Source: Hyaloraphidium curvatum SAG 235-1 (taxonomy: Eukaryota; Fungi; Monoblepharomycota). Taken from it: a stretch of DNA of 64,000 nucleotides. Position 1 is the stretch's first letter, and each line of letters starts with the position of its first letter. Below, piece by piece: positions 1 through 64,000 of the stretch. Where the stretch lies: the NCBI GenBank assembly GCA_025558095.1, contig JAIVFI010000002.1, forward strand, positions 310,001 through 374,000, written 5' to 3'. The notes beneath the pieces are model-generated. The model was not told the origin of the DNA, ran no database searches, and saw nothing but the letters and a program-made list of their open reading frames with translations. A program made the translations under genes and the position numbers.

Positions 1-2490
1 CCCGCGGTGGAAGGGGAGCCGGGAGACGAGGTCGGGGTGGAAGCCCCCGGTTGCGAACAGGAGCGTGATCCCGCGAACCTTCGAGATCGGGAGCACGGAG
101 TCGAAGGAGATCCAGGGGACGAGGTTGGTGACCGTGCCGTTTCGGGTTGCGAGGGTGAGATTGGCACCGGGGAGCGGGCGCAGCGCGTCGGTCGGCTCCG
201 ATACCTCCAGCCTCGGCTTGGCCACGGCGATGTCCGGGAGCCACGTCTCGACCCTGGGCCCCGCCCCCGGCTTCCTCGCCACCAGCCCATTCAGCACGTC
301 CGCGGGCGGCGCCGTGGAATTGCACCCCGCCAGCCGCCCCCCGTGGTCCCCGCACAGCGCCCAGACGAGCTCTTCCACGCCCTCCCTGATCCCCGTGGAC
401 AGGTCCCCAGGCACCAGCACGTGGTGGTAACGCAGCCGGCCCAGATGCGCCAGCTGTATATAATACCACCCCTGTGACGCGTGTCCCGCCGGCACCATCT
501 CCGCCAGCGTGCTGCCGGGCTGCATTGCCAGGGCATTGGTGAACGCCGAGCTATGCGGCCCGACGGCGGCGCCGACAGAGGCCCACTTGAAGAGGGCTTC
601 GGGGAGGGGTTCGGAGCCGGTGAAGAGGACCGCCTCGAGGCCGCGGGAGGCGAGCTCGCGGAGGAGGTGCGCGCGGTCGTGTGGGTTTTGCCCGCGCGCG
701 GTGGCGTTGGACCTGTCGACAACGAGCACGCGGCGGGTGCAGTCTTCGCGATCGGCGGCGGTAAATGCTTCGGGAGCGATGCTGCGCATGGCGGAGCGAA
801 GAGCGAGGAGCTGCAAAGGGTGCGTGCGTGGGCCGGGAATGTGGTTGTCGATCGCGTGGGCGATGCGTGCGGCCACGCGGCCCGTGACGAGCCTGTCTTG
901 GATACCCAGCCAGCGGAGCCACTCCTTGACGAACCCGGGAGCATCGTCCGAGGTCCATCTGCGGTGAAAGTGCGGGGCCACGTGGACCACGGCCCGCGGG
1001 TGATCGGCGAGGTACCCGCGCAGCGGTGCCGTCCTCCCGATAAAGTCCGTCGAGAACCAGTAGTAGTTGTCCGCTGCCGGTACCACGAGAAACACCTCGT
1101 CGAAGACCGGCAGCCGCGGGGCCTGGCCTCCCGTTGTCCGGTTGCGGTCCCAGTCCATGACGGCGGCGTGCTGTTCCGAGAGGTCGACCCCCTCGACCGG
1201 CATCACCAGCTGGGTGACGTAGAACACAGAGCCGCGGCCAGGATCAGCGTACGGCACTTCAGTGAGGTTCTTGCCGGCGTAGACAGGCCAGTAGTGCTCG
1301 TGTCGGACGAGCGGCGACCGCTGGCGGAGCGCCGTGGCGGCGTCGGGGCCGCCGAGGCTGTTCTCGATATGCTGTGCCATGCGCTGCGCGCGGAGCTTGG
1401 CGGTCGCGGGGGGCTCGGGCTCGTAGAGGTCCTCCAGGAGCTGCTCGTACGCCCGCGCGGGATCCGACGGCATTGGGCGATCGCCCCCGTTCCGCGCCCG
1501 TTCCCGCTGGAGCGCGGGCCCAACAGCCTGCATCAGCCCGTTCGGCGAGACCACGACGTTGTACGCCGTCAGCACGCCGGGCAGGTTGCGCGGCTGCCCC
1601 GCAAACAGCGCCGTTCGGATCCCCGCGGCGTCCCCCGCGCCCGCGGCGGCCGCGAGCTCCCTCCCGTGCTCGTGCAGGATGAGCACCGTGGGATCGGTCG
1701 CGGGCACAGGGACCTGCCGCAGGATGGCGTCGCGGGTGGGGCCGGGGTGGTGCAGCCGCGCAGTGCCTGGCGGGAGGGGGTGCTTGGTGTCCATCAGGGC
1801 GGCGAGGTTGGCCGTCAGGTGGGCGACCACGGCGTCGTAGGGCATCGGGACGCCGCAGGGGAGCTCGGTGGCGTTCGGTGCGGCAAATCCAGGGACGCCG
1901 AGGACGCCGGCGAGGGTGTCATCCACGTCGGCACCGCACCGCCGCCTCAAAGAGAGCACGCCCCCGCTGCCCTCAAAAGGCCAGTCTGACGGTGGTGTCC
2001 GTCCGGCATAAGGGCCGCAGAGCGCGGCTGCGATGCCGGCGACGCCGGCGTCGCCCGAAACGTGATGAGGATCCCCATTGTGATCCCCTGTCACCCAGGC
2101 AGCCGCCGCCTCTGCCTTGCACACCGCCTCGACCGACACATCCGCATCAAATACCGTCGAGAACGCCAGGGGCACCTGCGAGAGCAGCAGCCCGTGCGCA
2201 GCCCGGACTTTGGCATCTCCCAGCAGCCCGCCTGCAAACAGCCGCACGCCCTCCCGCAGCGGGAACGTCGAGGCACTTCCGCACTCCCAGCCTGCCGCAA
2301 TTTGGAGACGCGTCCACGCGCTGAGGGGAAGCAGCCGTGTGGCATCCCCGCGCCCCGCGCAGGGGTCCGCCTCCCTCTCCGGCGGCGCCGGTGCGGAGAC
2401 CCCACCGCTCGGCGTCCGCGGCGACACAAACGCGGCCGCAAGGAGTGCCGCGACCAGCACCCGCACCACCCTTCGCCGGTTGAGCCGCAT
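1..2490 (-). CDS. GT61-like glycosyltransferase/hydrolase fusion, paralogue of 19856-23671; runs off the window edge
   Basis: Hand translation from ATG 2490 gives MRLNRRRVVRVLVAALLAAAF...EREADPCA..., collinear with the 1271-aa ORF. The + strand antisense ORFs (7-477, 481-1989, 2062-2580) share one register, suggesting an intact frame. Its absence from the ORF track fits having no stop inside the window. Confidence 0.8.
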   Translation of the reverse strand, partial: MRLNRRRVVRVLVAALLAAAFVSPRTPSGGVSAPAPPEREADPCAGRGDATRLLPLSAWTRLQIAAGWECGSASTFPLREGVRLFAGGLLGDAKVRAAHGLLLSQVPLAFSTVFDADVSVEAVCKAEAAAAWVTGDHNGDPHHVSGDAGVAGIAAALCGPYAGRTPPSDWPFEGSGGVLSLRRRCGADVDDTLAGVLGVPGFAAPNATELPCGVPMPYDAVVAHLTANLAALMDTKHPLPPGTARLHHPGPTRDAILRQVPVPATDPTVLILHEHGRELAAAAGAGDAAGIRTALFAGQPRNLPGVLTAYNVVVSPNGLMQAVGPALQRERARNGGDRPMPSDPARAYEQLLEDLYEPEPPATAKLRAQRMAQHIENSLGGPDAATALRQRSPLVRHEHYWPVYAGKNLTEVPYADPGRGSVFYVTQLVMPVEGVDLSEQHAAVMDWDRNRTTGGQAPRLPVFDEVFLVVPAADNYYWFSTDFIGRTAPLRGYLADHPRAVVHVAPHFHRRWTSDDAPGFVKEWLRWLGIQDRLVTGRVAARIAHAIDNHIPGPRTHPLQLLALRSAMRSIAPEAFTAADREDCTRRVLVVDRSNATARGQNPHDRAHLLRELASRGLEAVLFTGSEPLPEALFKWASVGAAVGPHSSAFTNALAMQPGSTLAEMVPAGHASQGWYYIQLAHLGRLRYHHVLVPGDLSTGIREGVEELVWALCGDHGGRLAGCNSTAPPADVLNGLVARKPGAGPRVETWLPDIAVAKPRLEVSEPTDALRPLPGANLTLATRNGTVTNLVPWISFDSVLPISKVRGITLLFATGGFHPDLVSRLPFHRG

Positions 2491-2748
2491 CGCTCGAATC
2501 GCCGGAGTTTATGGACATTAGGGGATCCCTCAGCCGAGTCCCTCTCGGGCGCCGCGCCGACCGACGTACTGACGCGCTGATCTTCGCTGTAGCAGCCACC
2601 AAATCACCTCCTCCTAATGAGCGCCGCTGCGGCTCCGCTTCTTCGTTTTTGCCTTTTTGGCTCCCGCAAAGCCCGTTCCGCCCATTCTCCTAGCATCTTC
2701 TCCTCGGGGCTGATGAACGCCATGTTCAGTTCCCTGATGTGCAGAGAA

Positions 2749-3995
2749 TCATGCAGACCGAAAGAATCTCATTTGCAGGAAGCGAACCGCGAGCGGATCG
2801 GATTGCTCCGCAACCGAGGACGAACTTTTGAGTTCCTTCGAGAATTCCTTCGAGAAACGGGTGATGGAAGGTCCCTGCGAACGTTTGTCGAGCTCCCGCC
2901 ACTGATGCGAACGCTCCAAGCGGCCCTCCAGGACCCAGCGCGCCATGCCGTCGTTGGTGCGAAACGAGTACGACTTGATCTCCAAGGGAAACCGCAACTC
3001 AATGGAAATCAGGATACCTTGAGCGCCACTGCTATAGACGCTCCCACCCTCACGGGACATCGTGCGTTGTAAAGTGTTGGACGCGTCCACGGCTTCGCCC
3101 GCAACTCGAAGAGCGCGCAAATCGAACGATCCCCCAGCATCGGCCTGCTCCTCTCGCTCCAAGCGTCGAAGGCGTTCGAAAGCACCGTCAACGAGCATTT
3201 GCTGAGGCACGTGCGGAAACGACTTGCACAGCTCCAGGACGTGGCACCATCGAAAACTTGACCCAGCTAATGAGTTTAGTCCAATCCGACGTTTTCGTAT
3301 CGCCGGTTGCCCGAGATTTCTCGATGAAGCGCACGATTGCGAACAGACGCTGAAACTCCGAAATCATGCGCAAGTAGTCATGATCGACGAGCTCCGCCAG
3401 GATATCCATGGGAACGGAAGACAAGTCCTCGTTCCAAAGCTTTCGGCCAAACATCTTCGCAGCGAAGGGCGTCACAAGGCTTTTGGCTTCGGGAAAGTCG
3501 GCGAGATCGACAAAGAGTTGCAGCGGAGTCGATCCTTCTTTCTCGGGGTACGCTCATCCACGTTTGTCACGTTTCGCAGTGCACCCAAGCCTTTCAATGT
3601 CCAGCTGCGACGCCATAGCAAAGAGCGCCGCGAAGCTGTTCGCGTCTATGGTGATCTTGCCGCCGTACATCCAGCGCAGGACGAGAGGTGTACAGAGGCC
3701 AGACTCCGCGGGGGTCACGAAAGAGCAAATGAACTTTGTTCTCTGCCGACGCTTTGAACCCGTGGCACTTCGCGAGTGCCGCTCGGAAGAAGCCCGAGTG
3801 AGCGCAGAGCACGATGCTGTGGAGCCGGTGTTCGGTTCCGTTCGCGACGATGACTACCAGGTCCGAACGATCCTCCGAGTCGAGAAAGGGAAGGAACGCG
3901 CCGGAACGAAAGAAGCCGCTCTCGGAAGCCGCCTCATCGAACGCCGTTGCCGCAAGGCCAGGAGTCGTCGCCGGGGTCGACCGGTTTTGTGCCAT
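2749..3995 (-). CDS. BTB/POZ (BACK-like) domain protein, multi-exon; 3' end approximate
   Basis: SDLVVIVANGTEHRLHSIVLCAHSGFFRAAL is a classic BTB start. Later exons include WMYGGKITI and ELVDHDYLRMISEFQ, then a beta-sandwich-like tail (IKSYSFRT..WVLEG..WRELD). Confidence 0.75.
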
Positions 3996-4650
3996 GAGAG
4001 CGTGGAGCTGCGCTGAATTGAACAGGGGTGTGATGAATCAGCGGTCGGCGATCCGCCTAGCCCCCGCGAACAGGTGATCAGAAGCGCTGAGGTAGTCACA
4101 TCCTTCCTTCTATGTCCTTCTATCCTATTGCAGTGTCTTCTTTCCCCCGCAACTGCTCCAATCCCTCCGTGCCATACACGGCGCATTCGTGCCCACGATT
4201 CGGGAACTGGGTCCGCTTGTCGGTTCTCGGAGGCGACGAGCATCCGTCCCCGATGCCCTTCCGCGAACTGAGAACTGCCTGAAGTAAGGATCGAAGGCGC
4301 TCAGCAGGTCCTTCGCTCGCGGTCGGTCCGAAATCGGATTGATCACGCCGGTGTCAGGCGGGCTCGCGGCGGCCAAGGCGGGTGCACGACGACAAAGATC
4401 CGGCGTCACTCTCCGCGGGCAAAACTCTGTAATGGAGATGAGAATTAGAAGCGACACGGGTGCTCAGCAGGTAGCTGGGACAGAAGCCAGCCGCTTATTG
4501 AGCTCAGAACTGCCATTGGGCAACTACACTTCGAAGCAAACATCCACGCCGTTCGAATACCGTCTACATCAGCACCGGCCTTGGCACCAGACAGAGCTTC
4601 CCCGGTCGACCGAACCCGGCTCGCGGGCCGACCATCCCTCCTCCGAACAC

Positions 4651-5318
4651 TCAGAGCTGGAGGGCCTCCGTCGCGGCGTGGTCGGCGACGACGAGTGTGG
4701 GGATCGAGGAGTGCTTCAGGACGTGCTCCGCGTTGGACGGGTGCGAGAAGATGCTGCGGCGGAGGGCGGAGGTCAGGTTGATCCGGTGATCACGGAGCCG
4801 CAAAGGTACCCACCCCTTCTTCTCATCGTATCCGACAATCAGGGCGTCTACGCCGAGGCTAGGAGCCGACTCGGCAATGAACTCGCCGGGGTTGGTGTGG
4901 CTGGTGGTCTTGACGGTGATTTCCACCTTTTTCGGGGCGAACTCCTGGGCGGCGGGGGCGGGCGGGCGCGGAGCCGTTGGCCATCGTGGGGGTGCCGTAC
5001 CGGGAACGTCGAGCCCACCTGCGCCGACTTGACCGTCTTCTTGAACTTGCGCAGGGCGGCCGACTGGATCTTGGCATCCTCCTCCTCCACGCTAAACCCG
5101 ACAAAGCCGGGCGCCGCGCCCTCGACCTCGGTGGGGTCGTTCGTGCAGATGAGCACGAAGAGGGTGTCACCGTCCTTCAGGACGAACTTGAAGGCGTTGT
5201 AGAGGGCGGCGTGTGCGGCCTTGCTGCCGTCGAAGCCGAAGCAGTCTGCGGGGCCGTCCCGTCAGCTCCGGGCCGCAGGGGCGGCAGCGGGGCCGTCGGT
5301 CAACGCACACTTCGTCAT
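4651..5318 (-). CDS. Universal stress protein (USP) family, 4 exons
   Basis: Splicing short GT-AG introns gives MTKYCFGFDGSKAAHAALYNAFKFVLKDGDTLFVL...GEFIAESAPSLGVDALIVG...SNAEHVLKHSSIPTLVV, which carries the USP N- and C-terminal motifs. Confidence 0.85.
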
Positions 5319-7072
5319 TGTGCTGAGGAGGTGGGGAGGGCGGGTGCGGCGGCGACTAGAGTTCGAGCGAGCGAGATGTGAGTCGAGGTTGAGGACGCGG
5401 GGACATGACGCGGTGGCGCCGAAGAAAACCGCTAAGGTGCTTTTCCCTAATCGGGGTCTTTAAGGTGATGGCTCATTCCCTCGACGTTGATCCCCCAGGG
5501 AGAGTAAGGGTGGTACGGTTCCATGCGACATGTAATGTGGAGATAAGCTTGCGAAGTCAGAGCGGATGGAGCAGGGCGGCGGCTAGGTCGATCTGGGTTC
5601 CGCAACGGGTGGACGGCCTTTCAAGTGTATAAGCTGCACCAGAGGCCATCGGAGCAGTATGGATAAGCTCGAATATCCAAAATTGGGCCGTGCACCTTGC
5701 TCTCGAGGAAGTGGGGAGATCGTTGGTGCGGGCGGCGGCGGGGCATGGGGGCGATGGCTGGATGTCTCCCCACCCCGGTGCTCGCGTCCGGCGATGCTTG
5801 GAGTACGGCTCGAACCGCCCGCCGTTACCTTCTGGAATTCTCCGAATCTGCTGTTGCAGAGCTCCGGCGTCCCGACTGGTCTCGTGGCGGGTGTGGCCCG
5901 TCGTCCGCGGCAATGTGCGTGGCAAAGGGTTCCAAAAGGCAGTCCGCCAACCCGCAACGAAATGCCCAAAGCGAGCGTGGCGCGGGGTACGCGTGCCGGC
6001 AAAGCGCGCAAACGGGCGGCACCTGCTTCTTCGGGGCAGAACGTGGCCCCGCCGGCGCTTCGAGGGGCGGCCGCTGGGTCAGTTTCGGGGCGCCGTGGGC
6101 GGGTTCACGGCCCCGGAACTGCGCGAGGCGGAGTGGGCGGCGTTCGAGCTGCTCGATCATCGCCTCTATCTCCGGAACGACAAGAAGTGCGAGCATGCCG
6201 TTGCTGCAGGCGGAGCTCGCCCGGCCGGTGCCCTTCCGCGACCCTGCTACGCAGTGGTCCCGATACCGCCGGGCGTGTGCCTGGACACGATACCCGCAAT
6301 GTTACATTAGTCCATCAGGCCTGATTCGAACCCGAAGTGAATGTTGTTCTTCTGTGGATGTCGTAGTGTCTGCTTCACCGCCGCTTCCGTTGTATTTCTC
6401 AATGCCATGTACGCCTGGAGTGACTAATGTCGCAAATATGTGCCTGGCAATCCATGTACACACACAGCTCTTGCCATGCGGTCTCCGCAACCGCGCTTAC
6501 GCCCCGACGGCCCGAGCCAAACGTGGGGCGCGCGGGCTCGTCAGCATTGCGCAGGGCGCATTGCCTTTAGAGACAATGGTCGGTGAACATTCGCGTCATC
6601 TGCCTGACTGTTCGCCGCCTATGGAGAGCCGTTTTGCTTGCACGGTGGGCAGGAAACGGCGGAATCCGCGGCGGGAAATTTGAGTTTATCCCCAAAGCTT
6701 GTCCTACGGTGGGACCGATCTCTCTGCGCCGTCCGCTCCTCCGTTGCATCTTACACTTCGATGTGCAGCAATGAGCTCCGTGGAATCTTTCCCGAGCAGA
6801 GCTTTGCAGGAGGCCTCGGCGCTTTGCTTCGCTTTGGACGCGAGGTCCCCGATTCGCGGCGCCCCCCGCTTCGCCGCCGAAACCCAAAAGGCGGCCAGCT
6901 TTCTGTGAGCAACAGCGCCCGAGCTGAGCCTATCCTCGCAGGACAGAACTGGCACCTCTGCGTCCCGTGGCAGAGCAGCGCTCGCGCATAGACGACTCCT
7001 CGCTGGCGTGCGACAGCTCGAGCGAACCCCGCGACGTCGGCCGCGTTCCCCCGCCTCGCCGCTCCAGACGGC

Positions 7073-8114
7073 ATGCAGCCGTTCTTCCCGCATCTCCCCG
7101 GTCGGCCGCCCCCCGCTAACCCCGCCGGTGGCCTCCCCTTTTGGCCTGCGTGGCCCGCGCCGCCCGTCGCCGCCGGCAGCCCGGTCTCCCCTCTGGATCC
7201 CGCCAGGGAGACCTCCTTCGGCAGCTCCGGCACTTTGGGGGGCGGGAACGTCACCGCCGCCGCGCCCGCCTCGCCCGCCGCCCCCACGCTCACGTCGTCC
7301 TCCCTGTCCTCAACCGCCTCGGCCCCGCTGCCGCAGCCCCCGCAGGGGTTCGTCGCCCTCCCGTATCGCGACCAGCTCGGCCGGCCTCGCTTCCTGTTCC
7401 GGGCTCGCAAGCCCGCTAGCGCCCCGTTGCGGGACCTCGACGCGGACCTCGACGGCGCCCGCGGGATCCAGTTCCCGGAGCCGTTCGTGCGAATTGTACA
7501 CGAACTACCCCAAGGAGGCAGAGGGCAGGAGGGACGAGTTTAACGGCAAGGAAGGCCAGTGGCGGTACTATGTTTGTCTTCTCCCCGCGACCCAGCGCTC
7601 GGCTGCTGACTCCTGCATTCTCGACCGCACAGAACGACATCAACCGCCGAATGCTTGCCTTTGCCTATCTCAACCCCCACCTGATGCAAGACATGAACAA
7701 GACGGAGCTCAGCGCTCTCGCTCACGCGCATCGCGACATCGAGCTGGGCAAGAAGGGCAAGCGGTCGAAGCGTGCAAAGTCGGCTGGCCTGCCCACGCCC
7801 TCCCCCGGGTGCGAAGCGCCTGGGACCCCTACCGGCAATGAAGAGGTGCAGTCGACTGGGATGAAGAGGAGGGCAAGCGCTGGGGACGTCGATCCGTGGC
7901 GGTCGCGGACCGTGTTGGCGGACGGCGAGCGGCCTTGGTACTTGTCGGGCCAGGTGCAGTGGATCGATGGCAGATTCGTGGTGATCCCGAGTTTGCCGTC
8001 GGGACATTCGGGAACGACTTGCTAGCTGGCTGGATGAAGACGGTGCCATGGCAGTGCCAAGAAGGTTTGATGCGGACGTGGACGAGCTCAACCCTGGCGA
8101 AAATGCTTTCCTAA
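7073..8114 (+). CDS. Hypothetical protein (multi-frame: introns and/or frameshift)
   Basis: Pro/Ser-rich start followed by protein-like segments in successive frames (ELYTNYPKEAEGRRDEF, NDINRRMLAFAYLNPHLM). No family recognised. Confidence 0.4.
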
Positions 8115-8250
8115 TTTACTTGCCGATCCATGATTGAAGGATTTGCCCGCAAAGAGATGTACAGCACGCGACTGACTGTCGAGCAGCAGCCCAAAAAGTC
8201 CAACAAATCCAGAATCCAGTACAGAGCTCCGAAAAGATGCTCATCCGCGC

Positions 8251-9966
8251 TCAAACGTCAACCTGAGTGGCGGCACCACGATCAGCATGCATCTCGACCA
8301 ACGAGTATAGCCTCCCACCCTTCGCAAGCCTCCTGCGCGCCGTCGTCGGCAAGTACAAGTCTGTGGACGAGTCGTCCTCCGCATTTAACTCCGGCTCCTC
8401 TTCGTCGCCATCCTCCCCATCGCCTCCCTCCCTCTCAAACACCAGGTCAAGCTGGCGGTCGTCCACCTCGTCGCCGACGATCCTGCGCCTCCCCAGCGCC
8501 CACGACCCGTGCTTCCCGCCCGCCGACCGCTGCTTGATGGGCACCTCGGCACGCATGTTGCCGGGGATGCTGAGCCTGATGAGCATCGACGGCGCAGGGG
8601 ACGTCGGCCTCGCTCTTTCCCCCGGGCGCTCGATCGATCCTTGCGCGGGCTCCCCTGAGTCGTCCGCGTGCATCCCGCCCGCCCTGGATCGCGTACGACT
8701 CGCTAGGCTCTCCCACGAGGGTGCCGCACGCGCACCGCCGGCCTCGATCTCGGGCTTGATTCCCCCGGAACGGCCTGTGCGCACGCGAACGGGCGCGGGC
8801 GCCTGGAGCTCGAAGCTTTGCCGGGGCGGGGGGAGCGAGCCGAGAGCGGGAATGACGGCGGCGTTGTTGCGCATGCTCGTGGCGGTCCGCCGCGGGGTTG
8901 ACTTGTCGATCGCCGCAGCGGGAGGAGCGGGCTTGGCCGTAGGAGGCCCGCCGGGCTTGCGCTTGGACTGCTCGGGGAGCTTGTCGGAAGCGGGACGGGG
9001 GTTGCGGAGGGTGCCGATGCGCGCGCGATCGGGCTCCGGGGCGGGCCCGACGGCCTTGCGGGGCCGGCCGCGGGGCTTCTTGAAAGACACCGACAGATCG
9101 TGCCCACCAGCTGCGTTCGCATGGTCCTTCCCGCCGCCGCCCGCATGCACCGGCTCGGGGAACGGGAACACTTCCGACTGGCGTTCGCGTTCCGTTGGGC
9201 TCGACGCGACCGGGGTCGGCGTCGGCGCCGCGACGGTCCTCCGCGGGCGAGCAGGGCCGCACTGCTCGGGGACGCGGAACTCTGCATGCGAGGCAACGGG
9301 CTTGTTCTTGGGCGGGCGGCCGGCGCGGCGGCGCTTGGCATGCGTCTCCGGCTCGGTTTCGGCCTGCGACAGGAGACCATCAGGGCGATCAGTGAGTGAG
9401 AGATCAGCGCACGGAGTGCCATCGCCATGCGCCGCGACGCACCTCGAACAACTCGTGAACTTCTTCTGTACTATCGGATGCACCAGCGATGCCAACGAGG
9501 GGCGCAGGCCGCTTCCCCAGCCGAGTGCGGTCATGTGCGGGGGTCGGGCGGGTTGATCGCCGTAAGCCGCGGGCGCCGGCACCACCTCGACGGTCACAGT
9601 GGGGCCGAGCGCGGCCGGGAGCACCGGGGGAGGGGCCTGCTCCTGCTGCTGAGGGGCAGGGACCGCCTGGGTTGCCGGGGCGGGGGGTGCGGGCGGGGGT
9701 GTGGGGGCGACGACCGGTCCATCGGGATACGAGGCGTGCACGGCCTGCAGCACCTCGCTGGCGGCCCTAGAGCCGTCGCGGCTCGCCTGGAACCAGCCCT
9801 GGAAGAACAGCTGGGGCGAGAAGGCTATCTGGTCGGCGATTTGGGCTCCATTGAAGCTTTGGCGCAGGGAGGCGGCGGCGCCCGCGAGCTCGGCGTTGAG
9901 AGGGTCGCGGGCGATGAGAGCGTAGTAGGCCTCCTCGGCCGAGAGATCACGGAAGCGGCGCGGCAT
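8251..9966 (-). CDS. AT-hook-containing, largely disordered nuclear protein
   Basis: RRAGRPPK and KKPRGRPRK AT-hook motifs, a CxxC, and an acidic C-terminal tract. Divergent from the Zn2Cys6 gene. Confidence 0.6.
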   Translation of the reverse strand: MPRRFRDLSAEEAYYALIARDPLNAELAGAAASLRQSFNGAQIADQIAFSPQLFFQGWFQASRDGSRAASEVLQAVHASYPDGPVVAPTPPPAPPAPATQAVPAPQQQEQAPPPVLPAALGPTVTVEVVPAPAAYGDQPARPPHMTALGWGSGLRPSLASLVHPIVQKKFTSCSRCVAAHGDGTPCADLSLTDRPDGLLSQAETEPETHAKRRRAGRPPKNKPVASHAEFRVPEQCGPARPRRTVAAPTPTPVASSPTERERQSEVFPFPEPVHAGGGGKDHANAAGGHDLSVSFKKPRGRPRKAVGPAPEPDRARIGTLRNPRPASDKLPEQSKRKPGGPPTAKPAPPAAAIDKSTPRRTATSMRNNAAVIPALGSLPPPRQSFELQAPAPVRVRTGRSGGIKPEIEAGGARAAPSWESLASRTRSRAGGMHADDSGEPAQGSIERPGERARPTSPAPSMLIRLSIPGNMRAEVPIKQRSAGGKHGSWALGRRRIVGDEVDDRQLDLVFEREGGDGEDGDEEEPELNAEDDSSTDLYLPTTARRRLAKGGRLYSLVEMHADRGAATQVDV

Positions 9967-10125
9967 GGTTGTGGATGTAGTATCGCTAACACCTCGACGT
10001 GGTGCACCCGGCCCGCGTCGCCGAGTCGGAGGCGCGGAAACCCCGTTCACCTAATACCCCCTCTAAACAGCGCCGGGCGCCGGTGGTGCCTGTGGACATA
10101 CATCTCCACCCGATACGCCGCTCCG

Positions 10126-13047
10126 ATGTCCTCCTCGGACGCCAAAGCGCAGTCGTGCGACCACTGCTCGCGGCGGCGCCGGCGCTGCGACCGCGGCACG
10201 CCGTGCTCTCTGTGCCGGTCGCTGGGGCGGCCGTGCACGTATGCCCGGCAGATCCAGAAACGCGGGCCGAAGAAGGGCGCGAAGCGGGCGGCGGAGGCGG
10301 CGGAGACGGAGGCGGGCGACTCGCCGGGCGAGCCGCGGGAGGCGGGTGCGGTGGCGGATGCGGTGCCGCCGGCGCCGTGGCCGGGCGGGCCGGCGTTCCC
10401 GCCGCCGCCGGCGTCGTGGCCGTGGGCGCCCGCGCCGGCCGCCTACTCGTCGTACGCCGCGCACGCGGCCTTCGGGCTCGCCGGCCCGGGATTCGCCGCG
10501 GGCTACGCCGGCGTGCCGCAGGTGCCGCCGCCGCTGACCCGCTGGTCGCCGCACCCGCCGTGGTTCGCCGGCGCGCCGTCGCCTGCGCCGCTCTTCCCGC
10601 TCCGCATGCCGCCGCCGCAGCGCCCCGCGGACCCGCCGGCGAGCCCCGCAAGCGCCGGGTCGGACAACCCCGCGTGGTGGGGCGTCGTCATGGGCCCCGA
10701 CGCGGTCCGCGGCTCGCCTGGATCGGACCTGGCCCTTAAATCGCCCAAGTCCAACCTGACCCTGGCGTCGTCATCCGCCCTGGCCCTGCCGCCGGCCCGC
10801 TCGGCGTCGGCGGGCTCCGACCACTTGGACTTTGCCTCCTTCTCCACCGGATCCTTCGCCGCCGTCGGCGGCATGCCGGCCACAGTGCCTCCGCAGCCCA
10901 CTGGCCCGTTCCAGGTGACCGTACCGCTGCAGGCGTCTGCCCAGACCTCGACCCTGGCCGGCATCCCAACCATGGTGGGCAGCGGCGCTTCGAGCGCTGC
11001 CTCCATGGCCAAGCTGCTGTCGCTCTCGCAACTCAGCACTTCCCCCGTCTCGCCCCTGGCGCCCTCGCTACCTTCGCACCTCACCCTCATGGACGACCTC
11101 CCTCCCCTGCCCGACGCCGGCATCCTGCGCTACCTCGTCGAAGCCTACTTTTCCACCATCGGCGCCTCGCTCCCCATCTTCCACCGCCCGACGTTTTCCG
11201 CTGCTCTGGCACAGCAGCCCCTTTTCTTGGTCTGGATCATGGCCGCCATCGCCATCCCCTTCCTCCCGCACCACCTGTCGTCTTCGCCGCTGTCGCGCCG
11301 GCTGCTGGCCGCCATGCCGGCCGAGGCCCATTCGGCGCTCAGGCCGCCCGCGAGGAGGGCGCTGCAGACTAACCTGGTCGAGCGCTCGAGGAGGGTTCTT
11401 CTGCGGATCGCCGAGGCGACGCCCGTGGGCGGTGGCGCCGAGGTCGGCCCCGCGTTCAGGCTCGCCAAGATGGCGGGGCTCGTTTTGCTTGGCATGGCGT
11501 CGGCCTTCAGGTTCTACAAGGGCGCGGTGGAGTTCACTGATGCCGTTACCGTAAGTTGATGGAGCGCACAATCCGAGTTGCTACGGGCGCTGATTGCTCG
11601 ATTCCAGCGCCTGGCGATCGACGAGGCCCGGGCACTGGGCCTCAATCTCGCCCCGCCCAACGGCACCGCGCCCCGCCCCGAGGGTCACTGGATCGCCGAC
11701 GAGACCGCCCGCAGGCTTTGGTACACCATGTACCTCTCGGACCAGGTGGCCTCGCTGGGCCTGAACCGTCCCGCCGCCATCGGACCCGAGGAGTGCCTGG
11801 CCCCCGCGCCGCGGTCGGACGCGGCGTACGAGACCGAAAGCACCGCGGAACCGGGCGAGGTGCCCATGCCCGCGGAGCTGGTATTCGACACGCCCGATGG
11901 GCCGCCCGTCCGCGCGGACGGCCTGCTGGAGTCGGAGTGGGCGCTCTCGCTGGCCACGACGTCGGCCGTGGCGAGTGTGGTGGACTGGCAGCGCCGGATG
12001 CGGGCTAGGAACCTCGAGTTCTTCCTGCCGCGGCTCGGCAGCAGCGATCCGGCGTGGAAAGATGCCTTTGCCCGGTTCCGAGGGCTGGCTGCGATGCTGG
12101 AGCGGCTTTACTGGAAGCTTCCCGCGTGGCTGCGCGAGCTGGACGCCGACCCCGCCGGCTTCCTCGCCGATCCGCCCGCGGAGGTCGCATCGGCGGATCC
12201 GGCTGCGGTCGCACGCGCGGTCTACTCTTTGACCATGCTCCATGCTGCGCAGTGCTGCTTGCACTCGCCCCCGGCCCCAGCGAGCGAGCACCGTGAGACC
12301 CAGGCTTGGATGGCGCACGGCCGCCCCGATCCCGCCTTTTTCGAGACCGGCGACGTGCCCGAGCTGGCCATGGTCCCGGCGACGGCCTCTGCTCGGCGGG
12401 CGGGCCGCGCAGCGTTCGCCGGCTTCCCCGTTGAGGACGATCCCGCCGACCCTTCCGGCTTCCTCACCTCCCCGGCCGCCCTGTGCTTCTTCCACCAACG
12501 CCGCCGCGCCGCCCTGGCCCGCGGCGCGCTGCTCCCCCTGGACCCGGACGTCATCATCCGCAACGGCCTGCAGGCCATCATGGGCCTGCAGCTCTTCATG
12601 CTCCGCCTTCTCCTCCGCGGCATGTACATCGAGCGCGCCATCGGCATCCTCGCCGACGCCTTCATTCGGGAGCGCCCCGGCGGCGCGCTTGGCGACGCCG
12701 AGGCCGCGGAGCTCGTCCGCCGCGCGCGGGAGGAGGGCGAGCGCGAGGCCTGGGCGGACCTCGAGGCGCACGTGGCCGAGTCGGAGCCGGGGGCGATGCA
12801 GCACCGCGCGGGGGCGGCGGGGCTGCAAATGGCGAGGATGATCATGGAGACCGCCAGGAGGCATCCGCCGGGGGAGGGGTCCTTCGCGGGGCTGAGGTAC
12901 TCGACGTTCGGGGCGCTGGGGGGTGAGCTGAGGGAGCTGGTGATGCGGGCGCTGCTCAACGGGCCGGACAGGGCGGAGCCCGGGGTCGAGGGCCAGGAGG
13001 CGGTGGACGAGGCGGCCGGGGCGTTGGTGGCACAGGCGGTGCTGTAG
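10126..13047 (+). CDS. Fungal Zn(II)2Cys6 transcription factor with middle homology region
   Basis: CDHCSRRRRRCDRGTPCSLCRSLGRPC cluster; LVEAYF...LPIFHRPTF and ETARRLWYTMYLSD motifs. An in-frame 57-nt intron (11551-11607, GTAAGT..CAG) joins the two ORFs. Confidence 0.92.
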
Positions 13048-13362
13048 CCTTGCAGAGGAGTGCTACTTGGTTCAAGGAATAGACCTGCGCTTCCTGCCAC
13101 TCGTTCCGAGGTGCTCCAGGGCCCTTTAGCTTGTAATCGCATGGTCTGGTATTTAGCTTGTCCGAACAGCGCTTCACACGGGCACCAATTCGTGAAACCG
13201 TGGAGCCTGGAGCGACGCACGGAATCGAAGGCCTGCCCATGTACTGGGGTGGGGGACGGGCTGCGTGGCGCGGGGCTGCCGCTCGCGGGGCCGGCCGTTG
13301 GCGTTTCACAATTTCTGCAAGGAGCCGCAGGCCGACGAGCGAGTGGCGGCGCTCCGCTGGCC

Positions 13363-14366
13363 CTATTGTTCAATGCCGTCCGGCGGGATCAGCAGCTCAT
13401 CCAGCACGTAATCCCACGGGAATGCCTGCAGCAGCTCCCACTGATCCGGCATGCCCGCCACGGGCGGCCCCCGGCCCCCCATCCGCACCGCCTCCCCCAG
13501 GTCCCGTGCCGCAGCCTCGCCCTCCCTCCCCGTGCTCGCGTAGTAGTCCGCGTACTTGTCCCCTTCGACCACGACCTCCTTGTACTTCACAAACCGAACC
13601 GGGATCCCCAGTATTCGGCGATCACGATCCCGTGCAGCGATGCCGACGCCACTGCCCCGCACCCAGCAATGTCCAGCACAACGTCCCGCCACGGCCTTCG
13701 CGGGTCAACGAACCGCACCGACGCGTTATTGGCCCGCTCCTGCAACAGCTGCACTTCACCCAGCATCAGGTCCGCGGTCCACCCTCCATGCGGCACCGCG
13801 CACCACCCCTCTCTCCTGTTCCCCCGCAAGCCCGGATCCAGCAGCGGCAGCAGCACCGCTGGATCCCCGTATACCGCCGGCTCTGTCCTGTTGCACGTCT
13901 CCCTGAGCCATTTCCTCGTCAGCGGACCCCGCACAGCAAACACCTTTGCCCCCGCCGGGGGGCACTGCGATGGCCTCGGGTCGACAAACGCCCCCGCGCC
14001 CCACACCGCATCCCCGCTTTTCACGCGGGAAAAAACCGTCCCGACCGCCCACAGGCACTTTTCCCGGTGCGCCGGGTGCGAAACGTCCGTGGCGGCGGCG
14101 TCGACCACGCGCACCCCGGGCGCCAGCCGCGCGAGCAGCAGCGAGACGACGGCCGGGCCCAGTTCGTCGCCGAAATTCCTCCCTTGCCACGGCGGGCTGG
14201 ACGGCGGGAGCCAGCGGCACACGCGCAGGTTGCCCCGCGCCGCCCCGGCGCGTCTTAGGGAGGGCGGGAGGGCGAATGAGGGGCCCCGGGCGGGCAACCG
14301 GGCGGAGAGAAAGAGGAATAACGCGGGTAGGAGGAGGAAGAGCGCCCGGGGGGCGATTCGGGGCAT
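13363..14366 (-). CDS. Polysaccharide pyruvyl transferase (ExoV-like), type II membrane; 1-nt frameshift near 13612
   Basis: NFGDELG, VWGAG, AVRGPLT, VYGDPAVLLP and SASLHGIVIAE, continuing in another frame as LGIP..KYADYYASTGR. Confidence 0.8.
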
Positions 14367-14498
14367 GGTTGAGCGGGCGGGATTCCCGCATGTCGCCGAC
14401 TGCCCAAAGGAAACAACGCGCCCCAAAGCGAACAGTGCCGCGTTGCTCGAGGTCAACGCAAATACCTCCTGAGCTGCGTACTGGCGATAGACTCGCCC

Positions 14499-15590
14499 TC
14501 ACCGCTCCGTTGTGTCGTTCCCGCCGTCCAGGGCAGCTAGCAATAATGAGCGGACCGCCCTGCTGATCCGCTCCACCGCCCTGCTCCGCACCTTTCCCCT
14601 TTCCGTCTCACTCATCGCGTCGATTGCATCCAGCAGGGCGCTTGCCGGCTCGAATTTGCGCGCGAACAGCGCCCCCGACGCCAACGCCCGATCCAGCTGC
14701 TCCCTCGTCCGAAGCCACTTGACGTGCGACTCGCCCTCGACCGGCTGGTCGTACCTCAAGCAATCCCCCGCCACGCTCCCCGCCATCTCCCTTCCCTCTT
14801 CCGTCCAGGAAAAGAACATCTGCCACACGCTTTCCTCCGCCGCCTCGACGCTCCCGAGCGCCGCCAGCACCCTCCTCATGCCGGCGCTCCGCAGCGCCGC
14901 CTCGCACGCCACGCGCGAGAGCACCACCCATGTCGGCCCGTGCGGCAGAGGCCTATCCGGCTGCACCCAGGACCACGTGGCTCCTTGTTTCGCCAATGTC
15001 CGGTCGTGGCCCCATAGCGCCGGGTCCAGCGCCGGGCGGCGCCACCGCTCCGTCCCTCTGCCCCAGTGCGCTACGAAGCTCAAATGCTGACCAGCCTGCC
15101 GATTCGCGGCTTCCAGCACGTCCTGCAGCTCCCCAGGTGGCAGGAGGGGGTAGTCCGACCCCGACAAGTTGATGAATGACGCCCACCGCCCTCCCGGCAG
15201 GGCAAGCAGCTCCTCCACCGCGTCCAGGGTGTTTAGCGCGAGCGTGATGCCCGCGTAGGTGAGCTTCCGCGGCCGCATCACCCGCACGTTGTCCCTGTAC
15301 GGCGGCCGCGCGACCAGGTCCCGCAGCCGCTCCGCCTCGGGCGAGTCCGCCCACCGCGCGTCCACGTGCACCGCGAACGCGTTGTCGGGGTGCCATAGCG
15401 CTTTCAGCAGCCTTCCTGCGCCGGGAAGCGTGGCGTTGGTGAGCTGCAGCAGGAAGGCGAGCCCGCGAATGCGCGCCGGCGGTGGTCTGGCGGGCGGCGC
15501 AGCGGGGGACAGCAACAAGAGCGGCGCGGCGGAGAGGACGGCGAGGGAGCACAGCAGGACGAGAGGCTTGAGGGCGCCGCGGAGGCGCAT
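14499..15590 (-). CDS. GT14 (core-2/I-branching/xylosyltransferase-like) glycosyltransferase
   Basis: Signal anchor, LAFLL..RLLKALWHPDNAFAVHVDA, FINLSGSDYPL, GPTWVVLSR, LFARKF. Confidence 0.9.
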   Translation of the reverse strand: MRLRGALKPLVLLCSLAVLSAAPLLLLSPAAPPARPPPARIRGLAFLLQLTNATLPGAGRLLKALWHPDNAFAVHVDARWADSPEAERLRDLVARPPYRDNVRVMRPRKLTYAGITLALNTLDAVEELLALPGGRWASFINLSGSDYPLLPPGELQDVLEAANRQAGQHLSFVAHWGRGTERWRRPALDPALWGHDRTLAKQGATWSWVQPDRPLPHGPTWVVLSRVACEAALRSAGMRRVLAALGSVEAAEESVWQMFFSWTEEGREMAGSVAGDCLRYDQPVEGESHVKWLRTREQLDRALASGALFARKFEPASALLDAIDAMSETERGKVRSRAVERISRAVRSLLLAALDGGNDTTER

Positions 15591-15728
15591 CGGTTCCGCG
15601 GGTTGCGTACTGGCTGATCCTGTGCCCCGGCCCTGGCCTCGGCCCGAAGCCGCGTTTGGCCTTGGTTTTTGTTGGTTTGGCCGCGTCCCCCCAACCAAGG
15701 GTACGACGCGTTCCATGGATTGCGACCA

Positions 15729-17438
15729 ATGGCGCGAGCCCGGGCGCTGCCCGTGCTTCTTGCAGCAGCGTCAGCGGCAGCGGCAGCATTGCTTGCGGCG
15801 GCGGCCGCGTGGCTGCACGATTCCGAGCGCGGCGTCCGCGCTCCCGGCCCCGCGGCCGCTGCGCACCCCACCGCGGCCACCGCTGCCTGGGCGCACGGGC
15901 CGCTCCCGGACGACCTCTCCGCCGCCGACGTGGCCTCCGCACTCCCCCCGACTGCGGTGGACCTGGCCTTCTGCGCGATCGTGCGCAACGAGGACGACGC
16001 GCTGGAAGAGTGGCTCTCGTACCACCTGGCCCACGGCGCGGGCCTCTTCCACCTGTACCACCTCGACGACCACGACGCCAGAAACCGGTGGCGCGACGTC
16101 CTCTGGCCCTTCGTCGCCCGTGGGGTCGTCAGGATGCACGCCCAGCGGGTGCGATACGCGGGCCAGTTGGCTAACCGGCAGTCGGCGTCGCTGAAGGCGT
16201 GCCTCAGAGAGCTCGCCGGTCGCGCGCGCTGGATCGCCTTTTTGGACGTGGACGAGTTCCTGGTGCCCCCGCCCGGCCGCACCGTCCTCGAAGAACTCGC
16301 TCGGTTCGACGACAAACCAGGCCTCTTTCTCCCCTGGCGCATTCTCGGCCCAGGCCCGAACTCGTCCGAGCCCGACGTCGAACACCTACCTCTGCACCGC
16401 GTGCTTAACGCCGCAGACGACTCGGGCACGAACATGCTCAACCTCCTGGGCAAGGGCAAGCTCCTCCTCCGCGCAGCGCACCCGGGCGCCGCGAGGGCCT
16501 GCGAGCACTTCATGAACTTGAAACCGGGCCACTCTGCTTCCCTGACGATAAACTATGTGCACAACTGCCTTGCGTGGTCAGGCATGCTCCCGGTCGACCC
16601 GCAAGGCCGCGAGGCCGGCGATCCCCTCATGGCCCCCATCCCGATCCGCAAAACTGGACTCAAATTGTTCCACTACTTTGCCCGCTCCTGCGCCGACTTC
16701 GAAGCCAGGCGCCCAACCCGCTTAAGCTACTACCGCACCCTGCACGGCACGGACCCCGAACCCGGCGGTTGGTTCCGTGGGCGCACGGGGGACCGATTGG
16801 GCAACACGACCGCCGAACGATGCGCGGCACTGCGGCGGCATTTCTCCGAGGAGGAGCGTGGTGCTCTCGCGCACCTGGGTCTGCTGGCACAGGAACGGGC
16901 GCGGGTGAGCTCGGCGCCGGTGCCTCCACTCCTGCCGCGGGCAGAGTGCGGTCGGTGCGATCCCAAGGCTACGTGCGTGGACCTGCTGGGGACGGCCGAG
17001 TGCGTTTGCGAAGCGCGCTACGAGGGCAACGGGCGGTTCTGCGGGGATATGGTGTGGGCGGGCAACGTGCTGCCCAAGATAGGGCACTGGGAAAAGGAAT
17101 CGGCAAGGGGCCCCGAGGGGACGCTTCACGTGCCATCGGGGGAAGGCTGGAACGGGACGGTGGTTCTAGATTTCGGGGAGGCGCGTTTGGCGAGGGCGGT
17201 AAGGCTGTACTTGCAGGACGGGGCATGCGGGGTGACGGATGTTGCGGTCAGAGGGCTCAGTTTGCGGGAGTGGGAAGAGCTGGCCGTGCCCGGTGCTGAC
17301 AGGGGGAAGGTGTGCGTGCCCAATGGGGAGATCGAGGTCGAAGTGCGGCTGCTGGCGCCAGCCGCGGTTGCGCGGGTGCGGGTCGGCGTGCGGCAAGGCA
17401 GCGTGCTGGCTGCGGCGGGGCTCCTGGTCGAGGCGTGA
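15729..17438 (+). CDS. GT92/GT2-like glycosyltransferase with EGF-like and C-terminal beta-sandwich domains
   Basis: CAIVRNEDDALEEWLSYH, WIAFLDVDEFL, LFHYFARS; EGF-like CGRCDPKATCVDLLGTAECVCEARYEGNGRFC. Confidence 0.85.
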   Translation: MARARALPVLLAAASAAAAALLAAAAAWLHDSERGVRAPGPAAAAHPTAATAAWAHGPLPDDLSAADVASALPPTAVDLAFCAIVRNEDDALEEWLSYHLAHGAGLFHLYHLDDHDARNRWRDVLWPFVARGVVRMHAQRVRYAGQLANRQSASLKACLRELAGRARWIAFLDVDEFLVPPPGRTVLEELARFDDKPGLFLPWRILGPGPNSSEPDVEHLPLHRVLNAADDSGTNMLNLLGKGKLLLRAAHPGAARACEHFMNLKPGHSASLTINYVHNCLAWSGMLPVDPQGREAGDPLMAPIPIRKTGLKLFHYFARSCADFEARRPTRLSYYRTLHGTDPEPGGWFRGRTGDRLGNTTAERCAALRRHFSEEERGALAHLGLLAQERARVSSAPVPPLLPRAECGRCDPKATCVDLLGTAECVCEARYEGNGRFCGDMVWAGNVLPKIGHWEKESARGPEGTLHVPSGEGWNGTVVLDFGEARLARAVRLYLQDGACGVTDVAVRGLSLREWEELAVPGADRGKVCVPNGEIEVEVRLLAPAAVARVRVGVRQGSVLAAAGLLVEA

Positions 17439-17886
17439 TTGTACGGAGTCAGCGTAGCGACGGACGCCTCCTTGGCATAATGACGTCCGCTGCCAAAGAA
17501 GGCGGATCGACGAAATGGATGGATCATGATCTGATTGATGCGCCGATACTGGCCCACATAGCGCCCCTTGACATCAGTCGCTTACCGGCCCTCCATGGCC
17601 TCCACCTGACCTTCCGCTACCAGCTCTTCCCCCACAATAAATCCCTCCCTTCCATGCCACTTCCGCAGGCCCCCCACCACCGTCTCCATAACCCTTTTGA
17701 CCTCGCCCTCCGAGAATACACACAAGGAGCAAACAACGAGCATAATTGCGCAAAAGATTGACGGCCAAATCGGCGATCTCGACAACACTGGGAATGGGAT
17801 GCTGACGCGGATGCAGAGGGGTGATCTGTTGACGGCTCATGATGACCATCGTACCCACGAAAAAGATCCTATTTCGAAAGGCAGAT

Positions 17887-18401
17887 CCGTGGCGCCTGGA
17901 GCGACGCACGGAATCGAAGGCCTGCCCATGTACTGGGGTGGGGGACGGGCTGCGTGTCGCAGAGTCTGCCGCTCGCGGGGCCGCGCCTTTGGCGTTCGGG
18001 TCGTACAATTTCTGCAAGGAGCCGCAGGCCGACGAGCGAGTGGCGGCGCTCCGCTGGCCCTATTGTTGAATGCCCTCCGGCGGGATCAGCAGCTCATCCA
18101 GCACATAATCGCACGGGAATGGCCGCAGCAGCTCCCACTGATCCGGCATGGCCGCCACGGGCGGCTCCCGGCCCCCCATCTGCACCGCCTCCCCAAGATC
18201 CCGTGCCGCTGCCTCGCCCTCCCTCCCCGTGCTCGCGTAGTAGTCCGCGTACTTGTCCCCTTCGACCGCAACCTCCTTGTACTTCACAAACCGAACCGGG
18301 ATCCCCAGTGGATTCGGCGATCACGATCCCGTGCAGCGATGCCGACGCCACTGCCCCGCACCCTGCAATGTCCAGCACAACGTCCCGCCACGGCCTTCGC
18401 G
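17887..18401 (-). pseudogene. Direct duplicate of 13198-13702 (3' part of the pyruvyl transferase and its 3' flank)
   Basis: Near-identical sequence from ccgtgg(a/c)gcctggagcgacgcacggaatcgaagg to cacggccttcgcg. The 5' two-thirds of the gene is missing. Confidence 0.9.
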
Positions 18402-18578
18402 AAGGGAATGTGGCGTTCATCAGCCCCGCGGAGGGACAATCGGCAGACCGGGCGGAGCGGGGGCCAAAGGAGAGGAAACGGAGCCGCAGGGGCGGTCATT
18501 TGGAGGAGATTTGGAGGCACGGTCGCTAGCGAAGATCATGCATTTCCCCTGATATGACGGATCTAAAAAGACGGGGGA

Positions 18579-19811
18579 GCGCCATGCACTTCGAGTATCG
18601 ACCGTCTAGTGATATCCGTATCTGTACAAAAAGGATATCATCCCGCGCCGGCCGGTGGCACGTAGCCTCGCTTCCGGCCGCGAATACATAAAATAGATAG
18701 GCGTTGACGCATGTTGCACATGAAGGTAGCACGGAGTCCGTCCAGGTCTTCGTCATCGGGGTACTTGGTGTATGCGATCTTCTTCATGAGGCGTTCGGCA
18801 TCATCGTGGAATGCACAGTACGATTCCATGGCGAACGGTACGAGGCGGCGTGGTCCATTCAAAGGCAATACCCACCGGGCCTTGTAGAAGTCTACCTTAG
18901 CCTTGACGGCTTGATCGGCGGCAAAGAGACGCTCCGAGCGGCATCGGGGTTCGGCGGTTCCGTTGGGATGCGTGACAGTGACGTCGACCACGATAGTTTC
19001 GTTCGTGAGCTCGTTGCGGACCAGGAGATCGCCACCGTTTTGCTCCGGGTCCTGCGAAGCTCCAGCGCGCCCGGACGCATGCGGTGTTGCAGGCGGGGCG
19101 TTCGGGACGCGCTGGATCCCTGCCGCGGCGAGGTTTGGCTCCGAGTCCACGATGAGCGGGCCGCGTGGTTGGCTTTCGATGATCGTCTTGAGACCGTCGC
19201 GCAGCAGGTTGTGGCGGCGGGGGGCTCCTTCTCGACTGCAGCGGCCACTGCTGCACGACTGGGCATGGGCGACGGCATGCTGCCCGACCTCGAGGTTGCA
19301 TGCGCTGCACGTGCCGTCTGGTGCGGTTCCTGGGGGCGGTAGGCCAAGGAGGTGGGCCGAGCCGACGCGATACTGTGTGTCGTGGCAATGCAGGGTTCGG
19401 ATGCCGGGCGAGGCGCCGAGGAAGGCCGTGGCGTGGTTGGATCGGGCCGACTGGAGCGCCGTTTGGTACTGCAGGTCGCCGGCCGCACCTGCCGCGGCAA
19501 CGAGGGCGTCGGATTCGCGCTGTTGGAGGATGTTGCACAGCTCGTGTTGGAGCTTCCGGGGTGGGAAGTCGCGGGCCGCCGCGTCCGAGGCTTTCCCTCC
19601 TGAGCTGAAGTGCTTCTCCATACGCTGGGCAAGGGCGCAAAAAGAGCGGTCGGCGGGGATCTTGTCCATGATCGAGCCCAGGCCGAGGGCGGGCTGCTTC
19701 AGGTAGAGGATGGTCTCCAGCAGTTCCGGGCAACACTCATCCAGGTCAAGATCCACATCGACGTCGTGGAGGGGGACGACGCGGCATACAAGGTGTGCGC
19801 CATGCACTTCG
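18579..19811 (-). mobile_element. 5'-truncated non-LTR retrotransposon, restriction-like endonuclease (CRE/SLACS-like) type, with 15-bp TSD
   Basis: ORF 18638-19807 has CSAC..HAQSC knuckle, RHN, D..VDVTVTHP, KxxxY and PFAMES motifs. GCGCCATGCACTTCG occurs at both 18579-18593 and 19797-19811. Confidence 0.88.
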
Positions 19812-19855
19812 GCCCGAGAGGACTCTTGAGGGATCAGCTATGTCCATGAACTGCG

Positions 19856-22800
19856 ATGCGACTCACCCTGCGAAGGGTGGTGCGGACGCTGGTAGCGGCA
19901 ATCTTTGCGGCGGCGCTTGTGAAGCCGTGGAACCCGAGCGGTCGGGGTTCTGCGCCGGCGCGGCCGGAGCGAGAGGCGGACCCCTGCGCGGAGCGGGCCG
20001 GGCTCGACGGCGCGACGCTGCTTCCTCTCAGCGCGTTGACGCGTCTACGAATTGCGGCAGGCTGGAAGTGCGGAGGCGGTTCGACATTTCCCCTCCGCGA
20101 GAGCGTGCGGCTGTTTGCGGGGGGGCTGCTTGGGGACGCCAAAGTCAGGGCCGACCACCGACTGCTCCTCTCGCCGGTGCCTCTGGCGTTCTCGGCGGTG
20201 TTTGACGCGGAGGTGTCGGCCGAAGCGGTGTGCCGGGCACAGGCGGCGGCTGCCTGGACGGCAGGGGAGCACAATGGGGATCGCTCCGACGTTTCGGGCG
20301 ACGCCGGCGTCGCAGGCCTCGCAGCTGCGCTCTGCGGCCCTTACGCGGGGCGGACACCACCACCGAACTGGATCTTTAAGGGCAGCGGCGGCGTGCTCTC
20401 CTTGAGGCGGCGGTGCGGTGCCCCCGTCGACCCCACCCTTGCCGCCGTCCTCGGCGTCCCTGGCTTCGCCACACCAAACGCCACCGAGCTCTCCTGCGGC
20501 GTACCGATGCCCTATGATGCCGTGGTCGCCCGCCTCACGGCCAACATCGCCGCCCTGATGGACACCGACCACCCTCTCCCGTCCGGCATGGCGCGGCTGC
20601 ACCACCCCGGCCCCACCCGCGACGCCATCCTGCGGCAGGTCCCCGTACCCGCGACCGACCCCACGGTGTTCATCCAGCACGAGCATGGGAGGGAGCTGGC
20701 GGACGCCGCGGGTACGGGGTACGCCGCGGGCATCCTAACGGCGCTGTTTGCGGGGCAGCCGCACAACCTGCTCGGCGTGCTGACGGCGTACAACGTTGTG
20801 GTGTCGCCGAATGGGCTGCTGCAGGCTGTCGGGCCCGCGCTCGAGCGGGAAAGGGCGCGGAACGGGGGCGATCGCCCAAAGCCATCTGATGCCGCCCAAG
20901 CATATGAGCAGCTCCTGGAGGATCTCTACGAACCCGAGCCGCCGGCGACTGCCGAGCTCCGCGCCCAACGCATGGCGCAGCACGTCGAAAACAGCCTCGG
21001 CGGCCACGACGCTGCACTTGCACTCCGCCGGCGCTCCCCACAGGTTCGTCACGAGCACTACTGGCCGGCATATGCCGGCAAGAACCTCACGGAGGTGCCA
21101 TACGCTGATTCCGGTGGTGGATCCGTGTTCTACGTCACCCAGCTTGTTATGCCCGTCGAGGGAGTCGACCTCTCGGAGCCGCACGCCGCCGTCATGGACT
21201 GGGACCGGAACCGGACGTCGGGAGGGAAGGTGCCGCGGCTGCCGGTCTACGACGAGGTCTTTGTCGTCGTTCCGGCAGCGGACAACTACTACTGGTTCTC
21301 GACGGACTTTGTCGGGAGGACGGCGCCGCTGCGCGCATACTTCGCCGATCACCCGCGCGCCGCGGTCCACGTGGCTCCGCACTTTCACCGCAGATGGACC
21401 TCTATTGATGCTCCCGGGTTCGTCAAAGAGTGGCTCCGCTGGCTGGGCATCGAGGACCGGCTCGTCACGGGCCGCGTGGCTGCCCGCATCGCCCACGCGC
21501 TCGACAACCACATCGCCGGCCCACGCACGCACCCTTTGCAGCTTCTCGCCCTCCGCTCCGCGATGCGCAGCCTTGCCCCCGAGGCCTTTGCCGCCGCCGA
21601 CCGCGAGAACCGCGCCCGCCGCGTGCTCGTTGTCGACAGGTCGAACGCCACTGCTCGCCGGGAAAACCCAGACGACCGTGCGCACCTCGTCCGCGAGCTC
21701 GCCTCCCGCGGCCTCGAAGCACTTTCCTTCAACACTACCGAGCCCCTTTCTGAGGCTCTCTTCAAATGGGCATCTGTCGGCGCCGCCGTCGGCCCGCACA
21801 GCTCGACATTCACCAACGCGCTCGCAATGCAGCCCGGCAGCACGCTGGCGGAGCTGGTGCCTGCGGGGCACGCGGCACAGGGGTGGTACAGCATGCTGCT
21901 GGCACACTTCGGCGGGCTGCGGTATCACCATGTTCTAGTGCCGGGGGATCTGTCGACGGGGATCAGGGGGGGTGTGGAGGAGCTCGTCTGGGCGCTGTGC
22001 GGGGATCATGCGGGGAGATTGGCGGGGTGCAATTCCACGGCGCCGCCCGCGGACGTGCTGAATGGGCTGGTGGCAAGGAAGCCGGGAGTGGGGCCCAGGG
22101 TCGAGACGTGCCTCCCGGACATCGCTGTGGCCAAGCCGAAGCTGGAGGCGTCGGAGCCCATCCACGCTCTGCGGCCTCTCCCGGACGCCAACCTCACCCT
22201 CGCCACGCGCAACGGCACGGTGACCAACCTCGTCCCCTGGATCTCACTCGACTCGGCGCTTCCGCTCTCCAAGGTGCGCGGGATCACCCTCATGTTCGCG
22301 ACCGCGGGTTTCCATCCCAGTGCGGTGTCCCGGCTCCCCTTCCATCGCCGGCTGATTCGTGCTCTCGAGAGACGGGGTCTGCTCCCCGTAGCGGTTCCGA
22401 TCGGGCTTCTCGAAAGGCTTGCATACCAGAGTTTTGCCGACTACTGCGGCAATGAGGACCTGCTCGCGACCGTCGCCGTGCTCGCGATGGTTTTGGACGC
22501 CGTGGAAAAGGCGGGGGGCGATCCGCGGGTGCCGGTGACGACTTTCGGCCTGTCGTCCGGGTCGACGTTTACTGGGATCGTGGCGACGCGGGTGCGGTTA
22601 GCGGGATCGCTGGTGCAACTGAACATGCCGGAGGCGGTGCTGGACCATCTTGTGGAAGGCGGGAAAGGGAGGATCAGGCGGGACGTCGCGTGCGGGAGGG
22701 TGCTGACCGGGGTGATGAGGGATGCTGTGGGAGGGGGCGTGGTGGTGCGGAGGCAGAGGCTCCCGGGGGAGGACGAGGTGCCGGAGCTGCTGCGGCCCGA

Positions 22801-23671
22801 GGTGGTCCCTCCCTTCTGGATGCTGGGCTCTGAGATCAACGGGCTCGACTCTGAGGCCATTCGGCTCCTGAAGGACAACCTCTCGCGGGCCAGCGTGCCG
22901 CAAAACCGAATCGTAACCGAGGCTTGGATGCCGTCAACCATTTGCCCCGACACTCTTGCGGACGAGGTGCCGTGGCTTCTATCGCGCGCCGCCAGCGCCG
23001 CGATTGTAGACACGCTGCATTCAATGGGCTTTCTGGTGGCCAGCACGGAGATGGACGCCGCGCTGCAGACGCTGCGGCCCGCGTGCGGGAACGCCTCGGC
23101 GGAGGCGGGCGACTGCTGCACGTGCCCTGGCGGCACAAGGGCGCTGCACGTCCGCACGTCGTGGATCTCGCGGCACCTAGATGACCTCGTGGGCGTGTTC
23201 TACAAGCATGTCGAGGCGATGCTGGTGTTTGCGCAGCCGGGGTTGCAGGGTGCGCCCCTGTTCTTTGCCGGCGCGGAGGATCCCGAATTTCCCCACGGGA
23301 GTGTGCCCAGGGTGCTCGCAAACCCCCGCGACGGCAAGCGGTGCGTCGTGGTCGGCAACGCGACAAGAGAAACGCTCTTGCCGCATGATACGGAGGTGGA
23401 GGAGGCGTGCCGCGGGGCACATAACCCGTCACACGATATCATGTGGTGGGTGAAGACGAGGATCAAGACCTCGGCGGGCATGCACGAGTACACGAGGGGG
23501 GAGCACTTCGAGGAGATGGCCCAGTGGTTGGCCATGTGGACGGAAAGGGAGGTGGCGAAGAGGGCAGCAGGGAAGAGCGGGACGCATCAGGCGCGCCCAC
23601 CGCCTGGACTGCCTGGGAACGCGGCGGGTCCACAACCTGGCCGGGAATCCGTCTGGGCAATGTCTGGGTGA
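19856..23671 (+). CDS. Type II membrane GT61-like glycosyltransferase fused to an alpha/beta-hydrolase-like domain (1271 aa, intronless)
   Basis: RVLVVDRS..RR..AVGPHSSTFTNALAMQPGSTLAELVP resembles the GT61 GPHGAGLTN region. TFGLSSG is a GxSxG elbow. Confidence 0.75.
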   Translation: MRLTLRRVVRTLVAAIFAAALVKPWNPSGRGSAPARPEREADPCAERAGLDGATLLPLSALTRLRIAAGWKCGGGSTFPLRESVRLFAGGLLGDAKVRADHRLLLSPVPLAFSAVFDAEVSAEAVCRAQAAAAWTAGEHNGDRSDVSGDAGVAGLAAALCGPYAGRTPPPNWIFKGSGGVLSLRRRCGAPVDPTLAAVLGVPGFATPNATELSCGVPMPYDAVVARLTANIAALMDTDHPLPSGMARLHHPGPTRDAILRQVPVPATDPTVFIQHEHGRELADAAGTGYAAGILTALFAGQPHNLLGVLTAYNVVVSPNGLLQAVGPALERERARNGGDRPKPSDAAQAYEQLLEDLYEPEPPATAELRAQRMAQHVENSLGGHDAALALRRRSPQVRHEHYWPAYAGKNLTEVPYADSGGGSVFYVTQLVMPVEGVDLSEPHAAVMDWDRNRTSGGKVPRLPVYDEVFVVVPAADNYYWFSTDFVGRTAPLRAYFADHPRAAVHVAPHFHRRWTSIDAPGFVKEWLRWLGIEDRLVTGRVAARIAHALDNHIAGPRTHPLQLLALRSAMRSLAPEAFAAADRENRARRVLVVDRSNATARRENPDDRAHLVRELASRGLEALSFNTTEPLSEALFKWASVGAAVGPHSSTFTNALAMQPGSTLAELVPAGHAAQGWYSMLLAHFGGLRYHHVLVPGDLSTGIRGGVEELVWALCGDHAGRLAGCNSTAPPADVLNGLVARKPGVGPRVETCLPDIAVAKPKLEASEPIHALRPLPDANLTLATRNGTVTNLVPWISLDSALPLSKVRGITLMFATAGFHPSAVSRLPFHRRLIRALERRGLLPVAVPIGLLERLAYQSFADYCGNEDLLATVAVLAMVLDAVEKAGGDPRVPVTTFGLSSGSTFTGIVATRVRLAGSLVQLNMPEAVLDHLVEGGKGRIRRDVACGRVLTGVMRDAVGGGVVVRRQRLPGEDEVPELLRPEVVPPFWMLGSEINGLDSEAIRLLKDNLSRASVPQNRIVTEAWMPSTICPDTLADEVPWLLSRAASAAIVDTLHSMGFLVASTEMDAALQTLRPACGNASAEAGDCCTCPGGTRALHVRTSWISRHLDDLVGVFYKHVEAMLVFAQPGLQGAPLFFAGAEDPEFPHGSVPRVLANPRDGKRCVVVGNATRETLLPHDTEVEEACRGAHNPSHDIMWWVKTRIKTSAGMHEYTRGEHFEEMAQWLAMWTEREVAKRAAGKSGTHQARPPPGLPGNAAGPQPGRESVWAMSG

Positions 23672-23814
23672 TGAGTGGTCTATACAGATTCTTGAGAATT
23701 CATCTGCGGGCGCGCTCTTGTCCATGCTCATCCTTGTCCCGACCACCAGCTGCGTCCAAAAGCATTCCTAGCTTTGTCAGCGCCTCAAGACCAGTACGGA
23801 ACTGAGATTTGTTT

Positions 23815-24912
23815 CTACTGGTGGAACATTAGGATGCGCCTGACGATGACCTTGCGCTTCCTGCCCCCCCGCACGCCGCTCTTCCGCGCCGCCTTCTGCT
23901 CCTCCCCTAACCGCCCCGCGAGCTCCTCCATCCAGTGCCCGTCCGCCCGGGTGGCCTTGAGTTCGGGCTCGAGGTCGCCCGTCCCCGCCAGGATCCTCGC
24001 GGCGTGGTTGGACAGCATCCGCAGCGGCGGGTTGCCCACCCCCGGGGGCCCGGAGCGCCCGAGGCCCTGCCTGAGGAGGTACGGCACCGACACGAGCGCG
24101 GCGCCGAGGTCGATCCCCGTGATCTCGAAGCGGGCCATTTTCGGGTGCGAGGGGCCGATGCCGACCACGTCCGGGAGCCACTCCGTCCAGTTGGGGTTCC
24201 AGTACCGCGAGACAAAGTCGAACCCGATCAGGTCCGCGGCGCCGGGGCCGCCGCCGTCCATCCAGTTGCGGAGCTGGTCCGCAAAGGCCGTCGCGTACAG
24301 GTTGTCCCCGTTGGTGACCAGCAGCCAGCGGCACCCGTGCGGGTTCCGGTCGTTGGCGGCGCCGAGCAGGGCGTCCAGCGCCGCGTCGGTGAATGCGTAC
24401 GCCCGGTCCCAGCAGGTGCCGTTCAGGCACTTTAGCCGCGGCAGCAGGGGGTCGAGTTCCCTGCCCACGACCGCCAGGGCTTCCTCCTCCGAGATCGTGA
24501 GCACCTGCGCAAAGTCGGGGCAGCCCAGCACGCCCCCCGCATAAGCACCCACCGCGTCGCCGAACTCGGCGCGGTCCGTGGCGGGATCCGTGACCACGAA
24601 AAACAGCTTGAACGGCACCGAACCGTGCGACAGGGCCGACATGAAGGTCGGCAGGAAGGAGAGGTGCCTGTGGAACGAGCGCACCACCGCGCACACCGTG
24701 TTTGTGCTCGAAGGATATGACCACGAGCGGCACGCGGGCGCCGCGGCTGTCCACGCGGACCCAAGCGCGGGAAGGGGGCAGTTCGCGGCGGACGGGCCGC
24801 GCCGCGATCTTCGAAACGCGTTTAAGTCCAGAAAGAAGTTCGCCGAAAGGAACAGGCAGGCAAAGATGGCAAGGAGGAAAGGAACCGGGCGGCCCCAGAA
24901 CATCGCGCTCAT
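23815..24912 (-). CDS. Putative GT-A fold glycosyltransferase
   Basis: Signal anchor; WLLVTNGDNLY (DxD-equivalent), IDLGAALV, ADG, C-terminal LMFHQ. Confidence 0.65.
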   Translation of the reverse strand: MSAMFWGRPVPFLLAIFACLFLSANFFLDLNAFRRSRRGPSAANCPLPALGSAWTAAAPACRSWSYPSSTNTVCAVVRSFHRHLSFLPTFMSALSHGSVPFKLFFVVTDPATDRAEFGDAVGAYAGGVLGCPDFAQVLTISEEEALAVVGRELDPLLPRLKCLNGTCWDRAYAFTDAALDALLGAANDRNPHGCRWLLVTNGDNLYATAFADQLRNWMDGGGPGAADLIGFDFVSRYWNPNWTEWLPDVVGIGPSHPKMARFEITGIDLGAALVSVPYLLRQGLGRSGPPGVGNPPLRMLSNHAARILAGTGDLEPELKATRADGHWMEELAGRLGEEQKAARKSGVRGGRKRKVIVRRILMFHQ

Positions 24913-25073
24913 GGCGCGTCCGCTGCCGCGGTCCCGTATTCCTGATATGACTAGCAGCGCACGGCAACGCCGGCGGCATTTGACATGGCGCAGAGGGGTT
25001 GGGAGGCAGGCGGGAGCTTCGGGTCTGCTGACGCGCACCGCGGACTGATGCCCGCACCTTTGTGATTCGCCGC

Positions 25074-26261
25074 ATGGCCCGCGCCCGCGCGGTGCTCTTC
25101 GTGTCGGCGGCCGCGTACGCACTCTTTGCCTGGCCGCGGCCGCCCGGCGACGCGCCGCCGCCGCCCGCAATCCCGCCGCCGTCACCTTCGCGCCCGCTCG
25201 TCTTCCTGCACGCGCGCAAGTGCGGCGGATCCAGCGTCCGCGAGGCGCTCTACTTCCACGCAAAGGCAAACGACGCCGCGGCATTCATCCCAAATTCGCG
25301 CCCGCTGCCGCCGCTGCTCGCCCTGCTGGGCAAGGAAGGCGAGCTGCGTCGACGGTTCGGGCCGGCCGCCTGGGACGACTCGCCCTGGAAGACCGCCGCG
25401 GCGTCGGCCAACAACACGGGCATCCTGTTTCCCCCCGCGGTGTACTCACTGGACGGCCTGGCGCCGCACGAGCTGCGGGAGATCGCGGTCTTTGCGGGCC
25501 ACTTCAGCTGGCACGACGTGCAGGCCGTCGCCGCGGCCCACGGCAACTCCGCGGAAGTCTCGTGCCTGGTGAACGTGCGCGACCCGTACGACACGTTCCT
25601 CTCCTACGTCGGGACCAGGAGCCCCTTCCTGGACCGCTCGGCGCCCAGCGCCGACGCCAGCAACGTCTCCCTAGCCGACCCCGCCGGCCCCTTCCGGCCC
25701 CCCTCCAACCTGACCCTCGCCGAGCTCTCCGCGCTCCTCGATCCCGGCCTCGGCATCCCCCGCCTCCTCGCGCTCTCCCGCGCCTCGGCCGGCCTGCCGC
25801 CGGACCCCGGCCCCGGCGACCCCGCGGACCCGCGCAACGCGAGGCTGCTCCGCCGCGTGGCATGGTTCCGCGAGCTCGGCGGGCCGGTGGGGCAGCTGCT
25901 CCGCGCGCTGGCGGGGTCCGGCGCCGGGCCGCACCCGTGGGTCCCGGAGCGGCGGGGACCGAAGCGGACGTGGTACCGCAGCCGCGCGGCCGAGATGGCG
26001 GCGGCAAAGAGGAGGATGGACGGGTGCGTGGTGCTCGATTTTTCGGACCCGGGGTCGCTCCAGGCCGTGCGGGCGAGGTACATGCCTTGGCTCCGGTGGA
26101 AGACGGAGCGGCGGAGGAACGAGAGGGCGGGCGGCGGGGTGCCGCTGGGGAAGGAGGCCGAGGCGCTGGTCCGGGGGGCGCTGCGGGACGACGAGGAGCT
26201 GTATCGCCACGCCCGGAGGAGGGTGTGCGTGCAGCTGGGTCTCGATCCGGACGCTGCGTGA
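25074..26261 (+). CDS. Golgi-type carbohydrate sulfotransferase
   Basis: 5'-PSB LVFLHARKCGGSS, FAGHF, 3'-PB VRDPYDTFLSY, C-terminal DEELY; signal anchor. Confidence 0.85.
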   Translation: MARARAVLFVSAAAYALFAWPRPPGDAPPPPAIPPPSPSRPLVFLHARKCGGSSVREALYFHAKANDAAAFIPNSRPLPPLLALLGKEGELRRRFGPAAWDDSPWKTAAASANNTGILFPPAVYSLDGLAPHELREIAVFAGHFSWHDVQAVAAAHGNSAEVSCLVNVRDPYDTFLSYVGTRSPFLDRSAPSADASNVSLADPAGPFRPPSNLTLAELSALLDPGLGIPRLLALSRASAGLPPDPGPGDPADPRNARLLRRVAWFRELGGPVGQLLRALAGSGAGPHPWVPERRGPKRTWYRSRAAEMAAAKRRMDGCVVLDFSDPGSLQAVRARYMPWLRWKTERRRNERAGGGVPLGKEAEALVRGALRDDEELYRHARRRVCVQLGLDPDAA

Positions 26262-26356
26262 TTCGTGCGGGAAGCACATCACGATCTTTGTTCGCGAATT
26301 GCTTCAAGATTGGCTTCAGTCACTGCTGCCTTGTTGCATTGCGCGCCTATCCCAGT

Positions 26357-27529
26357 TCAGATCCAAGCGTGCGCCCGCACGCCCCGCTCCCGGAAAGCCC
26401 TGAACAGGGCGTAGCTCTGGTTCAGCGTGGGGCAGTTTCCCCTGCACCACGCGGGGCCAATGACGTCGGGGATGTCGGTGTGGTGCTCGAAAAAGAACTC
26501 GTGGACCTCCACCTGATCAGTGCGTGCGGGACCGGGGTCGCCGCCGCCGGGCAGCACGTCGAGCAGCCGCGCGGCCAGCGAGTTCTCCACCGCTATCGCG
26601 CCAATGTCCAGCTTGAGCACCACGTACACTGCCGGGTCGCCCGCGACGCCCTGCTGCTGGGGAGCCGCGTCCGGACTTTCCATACCGAGAATCCGCCGCA
26701 GCTCGGCGAGCTTGCCCCGCACCGCAACCAGGGCATTGAACTCCTTGCCGTCCGGTGCGGCCCAGGCCCCGGGCACGGCGATCCGCTCCACGGGCACGTT
26801 GAAGTACGCGTAGCCGCCGAGCAGGTTCGACGGGACGTGGCGGAAGATGTCCGCGGGCTTATACTCGGTGGCGTCCCACAAGGTCATGGACGAGAAGGGC
26901 AACCCCAGGCGCGCGTAGGCGGCCGGAAAGAAGCCCTGCGAGGTGCCCCATTTCTCGGGAGGCGCGTCGGGTGCGGGGTAAGTCGTGGCGCCGAGGTCAA
27001 AGTAGACCACGGCGCGGGGCGGCGGCGGGCCGGGAGGGTCCCCTGGCGGCGGGGCGACGCGCCTGTCGAACAGGAGGTAGCTCGTGTTGAGCAGGAGGGC
27101 CTTTTCGCCGAGGCAGTGCGACGGATGGCGCAGGTGGCCGACCAGCGGCTCGATGAGCGCGGAGACCTCCCCGTCCGGCGAGGCGTAGACGAGCTTCGAC
27201 AGGAGCGGGTGCTCGGCGACGTCGCGCGTCCACAGCGGGCCGGGCGGATCGCCCATCAAAACGGCCACGGCGTCCAGCATCTCCTTGGCGCGGCGGCGCT
27301 CTGCGGGGGCCATCATGCGCGCGCAGGCATGCGGCTCCCCGGGGTTCCCTTTCTTCAGCAGTGCGTACTCGTCCGACGCGGCGAACGCGGCCCACTCGCG
27401 CTCCCACGCCGAGGGGACGTAGCGCGCGAAGCGCCAAGCGGGCGGCGTCTGCGCGGCCATTTGCCGCACCGCCGCCGCCGCGAGCAGCGCCATCGCGCAC
27501 GCCGCCGCCACGCGCGCCGCCGGCGCCAT
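26357..27529 (-). CDS. Putative FkbM-like SAM-dependent methyltransferase (lumenal)
   Basis: VYFDLGA, VVLKLDI..E, EFFFEHH, SYALFRAFRERGVRAHAW; N-terminal anchor. Confidence 0.65.
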   Translation of the reverse strand: MAPAARVAAACAMALLAAAAVRQMAAQTPPAWRFARYVPSAWEREWAAFAASDEYALLKKGNPGEPHACARMMAPAERRRAKEMLDAVAVLMGDPPGPLWTRDVAEHPLLSKLVYASPDGEVSALIEPLVGHLRHPSHCLGEKALLLNTSYLLFDRRVAPPPGDPPGPPPPRAVVYFDLGATTYPAPDAPPEKWGTSQGFFPAAYARLGLPFSSMTLWDATEYKPADIFRHVPSNLLGGYAYFNVPVERIAVPGAWAAPDGKEFNALVAVRGKLAELRRILGMESPDAAPQQQGVAGDPAVYVVLKLDIGAIAVENSLAARLLDVLPGGGDPGPARTDQVEVHEFFFEHHTDIPDVIGPAWCRGNCPTLNQSYALFRAFRERGVRAHAWI

Positions 27530-27661
27530 CGGCGGCCGTCTTGCGGCAGCTCGCGGGGAAACGCCGACGAGGGCGGGCGGGCGGGGAGATCCAGCCGCCG
27601 GCCCCATATAAGCCGCCGCGCGCCTCGGCCTGGGCCGCAACCAACCAACCCCGCAGCAAAC

Positions 27662-30523
27662 ATGCCGCTGCTGCGGGCCGGCACCCGGCCGCCGCGGAAC
27701 CGCCTCGTGCGGCTGGCGCTGTCGATCGCGCTCGCGGCGTGGCCGCTCGCGGCGGTGTGGCGGATTGACCGCGGCGTGGCCGGCGGCGGCGTGATTGGCC
27801 CGCCGTTCCCGCTCTGCGTCGCCGGCAACGCCGAGACCGCCGACCATGCCGCGAAAATGGCCGCATTCTTCCCGGGCGCGCCGGCCGTGTGGAGCGTGTG
27901 GGGCGCCGGCGCCGCCGCGTTGCCCGCGCTGGACCCCGCCGCCGTGGCGAGCGCGGCCGCTGAGGGTCGCCCGCTGCTGCTGCTGCGGCCGGCCCCGAAC
28001 TCGACGTGGGCCGACGGCATAGAGGAGGGCGTCGCGCTGCTGCGCCCGTTGGGCTGCGAGTACCTCGCGCTGGTCGACGACGACCTCGTGTTTGAACTCC
28101 GCGGCGCTCAGGCGCTGCCCCGCGCCGTCGGCGGAGAGATCATGCGGCTGCTGCGGAGATACCGCCCCGCCGCTCTCGGCTTCGCCAACGTGTGCGATCC
28201 GGCGCGGAGCGTGCCCGCCGGCACCGACGTCTCGATCGCGGGATCATTCGACGAGAAGGTCGTCCTGCACGCATCGCTGGTCGACTACTTCTTCCCTTTG
28301 GCACCGCGCGGCGAGCTCAATTTCACCGGCCGCTGGACGCTGCCGATCCGCCACATGCTCGCAACCATCCCCCGCATGTACCGCGGCCATGTGCTGACGG
28401 CTCAGCACCTGCGCGTGATCAACACCATCACCTTCTCGGACAGCCGCAACTACACCGTGGTTGAAGACAGGCTCGCGTTCGTCCCTGGCAGCCGGCATCC
28501 TTTTGAGTTCCCTGTGAAGGAACGGTACAACGCCTTCCTCTGCGCCGCGCTGCGGCGCATCCCCATTCCCCATGATTCCGATCGCGACGACCCCTGCGTC
28601 GGCGCGTGGGCACCCGCAGCCCTCGCCGCGGAGCTGCCTACCATCCTCCCGCCCCCACCCGACGACGCGGCCGCCTTCTACGGGGACTACCTCGCGCGCC
28701 TGCTCCCCCACCTGGATCCCGTGCACCCGGCCGTGGCCACGCGGCCGTGGATTGCCGACCGGTTCCCCGACCCCGCTTCGCTGGCCACCCTGCGGGCAGA
28801 GCGCGCGAACTTCACAGTCACCCTGGTCGTGCTCACGTGCGACCGCCCGGCTTCGCTCGAGAGGCTGGTCGGCTCGGTGCTCGCGGCCGACTACGCCTCC
28901 GCCAGGGGACCTGTCGACCTCGCCTTCAGGGTCGATCACTGCCCCGACCACTTCCCCGCGGTGCGCGCCATCGTCGACCGCATCAAATGGCCGCACGGCA
29001 GCGTCACCGCCGAGTTCCGCACCGAGCGGGCTTACCTGCGCCGGTCTGTCGCGGAGGCGTGGGCGCCGCGCTCCGACGACGACTTTGCCGTGCTCCTCGA
29101 GGACGACGTCGAGGTGTCGCCGTCCTTCTTTGCCTGGGCCGTCGCCGCTCTCATGCAGTACTACTACCTCGCGCCGATCCCCCTCTCCGAGTCGCGCGTG
29201 GCCGCGATCGCGCTCTACGCCCCGCGCCACTCCGAGGCCGCCGGGGCGCCCTTCGCCCCGCCGCCCGGCCCCGCGTACGCCATGCAGGTCCCGTGCTCGT
29301 GGGGCGCCCTCTTCCTGCCGCGCGCGTGGCGGCGCTTCCGGACCTTCTTCGAGGCGCACTCGGCGCACGACCCGCTGGTGCCGCACCTCTCCGTATCGGC
29401 GTGGGCGCCGCAGCGCAGCTGGAAAAAGTACCACTACCGCTTCCTCGCCGAGGCCGGGCTGGCGGTGGTCTACCCCGGCGCCGGCAACGGCAGCTTCTCG
29501 ACCAACCGCGTGGAGCGGGGGGCCAACATGCTCGACGACGCGACGGTGCAGCGTGTGCGCGCGCTGCTGGACGTGCCGCTGGCGCCGGCCGGATGGACGG
29601 TGCCCGCGGGCGGGCTGCCGCCGTGGGAGGCGCTGCCGAAGCTGGACGTCTACGAGGCGCCGGTGCCGCCCGGGACGTGGCCGCCGCGGCCGCCGCCGTG
29701 GGAGGCGCTGATGCGGTTCGCGGTGGTCGTGCACTCCCGCGACCCGGCCGCGCTGCCGGCTGCTGCATCGCACTGGCTCGAGCACCCGCGCGTCGCGCTG
29801 GTCGTTGCGCGCTCGATCGGGAACGCTACGGCATGCCCCTCGGGATCCGAAGGACGTTGCATTGCCGAGCCCGCGGGGAACATCCAGGCCCTCTTCCGCC
29901 CGCCGCCCGTGGGGCCGCTGCACATGTTCTTTGCCGATGCTGCGGTGCGGATACCGCAAGCCGACGTCGACTGGGCCTTTTACACCCAGCTGCGGTACCC
30001 GCAGCGCGGCGTCGGCTTCGCTTCGTGCGCGGCGGGATTCGGGTGGGCCGACGGTGGTCCGCCGCGCGCGTGGTTCCCTCCGACCGCGGACAAGCTGCCC
30101 CAGGGTGCCGTCAGGGTGGCGGCATCCAGGGCCGTGTTCCTGCCGCCGCACGTCCTGCAGGAGTACTGGGACGAGGGGTTCGCGGAGGGCAGGAAGGTGG
30201 TGGAGAAGGAAGGGGGGCTGGACCTCCTGCTGCTCGCGGCGCGGGCGGCGCGGGCGGCAAGAGCCGGGGGGGACTACACGGACCTGCTGGTGGACGGATC
30301 GGTGCAGGGGTGCACGCCGTCCGAGGACGAGGGGCCGGCGCCAAAGGCGCTGCTGGAACTGCTCGGGAAGGGCAAGTGGACGGTGCGCCAGGCGAAAGGC
30401 TTCCCTGAGAATTGGATGGCGGAATGGAGAGGGAAGGAACGGGTACCGATGGTTGTGGTACCGCCACCCGGGTTTGGGAACGTCACGTCGATTGCACCGG
30501 TCAACTCGACTCACGGTCCGTGA
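27662..30523 (+). CDS. Multi-domain glycosyltransferase (GT-A + GT2-like + degenerate GT64-like)
   Basis: YLALVDDDL; LTCDRPASLERL..WPHG..LLEDDVEVSP..QVPCSWGA..SWKKY..FSTN; tail with DVDWAFY..YPQRGVGF. The true start is at 27662; the upstream part of the 1767-aa ORF is shadow. Confidence 0.8.
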   Translation: MPLLRAGTRPPRNRLVRLALSIALAAWPLAAVWRIDRGVAGGGVIGPPFPLCVAGNAETADHAAKMAAFFPGAPAVWSVWGAGAAALPALDPAAVASAAAEGRPLLLLRPAPNSTWADGIEEGVALLRPLGCEYLALVDDDLVFELRGAQALPRAVGGEIMRLLRRYRPAALGFANVCDPARSVPAGTDVSIAGSFDEKVVLHASLVDYFFPLAPRGELNFTGRWTLPIRHMLATIPRMYRGHVLTAQHLRVINTITFSDSRNYTVVEDRLAFVPGSRHPFEFPVKERYNAFLCAALRRIPIPHDSDRDDPCVGAWAPAALAAELPTILPPPPDDAAAFYGDYLARLLPHLDPVHPAVATRPWIADRFPDPASLATLRAERANFTVTLVVLTCDRPASLERLVGSVLAADYASARGPVDLAFRVDHCPDHFPAVRAIVDRIKWPHGSVTAEFRTERAYLRRSVAEAWAPRSDDDFAVLLEDDVEVSPSFFAWAVAALMQYYYLAPIPLSESRVAAIALYAPRHSEAAGAPFAPPPGPAYAMQVPCSWGALFLPRAWRRFRTFFEAHSAHDPLVPHLSVSAWAPQRSWKKYHYRFLAEAGLAVVYPGAGNGSFSTNRVERGANMLDDATVQRVRALLDVPLAPAGWTVPAGGLPPWEALPKLDVYEAPVPPGTWPPRPPPWEALMRFAVVVHSRDPAALPAAASHWLEHPRVALVVARSIGNATACPSGSEGRCIAEPAGNIQALFRPPPVGPLHMFFADAAVRIPQADVDWAFYTQLRYPQRGVGFASCAAGFGWADGGPPRAWFPPTADKLPQGAVRVAASRAVFLPPHVLQEYWDEGFAEGRKVVEKEGGLDLLLLAARAARAARAGGDYTDLLVDGSVQGCTPSEDEGPAPKALLELLGKGKWTVRQAKGFPENWMAEWRGKERVPMVVVPPPGFGNVTSIAPVNSTHGP

Positions 30524-30560
30524 TGTAACAGAGCCGGTCGAATTCGAAGAACTGCTCGCC

Positions 30561-31541
30561 CTACACGACTGCGCCGTGCGCCCTCACTCTTCCGAACGTG
30601 AAATTCTGGATCGGCGCGTAGCGCACGCCACACATCCGCATCGTCTCCCGCAGGAATGTCTCGGAATGCATGCTCCCGTCCGCCCATACCATTTTCTTGT
30701 AGTTCTTTATCCCGCCGCGGCGCGGGGGCACCTCGCGGAAATAGGCCTCTGCGAGCCGCATGCGGTGCCCGTAGTGGTCCATGGTCCACGGGGTGCCGAA
30801 GCCGAACCGGTCGTTGATCCCGCCCCACGTGTCGAAGTCGGGGGCGTACAGGGTGGCGTTTTCCACCGGCTCCGGGACGGGCAGCGGGTTGAAGAAGAAG
30901 AGGTCCGGCCTGAGGTAGGCGACGACGGCGTACCGCGAGCGGTGCGGCCACCAGAGCTCAGAGACGCGGTCTAGGGAGTACTGCTGGAGCAGGAAATTGA
31001 CGAGCGAGACGCGCGGATTGTAGGGCCAGGGCTCGCCGCGCTGGAGGTAGTACTCGGGGGCGCGGGAAAAGGCAAGGCCCGCCTCGCGCGAGGAGAATTC
31101 GACGCCGGCGACGCGGACGCCGGCGCCGCGCAGGGTGGCGAGGAGCAGCCGCAGCGAGCCGGGCATGTCGAGCGGGGCGGCGAGCTCCCTGTTTGCGGGG
31201 TTCGTGGCCTCTGCCAGCGCGTACGTGTGCAGGTAGGCGTCGATTGCGGCGCACCGAGCGGCGAGCGGGCGCGCGACGCTGTCGGCAATGTTGCGCGCGA
31301 GCGACTCGTTGAGGTTCTTCAGCTGCCCGAAAAAGGCGAGCGCGCACGCGGGGGCGGCCGCGGCCGGCGGGTCCATTTCGCCCGCGACGGCGGCGAGCTC
31401 GGCGGCGAGGCCGCCCGCCGCGGGAACCGGCGCCGGACGCGGCGCAGGCGGTTCGCGCAGGGCCCACAGCCGGAGCGCGGGGGCCGCGGCGGCGCCCACC
31501 GTCGCCGCCGCTGCGACCGCCCGGAAGACGCCGAGACGCAT
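30561..31541 (-). CDS. Uncharacterised GT-like protein (ALxFFG / RPD / GINDRF / HSE family)
   Basis: CALAFFGQLK, YAVVAYLRPDL, WGGINDRFGFG, HSETFL, FGRVRAHG; signal anchor. Confidence 0.6.
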   Translation of the reverse strand: MRLGVFRAVAAAATVGAAAAPALRLWALREPPAPRPAPVPAAGGLAAELAAVAGEMDPPAAAAPACALAFFGQLKNLNESLARNIADSVARPLAARCAAIDAYLHTYALAEATNPANRELAAPLDMPGSLRLLLATLRGAGVRVAGVEFSSREAGLAFSRAPEYYLQRGEPWPYNPRVSLVNFLLQQYSLDRVSELWWPHRSRYAVVAYLRPDLFFFNPLPVPEPVENATLYAPDFDTWGGINDRFGFGTPWTMDHYGHRMRLAEAYFREVPPRRGGIKNYKKMVWADGSMHSETFLRETMRMCGVRYAPIQNFTFGRVRAHGAVV

Positions 31542-31918
31542 TGGCGGGCTCCGGCGATTTGCGCGGTCCTCTCGCGCCGGCGAGGTCGGGCAGTGGCCCG
31601 GGGCAGGAAGAAGCCGGCAAGCGGCGGGCGCGGGCGTCGGCGGGTTGATTTGGGTGAAGGGCCCGCGGGCGGAAGTGCGGCCAAGTGAGGCGGCGACCGG
31701 GGTCGTGGGCCTGGGCCCTTGGAACCCGTTGCGCCCGCCCGTCCAAAACATGATCCGAGCGCCGACCGTTTCGTGCTTAGTGGACTCGAGAAGCTAGTGA
31801 AATGCTGAGAGGAGTTGAGCACGCCTGGACGTCTACCTCGGTGTGACGAGGTTCTGCGGGCTGCCGTCGAGGGCGGTTCTGCGCCCATCCCACCGCGGCC
31901 GCTAACGTCGCGTCTGGA

Positions 31919-32671
31919 ATGGGGACACGCGACGCGGCCCTCCGCGCGGCGGCGCTGTGCGCGCTTGCCGTGTTCGCCGCGTTGCTCGCTGCCGGCGGGG
32001 CGGGCGGGGCGGGCGGGGCGGGCGGGGCGGGCCGCGCGCGTGTGCTGCTCGTGGCGAGCAACGCGCGCGTGCGCGAGCTGCCGCTGCGCGCGCTGGCGGC
32101 GGGCGCGGCGCGCGCGGTGTTCTTCAACCACGCGCCGCACTTTGCGTTTGTCGACGCGGCGGCGGGGCTGCGGCCGCGCGGGCGGCTGCCGTACTCGATG
32201 GTGCTGCGCGGCGCGCACGGCGGGCGCACCGGGCCGTCGTACTTCCTCGGCGTGCGCAACGAGGCCGCCGCGCCGCTGGCCGCGCGGCTGTGCGGCGCCG
32301 AGGAGGTCGTGCTGGTGGTGCGCGCTGACGCGCGTGGCGACGCCATGCTCGCGTGCTCCGACGCCGACGCGGTACGCGCCGCCCTGGCCGCCTGCGGTCG
32401 CGCCGCCGCGCTGGTCGTGGTGCGCGTGGAGGACACCGTGCCCTTCTACCCCACGCACCCCAACTCGACGCACTGGCTGCCGCAAATACCCACCACGGGC
32501 TTCACAACCGCCATGCGATACATCGTGCAGGGCGCCAAGCCCGTGTTGCTGGCCTTCAACGCGTCAGAGTACCCGAAGGACCAGCGGCGCACCTCGCACA
32601 ACTACCACTTCGAAACCACCATGATCAGCTTCCTGCACGCCGCGCGCCTCGTCGAGCTCGTCAACCCATGA
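31919..32671 (+). CDS. GT29-like (sialyltransferase-like) protein
   Basis: Signal anchor; degenerate sialylmotif L (VLLVASN..AVFFN), motif S-like PTTGFTTAM..VLLAF, and motif VS HxxxxE (HNYHFE) followed by L-H-x-x-x-L-V. Confidence 0.65.
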   Translation: MGTRDAALRAAALCALAVFAALLAAGGAGGAGGAGGAGRARVLLVASNARVRELPLRALAAGAARAVFFNHAPHFAFVDAAAGLRPRGRLPYSMVLRGAHGGRTGPSYFLGVRNEAAAPLAARLCGAEEVVLVVRADARGDAMLACSDADAVRAALAACGRAAALVVVRVEDTVPFYPTHPNSTHWLPQIPTTGFTTAMRYIVQGAKPVLLAFNASEYPKDQRRTSHNYHFETTMISFLHAARLVELVNP

Positions 32672-33584
32672 TGGCTACGCGGTCGCCAGGCGCTCCCGAT
32701 CCCACGGGGAAAAGGCGACTCCCTGCGGCATTCTGGGCCGGCCCTGGATTGAAGCGGGTTCTGCACCCCCATCCCTGCATGCCTTGAGGGTATTCGTGAA
32801 ACAATACCCGAAAGGTAGGATAGGGGGCAAATCAGGGGGCAATACAGGTTCATCGAGTTCAAGGGAACGCGTGTTCGCGGGAAAGCTCGGAGGGAGGCAT
32901 TGAGGATCAGCATGGCCAGCTACCGAGCGTTCGTCAGGCCTTGAGGCCACGGAAGTACCTTGGACTTGCAATCGTTGCATCCACGGGAACGACTGATGTT
33001 GCCTCCTGGGGTTCTTGAGCAACTCGCCGAGGTCTGGGGCCGGCTCGTGTTTGTGGACGACAGAGGGCAGGACTGCCTGATCGTTTCGTGTCCCGGATCC
33101 AACCATGTCACGAACAATTTCGAACAAGCGGTTCCACGGGCCGAGCCGGCCATCATCGTTTGCCTCTCCCGAACCTGATAGCATTCATCTGCAAGGCGCA
33201 TAGGGTAGTTCGCATCTGATGGCTGTGGCACTTAGACGCTTCCCTCGTCGTACTGTAGCTGCCGCCTTTGGCGAACATCATTCTAGGACCCAATGTGCTA
33301 TTTGCTCAGTATCTACCAATCTACCTAGCTCAATTCTCTCCCATGCCAATCGTCCTGATCCGCTGATCCGCTGTATCGCGTCCCGCTTTGCGAATTCGAC
33401 TTTCACGAAGGCTTGGGCTTCAATGGCGGCCGCTGTGGTGCAGTGGCCAATTGAGTAGGCCGACTATATTTCTATAGATGAGCGGGCGGTATTTTTCGCC
33501 TGTGCGGCCGCCAAAGCCCTTCAACAGCAAACAATGGAAACCAGCTAGCACACAAAACCGGCCGTGCGAATGGGCGCATACAGC

Positions 33585-34637
33585 ATGGGCCCCGCTGTCG
33601 AGCTCGTCCCCGGCCGCTGGGTTGGCCCCGGCCGGCCGACGTTCTTCATCGCCGAGGCAGGGCTCAACCACAACGGCCGGCTCGACGCCGCGCTGCGGCT
33701 CGTCGACGCGGCCAAGGCGGCCGGCGCCGACGCCGTCAAGTTTCAGAAGCGCACGCCGGCTTCCATGCTGACGCGCGCGGCGCTCGCGGCGCCATACGCC
33801 GGCCCACACTCGTTTGGCGCCACGTACGGCGAGCATCGCGCCGCGCTCGAGCTGTCCGAGGCCGACTGGGACGCACTGGCCGCGCACGCCGCCCGCGCTG
33901 GCATCGCGCTGGCCGGCTCGGCGTGGGACGAGGCTTCCGCCGACCTGCTGGTGCACCTGGGCGCGCCGTTCCTCAAGTTGCCTTCGGCGGACCTGACAAA
34001 CTTCCCGCTCATGGCACACGCCGCGCGCTCGGGCCGGCCGCTGGTGCTCTCCACCGGCATGGCTGACATGGCGCTGGTCCGCCGCGCCGTCGCACACGCC
34101 AGCGCCTTTACGACACGGCTGGTCCTGCTGCATTGCACCTCGACGTACCCCGCACCGCCCGAGGCGTGCAACCTCCGCGCGATCCATGCGCTTGCTACCA
34201 CTTTCCCGGACGTCGTCGTGGGCTACTCGGGCCACGAGCAGGGCACCGCCATCGCCTGCGCAGCCGCCGCCATCGGTGCCGCCGTGGTTGAGAAGCATCT
34301 GACTCTGGATCGTCAAATGAAGGGACCTGACCATGCGGCATCCCTGGAACCGGAAGAGTTTGCTGATATGGTCCGGCGGGTGCGCGAAGCCGAGAGGGCC
34401 ATGGGCGACGGCATCAAGCGGCTCATGCCTGGGGAGGATGCGGTGAGGGCCAAGCTGGCCAAGTCGCTCGTTGCCGCGCATGACATACCGCGGGGCACGG
34501 TCCTCACGCCGGAAATGCTTGTCGCCAAGGGGCCCGGCACGGGCATTGCGGTTTGCGACGCGGAGCTGGTCCTGGGAAGGATGGTACTGCGCGACATCGC
34601 AGCCGACACACTGCTGGACCCGACCATGTTTGGGTGA
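33585..34637 (+). CDS. NANS: Sialic acid (Neu5Ac/Kdn-9-phosphate) synthase, NeuB/NANS family, with SAF domain
   Basis: ELVPGRWVG, IAEAGLNHNG, GADAVKFQK, PY..HSFGATYGEH, STGM, LHCTSTYP, GYSGHE, EKHLTLD, GPDHAASLEP, KSLVA. Alternative ATG at 33570. Confidence 0.96.
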   Translation: MGPAVELVPGRWVGPGRPTFFIAEAGLNHNGRLDAALRLVDAAKAAGADAVKFQKRTPASMLTRAALAAPYAGPHSFGATYGEHRAALELSEADWDALAAHAARAGIALAGSAWDEASADLLVHLGAPFLKLPSADLTNFPLMAHAARSGRPLVLSTGMADMALVRRAVAHASAFTTRLVLLHCTSTYPAPPEACNLRAIHALATTFPDVVVGYSGHEQGTAIACAAAAIGAAVVEKHLTLDRQMKGPDHAASLEPEEFADMVRRVREAERAMGDGIKRLMPGEDAVRAKLAKSLVAAHDIPRGTVLTPEMLVAKGPGTGIAVCDAELVLGRMVLRDIAADTLLDPTMFG

Positions 34638-34728
34638 AGATGGCCGATAGCCGTCGGTCAGCACCAGGTGGCTGGGCCTAGATGGCGAGACGTTCATTGT
34701 GCATCGTACGCGATGGACGATATCAGCC

Positions 34729-35724
34729 TCAAGGCGGCCCAATCTCTTCTTGACTGCCAGTTCCTGCATCCCATCGAACCCGGAGCGGGCAGCAAGAGGT
34801 CCTCCTCTTCAAGTACCCGCACGTGCCATTGCCGTCCACGAGCATTTTCTCGTAGTAGGCTTTGTCCTTCTTGAAGGCCGTTACCGAGGTCCGCGCCAGC
34901 TTGCGCTCGGCCTCCTCCCGCGATTTCCACATGTAGTGGTAGAGGGAACCGGCGCTGTGGGCAGGGTTGGAGAGGAAGTAGAACGCTGGGTGTTCGCGAC
35001 TGCTCGGGTGCACGGCATCCTCGCCAGCGGCATTTGCCGGCGGCAGGGAAGTCCCGTTTGCAATGATAGGATGGTGCGCGGTCGTCATGCCCCGGATTGC
35101 TGAGCACCGCACAAGGGCTTTGAACGCTGCTGACCTCGGATGGGTGCGCGGTAGGCACGATGCGTAGTTGGCCAAAACGCCGCCGGCAGGACGTTTTTGG
35201 TGGTCTTTCCCGTCAAAGATGACCCAGTTGAGGTAGACCGCGGGCCGGCCATCGAACCGCGGTTGCGAGAGGAAGGCCGGCAGCGAGGGCCGCGCCCCTG
35301 GTAGTACCGGGAACTCGTCGACGTCAAAGAACGCCATCCAGCCATTTAAAGGGCAGAGCTGGATGCAGCGATGGTAGGCGTCCCCCTGCGGCGAACGGGC
35401 GAAGGGGACAGGGCCGTGCACACCTCCTGCCGGGAACACGTCTACGTCTGGAACGTCCAGGAAAGCCGGCCGCCGCGTGGAATGGGGGGCGATGCCGTCG
35501 TCGTACACCAAGAAGCGCGAGACGCCGAGCAGGCGGTGGTAGTTGAGCCACTCGGGCAGGTCATCTGCCGCGTCCTTCGCAATGATGCACGCGTGCACGG
35601 GCGGGCTACCGACCTCACTGCCGCTTCGGACAGGACCGCGGAGTCCGTTGGTCAGCTGAAGTAGTGAAAGTGCGGCGAGCGCGGCGCCGGCAAGCACAGC
35701 AACGCGGCAGCGCAGGAGCAACAT
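34729..35724 (-). CDS. GT92/GT2-like glycosyltransferase
   Basis: CIIAKDAADDLPEWLNYHRLLGVSRFLVYDD, WMAFFDVDEF, LNWVIF, YHYMWKSREE. Confidence 0.85.
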   Translation of the reverse strand: MLLLRCRVAVLAGAALAALSLLQLTNGLRGPVRSGSEVGSPPVHACIIAKDAADDLPEWLNYHRLLGVSRFLVYDDGIAPHSTRRPAFLDVPDVDVFPAGGVHGPVPFARSPQGDAYHRCIQLCPLNGWMAFFDVDEFPVLPGARPSLPAFLSQPRFDGRPAVYLNWVIFDGKDHQKRPAGGVLANYASCLPRTHPRSAAFKALVRCSAIRGMTTAHHPIIANGTSLPPANAAGEDAVHPSSREHPAFYFLSNPAHSAGSLYHYMWKSREEAERKLARTSVTAFKKDKAYYEKMLVDGNGTCGYLKRRTSCCPLRVRWDAGTGSQEEIGPP

Positions 35725-35761
35725 TTCCCAGAGTCGGCAAGACCAAGAAGGAGAGACACCG

Positions 35762-36469
35762 ATGCCCCGTGCAGCGTGCATCGCCGTGGTCCCCGCCCGC
35801 GGCGGGTCCAAGGGCATCCCGCGAAAAAATCTCGCCGACTTTCTCGGCGGACCGCTATTCCTCTGGCAGGCGCGCGCGTGCGCGGACTCCGGCGTTTTCG
35901 ACGCAGTGGTGGTCAGCTCCGACGATTGTGAAGTACTGGACGCCGCGCGTGCGGCCGGGTTCCTCGCACACGAACGGTCTGCCGAGGCGTCTTCCGACGG
36001 GGCGTCTTCGGAAACGGCGGTGGCGGAGGCCGCCGCCTGGTACCGGTCGCTGGGCCGCCCCGTCGACGTTGTATGCCTCGCACAGCCGACGTCCCCTCTG
36101 ACCGCCTCAGAGGACTACGCCGCCGCATGGACGGCCTTTGAAGACGCGGGAGCGGACTCGCTCGTCACTGTCTGCCGAAGAAAGGTGTTTTTGTGGCGGC
36201 AAGCAGATGAGGACGAGAGGCTCGCCCAGCCGGCAAACTACGACCCGCGCCGGAGGCCGCGCAGGCAGGATTGGGACGGGGTGCTGGTTGAGAACGGCGC
36301 CTTCTACTTCACGCGGAGCTCGTTGTTCGACGAGCTGGGTTGCAGGCTCGGCGGCCGCACAGTGGCCTACCAGATGGAAGAGTGGAAGGCGACGGAGATT
36401 GACACGCCCGAGGACCTGGAGGTGTGTAGGGCGATCGGGCTGGCGAGAGGACTGAAGTGGGAAGCGTAG
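35762..36469 (+). CDS. CMAS: CMP-sialic acid synthetase (acylneuraminate cytidylyltransferase), single domain
   Basis: VPARGGSKGIPRKN, VVSSD, QPTSP, RPRRQDWDG.LVENGAFY, EIDTPED. Confidence 0.95.
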   Translation: MPRAACIAVVPARGGSKGIPRKNLADFLGGPLFLWQARACADSGVFDAVVVSSDDCEVLDAARAAGFLAHERSAEASSDGASSETAVAEAAAWYRSLGRPVDVVCLAQPTSPLTASEDYAAAWTAFEDAGADSLVTVCRRKVFLWRQADEDERLAQPANYDPRRRPRRQDWDGVLVENGAFYFTRSSLFDELGCRLGGRTVAYQMEEWKATEIDTPEDLEVCRAIGLARGLKWEA

Positions 36470-36534
36470 ATGCCGTGTCAGGGTGGCAATTCGGGGTCGA
36501 AAAAGTATGCACTGGCCGGCCGCATCCGCCCCAA

Positions 36535-37578
36535 TCAGAGCTCCTCCACATCAGACTTGCTCCCGTCCGAAGCGGACTCCGCGACGAGCCAGCGCAAGGT
36601 CGTATGCAACCGAGGCCTAGGCTGTATCCCTCCTTCCGCCTGCGCCGGCCAAGGCTCGGTACCACCAACCGAGTAGAGGTACGACGCGACGCCGTTGGCC
36701 GCGCATCCCAGGACGAAACCGGGGCCCAAGGCCCGCCCAAACCAAACCCAGCTGGCAACTCCCGAGATCAGCAGGCTCCCTGCGGCCGCGAACGCCTTCC
36801 ACACGTTGTCCCCCAGCCGCAAGACGGCCGCGGTCAGCTGCCCCAGCACGGCTAGACAGAGCACCAGGAGCCACGCCGCGCGGTTGAATCCCGCCACGGG
36901 GACGTGCGACATGCTGAGGAGCGGGAGCCAGGTCAACAGGGTGCCGAGAGCGTAGAGCTGTGCGTTCTGCGCATGCGGGCTCTGTGGGGAGTGTTTAAGC
37001 AGCAGCTCGTTGTACACGCCTGCGGCGGCCGACACGATGATCGAGGCTGCCAGCGCGGCCCACCCGGCGGGGGACGCCGAAAATGGGGCGCGAGCTGGGT
37101 GGGAGGCGATCGCGGCAGCGGCGGGGCCAATCGCGCCTTCGCTATGGGCAAGCGCGGTGCCGACACACAGCAGCACCAAGCCGCCCAGCTGGCGGCGCGA
37201 AAAGTCCCGGCCCGCCGCGGCCATCAGGCTCGCGGCTAGCGGCACCTTGAGACCACCGAGCAGCTGCACCGTGGCGGGGTCGGCGGCGCGTGCTGCAACA
37301 AATAAGAGATTGTTGTTGAGCGCGTAGGCCGCGGCCAGCATCGCGGTGCGCGCGATACCGGCCGCTGTGGGCACGTCGGACGGCAAAGGCCCGGCCGCGG
37401 CAAGCTGGCCCAGGGACAGCGCGAGTTTGGCCGCCTCGGCCAACGCGGGCACGGCGGCGGGCGCGAAGTCATAGCCGCCCTTGGCGTTCCGCGCCAGCGC
37501 CGCGAGCACCGGTCGGGCCGCGTCGGCAACCGCCAGCGACGCGACCGCGGGCACCGCTAGCCACTGGCGCGCGCGCAT
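36535..37578 (-). CDS. SLC35A-family nucleotide-sugar transporter (candidate CMP-Sia transporter)
   Basis: AEAAKL, YALNNNLLF, DPATVQLL..LKVP, AGVYNELLLK, QNAQLY, DNVWKAFA; multiple TM segments. Confidence 0.9.
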   Translation of the reverse strand: MRARQWLAVPAVASLAVADAARPVLAALARNAKGGYDFAPAAVPALAEAAKLALSLGQLAAAGPLPSDVPTAAGIARTAMLAAAYALNNNLLFVAARAADPATVQLLGGLKVPLAASLMAAAGRDFSRRQLGGLVLLCVGTALAHSEGAIGPAAAAIASHPARAPFSASPAGWAALAASIIVSAAAGVYNELLLKHSPQSPHAQNAQLYALGTLLTWLPLLSMSHVPVAGFNRAAWLLVLCLAVLGQLTAAVLRLGDNVWKAFAAAGSLLISGVASWVWFGRALGPGFVLGCAANGVASYLYSVGGTEPWPAQAEGGIQPRPRLHTTLRWLVAESASDGSKSDVEEL

Positions 37579-37747
37579 CGCGCGCAGGGGCCGACGCCGG
37601 CGCGGCAGGGAGGTCCGGACACGTGCGTGTAAACAACCCGTACTCGGCAGACGGTATCTGTGGCCTTCCATCGCGCTAATGCGGTTTCCAGTTTCTAGAC
37701 TCTTAGCTGAAAACCAATGACCACATTAATGAATAAACAAGGCAGAG

Positions 37748-38201
37748 ATGAACGCCTCCCCTGTTCCGGGCCGCCGGCTCGCTATCCTCTCGTGGGCCAC
37801 GATACTACTGGCGGCTCTTGCGTGGCTACGGGCCCATCGCCAGTCGCGCGACCCGGCGGCGGCGGCTGCGGCCCGCGCGGCACGGGCTTATGCGGCGCTG
37901 GGCGCGCTGTCCGAGCCCGCGTGGCGGGGGGTGCATGAACCAGCACTGGACGCACCAGGCCGCATTTTGCGGCCTGGACCTCGGGATCCGCTACGGCTAC
38001 GTGCTGCGAACGGACCAGCTGGCGGAGCTGCCCGCGCTGCTGGACAGCCTTGGCGTCAGGGGGCCGGACCGTGGGAAAGAAGAGCCGGGGAACATTTTCG
38101 GGTACGGCGCCAACGGTATCGCCGAACTGAGGCCAGAGGAGCACGATCTGTTGAGGGAGGTGTATGGCGTGGACATGGCGCTATGGCAAGCGGTGCGCTG
38201 A
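37748..38201 (+). pseudogene. Internally deleted carbohydrate sulfotransferase remnant
   Basis: A signal-anchor segment joins out of frame to NQHWTHQAAFC..RYGYV..LLREVYGVDMALW, the C-terminus of CHST-type enzymes. PAPS-binding motifs are absent. Confidence 0.55.
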
Positions 38202-38229
38202 CCAGGCTCGGATTGCATCCCCAGCGCTC

Positions 38230-39181
38230 GGGGCTCGTCCCTCCATGCTCTGCCGACCCCATCCAGTCCATCACCAGCGGGCAGCACCGCACTACGTGGT
38301 CCCGCAGATAGGTGCAACTCTCGTTCGTCCAGCCCACAGCTTCTGGTAACTACCCGGCGGCCGTGGGCGTACTAGGGGTCCGGGGTGTTGACCATGGCAA
38401 GAGCCTCCTCCCTGGATTTGTACATGTAGTGGAACAGCGCCGCAGGGCCATCGTGGGAGGGGTTGTCCAGCCACTGACTGGGGCATGCCGCACACGTGCC
38501 AGGCCTGCGCGCCCTCTCGTTCACCTCGAACGAGCCCGCAGCCAGCTTTGCCTTGTGCGCGGTGCGCATGCCGAGCAGGTCGCGGCACTGCGCTAAGGTC
38601 TTTGCTCCCGACCGGGTCGTGCCGAACGACCGCGGCACGCAAGTTGAATAGCTCGCCAGCGTGCCCTGTGCTGGCCTGGTCTCGTACTCCCTGCCCACCA
38701 GGACGACCCAGTTCAGCAGCACCGCCGGGGCGTTCCGGAATCCGTCCAAGAACCGCGGCAGCCAGGGGCGCTCCGTCCGCAGCACAACGAACTCGTCGAC
38801 GTCCAAAAGGCCCATCCAGCCGCCCGCGGGACAGCGTGCCGCGCATTCGGCGTAGGCGCGGTGCTGCACCGAATCGGCGAACGCGACGTCGCCGCGCGGG
38901 CCGCGGGGCGGCACGGGCCGCACGTCGACATCCGGCGCGGCGTGCGGGAACGGAGGGCGCGAACCGTCGTCGAACACGAGGAAGCGGGAGACGCCAATGG
39001 AGCGGTGGTAGTCGAGCCACTCGGCGGCGTCGGCGTTGGCGTCGCGCACGAGGAGGCACATCCACACGGGCGGGCCCGCGGGCGCCTGCGGCGCCCACGA
39101 CAGCCGCAAAGCAACGGTGGCGCTCGAAATGACACACAGCAGTGCACGACGGCGAGGCCCGCGAGCGACCTCCACTACCAT
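38230..39181 (-). pseudogene. GT92-like paralogue of 34729-35724 with disrupted C-terminus
   Basis: EWLDYHRSIGVSRFLVFDD, LLDVDEF, FHYMYKSREE, then a stop at 38372. The homologous tail (YQKL; NESCTYLR..CCPL) continues in other frames. Confidence 0.75.
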
Positions 39182-39238
39182 TGTTTAAATATTGAATGTG
39201 GGTTCCCGGGGTATGCATTGCTCGGCGCCGCCTTCCGG

Positions 39239-40401
39239 ATGCCTCTGCTGGTGCGCGCCGCAGCGATGGCGGCGCTCTTCGGGCTGAGCTGGGCGCTCTG
39301 GGCCGGCGGCGGCGGGCGCGCCTCGGGGCTGCGCGTGCACGCAGCGGGCAACCTCGGCGACGAGATGGAGACGACGCCGCTGCTACGAGCGCTGGCCGCG
39401 TGGGGCGTCGCCATGGACGTGTTCCTCGCGCCGTGGCTGGCGCGGGAGGACCGGCTGGGTCCCCACGTGCTGCGGACTTCGCGCCACTGGCGCCTGACGC
39501 GTGCATCTCGGCGTTGCCGCTGGCTGACGCTTCCGGCTACGACGCCGTGATAGAGGCGCCGAGGCCCAAGGTGCTGCACGATTCGCTGCCCGCCTCGCCG
39601 CCGCATTTCTGCACGCCGCTCGTGCTGTTCAGCATCGCCATCGCAAGCCAGCAGGTGCCAGTGCCCCCCTGCGTCGCGCTCGCGGTGTTCCGCGAGCCCG
39701 TTTCGCAGAGGAGGTTCCTCGCTGCCGCAAAGGCCGCGGGCAGGACGCCGCCGCCCACCTTGATGAGCGGCGACCTGTCCCACATCCTCGAGGTGTCGCA
39801 GCCCCTGCTCGTGGCATGGAGGGCACAGCACCGCGCCGCTCTGGAGGCCGCCGCCGTTCCGAAGGACTGGGTCCTGCTCTTTTCCCGCTCCAACAACTTT
39901 GGGCGCCGTGTCTCGGTGGTCCGCAACGACACCGTTTCCGTGCGGCACGTGAATGGCACCGTCGAGCACCACCCCGTCGCCTCGGTCGTCTTTGCCAGCA
40001 CCTCGGTCGTCGGGATGGAGGGCGACGCCGCGGTTTTCGCCTTGCTCGCCACCCGGGGCGTGCCCAGGGGCAGGCTCGTCACCTGCACAGGGATCGAGCA
40101 GCTCTGGGCGCTCATCAGCCTGGCCCCGGCCGTTTACACGGACCGCTACCATGCAGGTGTCGCCTCCCACCGGCTCGGCGTGCCCGTGCGGGTCCTCGTA
40201 CACTTGGCCGAGAGGACAAAGATGAAGGGGTTGCAAGAGATACTGGTACATCCTACTGAGACAGTGCGGAAGTGGAACGCTGAGGCGCTGGATGCGCTTA
40301 AGGGGTTCCTGGAGGCCCTGCCGAGACCGGGGTTGGGGAGGCGGGCGCCACCACCTTGCCCGGGGAGGCCAGAGGGCCTGCCTTCAGGTTTCATGCCATG
40401 A
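39239..40401 (+). CDS. Polysaccharide pyruvyl transferase-like protein; frame change near 39500
   Basis: GNLGDEM in the first frame; FREPVS, GDLSH and TDRYHAGVASHRLGVP in the second. The frames join by a frameshift or by a possible 53-nt intron 39501-39553. Confidence 0.7.
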
Positions 40402-40426
40402 TGGGTCATGAAGAGATCAATGCCCT

Positions 40427-42151
40427 TTATAGGCGCCCGGTCGTTGTTGCTATGGTCGCTCGGCCCTCCATGCGGGCCCCCGCGTGCTCCCGCAGGATCC
40501 CCCGCTCCCTCCACCCGACCAGGCTCCGCGCCAGCGCCACCAGCTCCTCCTTCCTCGCGTCCGAAGCAAACGGGCACGCCCGCAGGAGCTGGTACAGGTC
40601 TACCGCGACGTTGCCCATCCACAGCGCGGGCGGCACGGGGAACGGCCCCGCAGCCGGGATAGGAATGGGCACTACATCGGGCAGTCCGACAGAGGACAGG
40701 TAGTCTCGGAACTTGAACCCGTCCCCACGGAGGCGGCGGCCCCCCGAGAAAGAGACCCAGGAGACGGGTATGCCGTAGGCGTGTGCAGCGATGAGGCCGT
40801 GCAAGGAGGAGGTGAGGAGATGCGAGCAGGTGTGCAGGGCATCTGGGAACGCTAGCGGTTCCGACTGGATGTCCAGTACGCGCACCGGCCAGCGCGCCCC
40901 GTCCGTGACGAAGTCGGGGAAGGGCTCAACGCGCTGCTCACGAAAATGCTGAACTAAGCACAGAAATGCAGGCCGGTGGTCCGGGCGATGGAAAAGCGGG
41001 AGGAGCAGTACTGGGTCGCCGTAGACGGTAACATTAATGCCGCCCTCGCGGCAGATGCGGCCGGCGGTCAGGGGCCCGCGGACCGCGTGCACTGCCCGGG
41101 GAGCGCGAAATGAGGTCGTGGAGGTCGAGTTGATAAAGCCATAGCCATAGACCTCGTCGCGCGGGCCGACGTCCTCGAGTCCACTGCCGATGAACCTGTA
41201 CACGGGGCCATCACGCGATGCGACGGGGTCCTTGTGATGCAGGGCGGGACGGTCCGAGAGCAGCGAAGCGAGCACAGGGTTCAGGCGGTCACCCCAGTTG
41301 AGGGCAACGCCCCCGGAGATGGGAAATGCGACGAGCACGGGTACGGCGGTTAGGACATAGTCCCGCGGCCGGTTTTTCCAAGGGGAGGGATCAGGCGCCG
41401 GCGGCAGCGCCACCTCGTCAGGGACCGCGAAAGGCCTCGTGCACATCGGGAAAGGCATGTACAGCGAGCCGTTGCCGGCGGTACGGGCGCGCTCGTGCCA
41501 ATCCTTCCAAGCGGCCCCGTATGCCGCTGCTACCAGTGCGGCGGCGGGGTGGGGCGGGGGCGGCGCGGCGCACTGGCGGCCGGGGAGCTCCAGAACGGCC
41601 CCGGGGCCAAAGGCCAGTGCGAGCCTGGCGACATATTCAGCGGCAGCGTCCGCTGGCGGTGCAACCGAGTCGAAGAAGCCCACGGCGTCGATGGCCTCGC
41701 GCCGCACCAGCACCGCGGCGGGGTCCGCACACTCCGGGGCCAGCGCGGCGACGGCGGCCGGGTGCGCGCTCAGGCCGTCCCACAGCGCCGCAGCGTTTGC
41801 TTCGGTGTGCGCGGCAAAGAGGTACGCGTCCGCCACGACCAGCTTCGCCGCGGCGTTCCAGAGCGCCGCGGGGGCGTCCCCGGGCGCGGCGCCGCACACG
41901 ACCAGGTCGGCCGCCGCACCGACGACGGCGTCGCACTCAGCGGCCGCCGCCACGCAGCGCGTGCCGCGCGGGCAGCCGCCCGCCGCCGCCGCCACTGCGA
42001 GCACGCCCGGCAGGCCGCTTCCCGCGGCGGGGGCGGGGCCGGAAGCGGGCACGCCGCGCACGCCGGAATCGCGGAACAGCGCGGCCGCCGCCGCAAGCAA
42101 TGCTGCCGCCGCTCCCGCGAGAAGCACGCGCAGCGCCCGGGCTTGCGCCAT
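40427..42151 (-). CDS. Pyruvyl transferase (ExoV-like) with N-terminal degenerate GT2-like region
   Basis: NWGDRLNP, IGSGL, AVRGPLT, YGDPVLLLP, TSSLHGLIAAHAYGIP, FKFRDY; upstream LVRREAIDAVGFFD. Confidence 0.85.
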   Translation of the reverse strand: MAQARALRVLLAGAAAALLAAAAALFRDSGVRGVPASGPAPAAGSGLPGVLAVAAAAGGCPRGTRCVAAAAECDAVVGAAADLVVCGAAPGDAPAALWNAAAKLVVADAYLFAAHTEANAAALWDGLSAHPAAVAALAPECADPAAVLVRREAIDAVGFFDSVAPPADAAAEYVARLALAFGPGAVLELPGRQCAAPPPPHPAAALVAAAYGAAWKDWHERARTAGNGSLYMPFPMCTRPFAVPDEVALPPAPDPSPWKNRPRDYVLTAVPVLVAFPISGGVALNWGDRLNPVLASLLSDRPALHHKDPVASRDGPVYRFIGSGLEDVGPRDEVYGYGFINSTSTTSFRAPRAVHAVRGPLTAGRICREGGINVTVYGDPVLLLPLFHRPDHRPAFLCLVQHFREQRVEPFPDFVTDGARWPVRVLDIQSEPLAFPDALHTCSHLLTSSLHGLIAAHAYGIPVSWVSFSGGRRLRGDGFKFRDYLSSVGLPDVVPIPIPAAGPFPVPPALWMGNVAVDLYQLLRACPFASDARKEELVALARSLVGWRERGILREHAGARMEGRATIATTTGRL

Positions 42152-42669
42152 CGGCTGCAATCCATGAACACTCGTCCGAGCTAGACACGCTTCGATTGGG
42201 ACGCACCCACGAACCGCCGACGCTGTCTGACAGAAGTCGACATTGTCTGTTTCCCCCGAGGCATCCAACACGCCGCCTGCCGAAGTCGTGGCCATTCATT
42301 GCATGCAAGCCAAATTTGTCTCCGAAAGCCGCGGAGAGGAACGCAGCAGATGTGGATCGAGAGGCCGGTAGCACAATCGATCCTCCCCATCCAGAACCGA
42401 CTGATTCTCTGGCATTCAGCTTGCCGCCGTCCTATAGCCGACTTAGTCTGGTTCAGAGCGCATTCTAGTCGCAGCTTAGCTGCTCCGGAAGGTGTGAGCT
42501 CTTCCGCGGTGAGTCAGCCGCCGCAGCGGGGAAACACACCCGGGAGGCAGCAAGGCGGTCGCTACTTATGGTAGACCGAGTGCCGTCATGCGGCAGAATC
42601 CAGTCCGTGCTACAGAAGGTGCGGCAGCAGACACGAAGTGATCGGGAGCCATCGGGAGTGAACGTAGGA

Positions 42670-43884
42670 ATGCGCGCTATTGCCGCAGGCATCGCGCTTG
42701 CGGCCCTCCTGAGCGCCGGGCGCGCGTACGCCATGCGACAGCCTTTTGCATGGGTGCACGTCCCGGCGGCGGGCGCGGCCGCGGACGGCGAGGACGTCGA
42801 GGACGCGCGGGGCGGCGCGCTTTCGGCGCTGCTGCTCCCGACACGTTCGGAGCTGCGTGCGGCATCGCGGCTGCGCGACCGTGCGGAACGGGGCCGATCG
42901 CCGCTGTTGGCCGCGGCCGCCGCGCTGCCGGGCGGAATGCTGGCGCTGGCCCCCGCCGACGCGCCTCCCGGGTTCCCCCTGGGATGTGCCTCGGTGCGAG
43001 CCCTGGCCGACGTGGTCGGCCAGTTCTCCTCTCGCATTATTGCTCCGGACGCGTTTTTTCTGCTTGCCGCGGACCCCGACCTTGCGGACCTCGCCGTGCG
43101 GTTCGCGTTGGCAGCTGCTGCCAGGGGCCCGTGCCCCGCGATCCGCGCGCCCGCTGTCCCGCAGCTGCTGCTCCTGCCGCCACCGTCGTCGGCGCTGTTG
43201 CCCGTGCCGCGCTTCGCATTTCCCGGCGCGCTCGAAACCGGCAACGCAGAGACGGGCTACAAGCTCCAGAGGGCGACGAATTGGGCCGTCTGCTCGCGGC
43301 ACGTCCGCCACGCGGTCCTGGAGCTCTGGGACCTAGCTCTGTGGTTCTCAGACCGCGGGGCCGCCAACGAGGAAATGGCTGTGGCTGGCGTGGCTTCGCA
43401 AGACGGCTGCCTGGACCCCGTGCGGGCCGCCGCCGAGATCGGTGAGCGTGGCCTGCTGCGGCCCCTGTTCCCCGTGCTCGGTACAGCTGCCGACAAACGC
43501 GCCGGAATGTGGCCGCGGCTGGCATCGTGTCTGCGCCGGGACAGGTCCGCCGAGCAGCTGCGCGAGCTGTTGGAGACGCCCGGAGCCCGTGCCGTCATCG
43601 TGGACCCGGAACCGCCCCTCTTCTGCAATTTTTACATCGGCCAGATGGGCCACGACGGCCTTTGGTCGCTGCCATTCCCAGCCGAGCGCGGGTCCGACCT
43701 GCACCCGGCGGAGCTATGGTCACCAGGCGGCTACCACGTCGGGACGTTGCTCTCCCCCGGACCGCAGGCTCAGATCGTCTGGGCGCTCCCGGACCCGCGG
43801 CCCTGGACTGGCTACGGCGGGATGGGGGACCCAGACGAGTGGGCGGACGAGGTCTGGTGGGCAGTAGCGAGGTTGTTCCAATAG
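42670..43884 (+). CDS. Hypothetical secretory-pathway protein
   Basis: Hydrophobic N-terminus and a long intronless ORF in the island's style. No family recognised. Confidence 0.55.
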   Translation: MRAIAAGIALAALLSAGRAYAMRQPFAWVHVPAAGAAADGEDVEDARGGALSALLLPTRSELRAASRLRDRAERGRSPLLAAAAALPGGMLALAPADAPPGFPLGCASVRALADVVGQFSSRIIAPDAFFLLAADPDLADLAVRFALAAAARGPCPAIRAPAVPQLLLLPPPSSALLPVPRFAFPGALETGNAETGYKLQRATNWAVCSRHVRHAVLELWDLALWFSDRGAANEEMAVAGVASQDGCLDPVRAAAEIGERGLLRPLFPVLGTAADKRAGMWPRLASCLRRDRSAEQLRELLETPGARAVIVDPEPPLFCNFYIGQMGHDGLWSLPFPAERGSDLHPAELWSPGGYHVGTLLSPGPQAQIVWALPDPRPWTGYGGMGDPDEWADEVWWAVARLFQ

Positions 43885-44056
43885 CGGTACTGGCAGGTAC
43901 ATGGAATGGCAAAAGGGGGGTTAGAATGACTGAGTTCTGGTACTCCGCCGGCCGGCCGGCAGAAGGGTATAGTCCACGTTCGAGAAATGACGGTGCTTTT
44001 CGCCGTCCCGTCCCCTTTCCGAGGAAGCGTCCGCTCTTTGCTCAGCGGGCCGGCCG

Positions 44057-44312
44057 TCACTCCAAGTCCACTTCCATTTCGCCGCCCTCCCCCTCGGCCC
44101 GCGTGCGCTTGCGCGGCAGCTCCGACAGCCCCTGCGCGCCGCGCTTCTTCCCGTTCGGAGCGCACGCGTCTTGCGCGGGGGGGGGAGCCCGTTGTCCGTC
44201 GTCAAGTTGCTCGCCCGTGCTCATGAGGCGTTTGTACGCCGAACGCTCCTCGGCTGCGCCGACGGGCGCATAGTTCGGCAGCACGAAGGGCGACGCGAGG
44301 AAGGAGGCCATG
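44057..44312 (-). CDS. Small hypothetical protein
   Basis: MASFLASPFVLPNY... with a basic NLS-like segment and an acidic end. Confidence 0.35.
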
Positions 44313-45686
44313 GCGAAATGGGCGAGAAAGAAGGGCGAGAAGGCGAGCGGAACGGTTCGGGGCGAAGAAGGCAAAACCCCTCTAAGCGCCGCCAACTACA
44401 AACTTGTCCCGTCAAACTTCAGAGTGCACGCAAAGAAAGCTTCGCGCTTCGCGCACAAAGAGGCCCCCTCCTTCACAGCGATCCGAGTCCCCGCCGAGGT
44501 GACCTACCGTACCGTGTTTCCAGAGGGTGGGGGTGCCCAAGCCGTCGAGCGTCACGAGCGCCTCGTGGTTGGCGAGACACTCGGTGCACCCCGTCGACGG
44601 AGAATCAATTCTCACCTTTGATTGAGAGGTCGTTGGAGGTTGCCGCGTCCGGTACGCCGGTCGAATTGGCCGAGGTGAAGCGGAGGCGGGCGGTTCGGTC
44701 GGGTGAGCGATCAACGTCTACGGGGAGCACCACAAGGGTCAGTCGACGGGGTGCCCTTGTGTCCGCGGCTTGAACAGGCAAGGCAGGAGGAGCGCAAGAG
44801 CGTGGGCGTTGTTTGGATTCGGCCGAACTAACAGCCATCACGATCGCAGGACGCTGACCACACAGCAACACCATCTACGTCAGGAAGACGATAGAGGCAG
44901 CGAGTTACGTACAGGATCATGATCAGGTCAAGGGCTATTAGAAGCGTAGGGAGGGAACGGCTCCACCGCATGCCCAGCCCGTCGATGGCCGCTTGGCAAA
45001 CGATGTATGAGACAGAGAAGAGAATAGAAGAGGTTATTAGCAAGCAGAGTACATGGATCGAGCGGATAACTAGGGCTCGAGATAACAGTTGATGAGGATA
45101 GCGAGAAGAGCTCGGGGACCGTGCCCAAATACAAAACCGACTACCGAAACGCGACGGTTCTGCTCTTCTGCTCTTCAGGTTGTAAAGAGGAGCTAGCCAT
45201 CCAGGCGTACAGAACGCGTCAAGCGGATTAACTGATGACTGATCACAGAGGCAGACCTCGATGGAGAGGATCGGCCAGAATGAGAAGGCGCAGTGCGACA
45301 ATGGACGCTGGATGCTACGAGCAAAGGCGGCTTGCTTCCAGGCCGATTGACAGCCCGAATATGCAACTGCGAAAGTACCCTTGTCGATCTTTCACTGCGA
45401 AGCAGCTATATAGAGGTGTTTTCAAAACAACTGGGACTCAAGTTCTATATCACTACCTAAAGCGAATACCCTTCACGTCTCTATCTCCACCACAGGCTAA
45501 ACAACAACTACCAAATTGCCGAGCTGGAAGCGCACGTCGATCGTCAGCGTCGTCAGCCCGGTGGTCATGGGGAAGGCGGTTCCGGAATTCTGGCCGATGA
45601 AGTCGATGATCAGAGGCTTGATCCTCAGGTACCGAAAGTGCATCAGAATGGGTATTGCGTCGATATTTTGAACCGTCCTGGTCGAG

Positions 45687-46301
45687 CTATGAAGTCAGTA
45701 GTAGAGGTCTCGATCGATGATTGCTTACGCACTGCCATAGGGCGGGTCCGTTGAAGACGTTCTGGCAGAAGACCTTGATGACCGCCTGTGCAGGTGGAAA
45801 CCCGGGCGTGCCTTGATGTCCAGGTATGAGCAGTATGGCAAGGATGTGGGGCGCCAGTCCGTTCATGATGGCATTGCCAAGCGCCCGGAACTCGCTGGTG
45901 ACCATGTTGGATGTATCACCGTTGGCGATCTGGAAGTAACGTCCGATGGATCCCGATTGCATTCCATGGTTCATCCCCATGTTGATCGCATTCATTTTCT
46001 TAACTGCCGGACCGACGGGCTGCGCCATCAGGATGTTTCCATGGAGCACCCTATTCATTGCGTGCAACGGGAACCAGGGAGGCATTGGCAGCCACCAAAA
46101 AGGGTTGTATGCTGGATTGAAGACCGCCAGAGAAGGTATGAGGGCCCACTGCAAGGGGCCGAAGACGCCAAAGTTTTGAAGAAAGTTGTGCACAGTCCCG
46201 TGAACGGTGGGATCGTAGACCAGGGCGCCCCAACGCACCCGAATGAAGTGGTCTATGGAAAGAAAATCCCGAGGACCGGCCAATGCCAGGGGAAAAGCCA
46301 T
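45687..46301 (-). CDS. Orphan ORF divergent from Fanzor
   Basis: 204-aa ATG ORF in lower-GC DNA, rich in N/M/P/F/W, unlike the GC-shadow ORFs. Confidence 0.45.
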   Translation of the reverse strand: MAFPLALAGPRDFLSIDHFIRVRWGALVYDPTVHGTVHNFLQNFGVFGPLQWALIPSLAVFNPAYNPFWWLPMPPWFPLHAMNRVLHGNILMAQPVGPAVKKMNAINMGMNHGMQSGSIGRYFQIANGDTSNMVTSEFRALGNAIMNGLAPHILAILLIPGHQGTPGFPPAQAVIKVFCQNVFNGPALWQCVSNHRSRPLLLTS

Positions 46302-46795
46302 GTGCCGGCCTCAAGAAACCGGGGTTGCAGAGGATTGACGGGATTCGCGCGGGGATGATCCGTGTTCGAGCCGGGTGAGCCGAACCCCGGTCAGCAGCAA
46401 CCTCATTCACACAATTCCTGCAGTTCGTTGGTGAGCTCGACTCGGGATTGCCTCCGACGTAGTCGCTGACCTTCTTTCTTTCAGACGTCGGTAGTTTTGC
46501 GCCCCGCTTCGCTCTCCGCCGGCATGGCATTCGGGTGCCGAGTCCGAGTCCGCCTCGCCGGCCGCAAGGCCATCTACTGCACCAGCCGGTTCTAGGTGGG
46601 CCGCAAGTACACGGCGCGCTAAGTGCGCGATTCTGACCTCGCACTCGTTCCTTCTACACCTCCTCCAGGGCGCTGGTGACCAGAGCCGCCATTGCCTCGA
46701 CCTCGACCCCTGCCCAAGTCACCGAATCGAGGTCCGTTCCCTCGACCGTCGACGTGTATCGGTCGAGCTCTAACATTGTTTGCAACAGCAGTGAC

Positions 46796-49700
46796 ATGGG
46801 GTCGAAACGAGGTCGAACATCGGACAAGGGGTCGGACAGCGACGAGCCCGGCGAAGGGTCTTCGGCACACCCACCTGCTCCCCGGAAGCGCGCCAACCAA
46901 ACCGGCGAGTCCGAGGTCGTCGATGCTGCAGCTCAGCTTCCCGTGGCCGTGGCCGTGCCGCCCAACTCCGAGTCCGACGACACGGAGCTCGCATCGTCGC
47001 TGGTGGCCGCCGTGTCGCAGAATGACACCGAGTCGGATGACTCCCGGCCCAAGGAGGCGATTCCCCAGAAGCGGCCCCGCAAGGACGGCGACAAGGGCAA
47101 GGAGCAGGCCGAACCCGTCCCCTCGTCTCCGAAAGGCCCCGAGCCCAAGAAGGCGAAGAAGAAGGGCTACGATGCCGCCGCCGCCGCTGCCCTGGCTGCC
47201 CTGGCGCCCGAACATTCTGCCCACCTCGAGCAGGCCAACGTGCTCACCGGTTGCCCCGCCCTGCTTTGCGGAAACACTGATCATTGGGATGCCGGTCACG
47301 GCGACGGGAGCGGCTGCCAGTTGTTTCCCTGCGGGAGCCTCTACCACAACACCAAGGAACATCTGAAGCGGCCCGATCCCCGCATGCCTTTCATGTGCCC
47401 GCACTGCGACCCGCTCAACACGCTCGACCACGACGAAGGTTTCCACTCGGTCTGCGGCACGTGTGGCGAGCGTGACCATGGCGACATCGCCCACGCGCAC
47501 CCTTGCGAGTGTGTACCGGGAGGATCTGGGCGTCGCGTTCAAAGGAGGAACTGTGGGAGATGGTCGCAAATGGCTTCCTGTCCGAGAACGTGCTGTACTC
47601 GTGGTTCGCCCTGATCTCGTACGAGGACCACGTGCTCGAGCACAAGCATACCTTCGTTTCCGTGGAGGAGCCCAACGGTTGCCGGCCTTTCCTCGTTCAC
47701 TGCGGCTCGCTGGGCCACACGCGCGCGGCGCACGGCGGGGTAGAGCCTCTGTACTGTTCGCAGTGCGGATCGTTTGAGCACCGGGCTAAGGAGCACGTGC
47801 ACTACTTGTCTGCGTGCCACACGAGCGCCAACGGCTGCGGACAAAGGGGTCACTCGAAGGTTACCGCCGGGGCCTGCGTGTTCAACATCAACGATCTGAA
47901 GAAGCTCACGCCCAAGGAGGCGCTGGACGAGCTCATGGGCCCGCAGTCTGCCCAGAGGACCGTTGTTATGGCGTTCCAAAAGTTCTTGAGGTATGGGGAC
48001 CGGACGGCGCGGGAACCCGCGAGCCCAGAGGAGGAACTAGCTGCCACGCTCTACGAGGTCATCGAGGATGCCATCGGGCGGTTCACGAAGCTTTCGTTCG
48101 AGATGTCTCTGTTCATGGACCTCTTCTTCAAGTACGTGCGCGACTTGCGGCTACTGGGAGGGGACCTTCGGTACCCTCACCTGGACATGAGCCTCGGCCT
48201 GAACGCCTTCTTCGCCGTGGCGGCGCCACTCGACGGCGACGAAGACCACGCCGATACTCTGGTGCCGCTTCTGAACACGTTCCGCGACACGGAATGGCTG
48301 GGCTGCGTCAAACGAGCTGCTCGTCATGGTTACAAGCGGACCTCACGGATTGGCCTCGGCCAGATCATGCGGACCGCTTCGCAAGGCTACGTGACGGCTG
48401 CCATGAACTCGGTGAAGGAAAACCTGCACGATCGGGTGCGCGCGTGGACGATCTGCAGGATTCGCATCCGGCTGCACAAGCACGGTCGTTTTGGCCCCCA
48501 GCAACCAAACCAGGGCCGTACGCTCACCAAGGGTGAAACCACGGCCATCGCGACCCACTTTGTCAACAGCCTGAAGTTCTGGGATCCGAGGGAGCACCCC
48601 GCCAACACGAACCGACCCTTCACGCTGCCTAACAACGAGCTCTACGACAAGGTCACGACCGATCCGCTGCTCCTGGAGATCTGCCGCGACGTCTACACCG
48701 AACTGCGCGACGACCTGCTCAAGGGTCTCTACCTCAACGCCTACTGGGTAGCGTACCACTGGCAGAGGTTCTTCGACGTCCTGTTCCGCATCCAGCGGGA
48801 GCACGAGGATCTGCGCAAGAAGCTGGTGCAGTGGACGGAGAACTTGAGCGAGAGCGAGAGGAAGTTCGCTCTCCGCAACTTTCCCTACAATCACAAGCTC
48901 GTGAAGCCCTTCAACGTCCTCCCGCGCTTCTCGACCGAAGCCAAGCACATCCTCATCGACCGCATCGCTCTTCACCAGCTCCTCCAGGTGGCGCAGCGGC
49001 GGCTCGGCCAGGAGCCCACCTCGCTGGCCGACTATCTCGCCGCGGAAGCCGAGGATCCGAAGCACTGGTGGCGTATGTTCTTCCGGCCGGAGAAGGTCAA
49101 CACCGGCGGCGCCGAGAATCCATCGAGGCACTTCGACTACTCCTTCTCCACCGATGCCGTGAAGGCCTCGATCACGGTTCGCGTGCGGAAGCCGTCGGAG
49201 GAGCAGCCCGGCACGTCGTTCTCCGACATCAAGATCCCCGGCATGTCCGTTGCCGGGCTCGACCCCGGCAGCACAGCCATCCTCACGGTTTCGACGGGCC
49301 TCTCGACGCCGGGGGACGACAAGCACCATGGCCACAGCAAAGCCGTCAGCGTCTCCGCGGGCGAGTACTACCACCTCGCCCGGTACAAGAACAACACGTG
49401 GAAAGCAAACCAGCGCAAGAAGCGGCACCCGTCCATCCTTGAGATCGAGCGCGACACGCCCGTGGCCAAGGCCTCCACCGTCGCGGACACCAAGCTGTAC
49501 ATCCACCACTGTCTCAAGCACCTCTCCACGATCGTCGGCTTCTACGGGACAAAGGTCCACCGGCGGTCTCGGTTCGACCGGTACATCGGCAAGCACACCG
49601 CGCAGGAAGCCGTTGCCGAGAAGGTCATCAAGGGCTGCGGCGTCGAAGCGGAGCGCCTTATACTTGCGTTCGGCAAGGCCAGGTTCCGTCACAACATGCG

Positions 49701-50105
49701 CGGCGGCGTAACGACTCCAGGGTCGGCACTGGCGTGGCTGAAGCGCATCCTGCGCCGCCGCGGCGTCACGGTCACCGAGGACGTGGAGGAAGACATGACG
49801 TCGCAGATCTGCGCGGCGTGCTGGGAAAAGGTCGGCAAACAACACCCGAAGAACGGGCACTACCAGATCAAGGATTGCAGAAATCCGGATTGTATGATCA
49901 AGTGCTGGAATCGGTTCGTTGCCTTGGGTTCTCGTCACGCAGCTCCTGACACTTCGGCCGCAGGGACGTCATGGCTGCCACCAACATCCGCACCATTGCC
50001 TTGTCGGAGATCCTCCACGGAGGCAGGCCTCCCGTGTTCTACTCGACGCGGAGGGCCAACTTCGAGGGACGCGATCCGGCGAGCGCGGGTGTCATCGTCA
50101 ACTAG
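46796..50105 (+). CDS. Fz1: Fanzor1 (eukaryotic TnpB/OMEGA RNA-guided endonuclease) with zinc-knuckle-rich N-terminus
   Basis: FNVLP..HILID..L, FSTDAV, RuvC-I GLDPG (D at 49261), LAFG, rearranged RuvC-II ExxTSQIC (E at 49789), CAAC..CRNPDC. Splicing intron 49914-49963 gives RuvC-III WNRDVMAATNI. Frame change at about 47506; internal ATG at 47560. Confidence 0.92.
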
Positions 50106-50410
50106 GGTCTTTTGGCCCTCCAACGACTCCTGCGTGTGTGACGATCCCGCTCAACGGTCAACTCTTGCGATCTTGAGTTCGCTCTCGAAAGCAAGGGTCG
50201 TGGCCGATCCGATCCCGACTGAGCTATGCAATGATGTTTTGATCGGGCGGGGCATCTATCCGCGGGCTCGGTCCGGGCGATCAGTGATACGGAGAAGACC
50301 CCGGCGGGTGGGAGCAGGAACCAAAACAATGGAGGTAGGGTTCATTGCTCCGGAGTCGGCGTAACCAATCGCCGTAGTACGAGCAGGATGCCGGGAAGTA
50401 TTGTGGTTGG
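50104..50410 (+). ncRNA. Candidate omegaRNA region of the Fanzor locus (boundaries unknown)
   Basis: Lies directly 3' of the Fanzor stop. Stems: AGGGTC/GGCCCT, AACTC/GAGTT, nested TGCTC..CGGCG/CGCCG..GAGCA, and GGCATC/GATGCC. Confidence 0.45.
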
Positions 50411-50527
50411 CTTAGTTGGTTTCTTTGAGGCTCCCGTTCATTCTGTAAACGGTACTAGTAAAAGCCGATGGTGTACACAATACCAATAATCGACCGGGAA
50501 CCGTTCTATCCTCACCCGGCACCCGGC

Positions 50528-51516
50528 ATGGAGTCCGCCGGCGCGCAATCGGGGGCACCGTCTGGCGACTCGAAGCCCTCGTTTGTCCCATCGAGCAACG
50601 AGGAGGGCTTCGGCCTCCATCCCTTCGTCTCCGCTCTGCCTTCATTTATCGACGACCAAACCAAGGCCCATCTGGCCCGCCGCGCGTCTACTTCTTTCCA
50701 CGCCCGCCGCGCCGCGGCCATCCGCGAGCGAATCGCACTTATTCTCGCGACGCCCGACCGCTCCGTGCCGGGATTCTTCCTGGACCTCGTTGCAACGGGC
50801 AAGTGGGACGTTCTGGCCGACATCCAGGCGCGCGATGGTACCGTCGAAGTGTGGGAGCCTCCGTGGGAGGGCCAGGAGGAGTGGGAGAAGAAGCCGGACA
50901 AGGATTTGTCCGGCGGCAGCTTCTTCAAGCGGACGATCACGTCGCCGACGCGGCTGTCGCGGCTGTTTGCGATCCACAACCCCTCCACGCTCGTCGTGCT
51001 CTTCTACGTGAGGCTGGGCTCGGACCTCTGCGGTCATCCATCCATTTTGCACGGCGGAATGTCTGCGGCACTCATGGACGAGCTTCTGGGAATGGTCGTC
51101 TGGGAAAGCTTTCAGATCCCGTGGTGAGTTTCGGCTTCCCGGATCAGTAATGTCGTCCAACTTATCTTTTGCCGACCTTTAGCTTCACGGCCTCGCTCAC
51201 GGTCGACTATCGAAAGCCCGTGGGCCTCATTGACGAGTGGGAGAACGGCAAATCGAAGGAGCTCTGGGGCGCGGGGCGCGTGACGGAGAAAAAAGGGCGC
51301 AAGACCTACGCACGTGCCGAGCTGATGGACCTGCCGGTCGGTGAGGGGGAACCTGCGGAACCGACCGCGAACGGAGCCAACGCGACAAACGGCGCGCCCG
51401 ACGAGGCAAACCCGTACGGCAGGGACGGGGTGCCTGCGAAGTGCACCGTGAGGGTCGAGGCACACGGACTTTTCCTCGACATGAAGGGTGTGCCGTCGGA
51501 GCACGTCAGCAAGTGA
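50528..51516 (+). CDS. PaaI/THEM4-like hotdog thioesterase
   Basis: LCGHPSILHGGMSAALMDE; after intron ~51124-51182, FTASLTVDYRKP, GRK, VEAHGLF. Confidence 0.9.
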
Positions 51517-51705
51517 GTTGCGAATGGATCTGTGGCATCGCGCATAGAGGATGTCCAGCGAGGGGAACATCCATGAGTCCAACGTTGACTGCTACAATGA
51601 ATTGCTCTTTCCTGAACCGAGTCGTCAGTCCGGTTGCGGTTGGCGTTGTTTCCCCCAGGAGGGATGATCAGTCGTCGGCATTCGTGGAGCGCAGGTTCAC
51701 GCGAG

Positions 51706-52634
51706 ATGGACGACGAAGGTGCTGAGCGTTTCGAGGACAGCTATGGGGAGACTATAGATCTGGACACGCTGGAACCGGTGCTCGAAGCGCGGAGGGGGCC
51801 TGCAAGCGAGGCCGGACAGCCGTCGCGATTTTCGGACACGGAGACTCGGACACAGCAGCCGGATCCCGCTCCGGGACCGAAAGGTCGCCACGGCATCGAT
51901 ATCGAGGCACGAACATTGCCATTGCTCGCGCCGATTGGGCCGGCGACCGAGCCGGCGCGTTCTGCGGTTCCCGCGGCCGGTTCTCCGCACGAAACGGGAC
52001 CTTCTTTCGCCGTGCCGACCATTGTGCCCCCGACTTTGTCGCCACCGGCCAACGGCGCCGTACGGCCAGTCGGACGAACTCCGATTTCGGGCCCGGAACC
52101 GCCAAGGCGGCCCGCAACTTCCTTGCAGGTGGCCCGCCCGACCATGGCGACGGTCAAGACACGGCAAAAGGTCGCTCTGGAACCCGGTTTCGGCCCTTTG
52201 GATTGGGAAAAGCTAAAGCGGAGTGGCTCGGATCTCGCGGTGGGGTGCAGGTTGGGCCGACGAGCAGCCCGTAGTTGGTTGACGGGGACGACACGCCATT
52301 CAGGGATCCGGCGGCCTGAAGCGTTACACGGTCCAGCAGTTGGCGGAGCATCGAACAGAGGGCGACTGCTGGATGGCGATCCAGGGAAAGATCTACAACG
52401 TCACGCCGTATCTTCGGTACCACCCTGGAGGTAGGCGTGGCGACGCGTCCAACGACCGGCAGCCAACATGTCCCTGCTGTTCCTTTGACTGCAGGCGTGA
52501 AGGAGCTGCTGCGCGGGGCCGGGCGGGACGCGACGAAGCTTTTCATGGATGCCCACAGCTGGGTGAACGTGCACCTGATGCTCGATAAGTGCCTGGTCGG
52601 CTTCCTCGTCGGCAACGCTTTGCTGTCAGCGTAG
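51706..52634 (+). CDS. IRC21-like cytochrome b5 heme-binding protein (start uncertain)
   Basis: RQKVALEPGFGPLDW, DCWMAIQGKIYNVTPYLRYHPGG, AGRDATKLFMDAHSWVN; two short introns. Confidence 0.9.
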
Positions 52635-52725
52635 CAGTCGCTTGTATATAGCTGTACCAGGCAACTGATTGGCGTCGATCGGGGAACTTCAGCTGTCGTC
52701 TGCCACGTTCACGTATAGTCTTCCC

Positions 52726-54155
52726 ATGTCCCAACCGCGGCCCGGCCCCAACCCCGCGCTCAGCCGGCGTTCGGCCGCGGCATCCGCGACGGCGTACCCC
52801 GCCGGCGCGCCGCCGCGGCCGCGGCCCCCGCCGGGGAGGCCGCCCGCGCCGGGCGGCGCGTTCCCGCCGCGCGCGTCGCCCGACGCGTCGCCGCGGCTGT
52901 CGGCCGAGTCGGGCCGCGCGCCCTCGGGGGACCGCGCGTCGGCGGACCGCGCTTCGTTCGAGCGGCCGCAGCCGCGCCCGTGGGCGCCGCCGCCGCCCGC
53001 GCCCGCACCGTTCGCGCCCGCGCCGCACTTCCAGCACTTCGCACCGCAGCCGCCTCCGCAGCCGCAGTACTACGAGCAGCAGCAGCCGGGCATATACCCC
53101 GCTCCGCCGCCGGCCCACGCCTACGCCCCCGGCCCCGGCTACCCCCAGAACTACGCCCCGCAGCACGCACCGCAGCAGGGCCCGAACTTCTTCGCCTCGA
53201 CGCTGCAGAGCCTCGGCGTGGACCCCGTCGCCTCGACGCTGGCCTCGTCGTTCCAGTCGTCGCTGCAGTCGACCCTGCAGTCGACCCTGCAGTCGACCCT
53301 ACAGACGCAGTCGGCCGCGTCGCTCAAGGGGCTGAAGTACTACTTCGACGTGTCCAACGCGTTCGTGCTGAAGAAGATCAGCACCGTGCTGTTCCCGTGG
53401 CGCAAGAGCAGCTGGGCGCGCCTCGTGGTTCGCGGGGAGGGCGGCGGGGTGGAGGGTTACCGCAGCCCGCGATCGGACGAGAACGCGCCGGACTTGTACG
53501 TGCCAAGTGAGTGCTCCGGCGGGCTGTGTGTTGATTCTGACCGCCCTTTTGCCCGCGAACCAGTCATGGGCTTCGTCACCTACGTCCTGCTTGTCGGCCT
53601 GCTCCTCGGCCGGGCAAACCGGTTCCATCCCGCCCTGCTCGGCTCGACTGCGTCAACGGCTTTCGCCGTACTGGTGTTCGAAACGATCATGGTCCGGCTG
53701 GGATGCTATCTGCTGGGTGTGGGCCAGGAGGGCGGCGAGGGCTGGGCCGACGTCGTCGCCGTGCTCGGGTACAAGTTCGTCGGGTGCGTTTGCTTCGTGG
53801 TTAGGCTACCCACCGCGGCCTCATGGCTTCCCACTAGGATCATCGCCACAATGGCGACCAAACTCTTGGTCCCAATACCCTCCGTTTCTTACGCAGTATT
53901 TGTCTACGTCGCCTTCGCGCACGGTTTCTTCTTGGTACGTGGCTACCCTTGGTGCACAACCTCGTGCTTACAAACAGCGCGCTCCGTTAGCTCCGCACGC
54001 TGAGGTCCCTCGTGCTGCCGGAGCAGTTCAAATCGGATCCCACGGTGGGGACCCACTCGGTACAGGACAAGAAGCGCAGGGTCTACTTCTTGTTCCTCAT
54101 TGCCGGCGGTGCGATGCTGATGAGCGGCGTCTTGCTCACGGTCGGGTGGTACTAG
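52726..54155 (+). CDS. YIF1: YIF1 ER-Golgi transport membrane protein
   Basis: LKYYFDVSNAFVLKK..LFPW, PRSDENAPDLYVP, MGFVTYVLL, GYKFV, FFL|LRTLR; several short introns. Confidence 0.93.
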
Positions 54156-54288
54156 GTCCGCAAGGATCGAAGTTGAATGGCGATCGCGGAACGAGGTGTG
54201 GTCACGTGATGCGCTCCATCCGCGGGTCCACCTCGCACACGAAAAGCACCCCGAGATACTCGCCGTTGCGGGCAGTTCGAGCGGCGCC

Positions 54289-54900
54289 ATGACGCGTCTA
54301 CGGCTGGCCGTCGTTTTCGCTTTCTGCCTCGCCATTTTGGCCGCGGTGCTGCCGTCCGTTTCGGCCATGAGCGACGATTGCCGGGCCTGCCTCAGCGAAG
54401 CGCCCAAGAACTGTGAATCCGTCCGTTCGGCGGTCATTTCGCGCGTCAGGGCAAAGAAGAACGTACGTTTCTTGGTTGCCTCGATGGGGTTCGGGACGCA
54501 GCTGTCCCCGGGACTCCGGAGCACGTCTGCCCCCTTTGTGCTCGAGCAAGCGAGTTCCGCGTCGCTGGAGTCGGAGCTTACACTTTATTTCCCTGGCAGT
54601 GCGTGCAGCGATGTGGAGGCTTCAAGGGATCTGAGTACGTCGCGCCCAACGACGCCGCCGCCGGCCTCGCGGCCAATTCAGGCAATGCAGATCGGTCCAA
54701 GATGGTCAGCGACGCGGACGTGCGAAGCGTCATCTGCCCGGAGGTGGCCGGACGCGCCGGCAGTCCCTCTCCTCCCCCGCCTCCCCCGCCGCCGCCGCCT
54801 CCGCCTGCCGAAGATCCGGAAGAAGATCCGGAAGATTCGGAAGATCCGGCGTGGGTGCGAGCCATCTGGGTGTTGTCCGCCACTAACCGCATTTTCCGTC
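54289..54900 (+). CDS. Small secreted Cys-containing protein with poly-Pro/acidic tail (end approximate)
   Basis: Signal peptide MTRLRLAVVFAFCLAILAAVLPSVSA, CxxC, and a later exon with a poly-Pro run and EDPE repeats. Confidence 0.55.
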
Positions 54901-56315
54901 ACTGCCCTCGTCCTGCAGTATGGACGGTCTCGACGAGTGATGCCCTTCGCGTTATGCGTAATCAGTCTCGCTCTATATGTATCGGCATCGGGGTGTTGTT
55001 CAATTGGATTGATGCTGTGATGCGCAGTTAACTGGACCATCGACTCCGGCGCAAGCTGGACGATCAAAGAGGTATATCACGCTCTCCATTTTGCTGTGGC
55101 CACACCGCACTATCTCCCCTGCTCCTGCCCCGGCGGCGGCGCCGACGGGCACTCTTTTGCCGTGTGGTCCGCGCTCTTGCACACGCCGCAGATGTGGCAC
55201 GCCGCCATGAAGCACCCGTCCATCCCGATGATCGTCAAGGGCTCCGCTGAAGTGGCGCCAACAACGCGTCCAGCCCCGTTGATGGTCTTCGTGAAGTTCG
55301 CCGCGATGGAACGCGCTTGACTGCCCGTGGTGCTCTGAGCCGGAACTCCAGGCCTGGCTCCGAGACGAAGTCCAGCGCATGAACTTCCAGAGTAGGATTA
55401 TAAGGACCCGTCGACGGAGCAGGAGACAGGACCTTCGCTGGCCTCTGGCTTTCGAGGACGTGCCGGACGAGCAGGCGACAGAGCGACGGACTCCTCGAGC
55501 TTGCGGATCTCGATGCGCGGCTTGTCCGCCACTGACGCTTCTGTGCCACAAGCGATGCCCTTTATGGGCTTTTCCCGAACATTTTGAGGCAGCTGGCGGG
55601 GTTTTGGTGGCCGAGGCCCACCCGGTGGTGGGAAGGCTCTCCGACGGCCGATCCGCGAAACTCGGACACGCGGTCGTGGGCAAACGCCTCTTCCTCGACA
55701 GGGGGTCGTTTGGCACGTGGGTCGACGGCCAAACAAGCAGCTTTGCAACCGAATGAACTCATGTTATCGCTTTTTCGAACGCGACCGTCGTGTCCGTCTA
55801 CGTCAGCGTGGACGGTGTCGTTGACGAAACGACCCGGGTTGGTCCCTCCGCGGCCAACAACCCTTGAAATCGTCCCGCATTGTACATGTAAGTCAACTGA
55901 TGGCCATTCTGCGTCCCATGCCGCGCTTCAGGGCCAGAGAAGTCCGAAGCCATTTCATCAACTTCGTCGAGAGCTAGACGATCAGGCACGCAGCAGCTCC
56001 AAAGCTGCAAGGTAATGCGGACGCTGGAGATGCTGCGACCGCTACCGCAAATCATCCAATCTTCCCCTTGTTTCCCCCGAGAAAAATCGTGATTTCAAGT
56101 CAGTGCTCCCGGATGGCACCCGGGCCTCTCCCCCGCACCCTCACAGTCCAAAACTCCGGCGCACTACAACCCCGCGTCGCCGCGGCCGTCCGCACTCAGC
56201 GCCGCTTATAAGAACGCCTTTTTGCTACTTGCCGTCGTCCGGTGGGACCACGTCCCCGCACGACACCATGCTGTCGCCGGGCGCGCCGGCAAACAACGGG
56301 GACAGCGTCGGCTCA

Positions 56316-57352
56316 CGCTGCTAGCGCCTCGGCGCTGCTAGCGTCGGGGAACTTCTAACGATGCTGCTAGCGCCTCGGCGCTGCTAGCGTCCGCGGAACT
56401 GCCGCGCTCCCTCGCCATGCTCCTCCAACTCGCATTGCTCCTCCAACTTGCATTGCTCCTCCAACTCGACGTCGCCCCCCAGTGGACGCTGCTAGCGCCT
56501 CGGCGCTGCTAGCGTCGGGGAACTTCCAACGACGCTGCTAGCGCCTCGGCGCTGCTAGCGTCCGCGGAACTGCCGCGCTCCCTCGCCATGCTCCTCCAAC
56601 TCGCATTGGTCCTCGCCTCGGCGCTGCTAGCGTCGGGGAACTTCTAACGATGCTGCTAGCGCCTCGGCGCTGCTAGCGTCCGCGGAACTGCCGCGCTCCC
56701 TCGCCATGCTCCTCCAACTCGCATTGCTCCTCCAACTTGCATTGCTCCTCCAACTCGACGTCGCCCCCCAGTGGACGCTGCTAGCGCCTCGGCGCTGCTA
56801 GCGTCGGGGAACTTCCAACGACGCTGCTAGCGCCTCGGCGCTGCTAGCGTCCGCGGAACTGCCGCGCTCCCTCGCCATGCTCCTCCAACTCGCATTGGTC
56901 CTCGCCTCGGCGCTGCTAGCGTCGGGGAACTTCTAACGATGCTGCTAGCGCCTCGGCGCTGCTAGCGTCCGCGGAACTGCCGCGCTCCCTCGCCATGCTC
57001 CTCCAACTCGCATTGCTCCTCCAACTTGCATTGCTCCTCCAACTCGACGTCGCCCCCCAGTGGACGCTGCTAGCGCCTCGGCGCTGCTAGCGTCGGGGAA
57101 CTTCCAACGACGCTGCTAGCGCCTCGGCGCTGCTAGCGTCCGCGGAACTGCCGCGCTCCCTCGCCATGCTCCTCCAACTCGCATTGGTCCTCGCCTCGGC
57201 GCTGCTAGCGTCGGGGAACTTCTAACGATGCTGCTAGCGCCTCGGCGCTGCTAGCGTCCGCGGAACTGCCGCGCTCCCTCGCCATGCTCCTCCAACTCGC
57301 ATTGGTCCTCGCCTCGGCGCTGCTAGCGTCGGGGAACTTCCAACGACGCTGC
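56316..57352. repeat. Higher-order tandem repeat, 289-bp period (171+118 bp subunits), about 3.5 copies, palindromic core
   Basis: GCGTCGGGGAACTTCTAACG recurs at 56341, 56630, 56919 and 57208. Core GACGCTGCTAGCGCCTCGGCGCTGCTAGCGTC; internal 18-bp TGCTCCTCCAACTYGCAT sub-repeats. Confidence 0.97.
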
Positions 57353-57704
57353 CAGTGGCATGTGCTTTTCTACGGGCGACTTCTTGGCCGAGGCTACAGG
57401 CGGTGCTTGGATGTTTCCAGGTGCAGCACACGTGCAGCGGTTCTTTGAAATGGTCCCGTGGGGTGGAACAGAGGCACCCTCACGCGGGTGCAAGAGGAGG
57501 GCAGTGGACATGTAGCTTCCCCTGGGCCTGCCCTCCAGGCAATACCCGGTACATTGAAAGGAGGGGTGTGGCTTGGCAGAGGCACGTTGGGTTAGGTCCC
57601 GAGAGTTCTTGGTCCGCGCGGGGGTGTTTTTCTAGATTGTGATTGCGTGGGACGCTCCTGTCGGCAGTCGGCGTCATCTGGGGCTTCGCACCCTCACCAA
57701 AACC

Positions 57705-58373
57705 ATGCCCAGGAAGCGCAGCGGCGGTCCAACGATTAGGCAATCGTGCGATCGATGCCGAAGGAACCATACGCGGTGCATCACTACGGAGTCGGGCGGG
57801 ATCTGCGACGAGTGCGCCGCCGTGGGAGCCGTGTGCGAGCGCACCCCGCGCAAGCAGTACGGCGAGGATCGCCCGCCCTACAGCGCCCCGCCGTCGCTTT
57901 GGCGCGAGAGAGAGGACACGGACGCAGAGACGCCGCCGTCCGCCCCGCCGCACCCGCCGCGGACTGAGCCCGACGCGATCGAGATCGACGGGCCCCCGCG
58001 CACCCCGGCCCGCTCGTCCAGCGCCCCGTCGCTGCACGAGCTCTCGGACACAATCACCCCCTTCTATTCCCGGCCCCCGGCCCGGCCCCACGGGGGCATT
58101 GATATTCGCACCCTTCCCTCCCCCCTGTCCCACAACGTCGCTATCTGCCTCATTATCTGGGATCTGCTCGACCACCTCCATGAGACGGACCCTACGACAC
58201 CCGACGAGATCATCGACGCCATCGGCGACGGCGATGACATGGCCATCGCGGAGCTGCTGGCGTTCGGCGTGGCGGCGGGCCTGTGCGAGACCAACCAGGC
58301 ACCCCAGCCTGAGTCGATCACGGCAGGGCGCACCACCGCATCTGCGAAGTCCTTGGTGCAGTGGGATCAGTAG
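57705..58373 (+). CDS. Small Zn(II)2Cys6 protein
   Basis: CDRCRRNHTRCITTESGGICDECAAVGAVC fits CX2CX6CX8CX2CX6C. No middle homology region. Confidence 0.75.
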   Translation: MPRKRSGGPTIRQSCDRCRRNHTRCITTESGGICDECAAVGAVCERTPRKQYGEDRPPYSAPPSLWREREDTDAETPPSAPPHPPRTEPDAIEIDGPPRTPARSSSAPSLHELSDTITPFYSRPPARPHGGIDIRTLPSPLSHNVAICLIIWDLLDHLHETDPTTPDEIIDAIGDGDDMAIAELLAFGVAAGLCETNQAPQPESITAGRTTASAKSLVQWDQ

Positions 58374-58682
58374 TGGTGGGTTTCCATCGGGGCCCGCTTT
58401 GGGCTCCATTGACGGCCAACCAGGCAACTTCGAGTTGTAAAAAAGTGGCTATAGCCGCTGCAGCGATTACTTGGTGAAAATGTACATTATCTGAGTTATA
58501 CAAGTTGTGGCTATAGCCACAGTCGACGACGAAAGGCGCCCGAACCTTGCCGAAAAGAATCAAACTCAACACGCCCACGAAAAAGCTCGAAAGTCAGACA
58601 GCAGGCAGCCCGGAATCGCGCGAAGGAGCAAGGTCCAAAGCACGCGTCCCATGGCGGCCGCGGTCCCAACCGTCGCCGTCAT

Positions 58683-59129
58683 CTACGCCGCCGGACCCGG
58701 GAGCGAGATGAGCACCCAATCCGTACGCACCCTGAGCTCGACGAAGTGACTGACGGCTGCCACCCGGACGAGCAGGCCGTCCTCCGTATCGATGGCCGGT
58801 ACGTCCGCTCCCACTCGTTTGGCGTTGAACAACTCGATGGTGAGGTAGGGCTGTCCGGCGTACCTGGTCTGGTACTCCTGCCGGGCCTCGTCCACCGTAA
58901 AGGGGTTCCCCCGCGTGAAGTGCGGCAGGACCCAGTTCTCGTGTTCGAAGAGAACCTCCGGATCCCTCTGGGCGGTCTCCTCGGCCGGCCTCAGGCCCAC
59001 CACCAGATAGAAACGCGTATAGGACGTATCTCCCTTGGTTTCCTCGATGCCGCGCAGCTTTCGGCCCGTCGCGCCCCCGCGCTTGTCCTTCTTTCGCTTA
59101 GGACCCTGCTGCTGCTGCGCACCCGACAT
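58683..59129 (-). CDS. Hypothetical protein
   Basis: Basic N-terminus (PKRKKDKR) followed by a globular-looking segment. The 3' end may be spliced. Confidence 0.5.
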   Translation of the reverse strand: MSGAQQQQGPKRKKDKRGGATGRKLRGIEETKGDTSYTRFYLVVGLRPAEETAQRDPEVLFEHENWVLPHFTRGNPFTVDEARQEYQTRYAGQPYLTIELFNAKRVGADVPAIDTEDGLLVRVAAVSHFVELRVRTDWVLISLPGPAA

Positions 59130-59232
59130 TTTGTGCGTCGACGGTGGGACGAGAACGCGTTCGGTGCGATCAGTTGATCGACGCGGGCCGCTACACAAGA
59201 GGTACAAATCTCCGGAACCCGCCCGGGCCGCG

Positions 59233-62200
59233 ATGCCCGATACAGTGCCCCGAAAGCTCGATGCAAAACCAAAAAGACATCTTGAAAAACGTTTTCTGCC
59301 GGTGGTCGCGCCCGTGCAATCCCCCCCTCCTCTGGGACCCCCCCCCCCGGCACCGACACCCCCCGCCCCTCCTGCACCGGCCGATGCACTTCAGGCACAG
59401 GTCGCCGCGCTGCAGGAGCAGCTCGAACTGGCCCGCGCCGACGCTGTGCACGAAGCCCAGAGGGCCTCCGACGCCGCCGACGACCTCCAGGGCGTGCAGG
59501 CCGCGCTCGCGACAGCGCGCCAGCAGCTGATCGACCTAGAGGCCAAGGAGGGCCAAGTAACTCGGGAACTCGGGCTGGCAAGGGCTTCTGCGACTGCCGC
59601 CAACGAGTCAGCAAAGGAGATGGAGGCCGAGCTCACCAAAGCGAGGGCCGACCTCGCCGTAAGTGGCGTCCATCCGCGGGTGTTCGGTCGCGCCCAACTC
59701 ATCGCATTTGATGCTCCCAACCCATGTAGGACGCCCAACGGGCCGCAGATTTGGCAGCAGACAGGGTCAAGAAGCTCGAGGAGGAGATCACAAGCCTCCG
59801 GAGCACGAACGATGTGGGTAGTGCGCGCGTGCTGTCAACAGGGCATCGCCGACGCCGTGCTGTCCAAACCTCGCAGGTGCTCAAGAAGCAGCTCGAGGAT
59901 GGGCGCAAGACGGTCGACTCAATGAGCTTGGACCTCAAGGCGACCACCGAGGCTCTCACCGTGCGTGTGGGGGGGCTTCAGCGCACGGGGCTAATCATGC
60001 GCTGTTGCTGACGAGCGCAGACGATGACACAAGAACGAGATGTGCAACGCCGTACCGCTGACGATGCAACCACGAGAATCTCGGCACTCATCGCCGACTT
60101 CCAGGTCCGCTGCGGTCACTAAGGGACATACTGTGCCTGTCTCACCATGCGCTCCCGCTGCCACGCACAGCGTCTGCAGTTCGAGTTTGATGAGTTCAAG
60201 ATGAAGGAGGCCGAAGCCACGGAAGCAGAACTGCGCACCTGGGAGTTGGAGCTCCATGACGTGGAGCTCCAACTTCAGGGTGAGCGGCATGCTCTCCAGC
60301 AGAGCTGGTCACGAGTCGCCAACTTCCAACGCGGTCTATTGAAGGACCAGCGTCAACTACTGGAGAAGGAGCAGGCCATCCACGGCCTGTTCGCCAAGTC
60401 CCGGTTGGAGATCCAGCAAGACAGGGCCGCCCTCGATCGGACCCGTCGCGCCGTGCGCCGGGAGCAGCAAGAGCTCGCCGCGCAGAACGTGGCGATCTCC
60501 AAGGAGAGGGATCGTCTGTTGCAGGAACGCGCAGGGCTGATTGGGAGGGACGACGTGCTCGCCGAGGTCCTGCGCAACATGGGCCCGATCCCCGTGGAGT
60601 ACAAAGAACTCTTGGACATCTACGCGGAGCGCAACCACAACCTCACCCTGGAGAAGGTTTCGTTTGAAGCAGAGATCGACCGGCTCAACGCAAATTTGGC
60701 CAGGCTGGAGGCCAACGCAAAGTTGGCCACGCTGGATGCCGATGAACCCCAGCCGGACTCGGACATTGGCGCTGGAAGGGATCCGAACCAGCATGCCAAG
60801 CGCGCCTTCCCGGATGAGGATGAGGACGAGGACTACAGGCTCCAGAACAAAGAATTGCAGGAGCCGGAGTCAAAACGGCGCCGGCTTGCAGGACAATCCG
60901 TCCGCAGCTCGTCCACCTCCGCAGGGTCGGGCAGCAACAAGGGAGAGGCCACCGCCCCCGACGCAACGCCCTCTAGCCCGACTGACTGCGTCATCATGGA
61001 GAAACCCGTGGAAGCCAAACGCGGTCGCGCCGGGGCCGCCGGGAGGGGAGGCAACTCGTCTTCCTCGCCCCTGGTGAACCCAAAGCACTTGCTGCAGGGC
61101 CGCGAATCGGCAGAGAACACCCGGCCGCTGCAGAGGGCGCAGCCATTTGTATCAGTGCAACTCGGGGCGGCAATCCCCAACGGCTCCTCAACAGCGGGCC
61201 GAACCTCGTCCCGGCCGGCCGGACAATTCGATGCCGGAGCACGATCGGCATCCGGACCGCAAGCTCCACGAGCGACGGCATCCGGACCGCAAGCTCCCCA
61301 AGCGCCGCGCGCCGGGCCGACGATCAACGCCTTCAAGGACACAGAGACCCTGGCCACCGTCTTTGGGTTCCCAAAGCGGGAGTACGCCATTCAACTCGCG
61401 GCCAACTTCATGTACTACCGGAACCTGGCCAAGACCGCCGCCCACGAAAGCCCCATCAGGAACATCTTCGCCACGGACGACATTGAAGCGGTTCGAGCTT
61501 ATGGCATTCTGATGGGGAACGCTCCGTGGCTGGAGTTCGCCTCTGATGTCGGCCTGGCACAGGCACTGGACCCGGCCAACTGGCCGGATCACATTCGCAT
61601 CGGGGAGCTGCAGAATGTCTACGGCTCCTACCTGCTCGCTGGCCTGATCCACTCGTACTCGGGAGTCGCATTCCCACTGGCGCGCCAGTACCAGATCCGG
61701 ACCGGACGGGGGAAAGGGATCCCAAAGCGGCTCAAGAACCATAGGAGCAGGAGGCACCGGGCCCGCGAGCCCACAAAGACGGCATACCAGGCCTTCAATG
61801 AGGAGGAATGGGAGCGCATCTTTGGAATGGCAGCCCTGGGGGTCGTGGTCACCCCCGGCGCGTAAGTGACGCGCGCTATGGTGTTTGGGCGCCGCTGAAG
61901 TGATTCCTGCCGACCAGTGCGGAGCTCTTCGTTGACAAGCTCCAGGGGCTCAAGGTGGTCTCGAAGGACGCGACTCATGTGCTCGCCTACTTCACAGCGG
62001 AGTTCACCCTTATGGGAATGTCAGGATCCCTGGAACACCAGGAGTGGCTCCGCCCCGATGAGCCCAACGGCTGGTTCCGTCACACCGACCTGCTCAAGGG
62101 CACCAATGTCTCCACGAACGGTGTGCTTTCCAGAGTTTCGCGCGGCGCCGGCAGATACCGCCCGTCGGACCGCCCAGCAGACGGTTCCCGGAACCGTCTC

Positions 62201-62653
62201 TTGAGTAACAACTTCACGAAGGTCGCCGCCGCAATGTCGCCCGCTGGCCACGAGGCAAATTGCAAAAGCTCCGGCCACGCCAAGTTCCTTGGGCACACTG
62301 TCTACGTCAAGCTGAAGAACGGAGGCAAAGGTCGCTGGCGCGTCGCGGTCGCACACCCCGACCCGGTTCACAAGCCGCTGAAGCCGTACGGGATTGGGAA
62401 CCACCTTTCAATCACGTTCCACAGGGACCCCGACCAGCACGGGCGTGCCTCGGAGCCCGGCTGTGCTAGCTCCTTTGGCGGACCCGAGCTGCTTGAATCG
62501 GTTGTGGAGGCTCTCCTTCACCGGTATCTGACGGAGACTGTGGCAGATCGGGATTGGCTGGAGGACACCACTGTCCCAGTGGAAGATCGAGCTGCCCTTA
62601 CGTCGATCATTGAGCAACTGGTCGATGACGACTTTGAGTGGATCGAACGCTAG
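59233..62653 (+). CDS. Large multi-exon coiled-coil protein with unknown C-terminal domain
   Basis: Heptad-rich exons. Intron 61862-61917 (GTAAGT..CAG) joins the 572-aa and 232-aa ORFs in frame; more short introns lie at 59.66-60.17 kb. Confidence 0.7.
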
Positions 62654-62735
62654 TGGCTGAACGGGACTGCCGCATGAAATCTGACCTCTGTGGTGTACAA
62701 GCTCATATAAACTAGCCGCCATCCGATCATCCGAA

Positions 62736-63053
62736 ATGAAACCCTTGCTCGCTGAAGCTCCGGCCCTGTTCGGCTGCGGCTGCAACCGCGGCCCCGGGCT
62801 GCGCATCGGCTACGCGCCGGGCACCCTCACGCACCAGCGCGACTTCAACGAGGCGCTCCCCGCCGTCGCGCGCATCCTCCGGGCCCGCCCGGACGTCCGC
62901 CTTGTCTACTTTGCGCCGTACCTGAACGCCTCCGAGTTCCCCGCACTGGCCAACCTCACGTCCCGACCAAGGCGATGGTGGCGATGGAGAGGGCGGGGAC
63001 GACGCGGAGTGATTCAGCAGCGTTGCGCGAAATTTGGCCGTCTGTATGTATAG
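62736..63053 (+). pseudogene. Fragment of GT4-like glycosyltransferase
   Basis: LRIGYAPGTLTHQRDFNEALPAVARILRARPDVRLV resembles the start of a GT-B C-terminal domain. The rest is missing. Confidence 0.5.
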
Positions 63054-63089
63054 GCACCGCATGGGGTTCAGCAGCACAGTACATCATAT

Positions 63090-64000
63090 TCAGGCATAAC
63101 CTCCCGAAAAGGCTGGCGCCGCCCATGGGTCCGTGCCTTTGATGAATCGCCACAGCTCAAGCAGAGTGTTCTGATCCATGATGTCCATGTCAAGCTCGAT
63201 CTCGTCGGTCTCTCCGATGCCAGGCATGCCACGGCGGATGATTTCGACGACCGTGGCCAGCCGGTCCGAGTTTTCGTTTCCCAGCTGTTCGATGGCCAAC
63301 GACAGCTCCCTCTTCTGCTCGTAAGTGACGGTCAAAACAGCCTTGGGCTTCTTCTGCCGCGGCTTCTTGACGCCCCCGTTCGCGTTCGCCTCCTGGGCAC
63401 GTTGCCGCGCCAAGGTGGTCGCCGTGTGCTGGTAGCGCAGCGTCCCGTCCTCGGCCTCCACAATCCTGCCAGCCTTCCACTTGACGCCGCACGCGTTGCA
63501 CAGAGTCCCCGAACCGTGCGGGCCGCTCCGCCCTGAGCGGCAAAAGCAGGCCAGGAATGTGGTTAGTCAGAGCCATAATGCTCAGAAGGGTGTACCAACA
63601 CGTCGGCGTGACCGTGATCTGGCAAAACTCGCACGTCCTGCCCGTCTTCACCTTTTTCGGCTTCGGTCGGGAGCTTGACGGTGGCGGAGGTGGGAAATCT
63701 TGGGTGGGGAAGGCCGGTGCCGGCTCCGGCGCGAAATGTCCATGATCTTCGGTTCCCGCCTCGGGCGCCCAACCGGCTGCCTCGGGTTGTGTCCAGTCAG
63801 CAGCTTCTGGGGTCCAGCCAGCGGTCTCTGGCGGTGCCCAATCTTCGTGGGCTGGCCCCGGAGCGCTGGCCTCTTCCCTCGCTGCCCGCTTGCTTCCGAC
63901 GGAAGACGGCGCCCTGTCCGACTCTGAATCGTCGCTGCTCGAGTCGCGACGCTTGGACTTTTCCTTCCTCCCCCGCTTCTTGCTCTGCTGCGTGAGGATC
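63090..64000 (-). CDS. GATA zinc finger + ET (BET extra-terminal) domain protein; 5' end outside window
   Basis: Splicing intron 63533-63599 gives [27 protein letters not shown] (CX2CX18CX2C). C-terminal VTYEQKRELSLAIEQL..VVEII..EIELDMD..TLLELWRFI. Confidence 0.88.

Follow-up and report, generated by a model that had tools for sequence, protein, structure and literature searches.

The window, that is, the whole analysed stretch of 64,000 nucleotides from Hyaloraphidium curvatum contig C2, includes a gene island (13363–43884) that consists of 17 intact genes, three broken copies and one retrotransposon fragment, with a coding share of about 77%. The first-pass annotation had described about 20 consecutive genes or remnants, nearly all of them glycan-related, and this description was confirmed at these positions, with Pfam glycan-family matches in 12 genes (GT14, GT61, three GT92-like/PF13704, three pyruvyltransferases, NeuB+SAF, CTP_transf_3 and Nuc_sug_transp, along with a weak GT2-like match). 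The glycan block extends leftward past 13363 via a paralogous segment (C2:294–312 kb). The features are as follows (window coordinates, strand, assignment and its basis).

10126..13047 (+): Zn2Cys6 transcription factor, one intron, left border (PF00172, PF04082, gene model)
13363..14366 (-): polysaccharide pyruvyltransferase 1, probable pseudogene, frameshift near 13612 (PF04230)
14499..15590 (-): GT14 (core-2/I-branching family), type II anchor (PF02485, E 4e-19)
15729..17438 (+): GT92-like (PF13704) glycosyltransferase with an EGF domain (Pfam)
17887..18401 (-): pyruvyltransferase 1 3' remnant, 94% identical (sequence comparison)
18641..19837 (-): non-LTR retrotransposon fragment, 5'-truncated, which by motif we take to be of the REL-endonuclease type (30 genome matches)
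19856..23671 (+): GT61-containing protein, 1271 aa (GT61 E 9e-5; over the cut-off in a further search)
23815..24912 (-): anchored protein, no family label, paralog near C2:1217 kb (anchor, paralog comparison)
25074..26261 (+): sulfotransferase-like, 4 paralogs (5'-PSB and 3'-PB motifs only)
26357..27529 (-): FkbM-like methyltransferase, 6 paralogs (motifs only)
27662..30523 (+): anchored multi-domain glycosyltransferase, 953 aa (weak GT2 match, PF13641 E 0.006)
30561..31541 (-): anchored protein, no family label (DUF7796 E 0.1)
31919..32671 (+): candidate GT29-like CMP-nonulosonate (sialyl/Kdn) transferase, type II anchor, single copy (motifs, homolog, homolog fold, context)
33570..34637 (+): NeuB+SAF synthase, putative NANS/Kdn-9-P type, sole genome copy, no anchor (PF03102, PF08666)
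34729..35724 (-): GT92-like glycosyltransferase (Pfam)
35762..36469 (+): CMP-nonulosonate synthetase (CMAS), sole genome copy (CTP_transf_3, PDB matches)
36535..37578 (-): nucleotide-sugar transporter (SLC35A-type), single exon, candidate CMP-nonulosonate importer (PF04142, E 4e-31)
37748..38201 (+): broken remnant, anchor and sulfotransferase-like C-terminus in different frame (resemblance only)
38372..39181 (-): GT92-like glycosyltransferase that shares 45% identity with the 34729 gene (Pfam)
39239..40401 (+): pyruvyltransferase 2, predicted 53-nt intron 39501–39553 (Pfam, gene model)
40427..42151 (-): pyruvyltransferase 3 (PF04230, E 2e-9)
42670..43884 (+): anchored or secreted protein, no family label (anchor/signal from sequence)

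Most of the family labels proposed in the first-pass annotation stood, namely, GT14, GT61, the three GT92-like genes, the three pyruvyltransferases and the sialic acid pathway. The GT2 assignment is weak, the sulfotransferase and methyltransferase labels come from motifs, with nothing from Pfam, NCBIfam, PHROGs or PDB for the 25074 and 26357 genes, and a GT64-like label found no support.

Among the 104 genome-wide matches to the families of the island, 13 fall within these 30.5 kb, and the next-densest 30.5 kb holds three; the contrast in density (426 per Mb in the island versus 3.3 per Mb) is inflated, the families having been picked from the island itself. Elsewhere in the genome, too, genes of these families are mostly single long open reading frames. 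The island, previously called essentially intronless, is intron-poor but not intron-free: a self-trained gene HMM gave 0.21 introns per kb of coding sequence versus 1.19 in a non-glycan background of about 190 kb of loci chosen near glycan genes (p ~1e-6), with 13 of 18 genes consisting of a single exon versus 15 of 58, and pyruvyltransferase 2 contains an intron with a real acceptor (39553), to which run X1 joins a different donor, 39198. The spliced models served the intron counts only, and searches and alignments took exons separately; counts of GTRMGT donors did not separate the island from its flanks, and the gene HMM was used in their place. In the adh_short control, which is biased toward best scores, intron-free domains were not rare in this genome. 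Neighbouring genes switch strand in 15 of 18 cases, and the median divergent gap is 138 bp, compared with 434 bp. The GC content of the island is 0.62–0.73, that of the flanks is not higher, and GC3 is 0.85 versus 0.89 for the host.

Within 5.7 kb, the island holds NANS, CMAS and the GT29-like gene, each present in a single copy in the genome, together with the transporter. The synthase (33570) combines a NeuB TIM barrel, including the catalytic motifs, with a SAF domain (PF03102, E 8e-79; PF08666). It scores below the NeuB and PseI equivalog cut-offs, and its nearest bacterial relatives, in a tree that held no characterised NANS, are those previously placed in the NANS group (PMC5811610). The best PDB match of CMAS is PpNeuA (E 4e-49), followed by the mammalian-type CMAS 1qwj (2e-41), and KdsB structures match at E 7e-6 or weaker, so that this protein is nearer to CMP-Neu/Kdn than to CMP-Kdo synthetases. 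The transporter belongs to the PF04142 family and, from its position, is a candidate CMP-nonulosonate carrier. N-terminal membrane anchors are present on all island genes except NANS and CMAS, which matches the compartments required by the pathway. The core is probably a nonulosonate route with Kdn as its product. Neither a phosphatase within the cluster nor a KdsC-type one anywhere in the genome was found; in the Kdn route of Prymnesium parvum, the substrate is Man-6-P, and there is no recognisable phosphatase (PMC6200933). Three UDP-GlcNAc 2-epimerase-family genes lie elsewhere on C2, so that Neu5Ac could also be the product. No sialidase was detected in the genome by a search with a positive control, which favours synthesis over scavenging.

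The gene at 31919 is a candidate GT29-like transferase, on three grounds, namely, its sialylmotifs, the match obtained for the fold of a homolog, and the location of homologs beside CMP-synthetases. Its protein shows, by eye, the order of L, S and VS sialylmotif-like segments and a final HxxxxE, conserved with P0256, a full-length homolog found among 1.8 billion proteins (E 2e-5). Against GT29-bearing Atlas clusters, P0256 scores 0.92, and its low-confidence model (pLDDT 55) has ST8SiaIII as the top match (164 residues, Z 6.1, below 8), and five further CMP-nonulosonate transferases (ST6Gal1, ST3Gal, ST6GalNAc2, Cst-I and Maf) are among the top 23; Foldseek with the same model returned no match. 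The fold evidence comes from the homolog and not from a model of the 31919 protein itself, for which a word search, a PDB profile search and scans of viral and metagenome sequences all gave no match. Pfam PF00777 (GT29) matched neither this gene nor the genome, in a genome search in which the control was silent as well. Homologs of the gene adjoin a cytidylyltransferase on two further contigs, L077 and L027.

In phylogenetic trees (SH-aLRT supports from quick searches), NANS forms a clade with green-alga-like contigs (98), and CMAS groups with the same set of contigs (99). The hosts of these contigs were assigned from neighbouring genes, a sister contig carrying TAF1 and a nuclear plastid uL18, and several encompass clusters of NANS, CMAS, transporter and HAD genes, in one case also GT29. 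The GC content of the NANS kin is 46–52%, so that the grouping is not caused by composition. NANS is placed as the sister to the algal group, not within it. In AU tests, two alternatives were not rejected, namely, a grouping of NANS with Chloroflexota/Rokubacteria of high GC (p 0.13) and monophyly of the algal CMAS to the exclusion of the fungus (p 0.14). The sequences suggest recent shared ancestry of the core module with green-alga-like eukaryotes, most simply through a putative old transfer into the fungus.

Inheritance of NANS, CMAS, transporter and transferase from a eukaryote ancestor, with loss in other fungi, appears quite improbable. A sialylation pathway has been inferred in LECA (PMC5811610), and both the sister position of NANS and the AU result for CMAS, by which nesting is not required, are compatible with this history, but no protein named as animal or fungal appears among the best 120 NANS and CMAS matches (NANS from animals, Amoebozoa and other fungi were absent from the trees), CMAS is 65% identical to the alga-like contigs, introns are absent, and the gene neighbourhood is shared with the kin. 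Giant viruses, which the first-pass annotation had named along with algae as possible sources, carry NANS at 47–48% identity on some contigs and possess fibril-glycosylation clusters (PMC10117803), and the Atlas neighbours of the 31919 transferase are mostly viral clusters. Nevertheless, the island being a remnant or delivery of such a cluster is highly improbable and, for NANS, largely refuted: the AU test rejects grouping with the giant-virus sequences (p 1.5e-5), no viral hallmark gene was found among the island open reading frames, GC3 is host-like, and viral matches of the GT92-like proteins reach only 27%. A virus could possibly have been the vector between alga and fungus. Algal contamination or mis-assembly might seem to explain the alga-like nearest kin but has next to no probability given that the island lies inside a 1.3-Mb contig, between the Zn2Cys6 and YIF1 genes, with continuous GC, that its paralogs, 77–94% identical, are located 20–30 kb away, with relatives on many contigs, and that run X1 contains the core without one differing letter.

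The surrounding families are amplified throughout the genome, with 16 GT92-like, 23 GT61, 12 GT14, 11 pyruvyltransferase and at least 19 FkbM copies, and weaker islands of these families occur elsewhere. The earlier suggestion of pseudogenes, duplicates and rapid turnover is borne out by broken copies and paralogous blocks. The frameshift in pyruvyltransferase 1 is a 1-nt loss against an intact, 94% identical paralog at C2:294 kb; the GT14 gene has a paralog at C2:297 kb (protein identity 91%), and the GT61 protein has paralogs at window positions 1–2490 (85%) and C2:302–306 kb (77%). The retrotransposon fragment has 30 genome matches, one of which is 91–93% identical and lies in a 1112-aa frame. 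The families are spread genome-wide and cluster elsewhere, local segmental duplication accounts for part of the island, and GC3 is host-like; the previously suggested horizontal origin is not supported in the form of an import as one block, although the alga-linked history of the sialic acid core is supported by the NANS and CMAS trees. In an alga-like toolkit for surface glycans, the island marks the place of highest density; it is not a single imported capsule locus.

Conceivably, the locus is a hypervariable "parking zone" in which only the four-gene nonulosonate module works as a unit, whereas the remaining transferases serve different glycans and were brought together by duplication and retroelements. 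We consider this unlikely, albeit a serious contender. It is favoured by the enrichment of C2 (30% of family matches in 4% of the genome, most at 210–625 kb), by the adjacency of unrelated glycan families elsewhere (24 cases within 20 kb versus 7.6 by chance), and by the three broken copies, the retroelement, the duplicated block at C2:294–312 kb and the retroelement remnants in other glycan islands; tight head-to-head packing (37–518 bp) with strand alternation over the whole stretch and the interleaving of GT92-like genes among NANS, CMAS and the transporter argue against it.

We find it fairly probable that the island instead comprises packed Golgi enzymes that add negative charge to a wall or mucilage glycan, built around the nonulosonate module; the anionic decoration proposed earlier is supported, in a predicted Golgi-type form. 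The cytosolic synthase would condense PEP and Man-6-P into Kdn-9-P (or, alternatively, convert ManNAc-6-P to Neu5Ac-9-P), an unlinked phosphatase would remove the phosphate, and cytosolic CMAS would produce the CMP-sugar, to be brought into the Golgi by the adjoining transporter. There, the GT29-like protein may place the nonulosonate on an acceptor made by the GT14, GT61, GT92 and GT2 enzymes, and the pyruvyl-, sulfo- and methyltransferases may alter the same or neighbouring glycans. The surrounding genes would have been assembled by duplication and relocation from the genome-wide intron-poor toolkit.

In bacterial capsule and O-antigen loci, neu genes lie alongside transferases and pyruvyltransferases. 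The island resembles these loci in that genes for making, activating and transferring the sugar adjoin those for anionic decoration, but there is no operon, the strands alternate, the enzymes are of the Golgi type II, the transporter is of the SLC35 type, and no Wzx/Wzy or Kps export genes were recognised among the island genes; the analogy drawn earlier therefore holds for function only. Like the eukaryotic NANS-CMAS-SLC35A1-GT29 pathway (PMC5811610), the island offers a candidate for all four steps with the expected cytosol/Golgi topology, but its genes are clustered, and its transferase falls below Pfam detection; the same survey of eukaryotes found no fungal GT29 and only isolated fungal synthases. 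The CMP-Kdn pathway of P. parvum and Bacteroides thetaiotaomicron (PMC6200933) involves a NANS-type 9-phosphate synthase, as is predicted for the island, with no dedicated phosphatase found and with PpNeuA nearest to the island CMAS; here, in contrast, the host is a fungus, the genes are clustered with a transporter and a transferase, and the substrate is predicted. The Megavirinae fibril-glycosylation clusters (PMC10117803) share intron poverty, unusual sugars and pyruvylation with the island, which, however, is a cellular locus with a NANS that does not group with the viral copies.

By analogy, the island may work like the small outlier chromosomes (SOC) of the Mamiellales (Bathycoccus, Micromonas and Ostreococcus), for which a role in cell surface and virus resistance has been proposed (PMC3491373). 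Both are concentrated, intron-poor, fast-turning and rich in glycosyl- and methyltransferases, and many SOC genes lack orthologues; unlike the SOC, the island is a 30-kb segment inside a fungal contig, shows no GC drop and is one of several, without a dedicated chromosome. In the most far-reaching version, which we deem possible but somewhat doubtful, the fungus would cap its surface glycans with Kdn or sialic acid via a complete clustered Golgi pathway from green algae, with a new Pfam-silent GT29-like family travelling with CMAS, the whole island co-regulated, and the coat varied against viruses or grazers, as supposed for the algal outlier chromosomes.

Our literature search found no paper on this locus. 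It has long been asked whether any fungus synthesises sialic acids itself and transfers them, and a sialic-acid-type route is apparent here in an early-diverging member of a kingdom thought to lack one; the locus offers four genes for assay in a cultured organism. The 31919 protein points to a divergent transferase family missed by Pfam, and the locus suggests that small clusters are the form in which nonulosonate genes move among eukaryotes. The original description of H. curvatum treated it as a green alga without colour (PMC6899921), and an alga-like glycan toolkit is thus found in a fungus once taken for an alga.

The stretch at 13363-43884 of the window (C2:310001-374000), in a GC-rich assembly of 31.9 Mb in 55 contigs, encompasses 17 intact genes, 3 broken copies and 1 retrotransposon fragment. 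Twelve matches to glycan families, namely, GT14, three GT92-like, three pyruvyltransferases, GT61, GT2 (weak), nonulosonate synthase (NANS, NeuB+SAF), CMP-nonulosonate synthetase (CMAS) and a nucleotide-sugar transporter, bear out the glycan-related island of the first-pass annotation. Its sulfotransferase and methyltransferase labels come from short motifs and found no support in HMM and PDB searches of these proteins; 3 island proteins lack a family assignment. All island genes except NANS and CMAS encode a hydrophobic N-terminal stretch. The island holds 13 of the 104 genome-wide family matches (426 vs 3.3 per Mb, a contrast inflated because the families were chosen from the island itself), and any other 30.5 kb of the genome contains at most 3.

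Features of the island and its left border
10126-13047, Zn2Cys6 and fungal TF domains, a fungal marker
13363-14366 (-), pyruvyltransferase 1, frameshifted
17887-18401, second pyruvyltransferase 1 remnant
18641-19837, ORF of a repeated retroelement family
31919-32671, GT29-like candidate
33570-34637, NANS
35762-36469, CMAS
36535-37578, transporter
39239-40401 (+), pyruvyltransferase 2

NANS and CMAS are each single-copy in the genome, and CMAS is closest to the Prymnesium parvum synthetase PpNeuA and a mammalian-type CMAS, and distant from CMP-Kdo synthetases. A Pfam GT29 search of the genome gave no match. The gene at 31919-32671, also single-copy, encodes a protein anchored in type II fashion, whose sialylmotif-like stretches end in HxxxxE. 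Among 1.8 billion proteins, the product has one full-length relative, P0256, which scores 0.92 against GT29-bearing Atlas clusters and whose gene adjoins a cytidylyltransferase start; the P0256 model best matches ST8SiaIII (Z 6.1, 164 residues), with 5 further CMP-nonulosonate transferases in the top 23. At locus L027, a split homolog lies directly upstream of CMAS. These lines of evidence, each modest, are concordant and point to a candidate GT29-like transferase. A weak Cst-I/GT42-like gene (E 0.08) lies 4 kb from NANS on a green-alga contig (L158:14862-15752).

We found neither a sialidase nor a KdsC-type phosphatase in the genome; beyond the island, C2 carries 3 2-epimerase-family genes. 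By analogy with Prymnesium, where Kdn is the product (PMC6200933), Kdn is the simplest prediction here, and Neu5Ac may be made instead. The segment C2:512000-625000, probably another island, contains three nucleotide-sugar transporters, FkbM, GT61 and two UDP-GlcNAc 2-epimerase-family genes, which look like an inverted duplicate and could be a ManNAc source.

The closest relatives of NANS (57%) and CMAS (65-66%) are on eukaryotic contigs, one group of which combines, in variable order, genes for NANS, CMAS, a transporter, a HAD phosphatase, an acetyltransferase and methyltransferases; one of these clusters includes GT29 as well. In trees that contained no animal orthologue, the fungal NANS and CMAS join this group (SH-aLRT 98 and 99). 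A sister contig carries TAF1 and a nuclear plastid uL18, which points to a green-lineage alga; the hosts of L027, which carries TAF8, and L028 look like chlorophytes from intron style and repeat proteins. Among the placements put to the AU test, those of NANS with giant viruses or with FCB bacteria, and of CMAS with pelagophytes, were rejected; NANS with GC-rich Chloroflexota/Rokubacteria and algal monophyly of CMAS without the fungus were not. Of the horizontal acquisition proposed initially, the alga-like kinship of NANS and CMAS thus stands and the giant-virus source of NANS falls. Transfer from algae appears the simplest reading of these two genes, with retention from a eukaryote ancestor (PMC5811610) a possible alternative. 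A variable NANS-CMAS-HAD-acetyltransferase-transporter-(GT29) cluster occurs in a 51% GC eukaryote (L002, L023-L026), resembling the Mamiellales small outlier chromosome.

A self-trained gene HMM put intron density at 0.21 per kb of coding sequence for the island, against 1.19 for the non-glycan background and 0.44 for other glycan islands; most of the 5 island calls look spurious or span a frameshift. Elsewhere, 3 of 4 well-scoring nucleotide-sugar transporter genes are split; the island copy is unsplit. A single contig of sequencing run X1 covers 33927-37858 with no joint, and a second joins 39197 to 39554, skipping 356 nt (39198-39553) that start with GT and end with AG. X1 is therefore probably RNA, so that the core is probably transcribed without splicing, a reading based on a single joint that is silent on expression levels. 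By the same joint, pyruvyltransferase 2 has a real splice acceptor, which qualifies the initial 'essentially intronless' description; the scarcity of introns holds. The joint, possibly from an alternative donor, deletes the anchor-coding part; a predicted 53-nt intron ending at the same acceptor would link anchor to catalytic part. The exons were searched separately, not as a spliced join.

Genome-wide, there are 16 GT92-like, 11 pyruvyltransferase, 23 GT61, 12 GT14 and at least 19 FkbM genes, mostly long single ORFs on many contigs, with 30% of family matches on C2. Similar intron-poor islands lie at C14:630-648 kb (L004-L006), C28:596-605 kb (L010-L011) and C35:470-485 kb (L012-L013), and outside the island unrelated families adjoin each other 3 times above chance. 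The island is therefore the most concentrated spot of a toolkit that extends across the genome. Two of these three islands hold remnants like the 18641-19837 retroelement type.

The pseudogenes and duplicates noted at first reading are confirmed: pyruvyltransferase 1 misses one base near 13612 relative to an intact, 94% identical paralog at C2:294 kb, its remnant lies at 17887-18401, and paralogs of the island GT14 and GT61 lie at C2:297-312 kb. Besides the intact pyruvyltransferase, the upstream paralogous block (C2:294000-312500; L016, L017 and window 1-2490) contains GT14, two GT61 copies and a retroelement remnant, along with two genes whose N-termini look Zn-cluster-like. In the right flank, a ~1000-aa ORF at 46796-50105, within a region of reduced GC (44-52 kb), has no Pfam match and by eye a C-terminal region like TnpB/Fanzor-type transposon nucleases; at 56325-57355 a 289-nt unit is arrayed 3.4 times (99% identity), and 60123-62653 holds long coiled-coil-rich ORF(s) that lack a Pfam match and may belong to a mobile element.

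The strand changes between neighbouring genes in 15 of 18 cases, and divergent pairs lie close together (median gap 138 vs 434 bp), which suggests shared promoters. In its working the island resembles the Mamiellales small outlier chromosome (PMC3491373), yet is not a member of that class; it is loosely alike in working to bacterial capsule loci, yet is not one of them, such that the proposed capsule-locus analogy survives only as this likeness. The likeness to giant-virus glycosylation clusters is also loose, and the island NANS does not group with viral copies. In the mechanism we propose, a nonulosonate would be synthesized in the cytosol, CMP-activated, imported into the Golgi by the adjacent transporter and transferred there; further pyruvylation, sulfation and methylation would yield a polyanionic wall or mucilage glycan. 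A survey reported no GT29 in fungi (PMC5811610); what is new here is a clustered and apparently complete nonulosonate route, with a divergent candidate transferase, in a fungus.

What the first reader, a model, noticed from the sequence alone, without database searches (positions are those of the whole stretch)
31919..37578. Clustered sialic-acid/Kdn biosynthesis and sialylation pathway in a fungal-type genome
Seen: within 5.7 kb lie intact, intronless genes for a NeuB/NANS synthase, a CMP-Sia synthetase, an SLC35A Golgi transporter and a GT29-like protein, covering synthesis, activation, import and transfer. Known: fungi are generally held to lack de novo sialic acid synthesis, and animal genes for it are dispersed. 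Both enzymes carry motifs I recall from human NANS/CMAS (ELxPGRWVG, PY..HSxGxTYGEH; RPRRQDWDG). Inference: this is a eukaryotic nonulosonate gene cluster. No GNE/NeuC epimerase is in the window, so Kdn from mannose-6-P (as described for the haptophyte Prymnesium) is the simplest product.
Basis: partly seen in the sequence, partly recalled or inferred. Interest (0 to 1): 0.93.

Follow-up and report, generated by a model that had tools for sequence, protein, structure and literature searches.

The report
Kdn-type sialic acid cluster in a fungus
The early-diverging fungus Hyaloraphidium curvatum carries, side by side on a 1.3-Mb chromosome piece, intact genes to make, activate and probably import into the Golgi a sialic-acid-type sugar (most likely Kdn), a pathway that fungi were thought to have lost; the enzyme that attaches the sugar is not identified.

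Summary
They are a NANS-like NeuB synthase (33585-34637 +), a eukaryote-type CMP-sialic acid synthetase (35762-36469 +) and an SLC35A transporter (36535-37578 -). The "GT29-like" ORF (31919-32671 +) is a real coding gene. No family, profile or fold test places it in GT29.

An exact protein match on the same contig identifies the host as the fungus Hyaloraphidium curvatum.

Kdn is the best-supported product:
- The closest solved relative of the synthetase is the Prymnesium CMP-Kdn synthetase.
- The synthetase carries that enzyme's Kdn-gatekeeper arginine, where mouse has leucine.
- The genome has no NeuC/GNE-type, AGE or NanE route to ManNAc.

The transporter keeps Tyr214, the residue of mouse CST that discriminates cytosine.

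The closest relatives of synthase (57%) and next-closest of synthetase (49%) lie together with an SLC35A gene on uncultured-organism contigs, probably eukaryotic, so the triad is conserved.

Nothing is shown biochemically, and the RNA evidence is only suggestive. I rate it a new member of a known kind.

The parts
30561..31751 (-). Type-II-membrane-like protein of unknown family (395 aa). It neighbours the cluster and is a second, weaker candidate for a lumenal transferase.
   Evidence: Coding-type GC (0.70/0.57/0.88). No Pfam or NCBIfam hit. One paralogue on contig C21, 53% identical. AlphaFold model of low confidence (pLDDT 57) with no informative fold match. Included by adjacency only.
31919..32671 (+). 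ORF250: an orphan protein with an N-terminal membrane anchor.
33585..34637 (+). NANS-like NeuB-family nonulosonate synthase (predicted Kdn-9-phosphate synthase), intronless, single copy.
   Evidence: Pfam NeuB 265 bits plus SAF 44 bits. NCBIfam NeuB_NnaB 326.7 bits, below the 399.65 equivalog cut-off; PseI 222.6 bits. Asp at N. meningitidis E134 and Gly at R314; the Asp is the archaeal/eukaryotic state described in PMC8208679, where eukaryotes carry Val at R314. Single copy. Nearest relatives are 57% identical, on environmental contigs that also carry CMAS and an SLC35A gene.
34729..35724 (-). GT92-family glycosyltransferase with signal anchor, transcribed divergently from the synthetase (the ORF extends to 35817). 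It probably builds the acceptor glycan.
   Evidence: Pfam Glyco_tranf_2_4 45 bits and Glyco_transf_92 28 bits. In the Atlas, 28 of 30 nearest clusters are GT92, with scores up to 0.97. 46% identical to the gene at 38372-39181. It contains the motif FDVDEF, seen in the sequence.
35762..36469 (+). Eukaryote-type CMP-sialic acid synthetase, predicted to be CMP-Kdn specific. It is the only CTP_transf_3 gene in the genome.
   Evidence: Pfam 75 bits. Best PDB hit is 9t4z PpNeuA at 170 bits, then mouse CMAS at 146 bits. Arg195 aligns with PpNeuA Arg196. Single copy. It forms a clade with two environmental eukaryote sequences (SH-aLRT 98) that is sister to P0126-P0129 (99).
36535..37578 (-). Divergent SLC35A-family nucleotide-sugar transporter, predicted CMP-sugar (CMP-Kdn) importer of the Golgi.
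   Evidence: Pfam Nuc_sug_transp 109 bits. It aligns to mouse and maize CMP-sialic acid transporters at 76-79 bits. It keeps E52, K55, Y98, N102, K124, S188, N210, Y214, T260 and K272 of mouse CST. It has Leu, not Gln, at positions 105 and 253. A canonical paralogue on C21 has Ala at position 214. A related SLC35A gene sits beside NeuB on the environmental contigs.
38372..39181 (-). Second GT92-family glycosyltransferase, paralogue of the gene at 34729-35724.
   Evidence: Pfam Glyco_tranf_2_4 43.7 bits and GT92 21.6 bits. 46% identity to the first copy. GC3 0.85.
39196..40401 (+). Polysaccharide pyruvyl transferase-like gene. The frame is uncertain because an ORF on the opposite strand overlaps it.
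   Evidence: Pfam PS_pyruv_trans 24.9 bits, just under the 25.3 cut-off. Codon-position GC is ambiguous between the two strands. Included by adjacency.
40427..42295 (-). Polysaccharide pyruvyl transferase-like gene (622 aa).
   Evidence: Pfam PS_pyruv_trans 38.4 bits. Coding-type GC. Included by adjacency.

Best explanation
This is a chromosomal gene cluster of the fungus Hyaloraphidium curvatum (Monoblepharidomycetes) for a sialic-acid-family sugar, most likely Kdn.

Proposed route:
1. The NANS-like NeuB enzyme condenses phosphoenolpyruvate with mannose-6-phosphate to give Kdn-9-phosphate (inferred).
2. An unidentified phosphatase releases Kdn (inferred; no gene assigned).
3. The eukaryote-type cytidylyltransferase makes CMP-Kdn. 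The family is shown; the specificity is inferred from the gatekeeper arginine.
4. The adjacent divergent SLC35A transporter carries CMP-Kdn into the Golgi. The family is shown; the substrate is inferred from conserved CMP-contact residues and from conserved linkage with the pathway genes.
5. In the lumen, a still unidentified transferase adds Kdn to glycans. ORF250 is the best positional candidate. The flanking GT92 enzymes probably help to build those glycans.

The genes are intronless and match the surrounding genome in base composition. They are not a recent bacterial insertion.
For: Families and intact ORFs.

Host and integration: an exact match to a Hyaloraphidium curvatum GenBank protein on the same 1.3-Mb contig. 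Intron-split HSP90 and actin genes elsewhere in the assembly. GC of the cluster is like its flanks.

Kdn over Neu5Ac:
- The best solved relative of the synthetase is the Prymnesium CMP-Kdn synthetase.
- Arg195 aligns with its Arg196. The R196L mutation switches that enzyme to Neu5Ac, and Neu5Ac enzymes have Leu there (PMC12934254). Mouse CMAS has Leu at this position in the same alignment.
- All three genomic 2-epimerases are WecB type (349-383 bits against a 210 cut-off) and not NeuC type (65-72 bits against 236).
- No AGE and no NanE in the genome.

Not a Kdo pathway: there is a single CTP_transf_3 gene and it is of CMAS type, and there is no KdsC-like phosphatase.

Synthase subfamily: E134D and loss of R314.

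Transporter: Tyr at the cytosine-discriminating position 214, Thr260, and no Gln at the two beta-phosphate positions. An internal control paralogue has Ala at 214.

Conserved linkage: contigs L035-L037 and L042 carry SLC35A, NeuB, methyltransferase, CMAS and HAD phosphatase genes together. Their NeuB is 57% and their CMAS 49% identical to ours. None of 80 more distant CMAS loci, apparently mostly bacterial, has an SLC35A gene, although 64 have NeuB nearby.

A run guessed to be RNA has one colinear contig over 33927-37750 with no splice joints.
Against: - There is no biochemical evidence for any step, and no nonulosonate has been reported from this organism. No paper in the library holds both 'Hyaloraphidium' and 'sialic'.
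- The run that covers the cluster is only guessed to be RNA, and contigs cannot show expression level or strand.
- The gatekeeper rule rests on one mutational study. All 120 nearest homologues have Arg, including bacterial and archaeal ones of unknown specificity. Trout CMAS uses Kdn with Leu at this position.
- No phosphatase and no proven transferase were found.
- The transporter is very divergent (76-79 bits to CST). It lacks T128, which is required in SLC35A1, and also Q101, Y117 and Y121. Two other paralogues in the genome also carry Tyr at position 214, so that residue alone does not single this one out.
- The genome holds at least 8 DegT sugar aminotransferase genes and 3 WecB epimerases, so other substrates for the synthase cannot be excluded.
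Confidence: 0.6

Rival explanations
1. The cluster makes Neu5Ac, or another 5-N-acylated neuraminic acid, rather than Kdn. ManNAc or ManNAc-6-P would come from UDP-ManNAc made by the three WecB-type epimerases on the same contig, followed by an unrecognised hydrolase or kinase.
For: Three UDP-GlcNAc 2-epimerase genes lie on the same contig, at 210, 524 and 555 kb. By my own knowledge, NANS-type synthases in animals accept both ManNAc-6-P and Man-6-P. The synthase scores highest against the NeuB_NnaB model.
Against: The epimerases are clearly of the non-hydrolysing WecB type. The genome has no AGE and no NanE. The synthetase has the arginine that clashes with the 5-N-acetyl group in PpNeuA.
Confidence: 0.15
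2. The product is a legionaminic- or pseudaminic-acid-type di-N-acyl nonulosonate. It would be fed by the organism's unusually large set of DegT aminotransferase/dehydratase genes.
For: The genome has at least 8 DegT genes. The related environmental islands place NeuB and CMAS beside a DegT-dehydratase fusion and hexapeptide acetyltransferases. The best NCBIfam hit of the synthetase is PseF, at 119.8 bits and below its cut-off.
Against: There are no DegT, hexapeptide acetyltransferase or NeuC-like genes in the window. The synthase scores 327 bits for NeuB against 223 for PseI and belongs to the NANS-like subfamily. The synthetase is far closer to eukaryotic CMAS and to the CMP-Kdn synthetase than to bacterial enzymes. 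The gatekeeper Arg argues against a 5-N-acyl substrate.
Confidence: 0.07
3. Synthase and synthetase are a real nonulosonate pair, but the neighbouring SLC35A gene is not their transporter. It would import a UDP-sugar, for example UDP-galactose for the flanking GT92 enzymes, and CMP-Kdn would be used elsewhere or carried by another paralogue.
For: GT92 genes flank the transporter on both sides. The transporter lacks T128, Q101, Y117 and Y121 of CST. Paralogues at C2:512 kb and C2:529 kb also carry Tyr214 and have Ala105 and Phe106, as CST does.
Against: It has Tyr214 and Thr260 and lacks the two Gln residues that bind the UDP beta-phosphate. An SLC35A gene that aligns with it over the first half, visibly better there than the own-genome paralogue L021 does, is linked to NeuB and CMAS on independent environmental contigs that have no GT92 beside it.
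Confidence: 0.25
4. The cluster is an assembly chimera, a contaminant, or an inactive relic.
For: Nearest homologues are only 50-66% identical, and none of the named ones among the listed hits is fungal. RNA support is only a guess.
Against: The genes lie 340 kb inside a 1.3-Mb contig that encodes a GenBank H. curvatum protein. A second public run holds pieces of the stretch at 99% identity or more. All ORFs are intact, and the catalytic and substrate-contact residues I checked are conserved. Codon-position GC matches host genes. Zn2Cys6 and YIF1 genes are in the same window.
Confidence: 0.03

Closest known systems
Kdn pathway of the haptophyte Prymnesium parvum: Kdn-9-P synthetase plus CMP-Kdn synthetase PpNeuA (PMC6200933, PMC12934254; PDB 9t4z)
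   Same: The synthetase is the best solved match (170 bits, aligned over residues 2-221) and shares the Arg196 gatekeeper and the RPRRQDWDG motif. As in Prymnesium, no ManNAc-forming epimerase is needed, because the pathway starts from mannose-6-phosphate.
   Different: The host is a fungus, not an alga. Here the genes lie adjacent to each other and to an SLC35A transporter and GT92 genes; the 2018 paper does not mention a transporter or sialyltransferase and worked from transcripts. In the tree the fungal synthetase is not inside the haptophyte/dinoflagellate clade but in a separate clade with uncultured eukaryotes. Nothing has been assayed here.
Animal sialylation pathway: NANS, NANP, CMAS, SLC35A1, GT29
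   Same: The synthase is NANS-like: E134D, R314 not conserved, and the PY..SFG.TYGEH segment. The synthetase scores 146 bits to mouse CMAS. The transporter aligns to mouse SLC35A1 with most CMP-contact residues kept.
   Different: No GNE, no recognisable GT29 and no assigned NANP. The synthetase has Arg where mouse has Leu. By my own knowledge the animal genes are dispersed, whereas these are clustered. The sugar pocket of the transporter differs (T128A, Y117V, Y121G).
Bacterial nonulosonate (nab) gene clusters, including the Bacteroides thetaiotaomicron Kdn-9-P synthase / phosphatase / CMP-Kdn synthetase set
   Same: Synthase and cytidylyltransferase are physically linked; 64 of 80 metagenomic CMAS loci also have NeuB nearby. 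Members of the same NANS-like synthase subfamily and the same Arg-type synthetase subfamily occur in bacteria.
   Different: The cluster contains SLC35A and GT92 genes. SLC35A (Nuc_sug_transp) rang in none of 14 bacterial and archaeal control genomes. Many related bacterial synthetases are fused to a HAD domain; this one is not. The genes have host-like codon composition and sit in a fungal chromosome. No close bacterial donor exists: identity is 55% or less.
Uncultured-organism islands L035-L037 and L042 (JGI 3300075486; ENA ERZ19571025 and ERZ19570767)
   Same: An SLC35A gene, NeuB+SAF and CMAS lie within about 6 kb. Their NeuB is 57% and their CMAS 47-49% identical to the fungal genes, the closest NeuB seen. 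The CMAS clades are sisters.
   Different: These islands add a methyltransferase, a HAD phosphatase, hexapeptide acetyltransferases, a TPT transporter, a DegT-dehydratase fusion and a GT61-like gene. They lack GT92, ORF250 and pyruvyltransferase homologues. GC is 53% against about 67% here. The organism is unknown.

Membership tests
NeuB / sialic acid synthase family (Pfam PF03102 + SAF PF08666) | Full-length NeuB domain followed by a C-terminal SAF (antifreeze-like) domain | tested here: met
   NeuB 265 bits over profile positions 1-241 of 241; SAF 44 bits.
Bacterial N-acetylneuraminate synthase NeuB (NCBIfam TIGR03569 equivalog) | Score above the curated equivalog cut-off of 399.65 bits | tested here: not met
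   326.7 bits. Arg314 of the N. meningitidis enzyme, which PMC8208679 calls essential for the bacterial enzyme's activity, is Gly here.
NANS-like (archaeal/eukaryotic-type) synthase subfamily | Asp in place of catalytic Glu134, and loss of Arg314 in the SAF domain (PMC8208679) | tested here: met
   The motif SADL has Asp at the E134 position, and KGPG has Gly at the R314 position. In the alignment of the 120 listed NeuB hits (the window's own protein among them) plus two environmental NeuB sequences, 121 of 122 have Asp and none has Arg.
Kdn-9-phosphate synthase activity | Uses mannose-6-phosphate plus PEP | not testable with these tools
   I could find no sequence determinant for this. It is inferred from the absence of a ManNAc route and from the partner synthetase.
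Eukaryote-type CMP-sialic acid synthetase (CMAS) | CTP_transf_3 fold, closer to eukaryotic CMAS than to bacterial NeuA or KdsB | tested here: met
   PF02348 75 bits. PpNeuA 170 bits, mouse CMAS 146, bacterial NeuA 73 or less, KdsB 29 or less.
Kdn-specific CMAS | Arg at the position of PpNeuA Arg196 (Leu in Neu5Ac enzymes) | tested here: met
   Arg195 in the motif GCRLGG aligns with Arg196 (chain residue 214 of 9t4z); mouse has Leu. The activity itself was not tested.
SLC35A nucleotide-sugar transporter (Pfam PF04142) | Nuc_sug_transp domain over the gathering score | tested here: met
   108.9 bits against a cut-off of 27. The match starts at profile position 86. The N-terminal helices align to CST only weakly.
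CMP-sialic acid transporter SLC35A1 | Nucleobase pocket E52, K55 and Y214; no Gln at positions 105 and 253 (PMC8411240) | tested here: met
   E79, K82 and Y240 are present; Leu123 and Leu273 occupy positions 105 and 253. A control paralogue on C21 has Ala at 214. Two other paralogues also have Tyr there.
CMP-sialic acid transporter SLC35A1 | Sugar pocket K124, T128, S188 and K272, all required for activity | tested here: not met
   K142, S214 and K292 are present, but T128 is Ala146. Y117 is Val, Y121 is Gly and Q101 is Asn.
CMP-sialic acid transporter SLC35A1 | Transport of CMP-sialic acid | not testable with these tools
   This needs a proteoliposome assay or Lec2 complementation.
GT29 sialyltransferases (for ORF250, 31919-32671) | Match to Pfam PF00777, or to solved GT29 sequences | tested here: not met
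   No hit at E 10 or less. No PF00777 match in the genome, although that search rang in no control genome either. A profile of ORF250 plus P0244 finds no sialyltransferase in the PDB.
GT29 sialyltransferases (for ORF250, 31919-32671) | GT29 fold | tested here: inconclusive
GT29 sialyltransferases (for ORF250, 31919-32671) | Sialylmotifs L, S, III and VS, with the L-S disulfide cysteines | not tested
From memory, the segments VLLVASN...AVFFNHAP, IPTTGF...LLAFN and HNYHFE resemble motifs L, S and VS with similar spacing, and the two cysteines are absent. These segments are conserved in P0244. This is a lead, not a test.
GT92 (for 34729-35724 and 38372-39181) | Match to PF01697 / PF13704 | tested here: met
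   PF13704 45.1 and 43.7 bits. PF01697 28.3 bits (cut-off 23) and 21.6 bits. In the Atlas, 28 of 30 nearest clusters are GT92, with scores up to 0.97.
Hydrolysing UDP-GlcNAc 2-epimerase (NeuC / GNE type) | Score above the NeuC_NnaA equivalog cut-off of 235.9 bits | tested here: not met
   The copies scanned against NCBIfam score 64.6 and 72.2 bits for NeuC and 349-383 bits for WecB. The third copy has the same Pfam score as its duplicate.

The most novel reading that the evidence does not exclude
Hyaloraphidium retains, or regained as a unit, a complete Golgi Kdn-sialylation system. In this reading ORF250 is the founding member of a very divergent GT29-related (or wholly new) Kdn-transferase family. 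The conserved SLC35A-NeuB-CMAS triad would then be a eukaryotic 'sialylation operon-like' module that moves or persists as a block among microbial eukaryotes. Fungi as a kingdom would not lack sialic-acid-type capping, and an unrecognised transferase family would await discovery.
Probability: 0.15. Interest if true: 0.85.

Novelty: new member of a known kind. Interest (0 to 1): 0.62.

Why it matters
The published reconstruction of eukaryotic sialylation (PMC5811610) states that no GT29 sequence is found in Fungi. It also states that Fungi lost SLC35A1 and replaced CMP-NeuAc synthase by CMP-Kdo synthase. This fungus, in contrast, has a CMAS of the algal/animal type, a NANS-like synthase and a CST-like transporter, physically clustered. 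This is the first such case I could find for the kingdom: no paper in the library links Hyaloraphidium or early-diverging fungi with sialic acid.

It gives a culturable organism in which to test whether a fungus makes Kdn, which transporter carries CMP-Kdn, and which enzyme transfers Kdn. No sialyltransferase is mentioned in the Prymnesium pathway paper either.

The conserved linkage of an SLC35A gene with NeuB and CMAS in a second, uncultured lineage is a rare example of a eukaryotic glycosylation gene cluster. It offers a guilt-by-association route to the substrate of an otherwise unclassifiable transporter.

Tried and rejected
- A word-indexed homologue search with the transporter returned only itself, because Ala-rich words swamped the candidates. 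I therefore made no labelled SLC35A phylogeny and relied on residue mapping.
- ORF250: an exhaustive HMMER search gave one weak homologue. Its 1.6-kb contig gave no context. A viral-contig scan found nothing. The own genome has no paralogue. The PDB profile search, Foldseek and the Atlas shape search were all uninformative.
- The o396 gene (30561-31751): the model is of low confidence and Foldseek gave only generic Rossmann-like hits.
- The KdsC-like phosphatase model and the HAD protein of the environmental island found no convincing counterpart in the genome.
- The two DAHP_synth_1 genes I take to be aromatic-pathway enzymes, not KdsA. I did not test this.
- The metagenome scan with the CMAS alignment returned only relatives of 47% identity or less, apparently mostly bacterial. 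It found no further SLC35A-linked cluster.
- I could not name the organism behind L035-L037 and L042, because the 38-kb contig holds no marker gene.
- The careful CMAS tree did not finish, so the quick IQ-TREE tree is reported.
- I considered and rejected a Kdo pathway. The only cytidylyltransferase scores 29 bits or less to KdsB structures, and NeuB is not KdsA.
- I considered and rejected recent bacterial transfer. No donor exceeds 55% identity, codon composition is host-like, and a eukaryote-only gene is in the cluster.
- No exon-joined protein model was built or searched. The intron-containing SLC35A paralogues were compared piece by piece.
The hole at 33392-33926 in run X1 may reflect its silent human-likeness filter, and I treat it as no finding.

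Full report
WHAT IS THERE.
- NeuB+SAF synthase, ORF 33564-34637 (+). NeuB scores 265 bits over the whole profile. The annotated product is 350 aa, from 33585.
- Glyco_tranf_2_4 / GT92 transferase, 34729-35817 (-). The likely start is 35724, just before its membrane anchor.
- CTP_transf_3 cytidylyltransferase, 35762-36469 (+).
- Nuc_sug_transp transporter, 36535-37671 (-). The annotated start is 37578.

Codon-position GC (about 0.70 / 0.55 / 0.80-0.93) identifies all of these as coding frames. It also picks out further genes just outside the interval:
- a 395-aa membrane protein at 30561-31751 (-);
- a second GT92 gene at 38372-39181 (-), 46% identical to the first;
- two polysaccharide-pyruvyltransferase-like genes at 39196-42295.

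Further out lie a GT61-like giant ORF, a Branch (GT14) gene, a Zn2Cys6 factor and YIF1. Rfam finds no RNA family in the window.

HOST AND INTEGRITY. The window is G000:C2:310001-374000, in a 31.9-Mb assembly of 55 contigs; C2 is 1,315,085 bp long.
- A WecB-like ORF 100 kb upstream on C2 is identical to GenBank KAI9033036.1, 'UDP-N-acetylglucosamine 2-epimerase [Hyaloraphidium curvatum]', recorded on a contig of that same length.
- Hyaloraphidium is, to my knowledge, a monoblepharidomycete chytrid once taken for a colourless alga.
- HSP90 and actin genes elsewhere in the assembly are split by short introns.
- The GC of the cluster (0.65-0.68) lies within the range of the window.
- Two public runs of the same coded organism hold the stretch with no differing letters.

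A chimera or contaminant is therefore very unlikely.

THE SYNTHASE.
- It falls below the curated cut-off for bacterial NeuB (326.7 against 399.65 bits) and scores lower still for PseI (222.6).
- Aligned to the N. meningitidis enzyme, it has Asp at catalytic Glu134 and Gly at Arg314 of the SAF domain. PMC8208679 describes the Asp as the archaeal/eukaryotic state and reports Val in place of Arg314 in eukaryotes.
- The same signature, with the segment PY..SFG.TYGEH, runs through the nearest homologues listed, bacterial members included. It marks a subfamily, not a kingdom.
- The listed homologues are at most 55% identical. The few named ones are bacterial MAGs. The two best with usable context sit on eukaryotic contigs: one beside TAF1 and RPL5, the other beside Hint and C2H2 genes.
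- The gene is single-copy.

THE SYNTHETASE. This is the most informative gene.
- Against all PDB sequences it scores 170 bits to 9t4z (PpNeuA, the Prymnesium parvum CMP-Kdn synthetase) and 146 bits to mouse CMAS. It scores 73 or less to bacterial NeuA enzymes and 29 or less to KdsB.
- PMC12934254 shows that Arg196 of PpNeuA clashes with the 5-N-acetyl group. R196L switches preference from Kdn to Neu5Ac, and Neu5Ac enzymes usually have Leu there.
- Thr89, Gln110, Leu164 and Lys165 of the paper all fall on the expected letters of the 9t4z chain at an offset of 18. Arg196 is therefore chain residue 214, in the motif CRLG. This motif aligns letter for letter with GCRLGG (Arg195) of the fungal protein, whereas mouse has Leu.
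- All 120 nearest homologues share this Arg. The whole subfamily is of the 'Arg type', which weakens its value as a discriminator within the subfamily.
- This is the only CTP_transf_3 gene in the genome, so there is no separate CMP-Kdo synthetase.

ROUTES TO THE SUBSTRATE.
- The genome has three Epimerase_2 genes, all on C2. They are WecB type (349-383 bits against a cut-off of 210) and not NeuC type (65-72 against 236).
- No GlcNAc 2-epimerase and no NanE were found.
- Mannose-6-phosphate needs no dedicated enzyme.

The phosphatase step is open. No KdsC-like gene and no counterpart of the HAD gene of the related islands was found. The Prymnesium study also left phosphatases aside as redundant.

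THE TRANSPORTER.
- It is highly divergent. A word-indexed search found only itself.
- It aligns to mouse and maize CMP-sialic acid transporters at 76-79 bits. These are the only SLC35A structures that matched, so the hit itself says nothing about substrate.
- Mapping the residues of PMC8411240 onto that alignment gives the following.
  - Kept: E52, K55, Y98, N102, K124, S188, N210, Y214, T260 and K272.
  - Positions 105 and 253, where the UDP-galactose transporter has the two Gln that bind the beta-phosphate, are Leu.
  - Changed: Q101N, Y117V, Y121G and T128A.
- Tyr214 is the residue proposed to discriminate cytosine from uracil; SLC35A2 has Gly there.
- As an internal control, the genome has about five SLC35A genes, four of them on C2. 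The canonical one on C21 has Ala at position 214. The pair at C2:512 kb and C2:529 kb also has Tyr.
- The residue evidence favours a CMP-type substrate but is not unique to this paralogue. Those paralogues contain introns or frame breaks, and I compared them ORF piece by ORF piece.

CONSERVED LINKAGE.
- In the quick tree, the fungal synthetase groups (SH-aLRT 98) with two environmental sequences of 65% identity. These lie on high-GC contigs, one of which also carries TAF8.
- This group is sister (99) to P0126-P0129.
- The contigs carrying P0128 and P0129 (33-38 kb, 53% GC) hold an island in this order: SLC35A, NeuB+SAF, methyltransferase, CMAS, HAD hydrolase, hexapeptide acetyltransferase, TPT transporter, DegT-dehydratase fusion, GT61-like.
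- Their NeuB is 57% identical to the fungal one, the best seen. Their CMAS is 47-49% identical.
- Their SLC35A gene aligns with the fungal cluster transporter over the first half, visibly better there than the fungal paralogue L021 does. The called frame then breaks down, as at an intron.
- Among 80 further CMAS loci from metagenomes (47% identity or less), 64 have NeuB nearby and none has an SLC35A gene.
- Linkage of transporter, synthase and synthetase is thus shared by two lineages. This is the best argument that the transporter serves this pathway.

THE TRANSFER STEP IS NOT ESTABLISHED.
- The two classifiable transferases are GT92 and carry a DVD motif. To my knowledge GT92 enzymes are UDP-galactose-dependent galactosyltransferases, so they more likely build the acceptor.
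- ORF250 is nearly an orphan. It has one homologue at E 2.7e-5 among 1.84 billion representatives. It has no paralogue, no viral relative and no sequence similarity to any solved sialyltransferase.
- Its model is poor (pLDDT 54).
- Segments conserved between ORF250 and its one homologue resemble sialylmotifs L, S and VS as I remember them. I could not test this against real GT29 sequences.

I therefore record 'GT29-like' as an open lead, not a finding.

EXPRESSION. Run X1, labelled 'RNA?' as a guess, gives one colinear contig over 33927-37750, with no joints. Contig depths across the stretch range from 2 to 585. That unevenness looks more like RNA than DNA, and the lack of joints would agree with intronless genes. 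Contigs cannot show strand or level, so this is only suggestive.

COMPARISON AND NOVELTY. Each enzyme type is known, and Kdn synthesis from Man-6-P is established in Prymnesium. The following points are new:
- The host kingdom. PMC5811610 reports no GT29 in Fungi and infers loss of SLC35A1 and replacement of CMAS by CMP-Kdo synthase.
- The physical clustering with a Golgi transporter in a eukaryote.
- The recurrence of that triad in a second lineage.

No paper in the library links Hyaloraphidium or early-diverging fungi with sialic acid. I classify this as a new member of a known kind, with interest 0.62. The value would rise sharply if Kdn is detected and ORF250 proves to be its transferase.

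Noticed in passing
G000:C2:524066-525142 (-) and 555154-556230 (+) (loci L011, L012); also C2:209632-210648 (+) (L010): Three WecB-type (non-hydrolysing) UDP-GlcNAc 2-epimerase genes in a fungus, all on the window's contig. Two are near-identical inverted copies of about 780-790 aa, with an N-terminal membrane anchor and a C-terminal domain of about 330 aa that has no Pfam match. This would be a membrane-anchored epimerase fusion, possibly lumenal.
   Followed up: partly
G000: C24:606464, C4:312183, C37:182668, C39:299371, C21:392039, C5:904111, C29:586661, C20:342878: At least eight DegT/DnrJ/EryC1 sugar aminotransferase genes lie in large open frames (618-1127 aa), which is unusual for a eukaryote. 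The one on C5 is colinear with an SDR dehydratase, like the 835-aa DegT-dehydratase fusion of the environmental island (34% and 54% identity). This suggests a rich repertoire of rare amino-deoxy sugars.
   Followed up: partly
G000:C2:512244-513181, 529153-530007, 562768-563787; C21:520730-521773: Four of about five SLC35A transporter genes are on contig C2, near the epimerase fusions. The copies at 512 kb and 529 kb are near-identical, and the 512-kb copy is split over three frames (frameshifts or introns). Contig C2 from 200 to 570 kb looks like a glycosylation-rich region.
   Followed up: partly
window:32377-33323: In run X1 one contig of depth 585 covers the last 295 bases of ORF250 plus 650 bases of lower-GC (about 53%) sequence upstream of NeuB. 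It is bounded by Illumina adapter letters at both ends, and neighbouring contigs have depth 2-60. It may be a long 3' UTR, an abundant separate RNA, or a coverage artefact of the very GC-rich coding part.
   Followed up: no
window:39196-42295: Two adjacent polysaccharide pyruvyl-transferase-like genes lie next to the Kdn genes. To my knowledge, pyruvylated galactose is the acidic cap of fission-yeast N-glycans, so two systems for acidic capping may sit side by side.
   Followed up: no
L036 / L042 (ENA ERZ19571025 scaffold_100), L037, L035 (JGI 3300075486): A glycosylation island of 33-38 kb in an unidentified organism, probably a eukaryote. It holds SLC35A, NeuB, methyltransferases, CMAS, HAD, hexapeptide acetyltransferases, TPT, a DegT-dehydratase fusion, GT61-like, DUF5672 and a GDP-mannose-dehydratase-like gene. 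No taxonomic marker is on the contig.
   Followed up: partly
L016:3663-4448 and 7092-7877 (ENA ERZ25074310): A tandem duplicate of a CMAS gene 65% identical to the fungal one, on a 68%-GC contig that also carries a TAF8 gene. No NeuB or SLC35A gene lies within the 14.6 kb.
   Followed up: partly
window:31984-32042: A (GGC/GGA)n-like simple repeat encodes a Gly/Ala run directly after the membrane anchor of ORF250. The read tool skipped it as a repeat, and contigs break there.
   Followed up: no
window:35724-35817: The GT92 gene and the synthetase are head to head. Their likely start codons are only about 40 bases apart, and their ORFs overlap if the first ATG of the GT92 frame is used. Their 5' ends must therefore overlap or share a very short bidirectional promoter.
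   Followed up: no

Follow-up and report, generated by a model that had tools for sequence, protein, structure and literature searches.

A TA-flanked transposon of Hyaloraphidium curvatum carrying a Fanzor1-type gene with a probable intron inside its RuvC-III motif

Fanzor and TnpB proteins share a signature that runs D-X(125,275)-[TS]-[TS]-X-X-[C4 zinc finger]-X(5,50)-RD (PMC3627910). The canonical glutamate of RuvC-II, which most TnpBs retain, is replaced in Fanzors by glycine or proline, and an alternative conserved glutamate is found about 45 residues downstream (PMC10530073). For SpuFz1, the Fanzor1 of Spizellomyces punctatus, the catalytic residues are D383, E541 and D606 (PMC10432273). 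Introns in Fanzor genes are already known, and their densities reach the levels of host genes (PMC10530073); an intron position inside the closing RD of the signature was not found described in the literature on Fanzors, and neither the literature searched nor the supplementary material of Saito et al. 2023 mentions Hyaloraphidium together with Fanzor.

Here we examine a locus in the window, a stretch of 64,000 nucleotides from Hyaloraphidium curvatum SAG 235-1 (contig JAIVFI010000002.1, positions 310,001 to 374,000), where a sequence-only reading had noticed an apparently dead reading frame and had taken it for a Fanzor1 RNA-guided nuclease whose third catalytic aspartate is hidden behind a 50-nt intron. 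By aligning the genomic copies of the locus, and by comparing profiles and predicted folds with those of solved Fanzors, we arrive with good confidence at the following explanation: the locus is one copy of a TA-flanked transposon of about 5 kb that carries a Fanzor1 gene with a 50-nt intron in its RD motif, and the copy in the window is frameshifted and most likely defective. The family is a well-supported addition to Fanzor1 from an early-diverging fungus (we take H. curvatum to be a member of the Monoblepharidomycetes), and it leaves unchanged what is known of how Fanzors work. The features of the locus are collected in Table 1.

Table 1. Features of the H. curvatum element, in coordinates of the window
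Feature	Coordinates	Strand	Remarks
Whole repeat element, ~5,043 bp	45413..50455	+	TA flanks at 45411-45412 and 50456-50457
Left imperfect terminal inverted repeat	45413..45442	+	compared with the right end, reverse-complemented
Orphan ORF, 204 aa	45687..46301	-	inside the element, divergent from the Fanzor gene
Variable region between the divergent genes	46310..46795	.	11.7% variable sites, six copies compared
Native Fanzor ORF start	46796..47508	+	ATG 46796, disordered NLS-like stretch, first C-x(2-6)-C-G-x3-H-x4-H knuckles
Site of 7-bp deletion	47508..47509	+	CGCCCTC in 6/6 other copies; seven-copy multiple alignment
Exon 1 from internal ATG (sequence-only reading)	47560..49913	+	WED/REC/RuvC-I/RuvC-II/zinc-ribbon core; ends with two bases of an Arg codon
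RuvC-I Asp, D568 (Met 47560 as residue 1)	49261..49263	+	VAGLDPG; invariant column; SpuFz1 D383 column
Gly705 in place of the canonical RuvC-II Glu	49672..49674	+	AFGKA; Gly invariant in 50 family members
Alternative catalytic Glu, E744	49789..49791	+	E-D-M-T-S; nearly invariant column; SpuFz1 E541 column
C4 zinc ribbon (TNB), C751, C754, C773, C778	49810..49893	+	nearly invariant Cys columns
Predicted spliceosomal intron, 50 nt, phase 2	49914..49963	+	splits RuvC-III RD; GTTCGT, CTGAC, CAG
Exon 2	49964..50105	+	last base of the Arg codon, RuvC-III Asp, DVMAATNI, 46-aa tail, stop 50103-50105
Constrained 3' non-coding stretch	50106..50360	+	candidate omega-RNA scaffold
Right imperfect terminal inverted repeat	50426..50455	+	compared with the left end

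The element and its Fanzor1-type protein

The gene lies in a repeat of which H. curvatum holds seven copies at 91-98% identity, and whose boundaries were placed where homology with the other copies begins and ends. The terminal repeats match at 19 of 30 positions in three copies (C31, C2b and C34), a score reached by only 2 of 2,000 shuffles, and at 15 of 30 in the window copy. Its copies, defined ends, inverted repeats and TA flanks are those of a Fanzor carried by a eukaryotic transposable element. No transposase is encoded within 45413-50455, and a search of the genome for an autonomous partner with the same termini found none: the four left ends and six right ends present all belong to this family. 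All four left flanks read A-TA, which, as a lead only, recalls the CATA TAM of SpuFz1 (CA+TA).

Besides the Fanzor gene, the element contains an orphan ORF on the opposite strand that is present only in copies of this element. It is apparently under purifying selection, with pairwise pN/pS values of 0.0-0.31 and 14 of its 20 variable sites in the third codon position (binomial p=0.0009). Pfam, the atlas and outside sequences yielded no homologue of this ORF, and it bears no similarity to the divergent ORFs of two related loci, the environmental contig L020 and the element of the C14 paralogue. The region between the two divergent genes, which is the most variable long part of the element, is presumed to hold the promoters.

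The gene product was assigned through a family profile. With 50 members, the window sequence included, the profile matched SpuFz1 (8GKH) over nearly its full length at E=1.4e-62, followed by GtFz1 (2.4e-52) and PpFz1 (5e-43); the values for the Fanzor2 protein L79 and for TnpB were 6.6e-15 and about 2e-3, and matches to Fanzor2, TnpB and Cas12f were confined to the zinc-ribbon/RuvC-III part. The sequence link to the solved Fanzor1 structures is a transitive one that runs through the family members: phmmer with window exon 1 matched nothing relevant in the PDB, and a two-sequence H. curvatum profile had zero matches there and reached family members at 1e-30 to 1e-54. The zinc-ribbon profile PF07282 (Cas12f1-like TNB / OrfB zinc ribbon), for which only exon 1 of the window copy was scanned, gave 13.1 bits against a cut-off of 26.3 over profile positions 7-46 of 60; the match is partial because the predicted intron cuts the domain, and 9 of 10 contiguous homologues pass the cut-off.

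Predicted folds agree with the profile. The two window exons were handled separately, and P0003, a homologue that is contiguous by nature, stood in for the complete RuvC domain. The AlphaFold model of exon 1 (pLDDT 82.9, pTM 0.82) matched SpuFz1 best, at E 6.6e-18 and a target-normalised TM of 0.67-0.69; its top seven Foldseek matches were all SpuFz1, GtFz1 or PpFz1 (E 6.6e-18 to 4.7e-16), and the structures ranked next, Cas12m and Cas12f, stood at 1e-4. For the model of P0003, SpuFz1 was likewise the best match (3e-21). Profile and fold thus support a Fanzor1-type protein, and the family named in the sequence-only reading is borne out by both comparisons with SpuFz1.

The catalytic positions are in keeping with this assignment. 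Gly705, aligned with the Gly of VVMGDW in SpuFz1, and E744, 39 residues further on, stand in place of the canonical glutamate, which is the RuvC-II rearrangement of Fanzor1. D568 is followed after 178 residues by T747-S748-Q-I-C751..C754..C773..C778 and, six residues later, by R|D, so that the signature of Bao & Jurka 2013 is present only with the intron removed, since RD is split. The aspartate of RuvC-III (49965-49967) falls in a nearly invariant column, that of SpuFz1 D606; as it is joined to the rest by removal of the intron, the rearranged D-E-D triad is then complete, and triad and zinc ribbon are found as they had been proposed.

The interrupted RuvC-III motif

Read without splicing, the ORF (47503..50364) continues across the 50-nt stretch as CWNRFVALGS; past 49964, the frame that reads DVMAATNIRT... 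closes at 50103-50105. The letters at the junction are TGC TGG AAT CG|GTTCGT...CTGAC...GCAG|G GAC GTC ATG GCT GCC ACC AAC ATC, with the 5' splice site GTTCGT at 49914-49919, CTGAC at 49946-49950 (branch A 14 nt ahead of the AG) and a 3' CAG whose last base is 49963; the length of the interruption, 50 nt, is indivisible by 3. Fungal introns are short, run from GT to AG and carry a CTRAY branch site near their 3' end, and 49914-49963 has all of these features, including a fungal-type length. Frame, splice signals, restored WNR|DVMAATNI and stop are all present in the sequence as first reported.

The stretch also evolves as an intron would. In the alignment of six copies it varies at 11 of 50 sites, all outside GTTCGTTG, CCTGAC and GCAG, that is, at 22% of sites as against 8.9% of four-fold degenerate sites and 2.1% of sites in exon 2; no stretch varies more among these copies than the intron body, and the splice signals are unchanged throughout. 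Removing it restores both frame and homology, and intron-less relatives are colinear across the junction: exon 2 aligns with residues 823-844 of P0003, directly after the end of exon 1; WNRDV(M/N)AA is continuous in P0003, P0007, P0010 and P0011; and the C14 paralogue (41% identical) reads CWNRDVMAATNIRT uninterrupted at this position and has its own 59-nt intron at another place. The split RD arrangement is preserved by the seven genome copies, and since it is kept in all of them, and the joined motif is unbroken in the paralogue and in distant homologues, it is not a product of chance. The stretch is very probably a real spliceosomal intron, and from its sequence and evolutionary signature we infer that it is spliced.

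Two other readings of the 50 nt have to be weighed. The stretch could be retained as an insertion fixed in the family, in which case all copies would encode a dead nuclease that lacks RuvC-III and ends in a 150-aa read-through tail; the JGI models do read through 49914-49963, and the read-through frame is open as far as 50364. We hold this to be very unlikely: the exact GT..AG and CTGAC are the same in every copy, with 22% of the sites in the body variable, and exon 2, out of frame in such a product, keeps the RuvC-III motif and the stop in all six copies that span it and is more conserved than four-fold sites, as a dead tail would not be. Regulated splicing, with retention of the 49914-49963 intron as an on/off switch for nuclease activity, seems to us more improbable still, even though retention meets no early stop and a product without RuvC-III could still bind RNA and DNA. 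The intron has nothing to set it apart from other short fungal introns, this GC-rich sequence has many open frames, and the C14 paralogue is intron-less at this position, so that there is no conserved switch. The claim that nuclease activity depends on splicing holds here as it does for any intron-containing gene, but nothing indicates that splicing is regulated. We accordingly keep to an ordinary spliceosomal intron.

Native start and state of the window copy

All six other copies read on through 47508/47509 from ATG 46796 to give a protein of about 1,088 aa, in which Met 47560 is residue 258. Translated from ATG 46796, the window copy meets its first in-frame stop at codon 272: the frameshift severs 46796..47508 from the core, and the deletion disconnects the N-terminal 237 codons, including NLS-like stretches and zinc knuckles. 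Intact copies number only two of the seven, on contigs C31 and C1. The N-terminal region 46796..47508 (pN/pS 0.2-0.7) and exon 1 (about 0.25) are both under purifying selection, and the N-terminal extension is also conserved in the C14 paralogue and L020. A 36-nt 'intron' across the frameshift at 47509 (GTGTGT..CAAAG) can be dismissed: it is too short and lacks a branch site, and every other copy uses the same stretch as in-frame coding sequence.

The sequence-only reading had placed the start at ATG 47560 and given an 831-aa spliced product. The count is right (2,354 nt of exon 1 and 139 nt of exon 2 without the stop make 831 codons), but this is not the native protein. Could the window copy nevertheless be a working gene from ATG 47560 that yields an active 831-aa nuclease once spliced? 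The frame is open from there through exon 2 and contains every part that can be aligned with SpuFz1, and the confidently folded core begins only near residue 115; yet this Met lies within the longer reading frame of each of the six other copies, the missing part carries the NLS-like stretches, and the extension that would be dispensed with is both selected and conserved in the C14 paralogue and L020. Moreover, a scanning eukaryotic ribosome uses the upstream ATG first, and would thus translate the 272-codon frame of ATG 46796 before reaching 47560. We consider a working gene of this kind unlikely. The window copy is most likely defective, and the most it could yield is an 831-aa product that starts at the internal Met 47560 and is truncated at its N-terminus; for enzyme work, it is the intact C31 and C1 copies that are suited to cloning.

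Proposed working and relation to known systems

In the intact copies, the gene starts at the equivalent of ATG 46796, with a single exon spanning the long N-terminal extension and then the WED/REC/RuvC/zinc-ribbon core; one 50-nt GT-AG intron would separate the R from the D of the RuvC-III RD, and the gene would end 46 codons past it, for a protein of about 1,088 aa. Splicing would join CWNR to DVMAATNI and so bring together a triad made up of the Asp in DPG, the alternative Glu in ExxTS (with Gly for the canonical Glu) and the Asp in RD. Were it to work like SpuFz1, the protein would associate with an omega RNA originating in the conserved non-coding stretch 3' of the gene, and would cleave DNA beside a TAM. 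This stretch (50106-50360) varies at 2.7% of sites against 8.9% of four-fold degenerate sites (Fisher p=0.0018), and a 131-nt block within it, 50134-50264, is identical in five copies. Its folding z-score of -1.28 is not significant, covariation is absent from the copy alignment (the copies are too alike), no Rfam family matched, and nothing in it can be aligned with the 3' region of the C14 paralogue; modelled on SpuFz1, it is a candidate omega RNA.

A bolder proposal, which we put forward only tentatively, is that the window family, the C14 paralogue and L020 form a distinct Fanzor1 sub-lineage, characterized by a conserved N-terminal array of about seven CCHH-type zinc knuckles over some 370 aa and by 5-kb TA-flanked elements that carry a selected divergent orphan gene and lack a transposase; the array, the orphan protein or both might add a mobility or RNA-handling role absent from the minimal SpuFz1.

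The locus bears on how Fanzors are surveyed. JGI gene models P0001 and P0002 run through the intron. Public gene models overlook the Fanzor in this way, as the intron is read through and the catalytic Asp lost, and wherever an intron falls within the short RuvC-III/TNB region, Fanzors will be undercounted or wrongly scored in surveys that rely on predicted proteins. The two paralogues, with introns at different positions, are an example of a transposon gene that has gained or lost introns.

Among known systems, ISDra2 TnpB, Cas12f and Fanzor2 (APMV L79) share the RuvC fold, zinc ribbon and RD motif with the H. curvatum Fanzor, but match it in sequence over the last 50-70 residues only and far more weakly in fold. 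CrFNuc, the Fanzor1c of Chlamydomonas reinhardtii, likewise has spliceosomal introns and an NLS-like sequence and is host-adapted, but it is a member of another subfamily and travels in a Helitron2 transposon (PMC10530073). GtFz1 (Guillardia theta) and PpFz1 (Parasitella parasitica), PDB entries 9CER and 9CF0, match the H. curvatum model in Foldseek at 1e-16 to 3e-16; they come from other hosts, have other insertions and are structurally less similar to it than SpuFz1. The closest system is SpuFz1 itself (8GKH; PMC10432273), with its element SPu-1 (PMC3627910), which is the best match by both profile and fold although sequence identity is only about 15%. SPu-1 and the H. curvatum element are both multi-copy, with inverted repeats of about 30 nt and TA flanks; neither has a transposase of its own, and in each, non-coding sequence separates the stop codon from the right end (PMC3627910). 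They differ in size and content: SPu-1 is 2.1 kb long, encodes a protein of 633 aa and is described as a single ORF (PMC3627910), whereas the H. curvatum element is 5 kb long, contains a second, orphan ORF, and carries an intron-containing gene for a protein of about 1,088 aa, with an N-terminal extension of about 370 aa in which disordered NLS-like sequence is combined with some seven CCHH-type knuckles.

A predicted intron at the third catalytic position

The gene occupies a long open reading frame that reads ...DCRNPDCMIKCWNRFVALGS... in the window, and the sequence-only reading had placed the third catalytic Asp of a Fanzor1 nuclease behind a 50-nt intron in this frame. The open frame, the 50-nt stretch, and the DVMAATNI motif and stop codon restored by its removal were all confirmed in the sequence, as was the count of 831 codons from ATG 47560. 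Joining the two sides gives CG/G (Arg) followed by GAC GTC ATG GCT GCC ACC AAC ATC and a second exon of 46 codons; the predicted intron is a phase-2 intron that falls inside the hallmark 'RD'.

Features of the Fanzor gene and its element (window positions)
Feature	Position	Strand	Remark
Homology to other genome copies	45413-50455
Orphan ORF, 204 aa	45687-46301	-	inside element, divergent from Fanzor gene
Long ORF	47503..50364
Predicted 5' splice site GTTCGT	49914	+	read from sequence
CTGAC	49946-49950	+	read from sequence
3' CAG	end at 49963	+	stretch length 50 nt
Stop codon of exon 2	50103-50105
131-nt invariant block	50134-50264		3' non-coding

Comparative evidence that the stretch is an intron is strong, and we consider this reading very probable. 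The C14 paralogue (a single copy, with 41% protein identity) is uninterrupted at this site, reading ...DCKNPNCLTKCWNRDVMAATNIRT..., and carries its own intron of 59 nt (GTGAGC..CTAAT..ACAG, L016:8079-8137) eleven codons upstream, where the window family is continuous. The motif WNRDV(M/N)AA is unbroken in four outside homologues (P0003, P0007, P0010 and P0011), and window exon 2 aligns to residues 823-844 of P0003, directly after the end point of exon 1. A comparison of six copies shows variation at 22% of the intron positions (11 of 50), compared with 8.9% of four-fold degenerate sites in exon 1 and 2.1% of sites in exon 2, while GTTCGTTG, CCTGAC and GCAG are invariant; the frame and stop of exon 2 are kept in all six copies that reach through it. 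The nearest database proteins are two H. curvatum 'hypothetical proteins' that both read straight through the stretch, so that public gene models appear to miss the intron.

The intron of the C31 copy (L014:8107-8156) is unlike those of the other copies at 9 of 50 positions, with flanking exons that differ by less than 2%. Most of its variants are common to the degenerate copy C2c (L019), suggesting that gene conversion took place between sub-lineages or that the origin is mosaic.

Relationship to Fanzor1 nucleases

The window protein gave only a sub-threshold Pfam match to the zinc ribbon PF07282 (profile positions 7-46 of 60), and a direct PDB sequence search with it returned no match. A profile of the window core and the C14 paralogue recovered 594 relatives among 1.84 billion representatives, and nine of ten relatives tested passed PF07282. 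A family profile built from a 50-member alignment, window sequence included, matched Spizellomyces punctatus Fanzor1 (SpuFz1, PDB 8GKH) at E=1.4e-62 over almost the full profile, GtFz1 at 2.4e-52 and PpFz1 at 5e-43; Fanzor2, TnpB and Cas12f were matched only over the last 50-70 positions (1e-15 to 1e-3). The residues that Saito et al. (PMC10432273) name as metal-binding in SpuFz1, D383, E541 and D606, occupy the columns in which the profile has the Asp of DPG, the Glu of DExxTS and the Asp of NRD; SpuFz1 positions were counted along the printed alignment, with the MBP fusion allowed for by an offset of 394. At the first two of these columns the window protein has D568 and E744 (numbered from Met 47560). 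The canonical RuvC-II Glu position is an invariant Gly705 in the 50-member alignment, which is the rearrangement published for Fanzors (PMC10530073).

The exons were analysed separately, and P0003, a 43% identical homologue that is contiguous by nature, served as a proxy for the complete protein. The AlphaFold model of exon 1 (pLDDT 82.9, pTM 0.82) had as its seven best PDB matches only SpuFz1, GtFz1 and PpFz1 (E 6.6e-18 to 4.7e-16; target-normalised TM up to 0.69), followed by Cas12m and Cas12f at 1e-4, and the P0003 model (pLDDT 82.1) behaved in the same way. Profile and structure comparisons with SpuFz1 thus agree with the identity first proposed, and the profile matches, catalytic columns and predicted structure together make Fanzor1 membership well supported, through a sequence link that is transitive, as the two-sequence profile alone has no PDB match.

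The native gene and its element

In every other copy, seven extra bases (CGCCCTC) lie between window positions 47508 and 47509 and keep the frame uninterrupted from an ATG that corresponds to 46796 (MGSKRGR...). Because of this continuity, the predicted length of the native protein is about 1,088 aa for the C31 copy and 1,080 aa for the C1 copy; Met 47560, from which the sequence-only reading had counted an 831-aa spliced product, is residue 258 of the native protein. The upstream part comprises a disordered NLS-like stretch and then about seven C-x(2-6)-C-G-x3-H-x4-H knuckles running into the core; its pN/pS of 0.2-0.7 indicates purifying selection, and AlphaFold confidence for it is low (pLDDT <50). 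The extension is kept in three lineages of this Fanzor1 subfamily: the window family (46796-47900), the C14 paralogue (L016:5316-6080) and an environmental contig (L020:422-1700). The window copy, in which the 7-bp deletion makes the upstream frame stop at codon 272, is most likely defective. Different lesions disrupt C2b, C34, C7 and C2c, leaving only C31 and C1 intact. Across copies exon 1 has a pN/pS of about 0.25, indicative of selection for a working protein in the family as a whole.

The gene belongs to a repeat in the 31.9-Mb assembly (window, C2:310001-374000). Over the Fanzor gene, five copies (C31, C2b, C34, C1 and C7) show 97-98% identity, with the N-terminal stretch divergent in C1 and C7; identity is about 91% for the degenerate copy C2c. 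The element ends in imperfect inverted repeats (a match at 19 of 30 positions, a score reached by 2 of 2,000 shuffles), with TA outside both ends in every copy with a preserved end, and its terminal sequences have no other occurrences in the genome. The C14 element (L016:3042-8585) is 5.5 kb long and TA-flanked, with 30-nt inverted repeats that are 93% complementary; its upstream minus-strand ORFs (L016, 3276-4100 and 4375-5070) are unrelated and lack a Pfam match. The window element encodes no transposase. Its divergent 204-aa ORF, present only in copies of this element and with no Pfam, atlas or outside homologue, looks genuinely coding: pairwise pN/pS is 0.0-0.31, codon position 3 holds 14 of its 20 variable sites (p=0.0009), and the ORFs overlapping it have pN/pS of at least 1.

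Copies C1 and C7 (L013, L015) lack the canonical left end and carry a version of the disordered N-terminal stretch that is about 20% divergent (equivalent of 46842-47147); they form a sub-family. In C1, homology breaks off some 18 nt short of the element's right end (L013 near 5409), and a matching right-end fragment sits about 5 kb beyond (G000:C1:1439284-1439300), which looks like a nested insertion into the right end. Elsewhere in the genome, three further above-cut-off PF07282 (TNB) matches, at C2:397554-397694(-), C5:336026-336172(-) and C2:426655-426792(-), indicate other Fanzor/TnpB-like families; the open frame that holds one of these matches is 691 aa long.

The 3' region and comparison with known Fanzors

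Analogy with SpuFz1 suggests, as the most likely mode of action, that the product of splicing would associate with an omega RNA from the element's 3' end and would cut TAM-adjacent DNA that matches the guide. Low variation in the 255 nt after the stop (2.7% variable sites, p=0.0018 against four-fold sites) and a 131-nt block without differences among five copies, where four-fold sites vary at 8.9%, count in support of the omega-RNA reading; the same stretch gave no significant fold, covariation or Rfam family, which is neutral or speaks against it. Immediately beyond the inverted repeat, each of the four preserved left flanks has A-TA (window 45409-45412; L014, L018, L017), a lead to a target or TAM preference that may be comparable with the SpuFz1 TAM, CA+TA = CATA (PMC10432273).

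Fanzor1 is widespread in fungi, Fanzor genes have gained introns and NLS-like sequence (PMC10530073), and a catalytic residue behind an intron is possible in any intron-containing gene. What is new here is a Fanzor1 from Hyaloraphidium, since the pairing was not found in the literature searched and the predicted intron is missed by public models. SPu-1, the prototype Fanzor1 element of about 2.1 kb, is likewise without a transposase and has inverted repeats of 33 bp and putative TA duplications (PMC3627910), the same layout as in the window element. The only traits that might mark the window family as a variant are its long N-terminus with the knuckles and the orphan gene that accompanies the nuclease.
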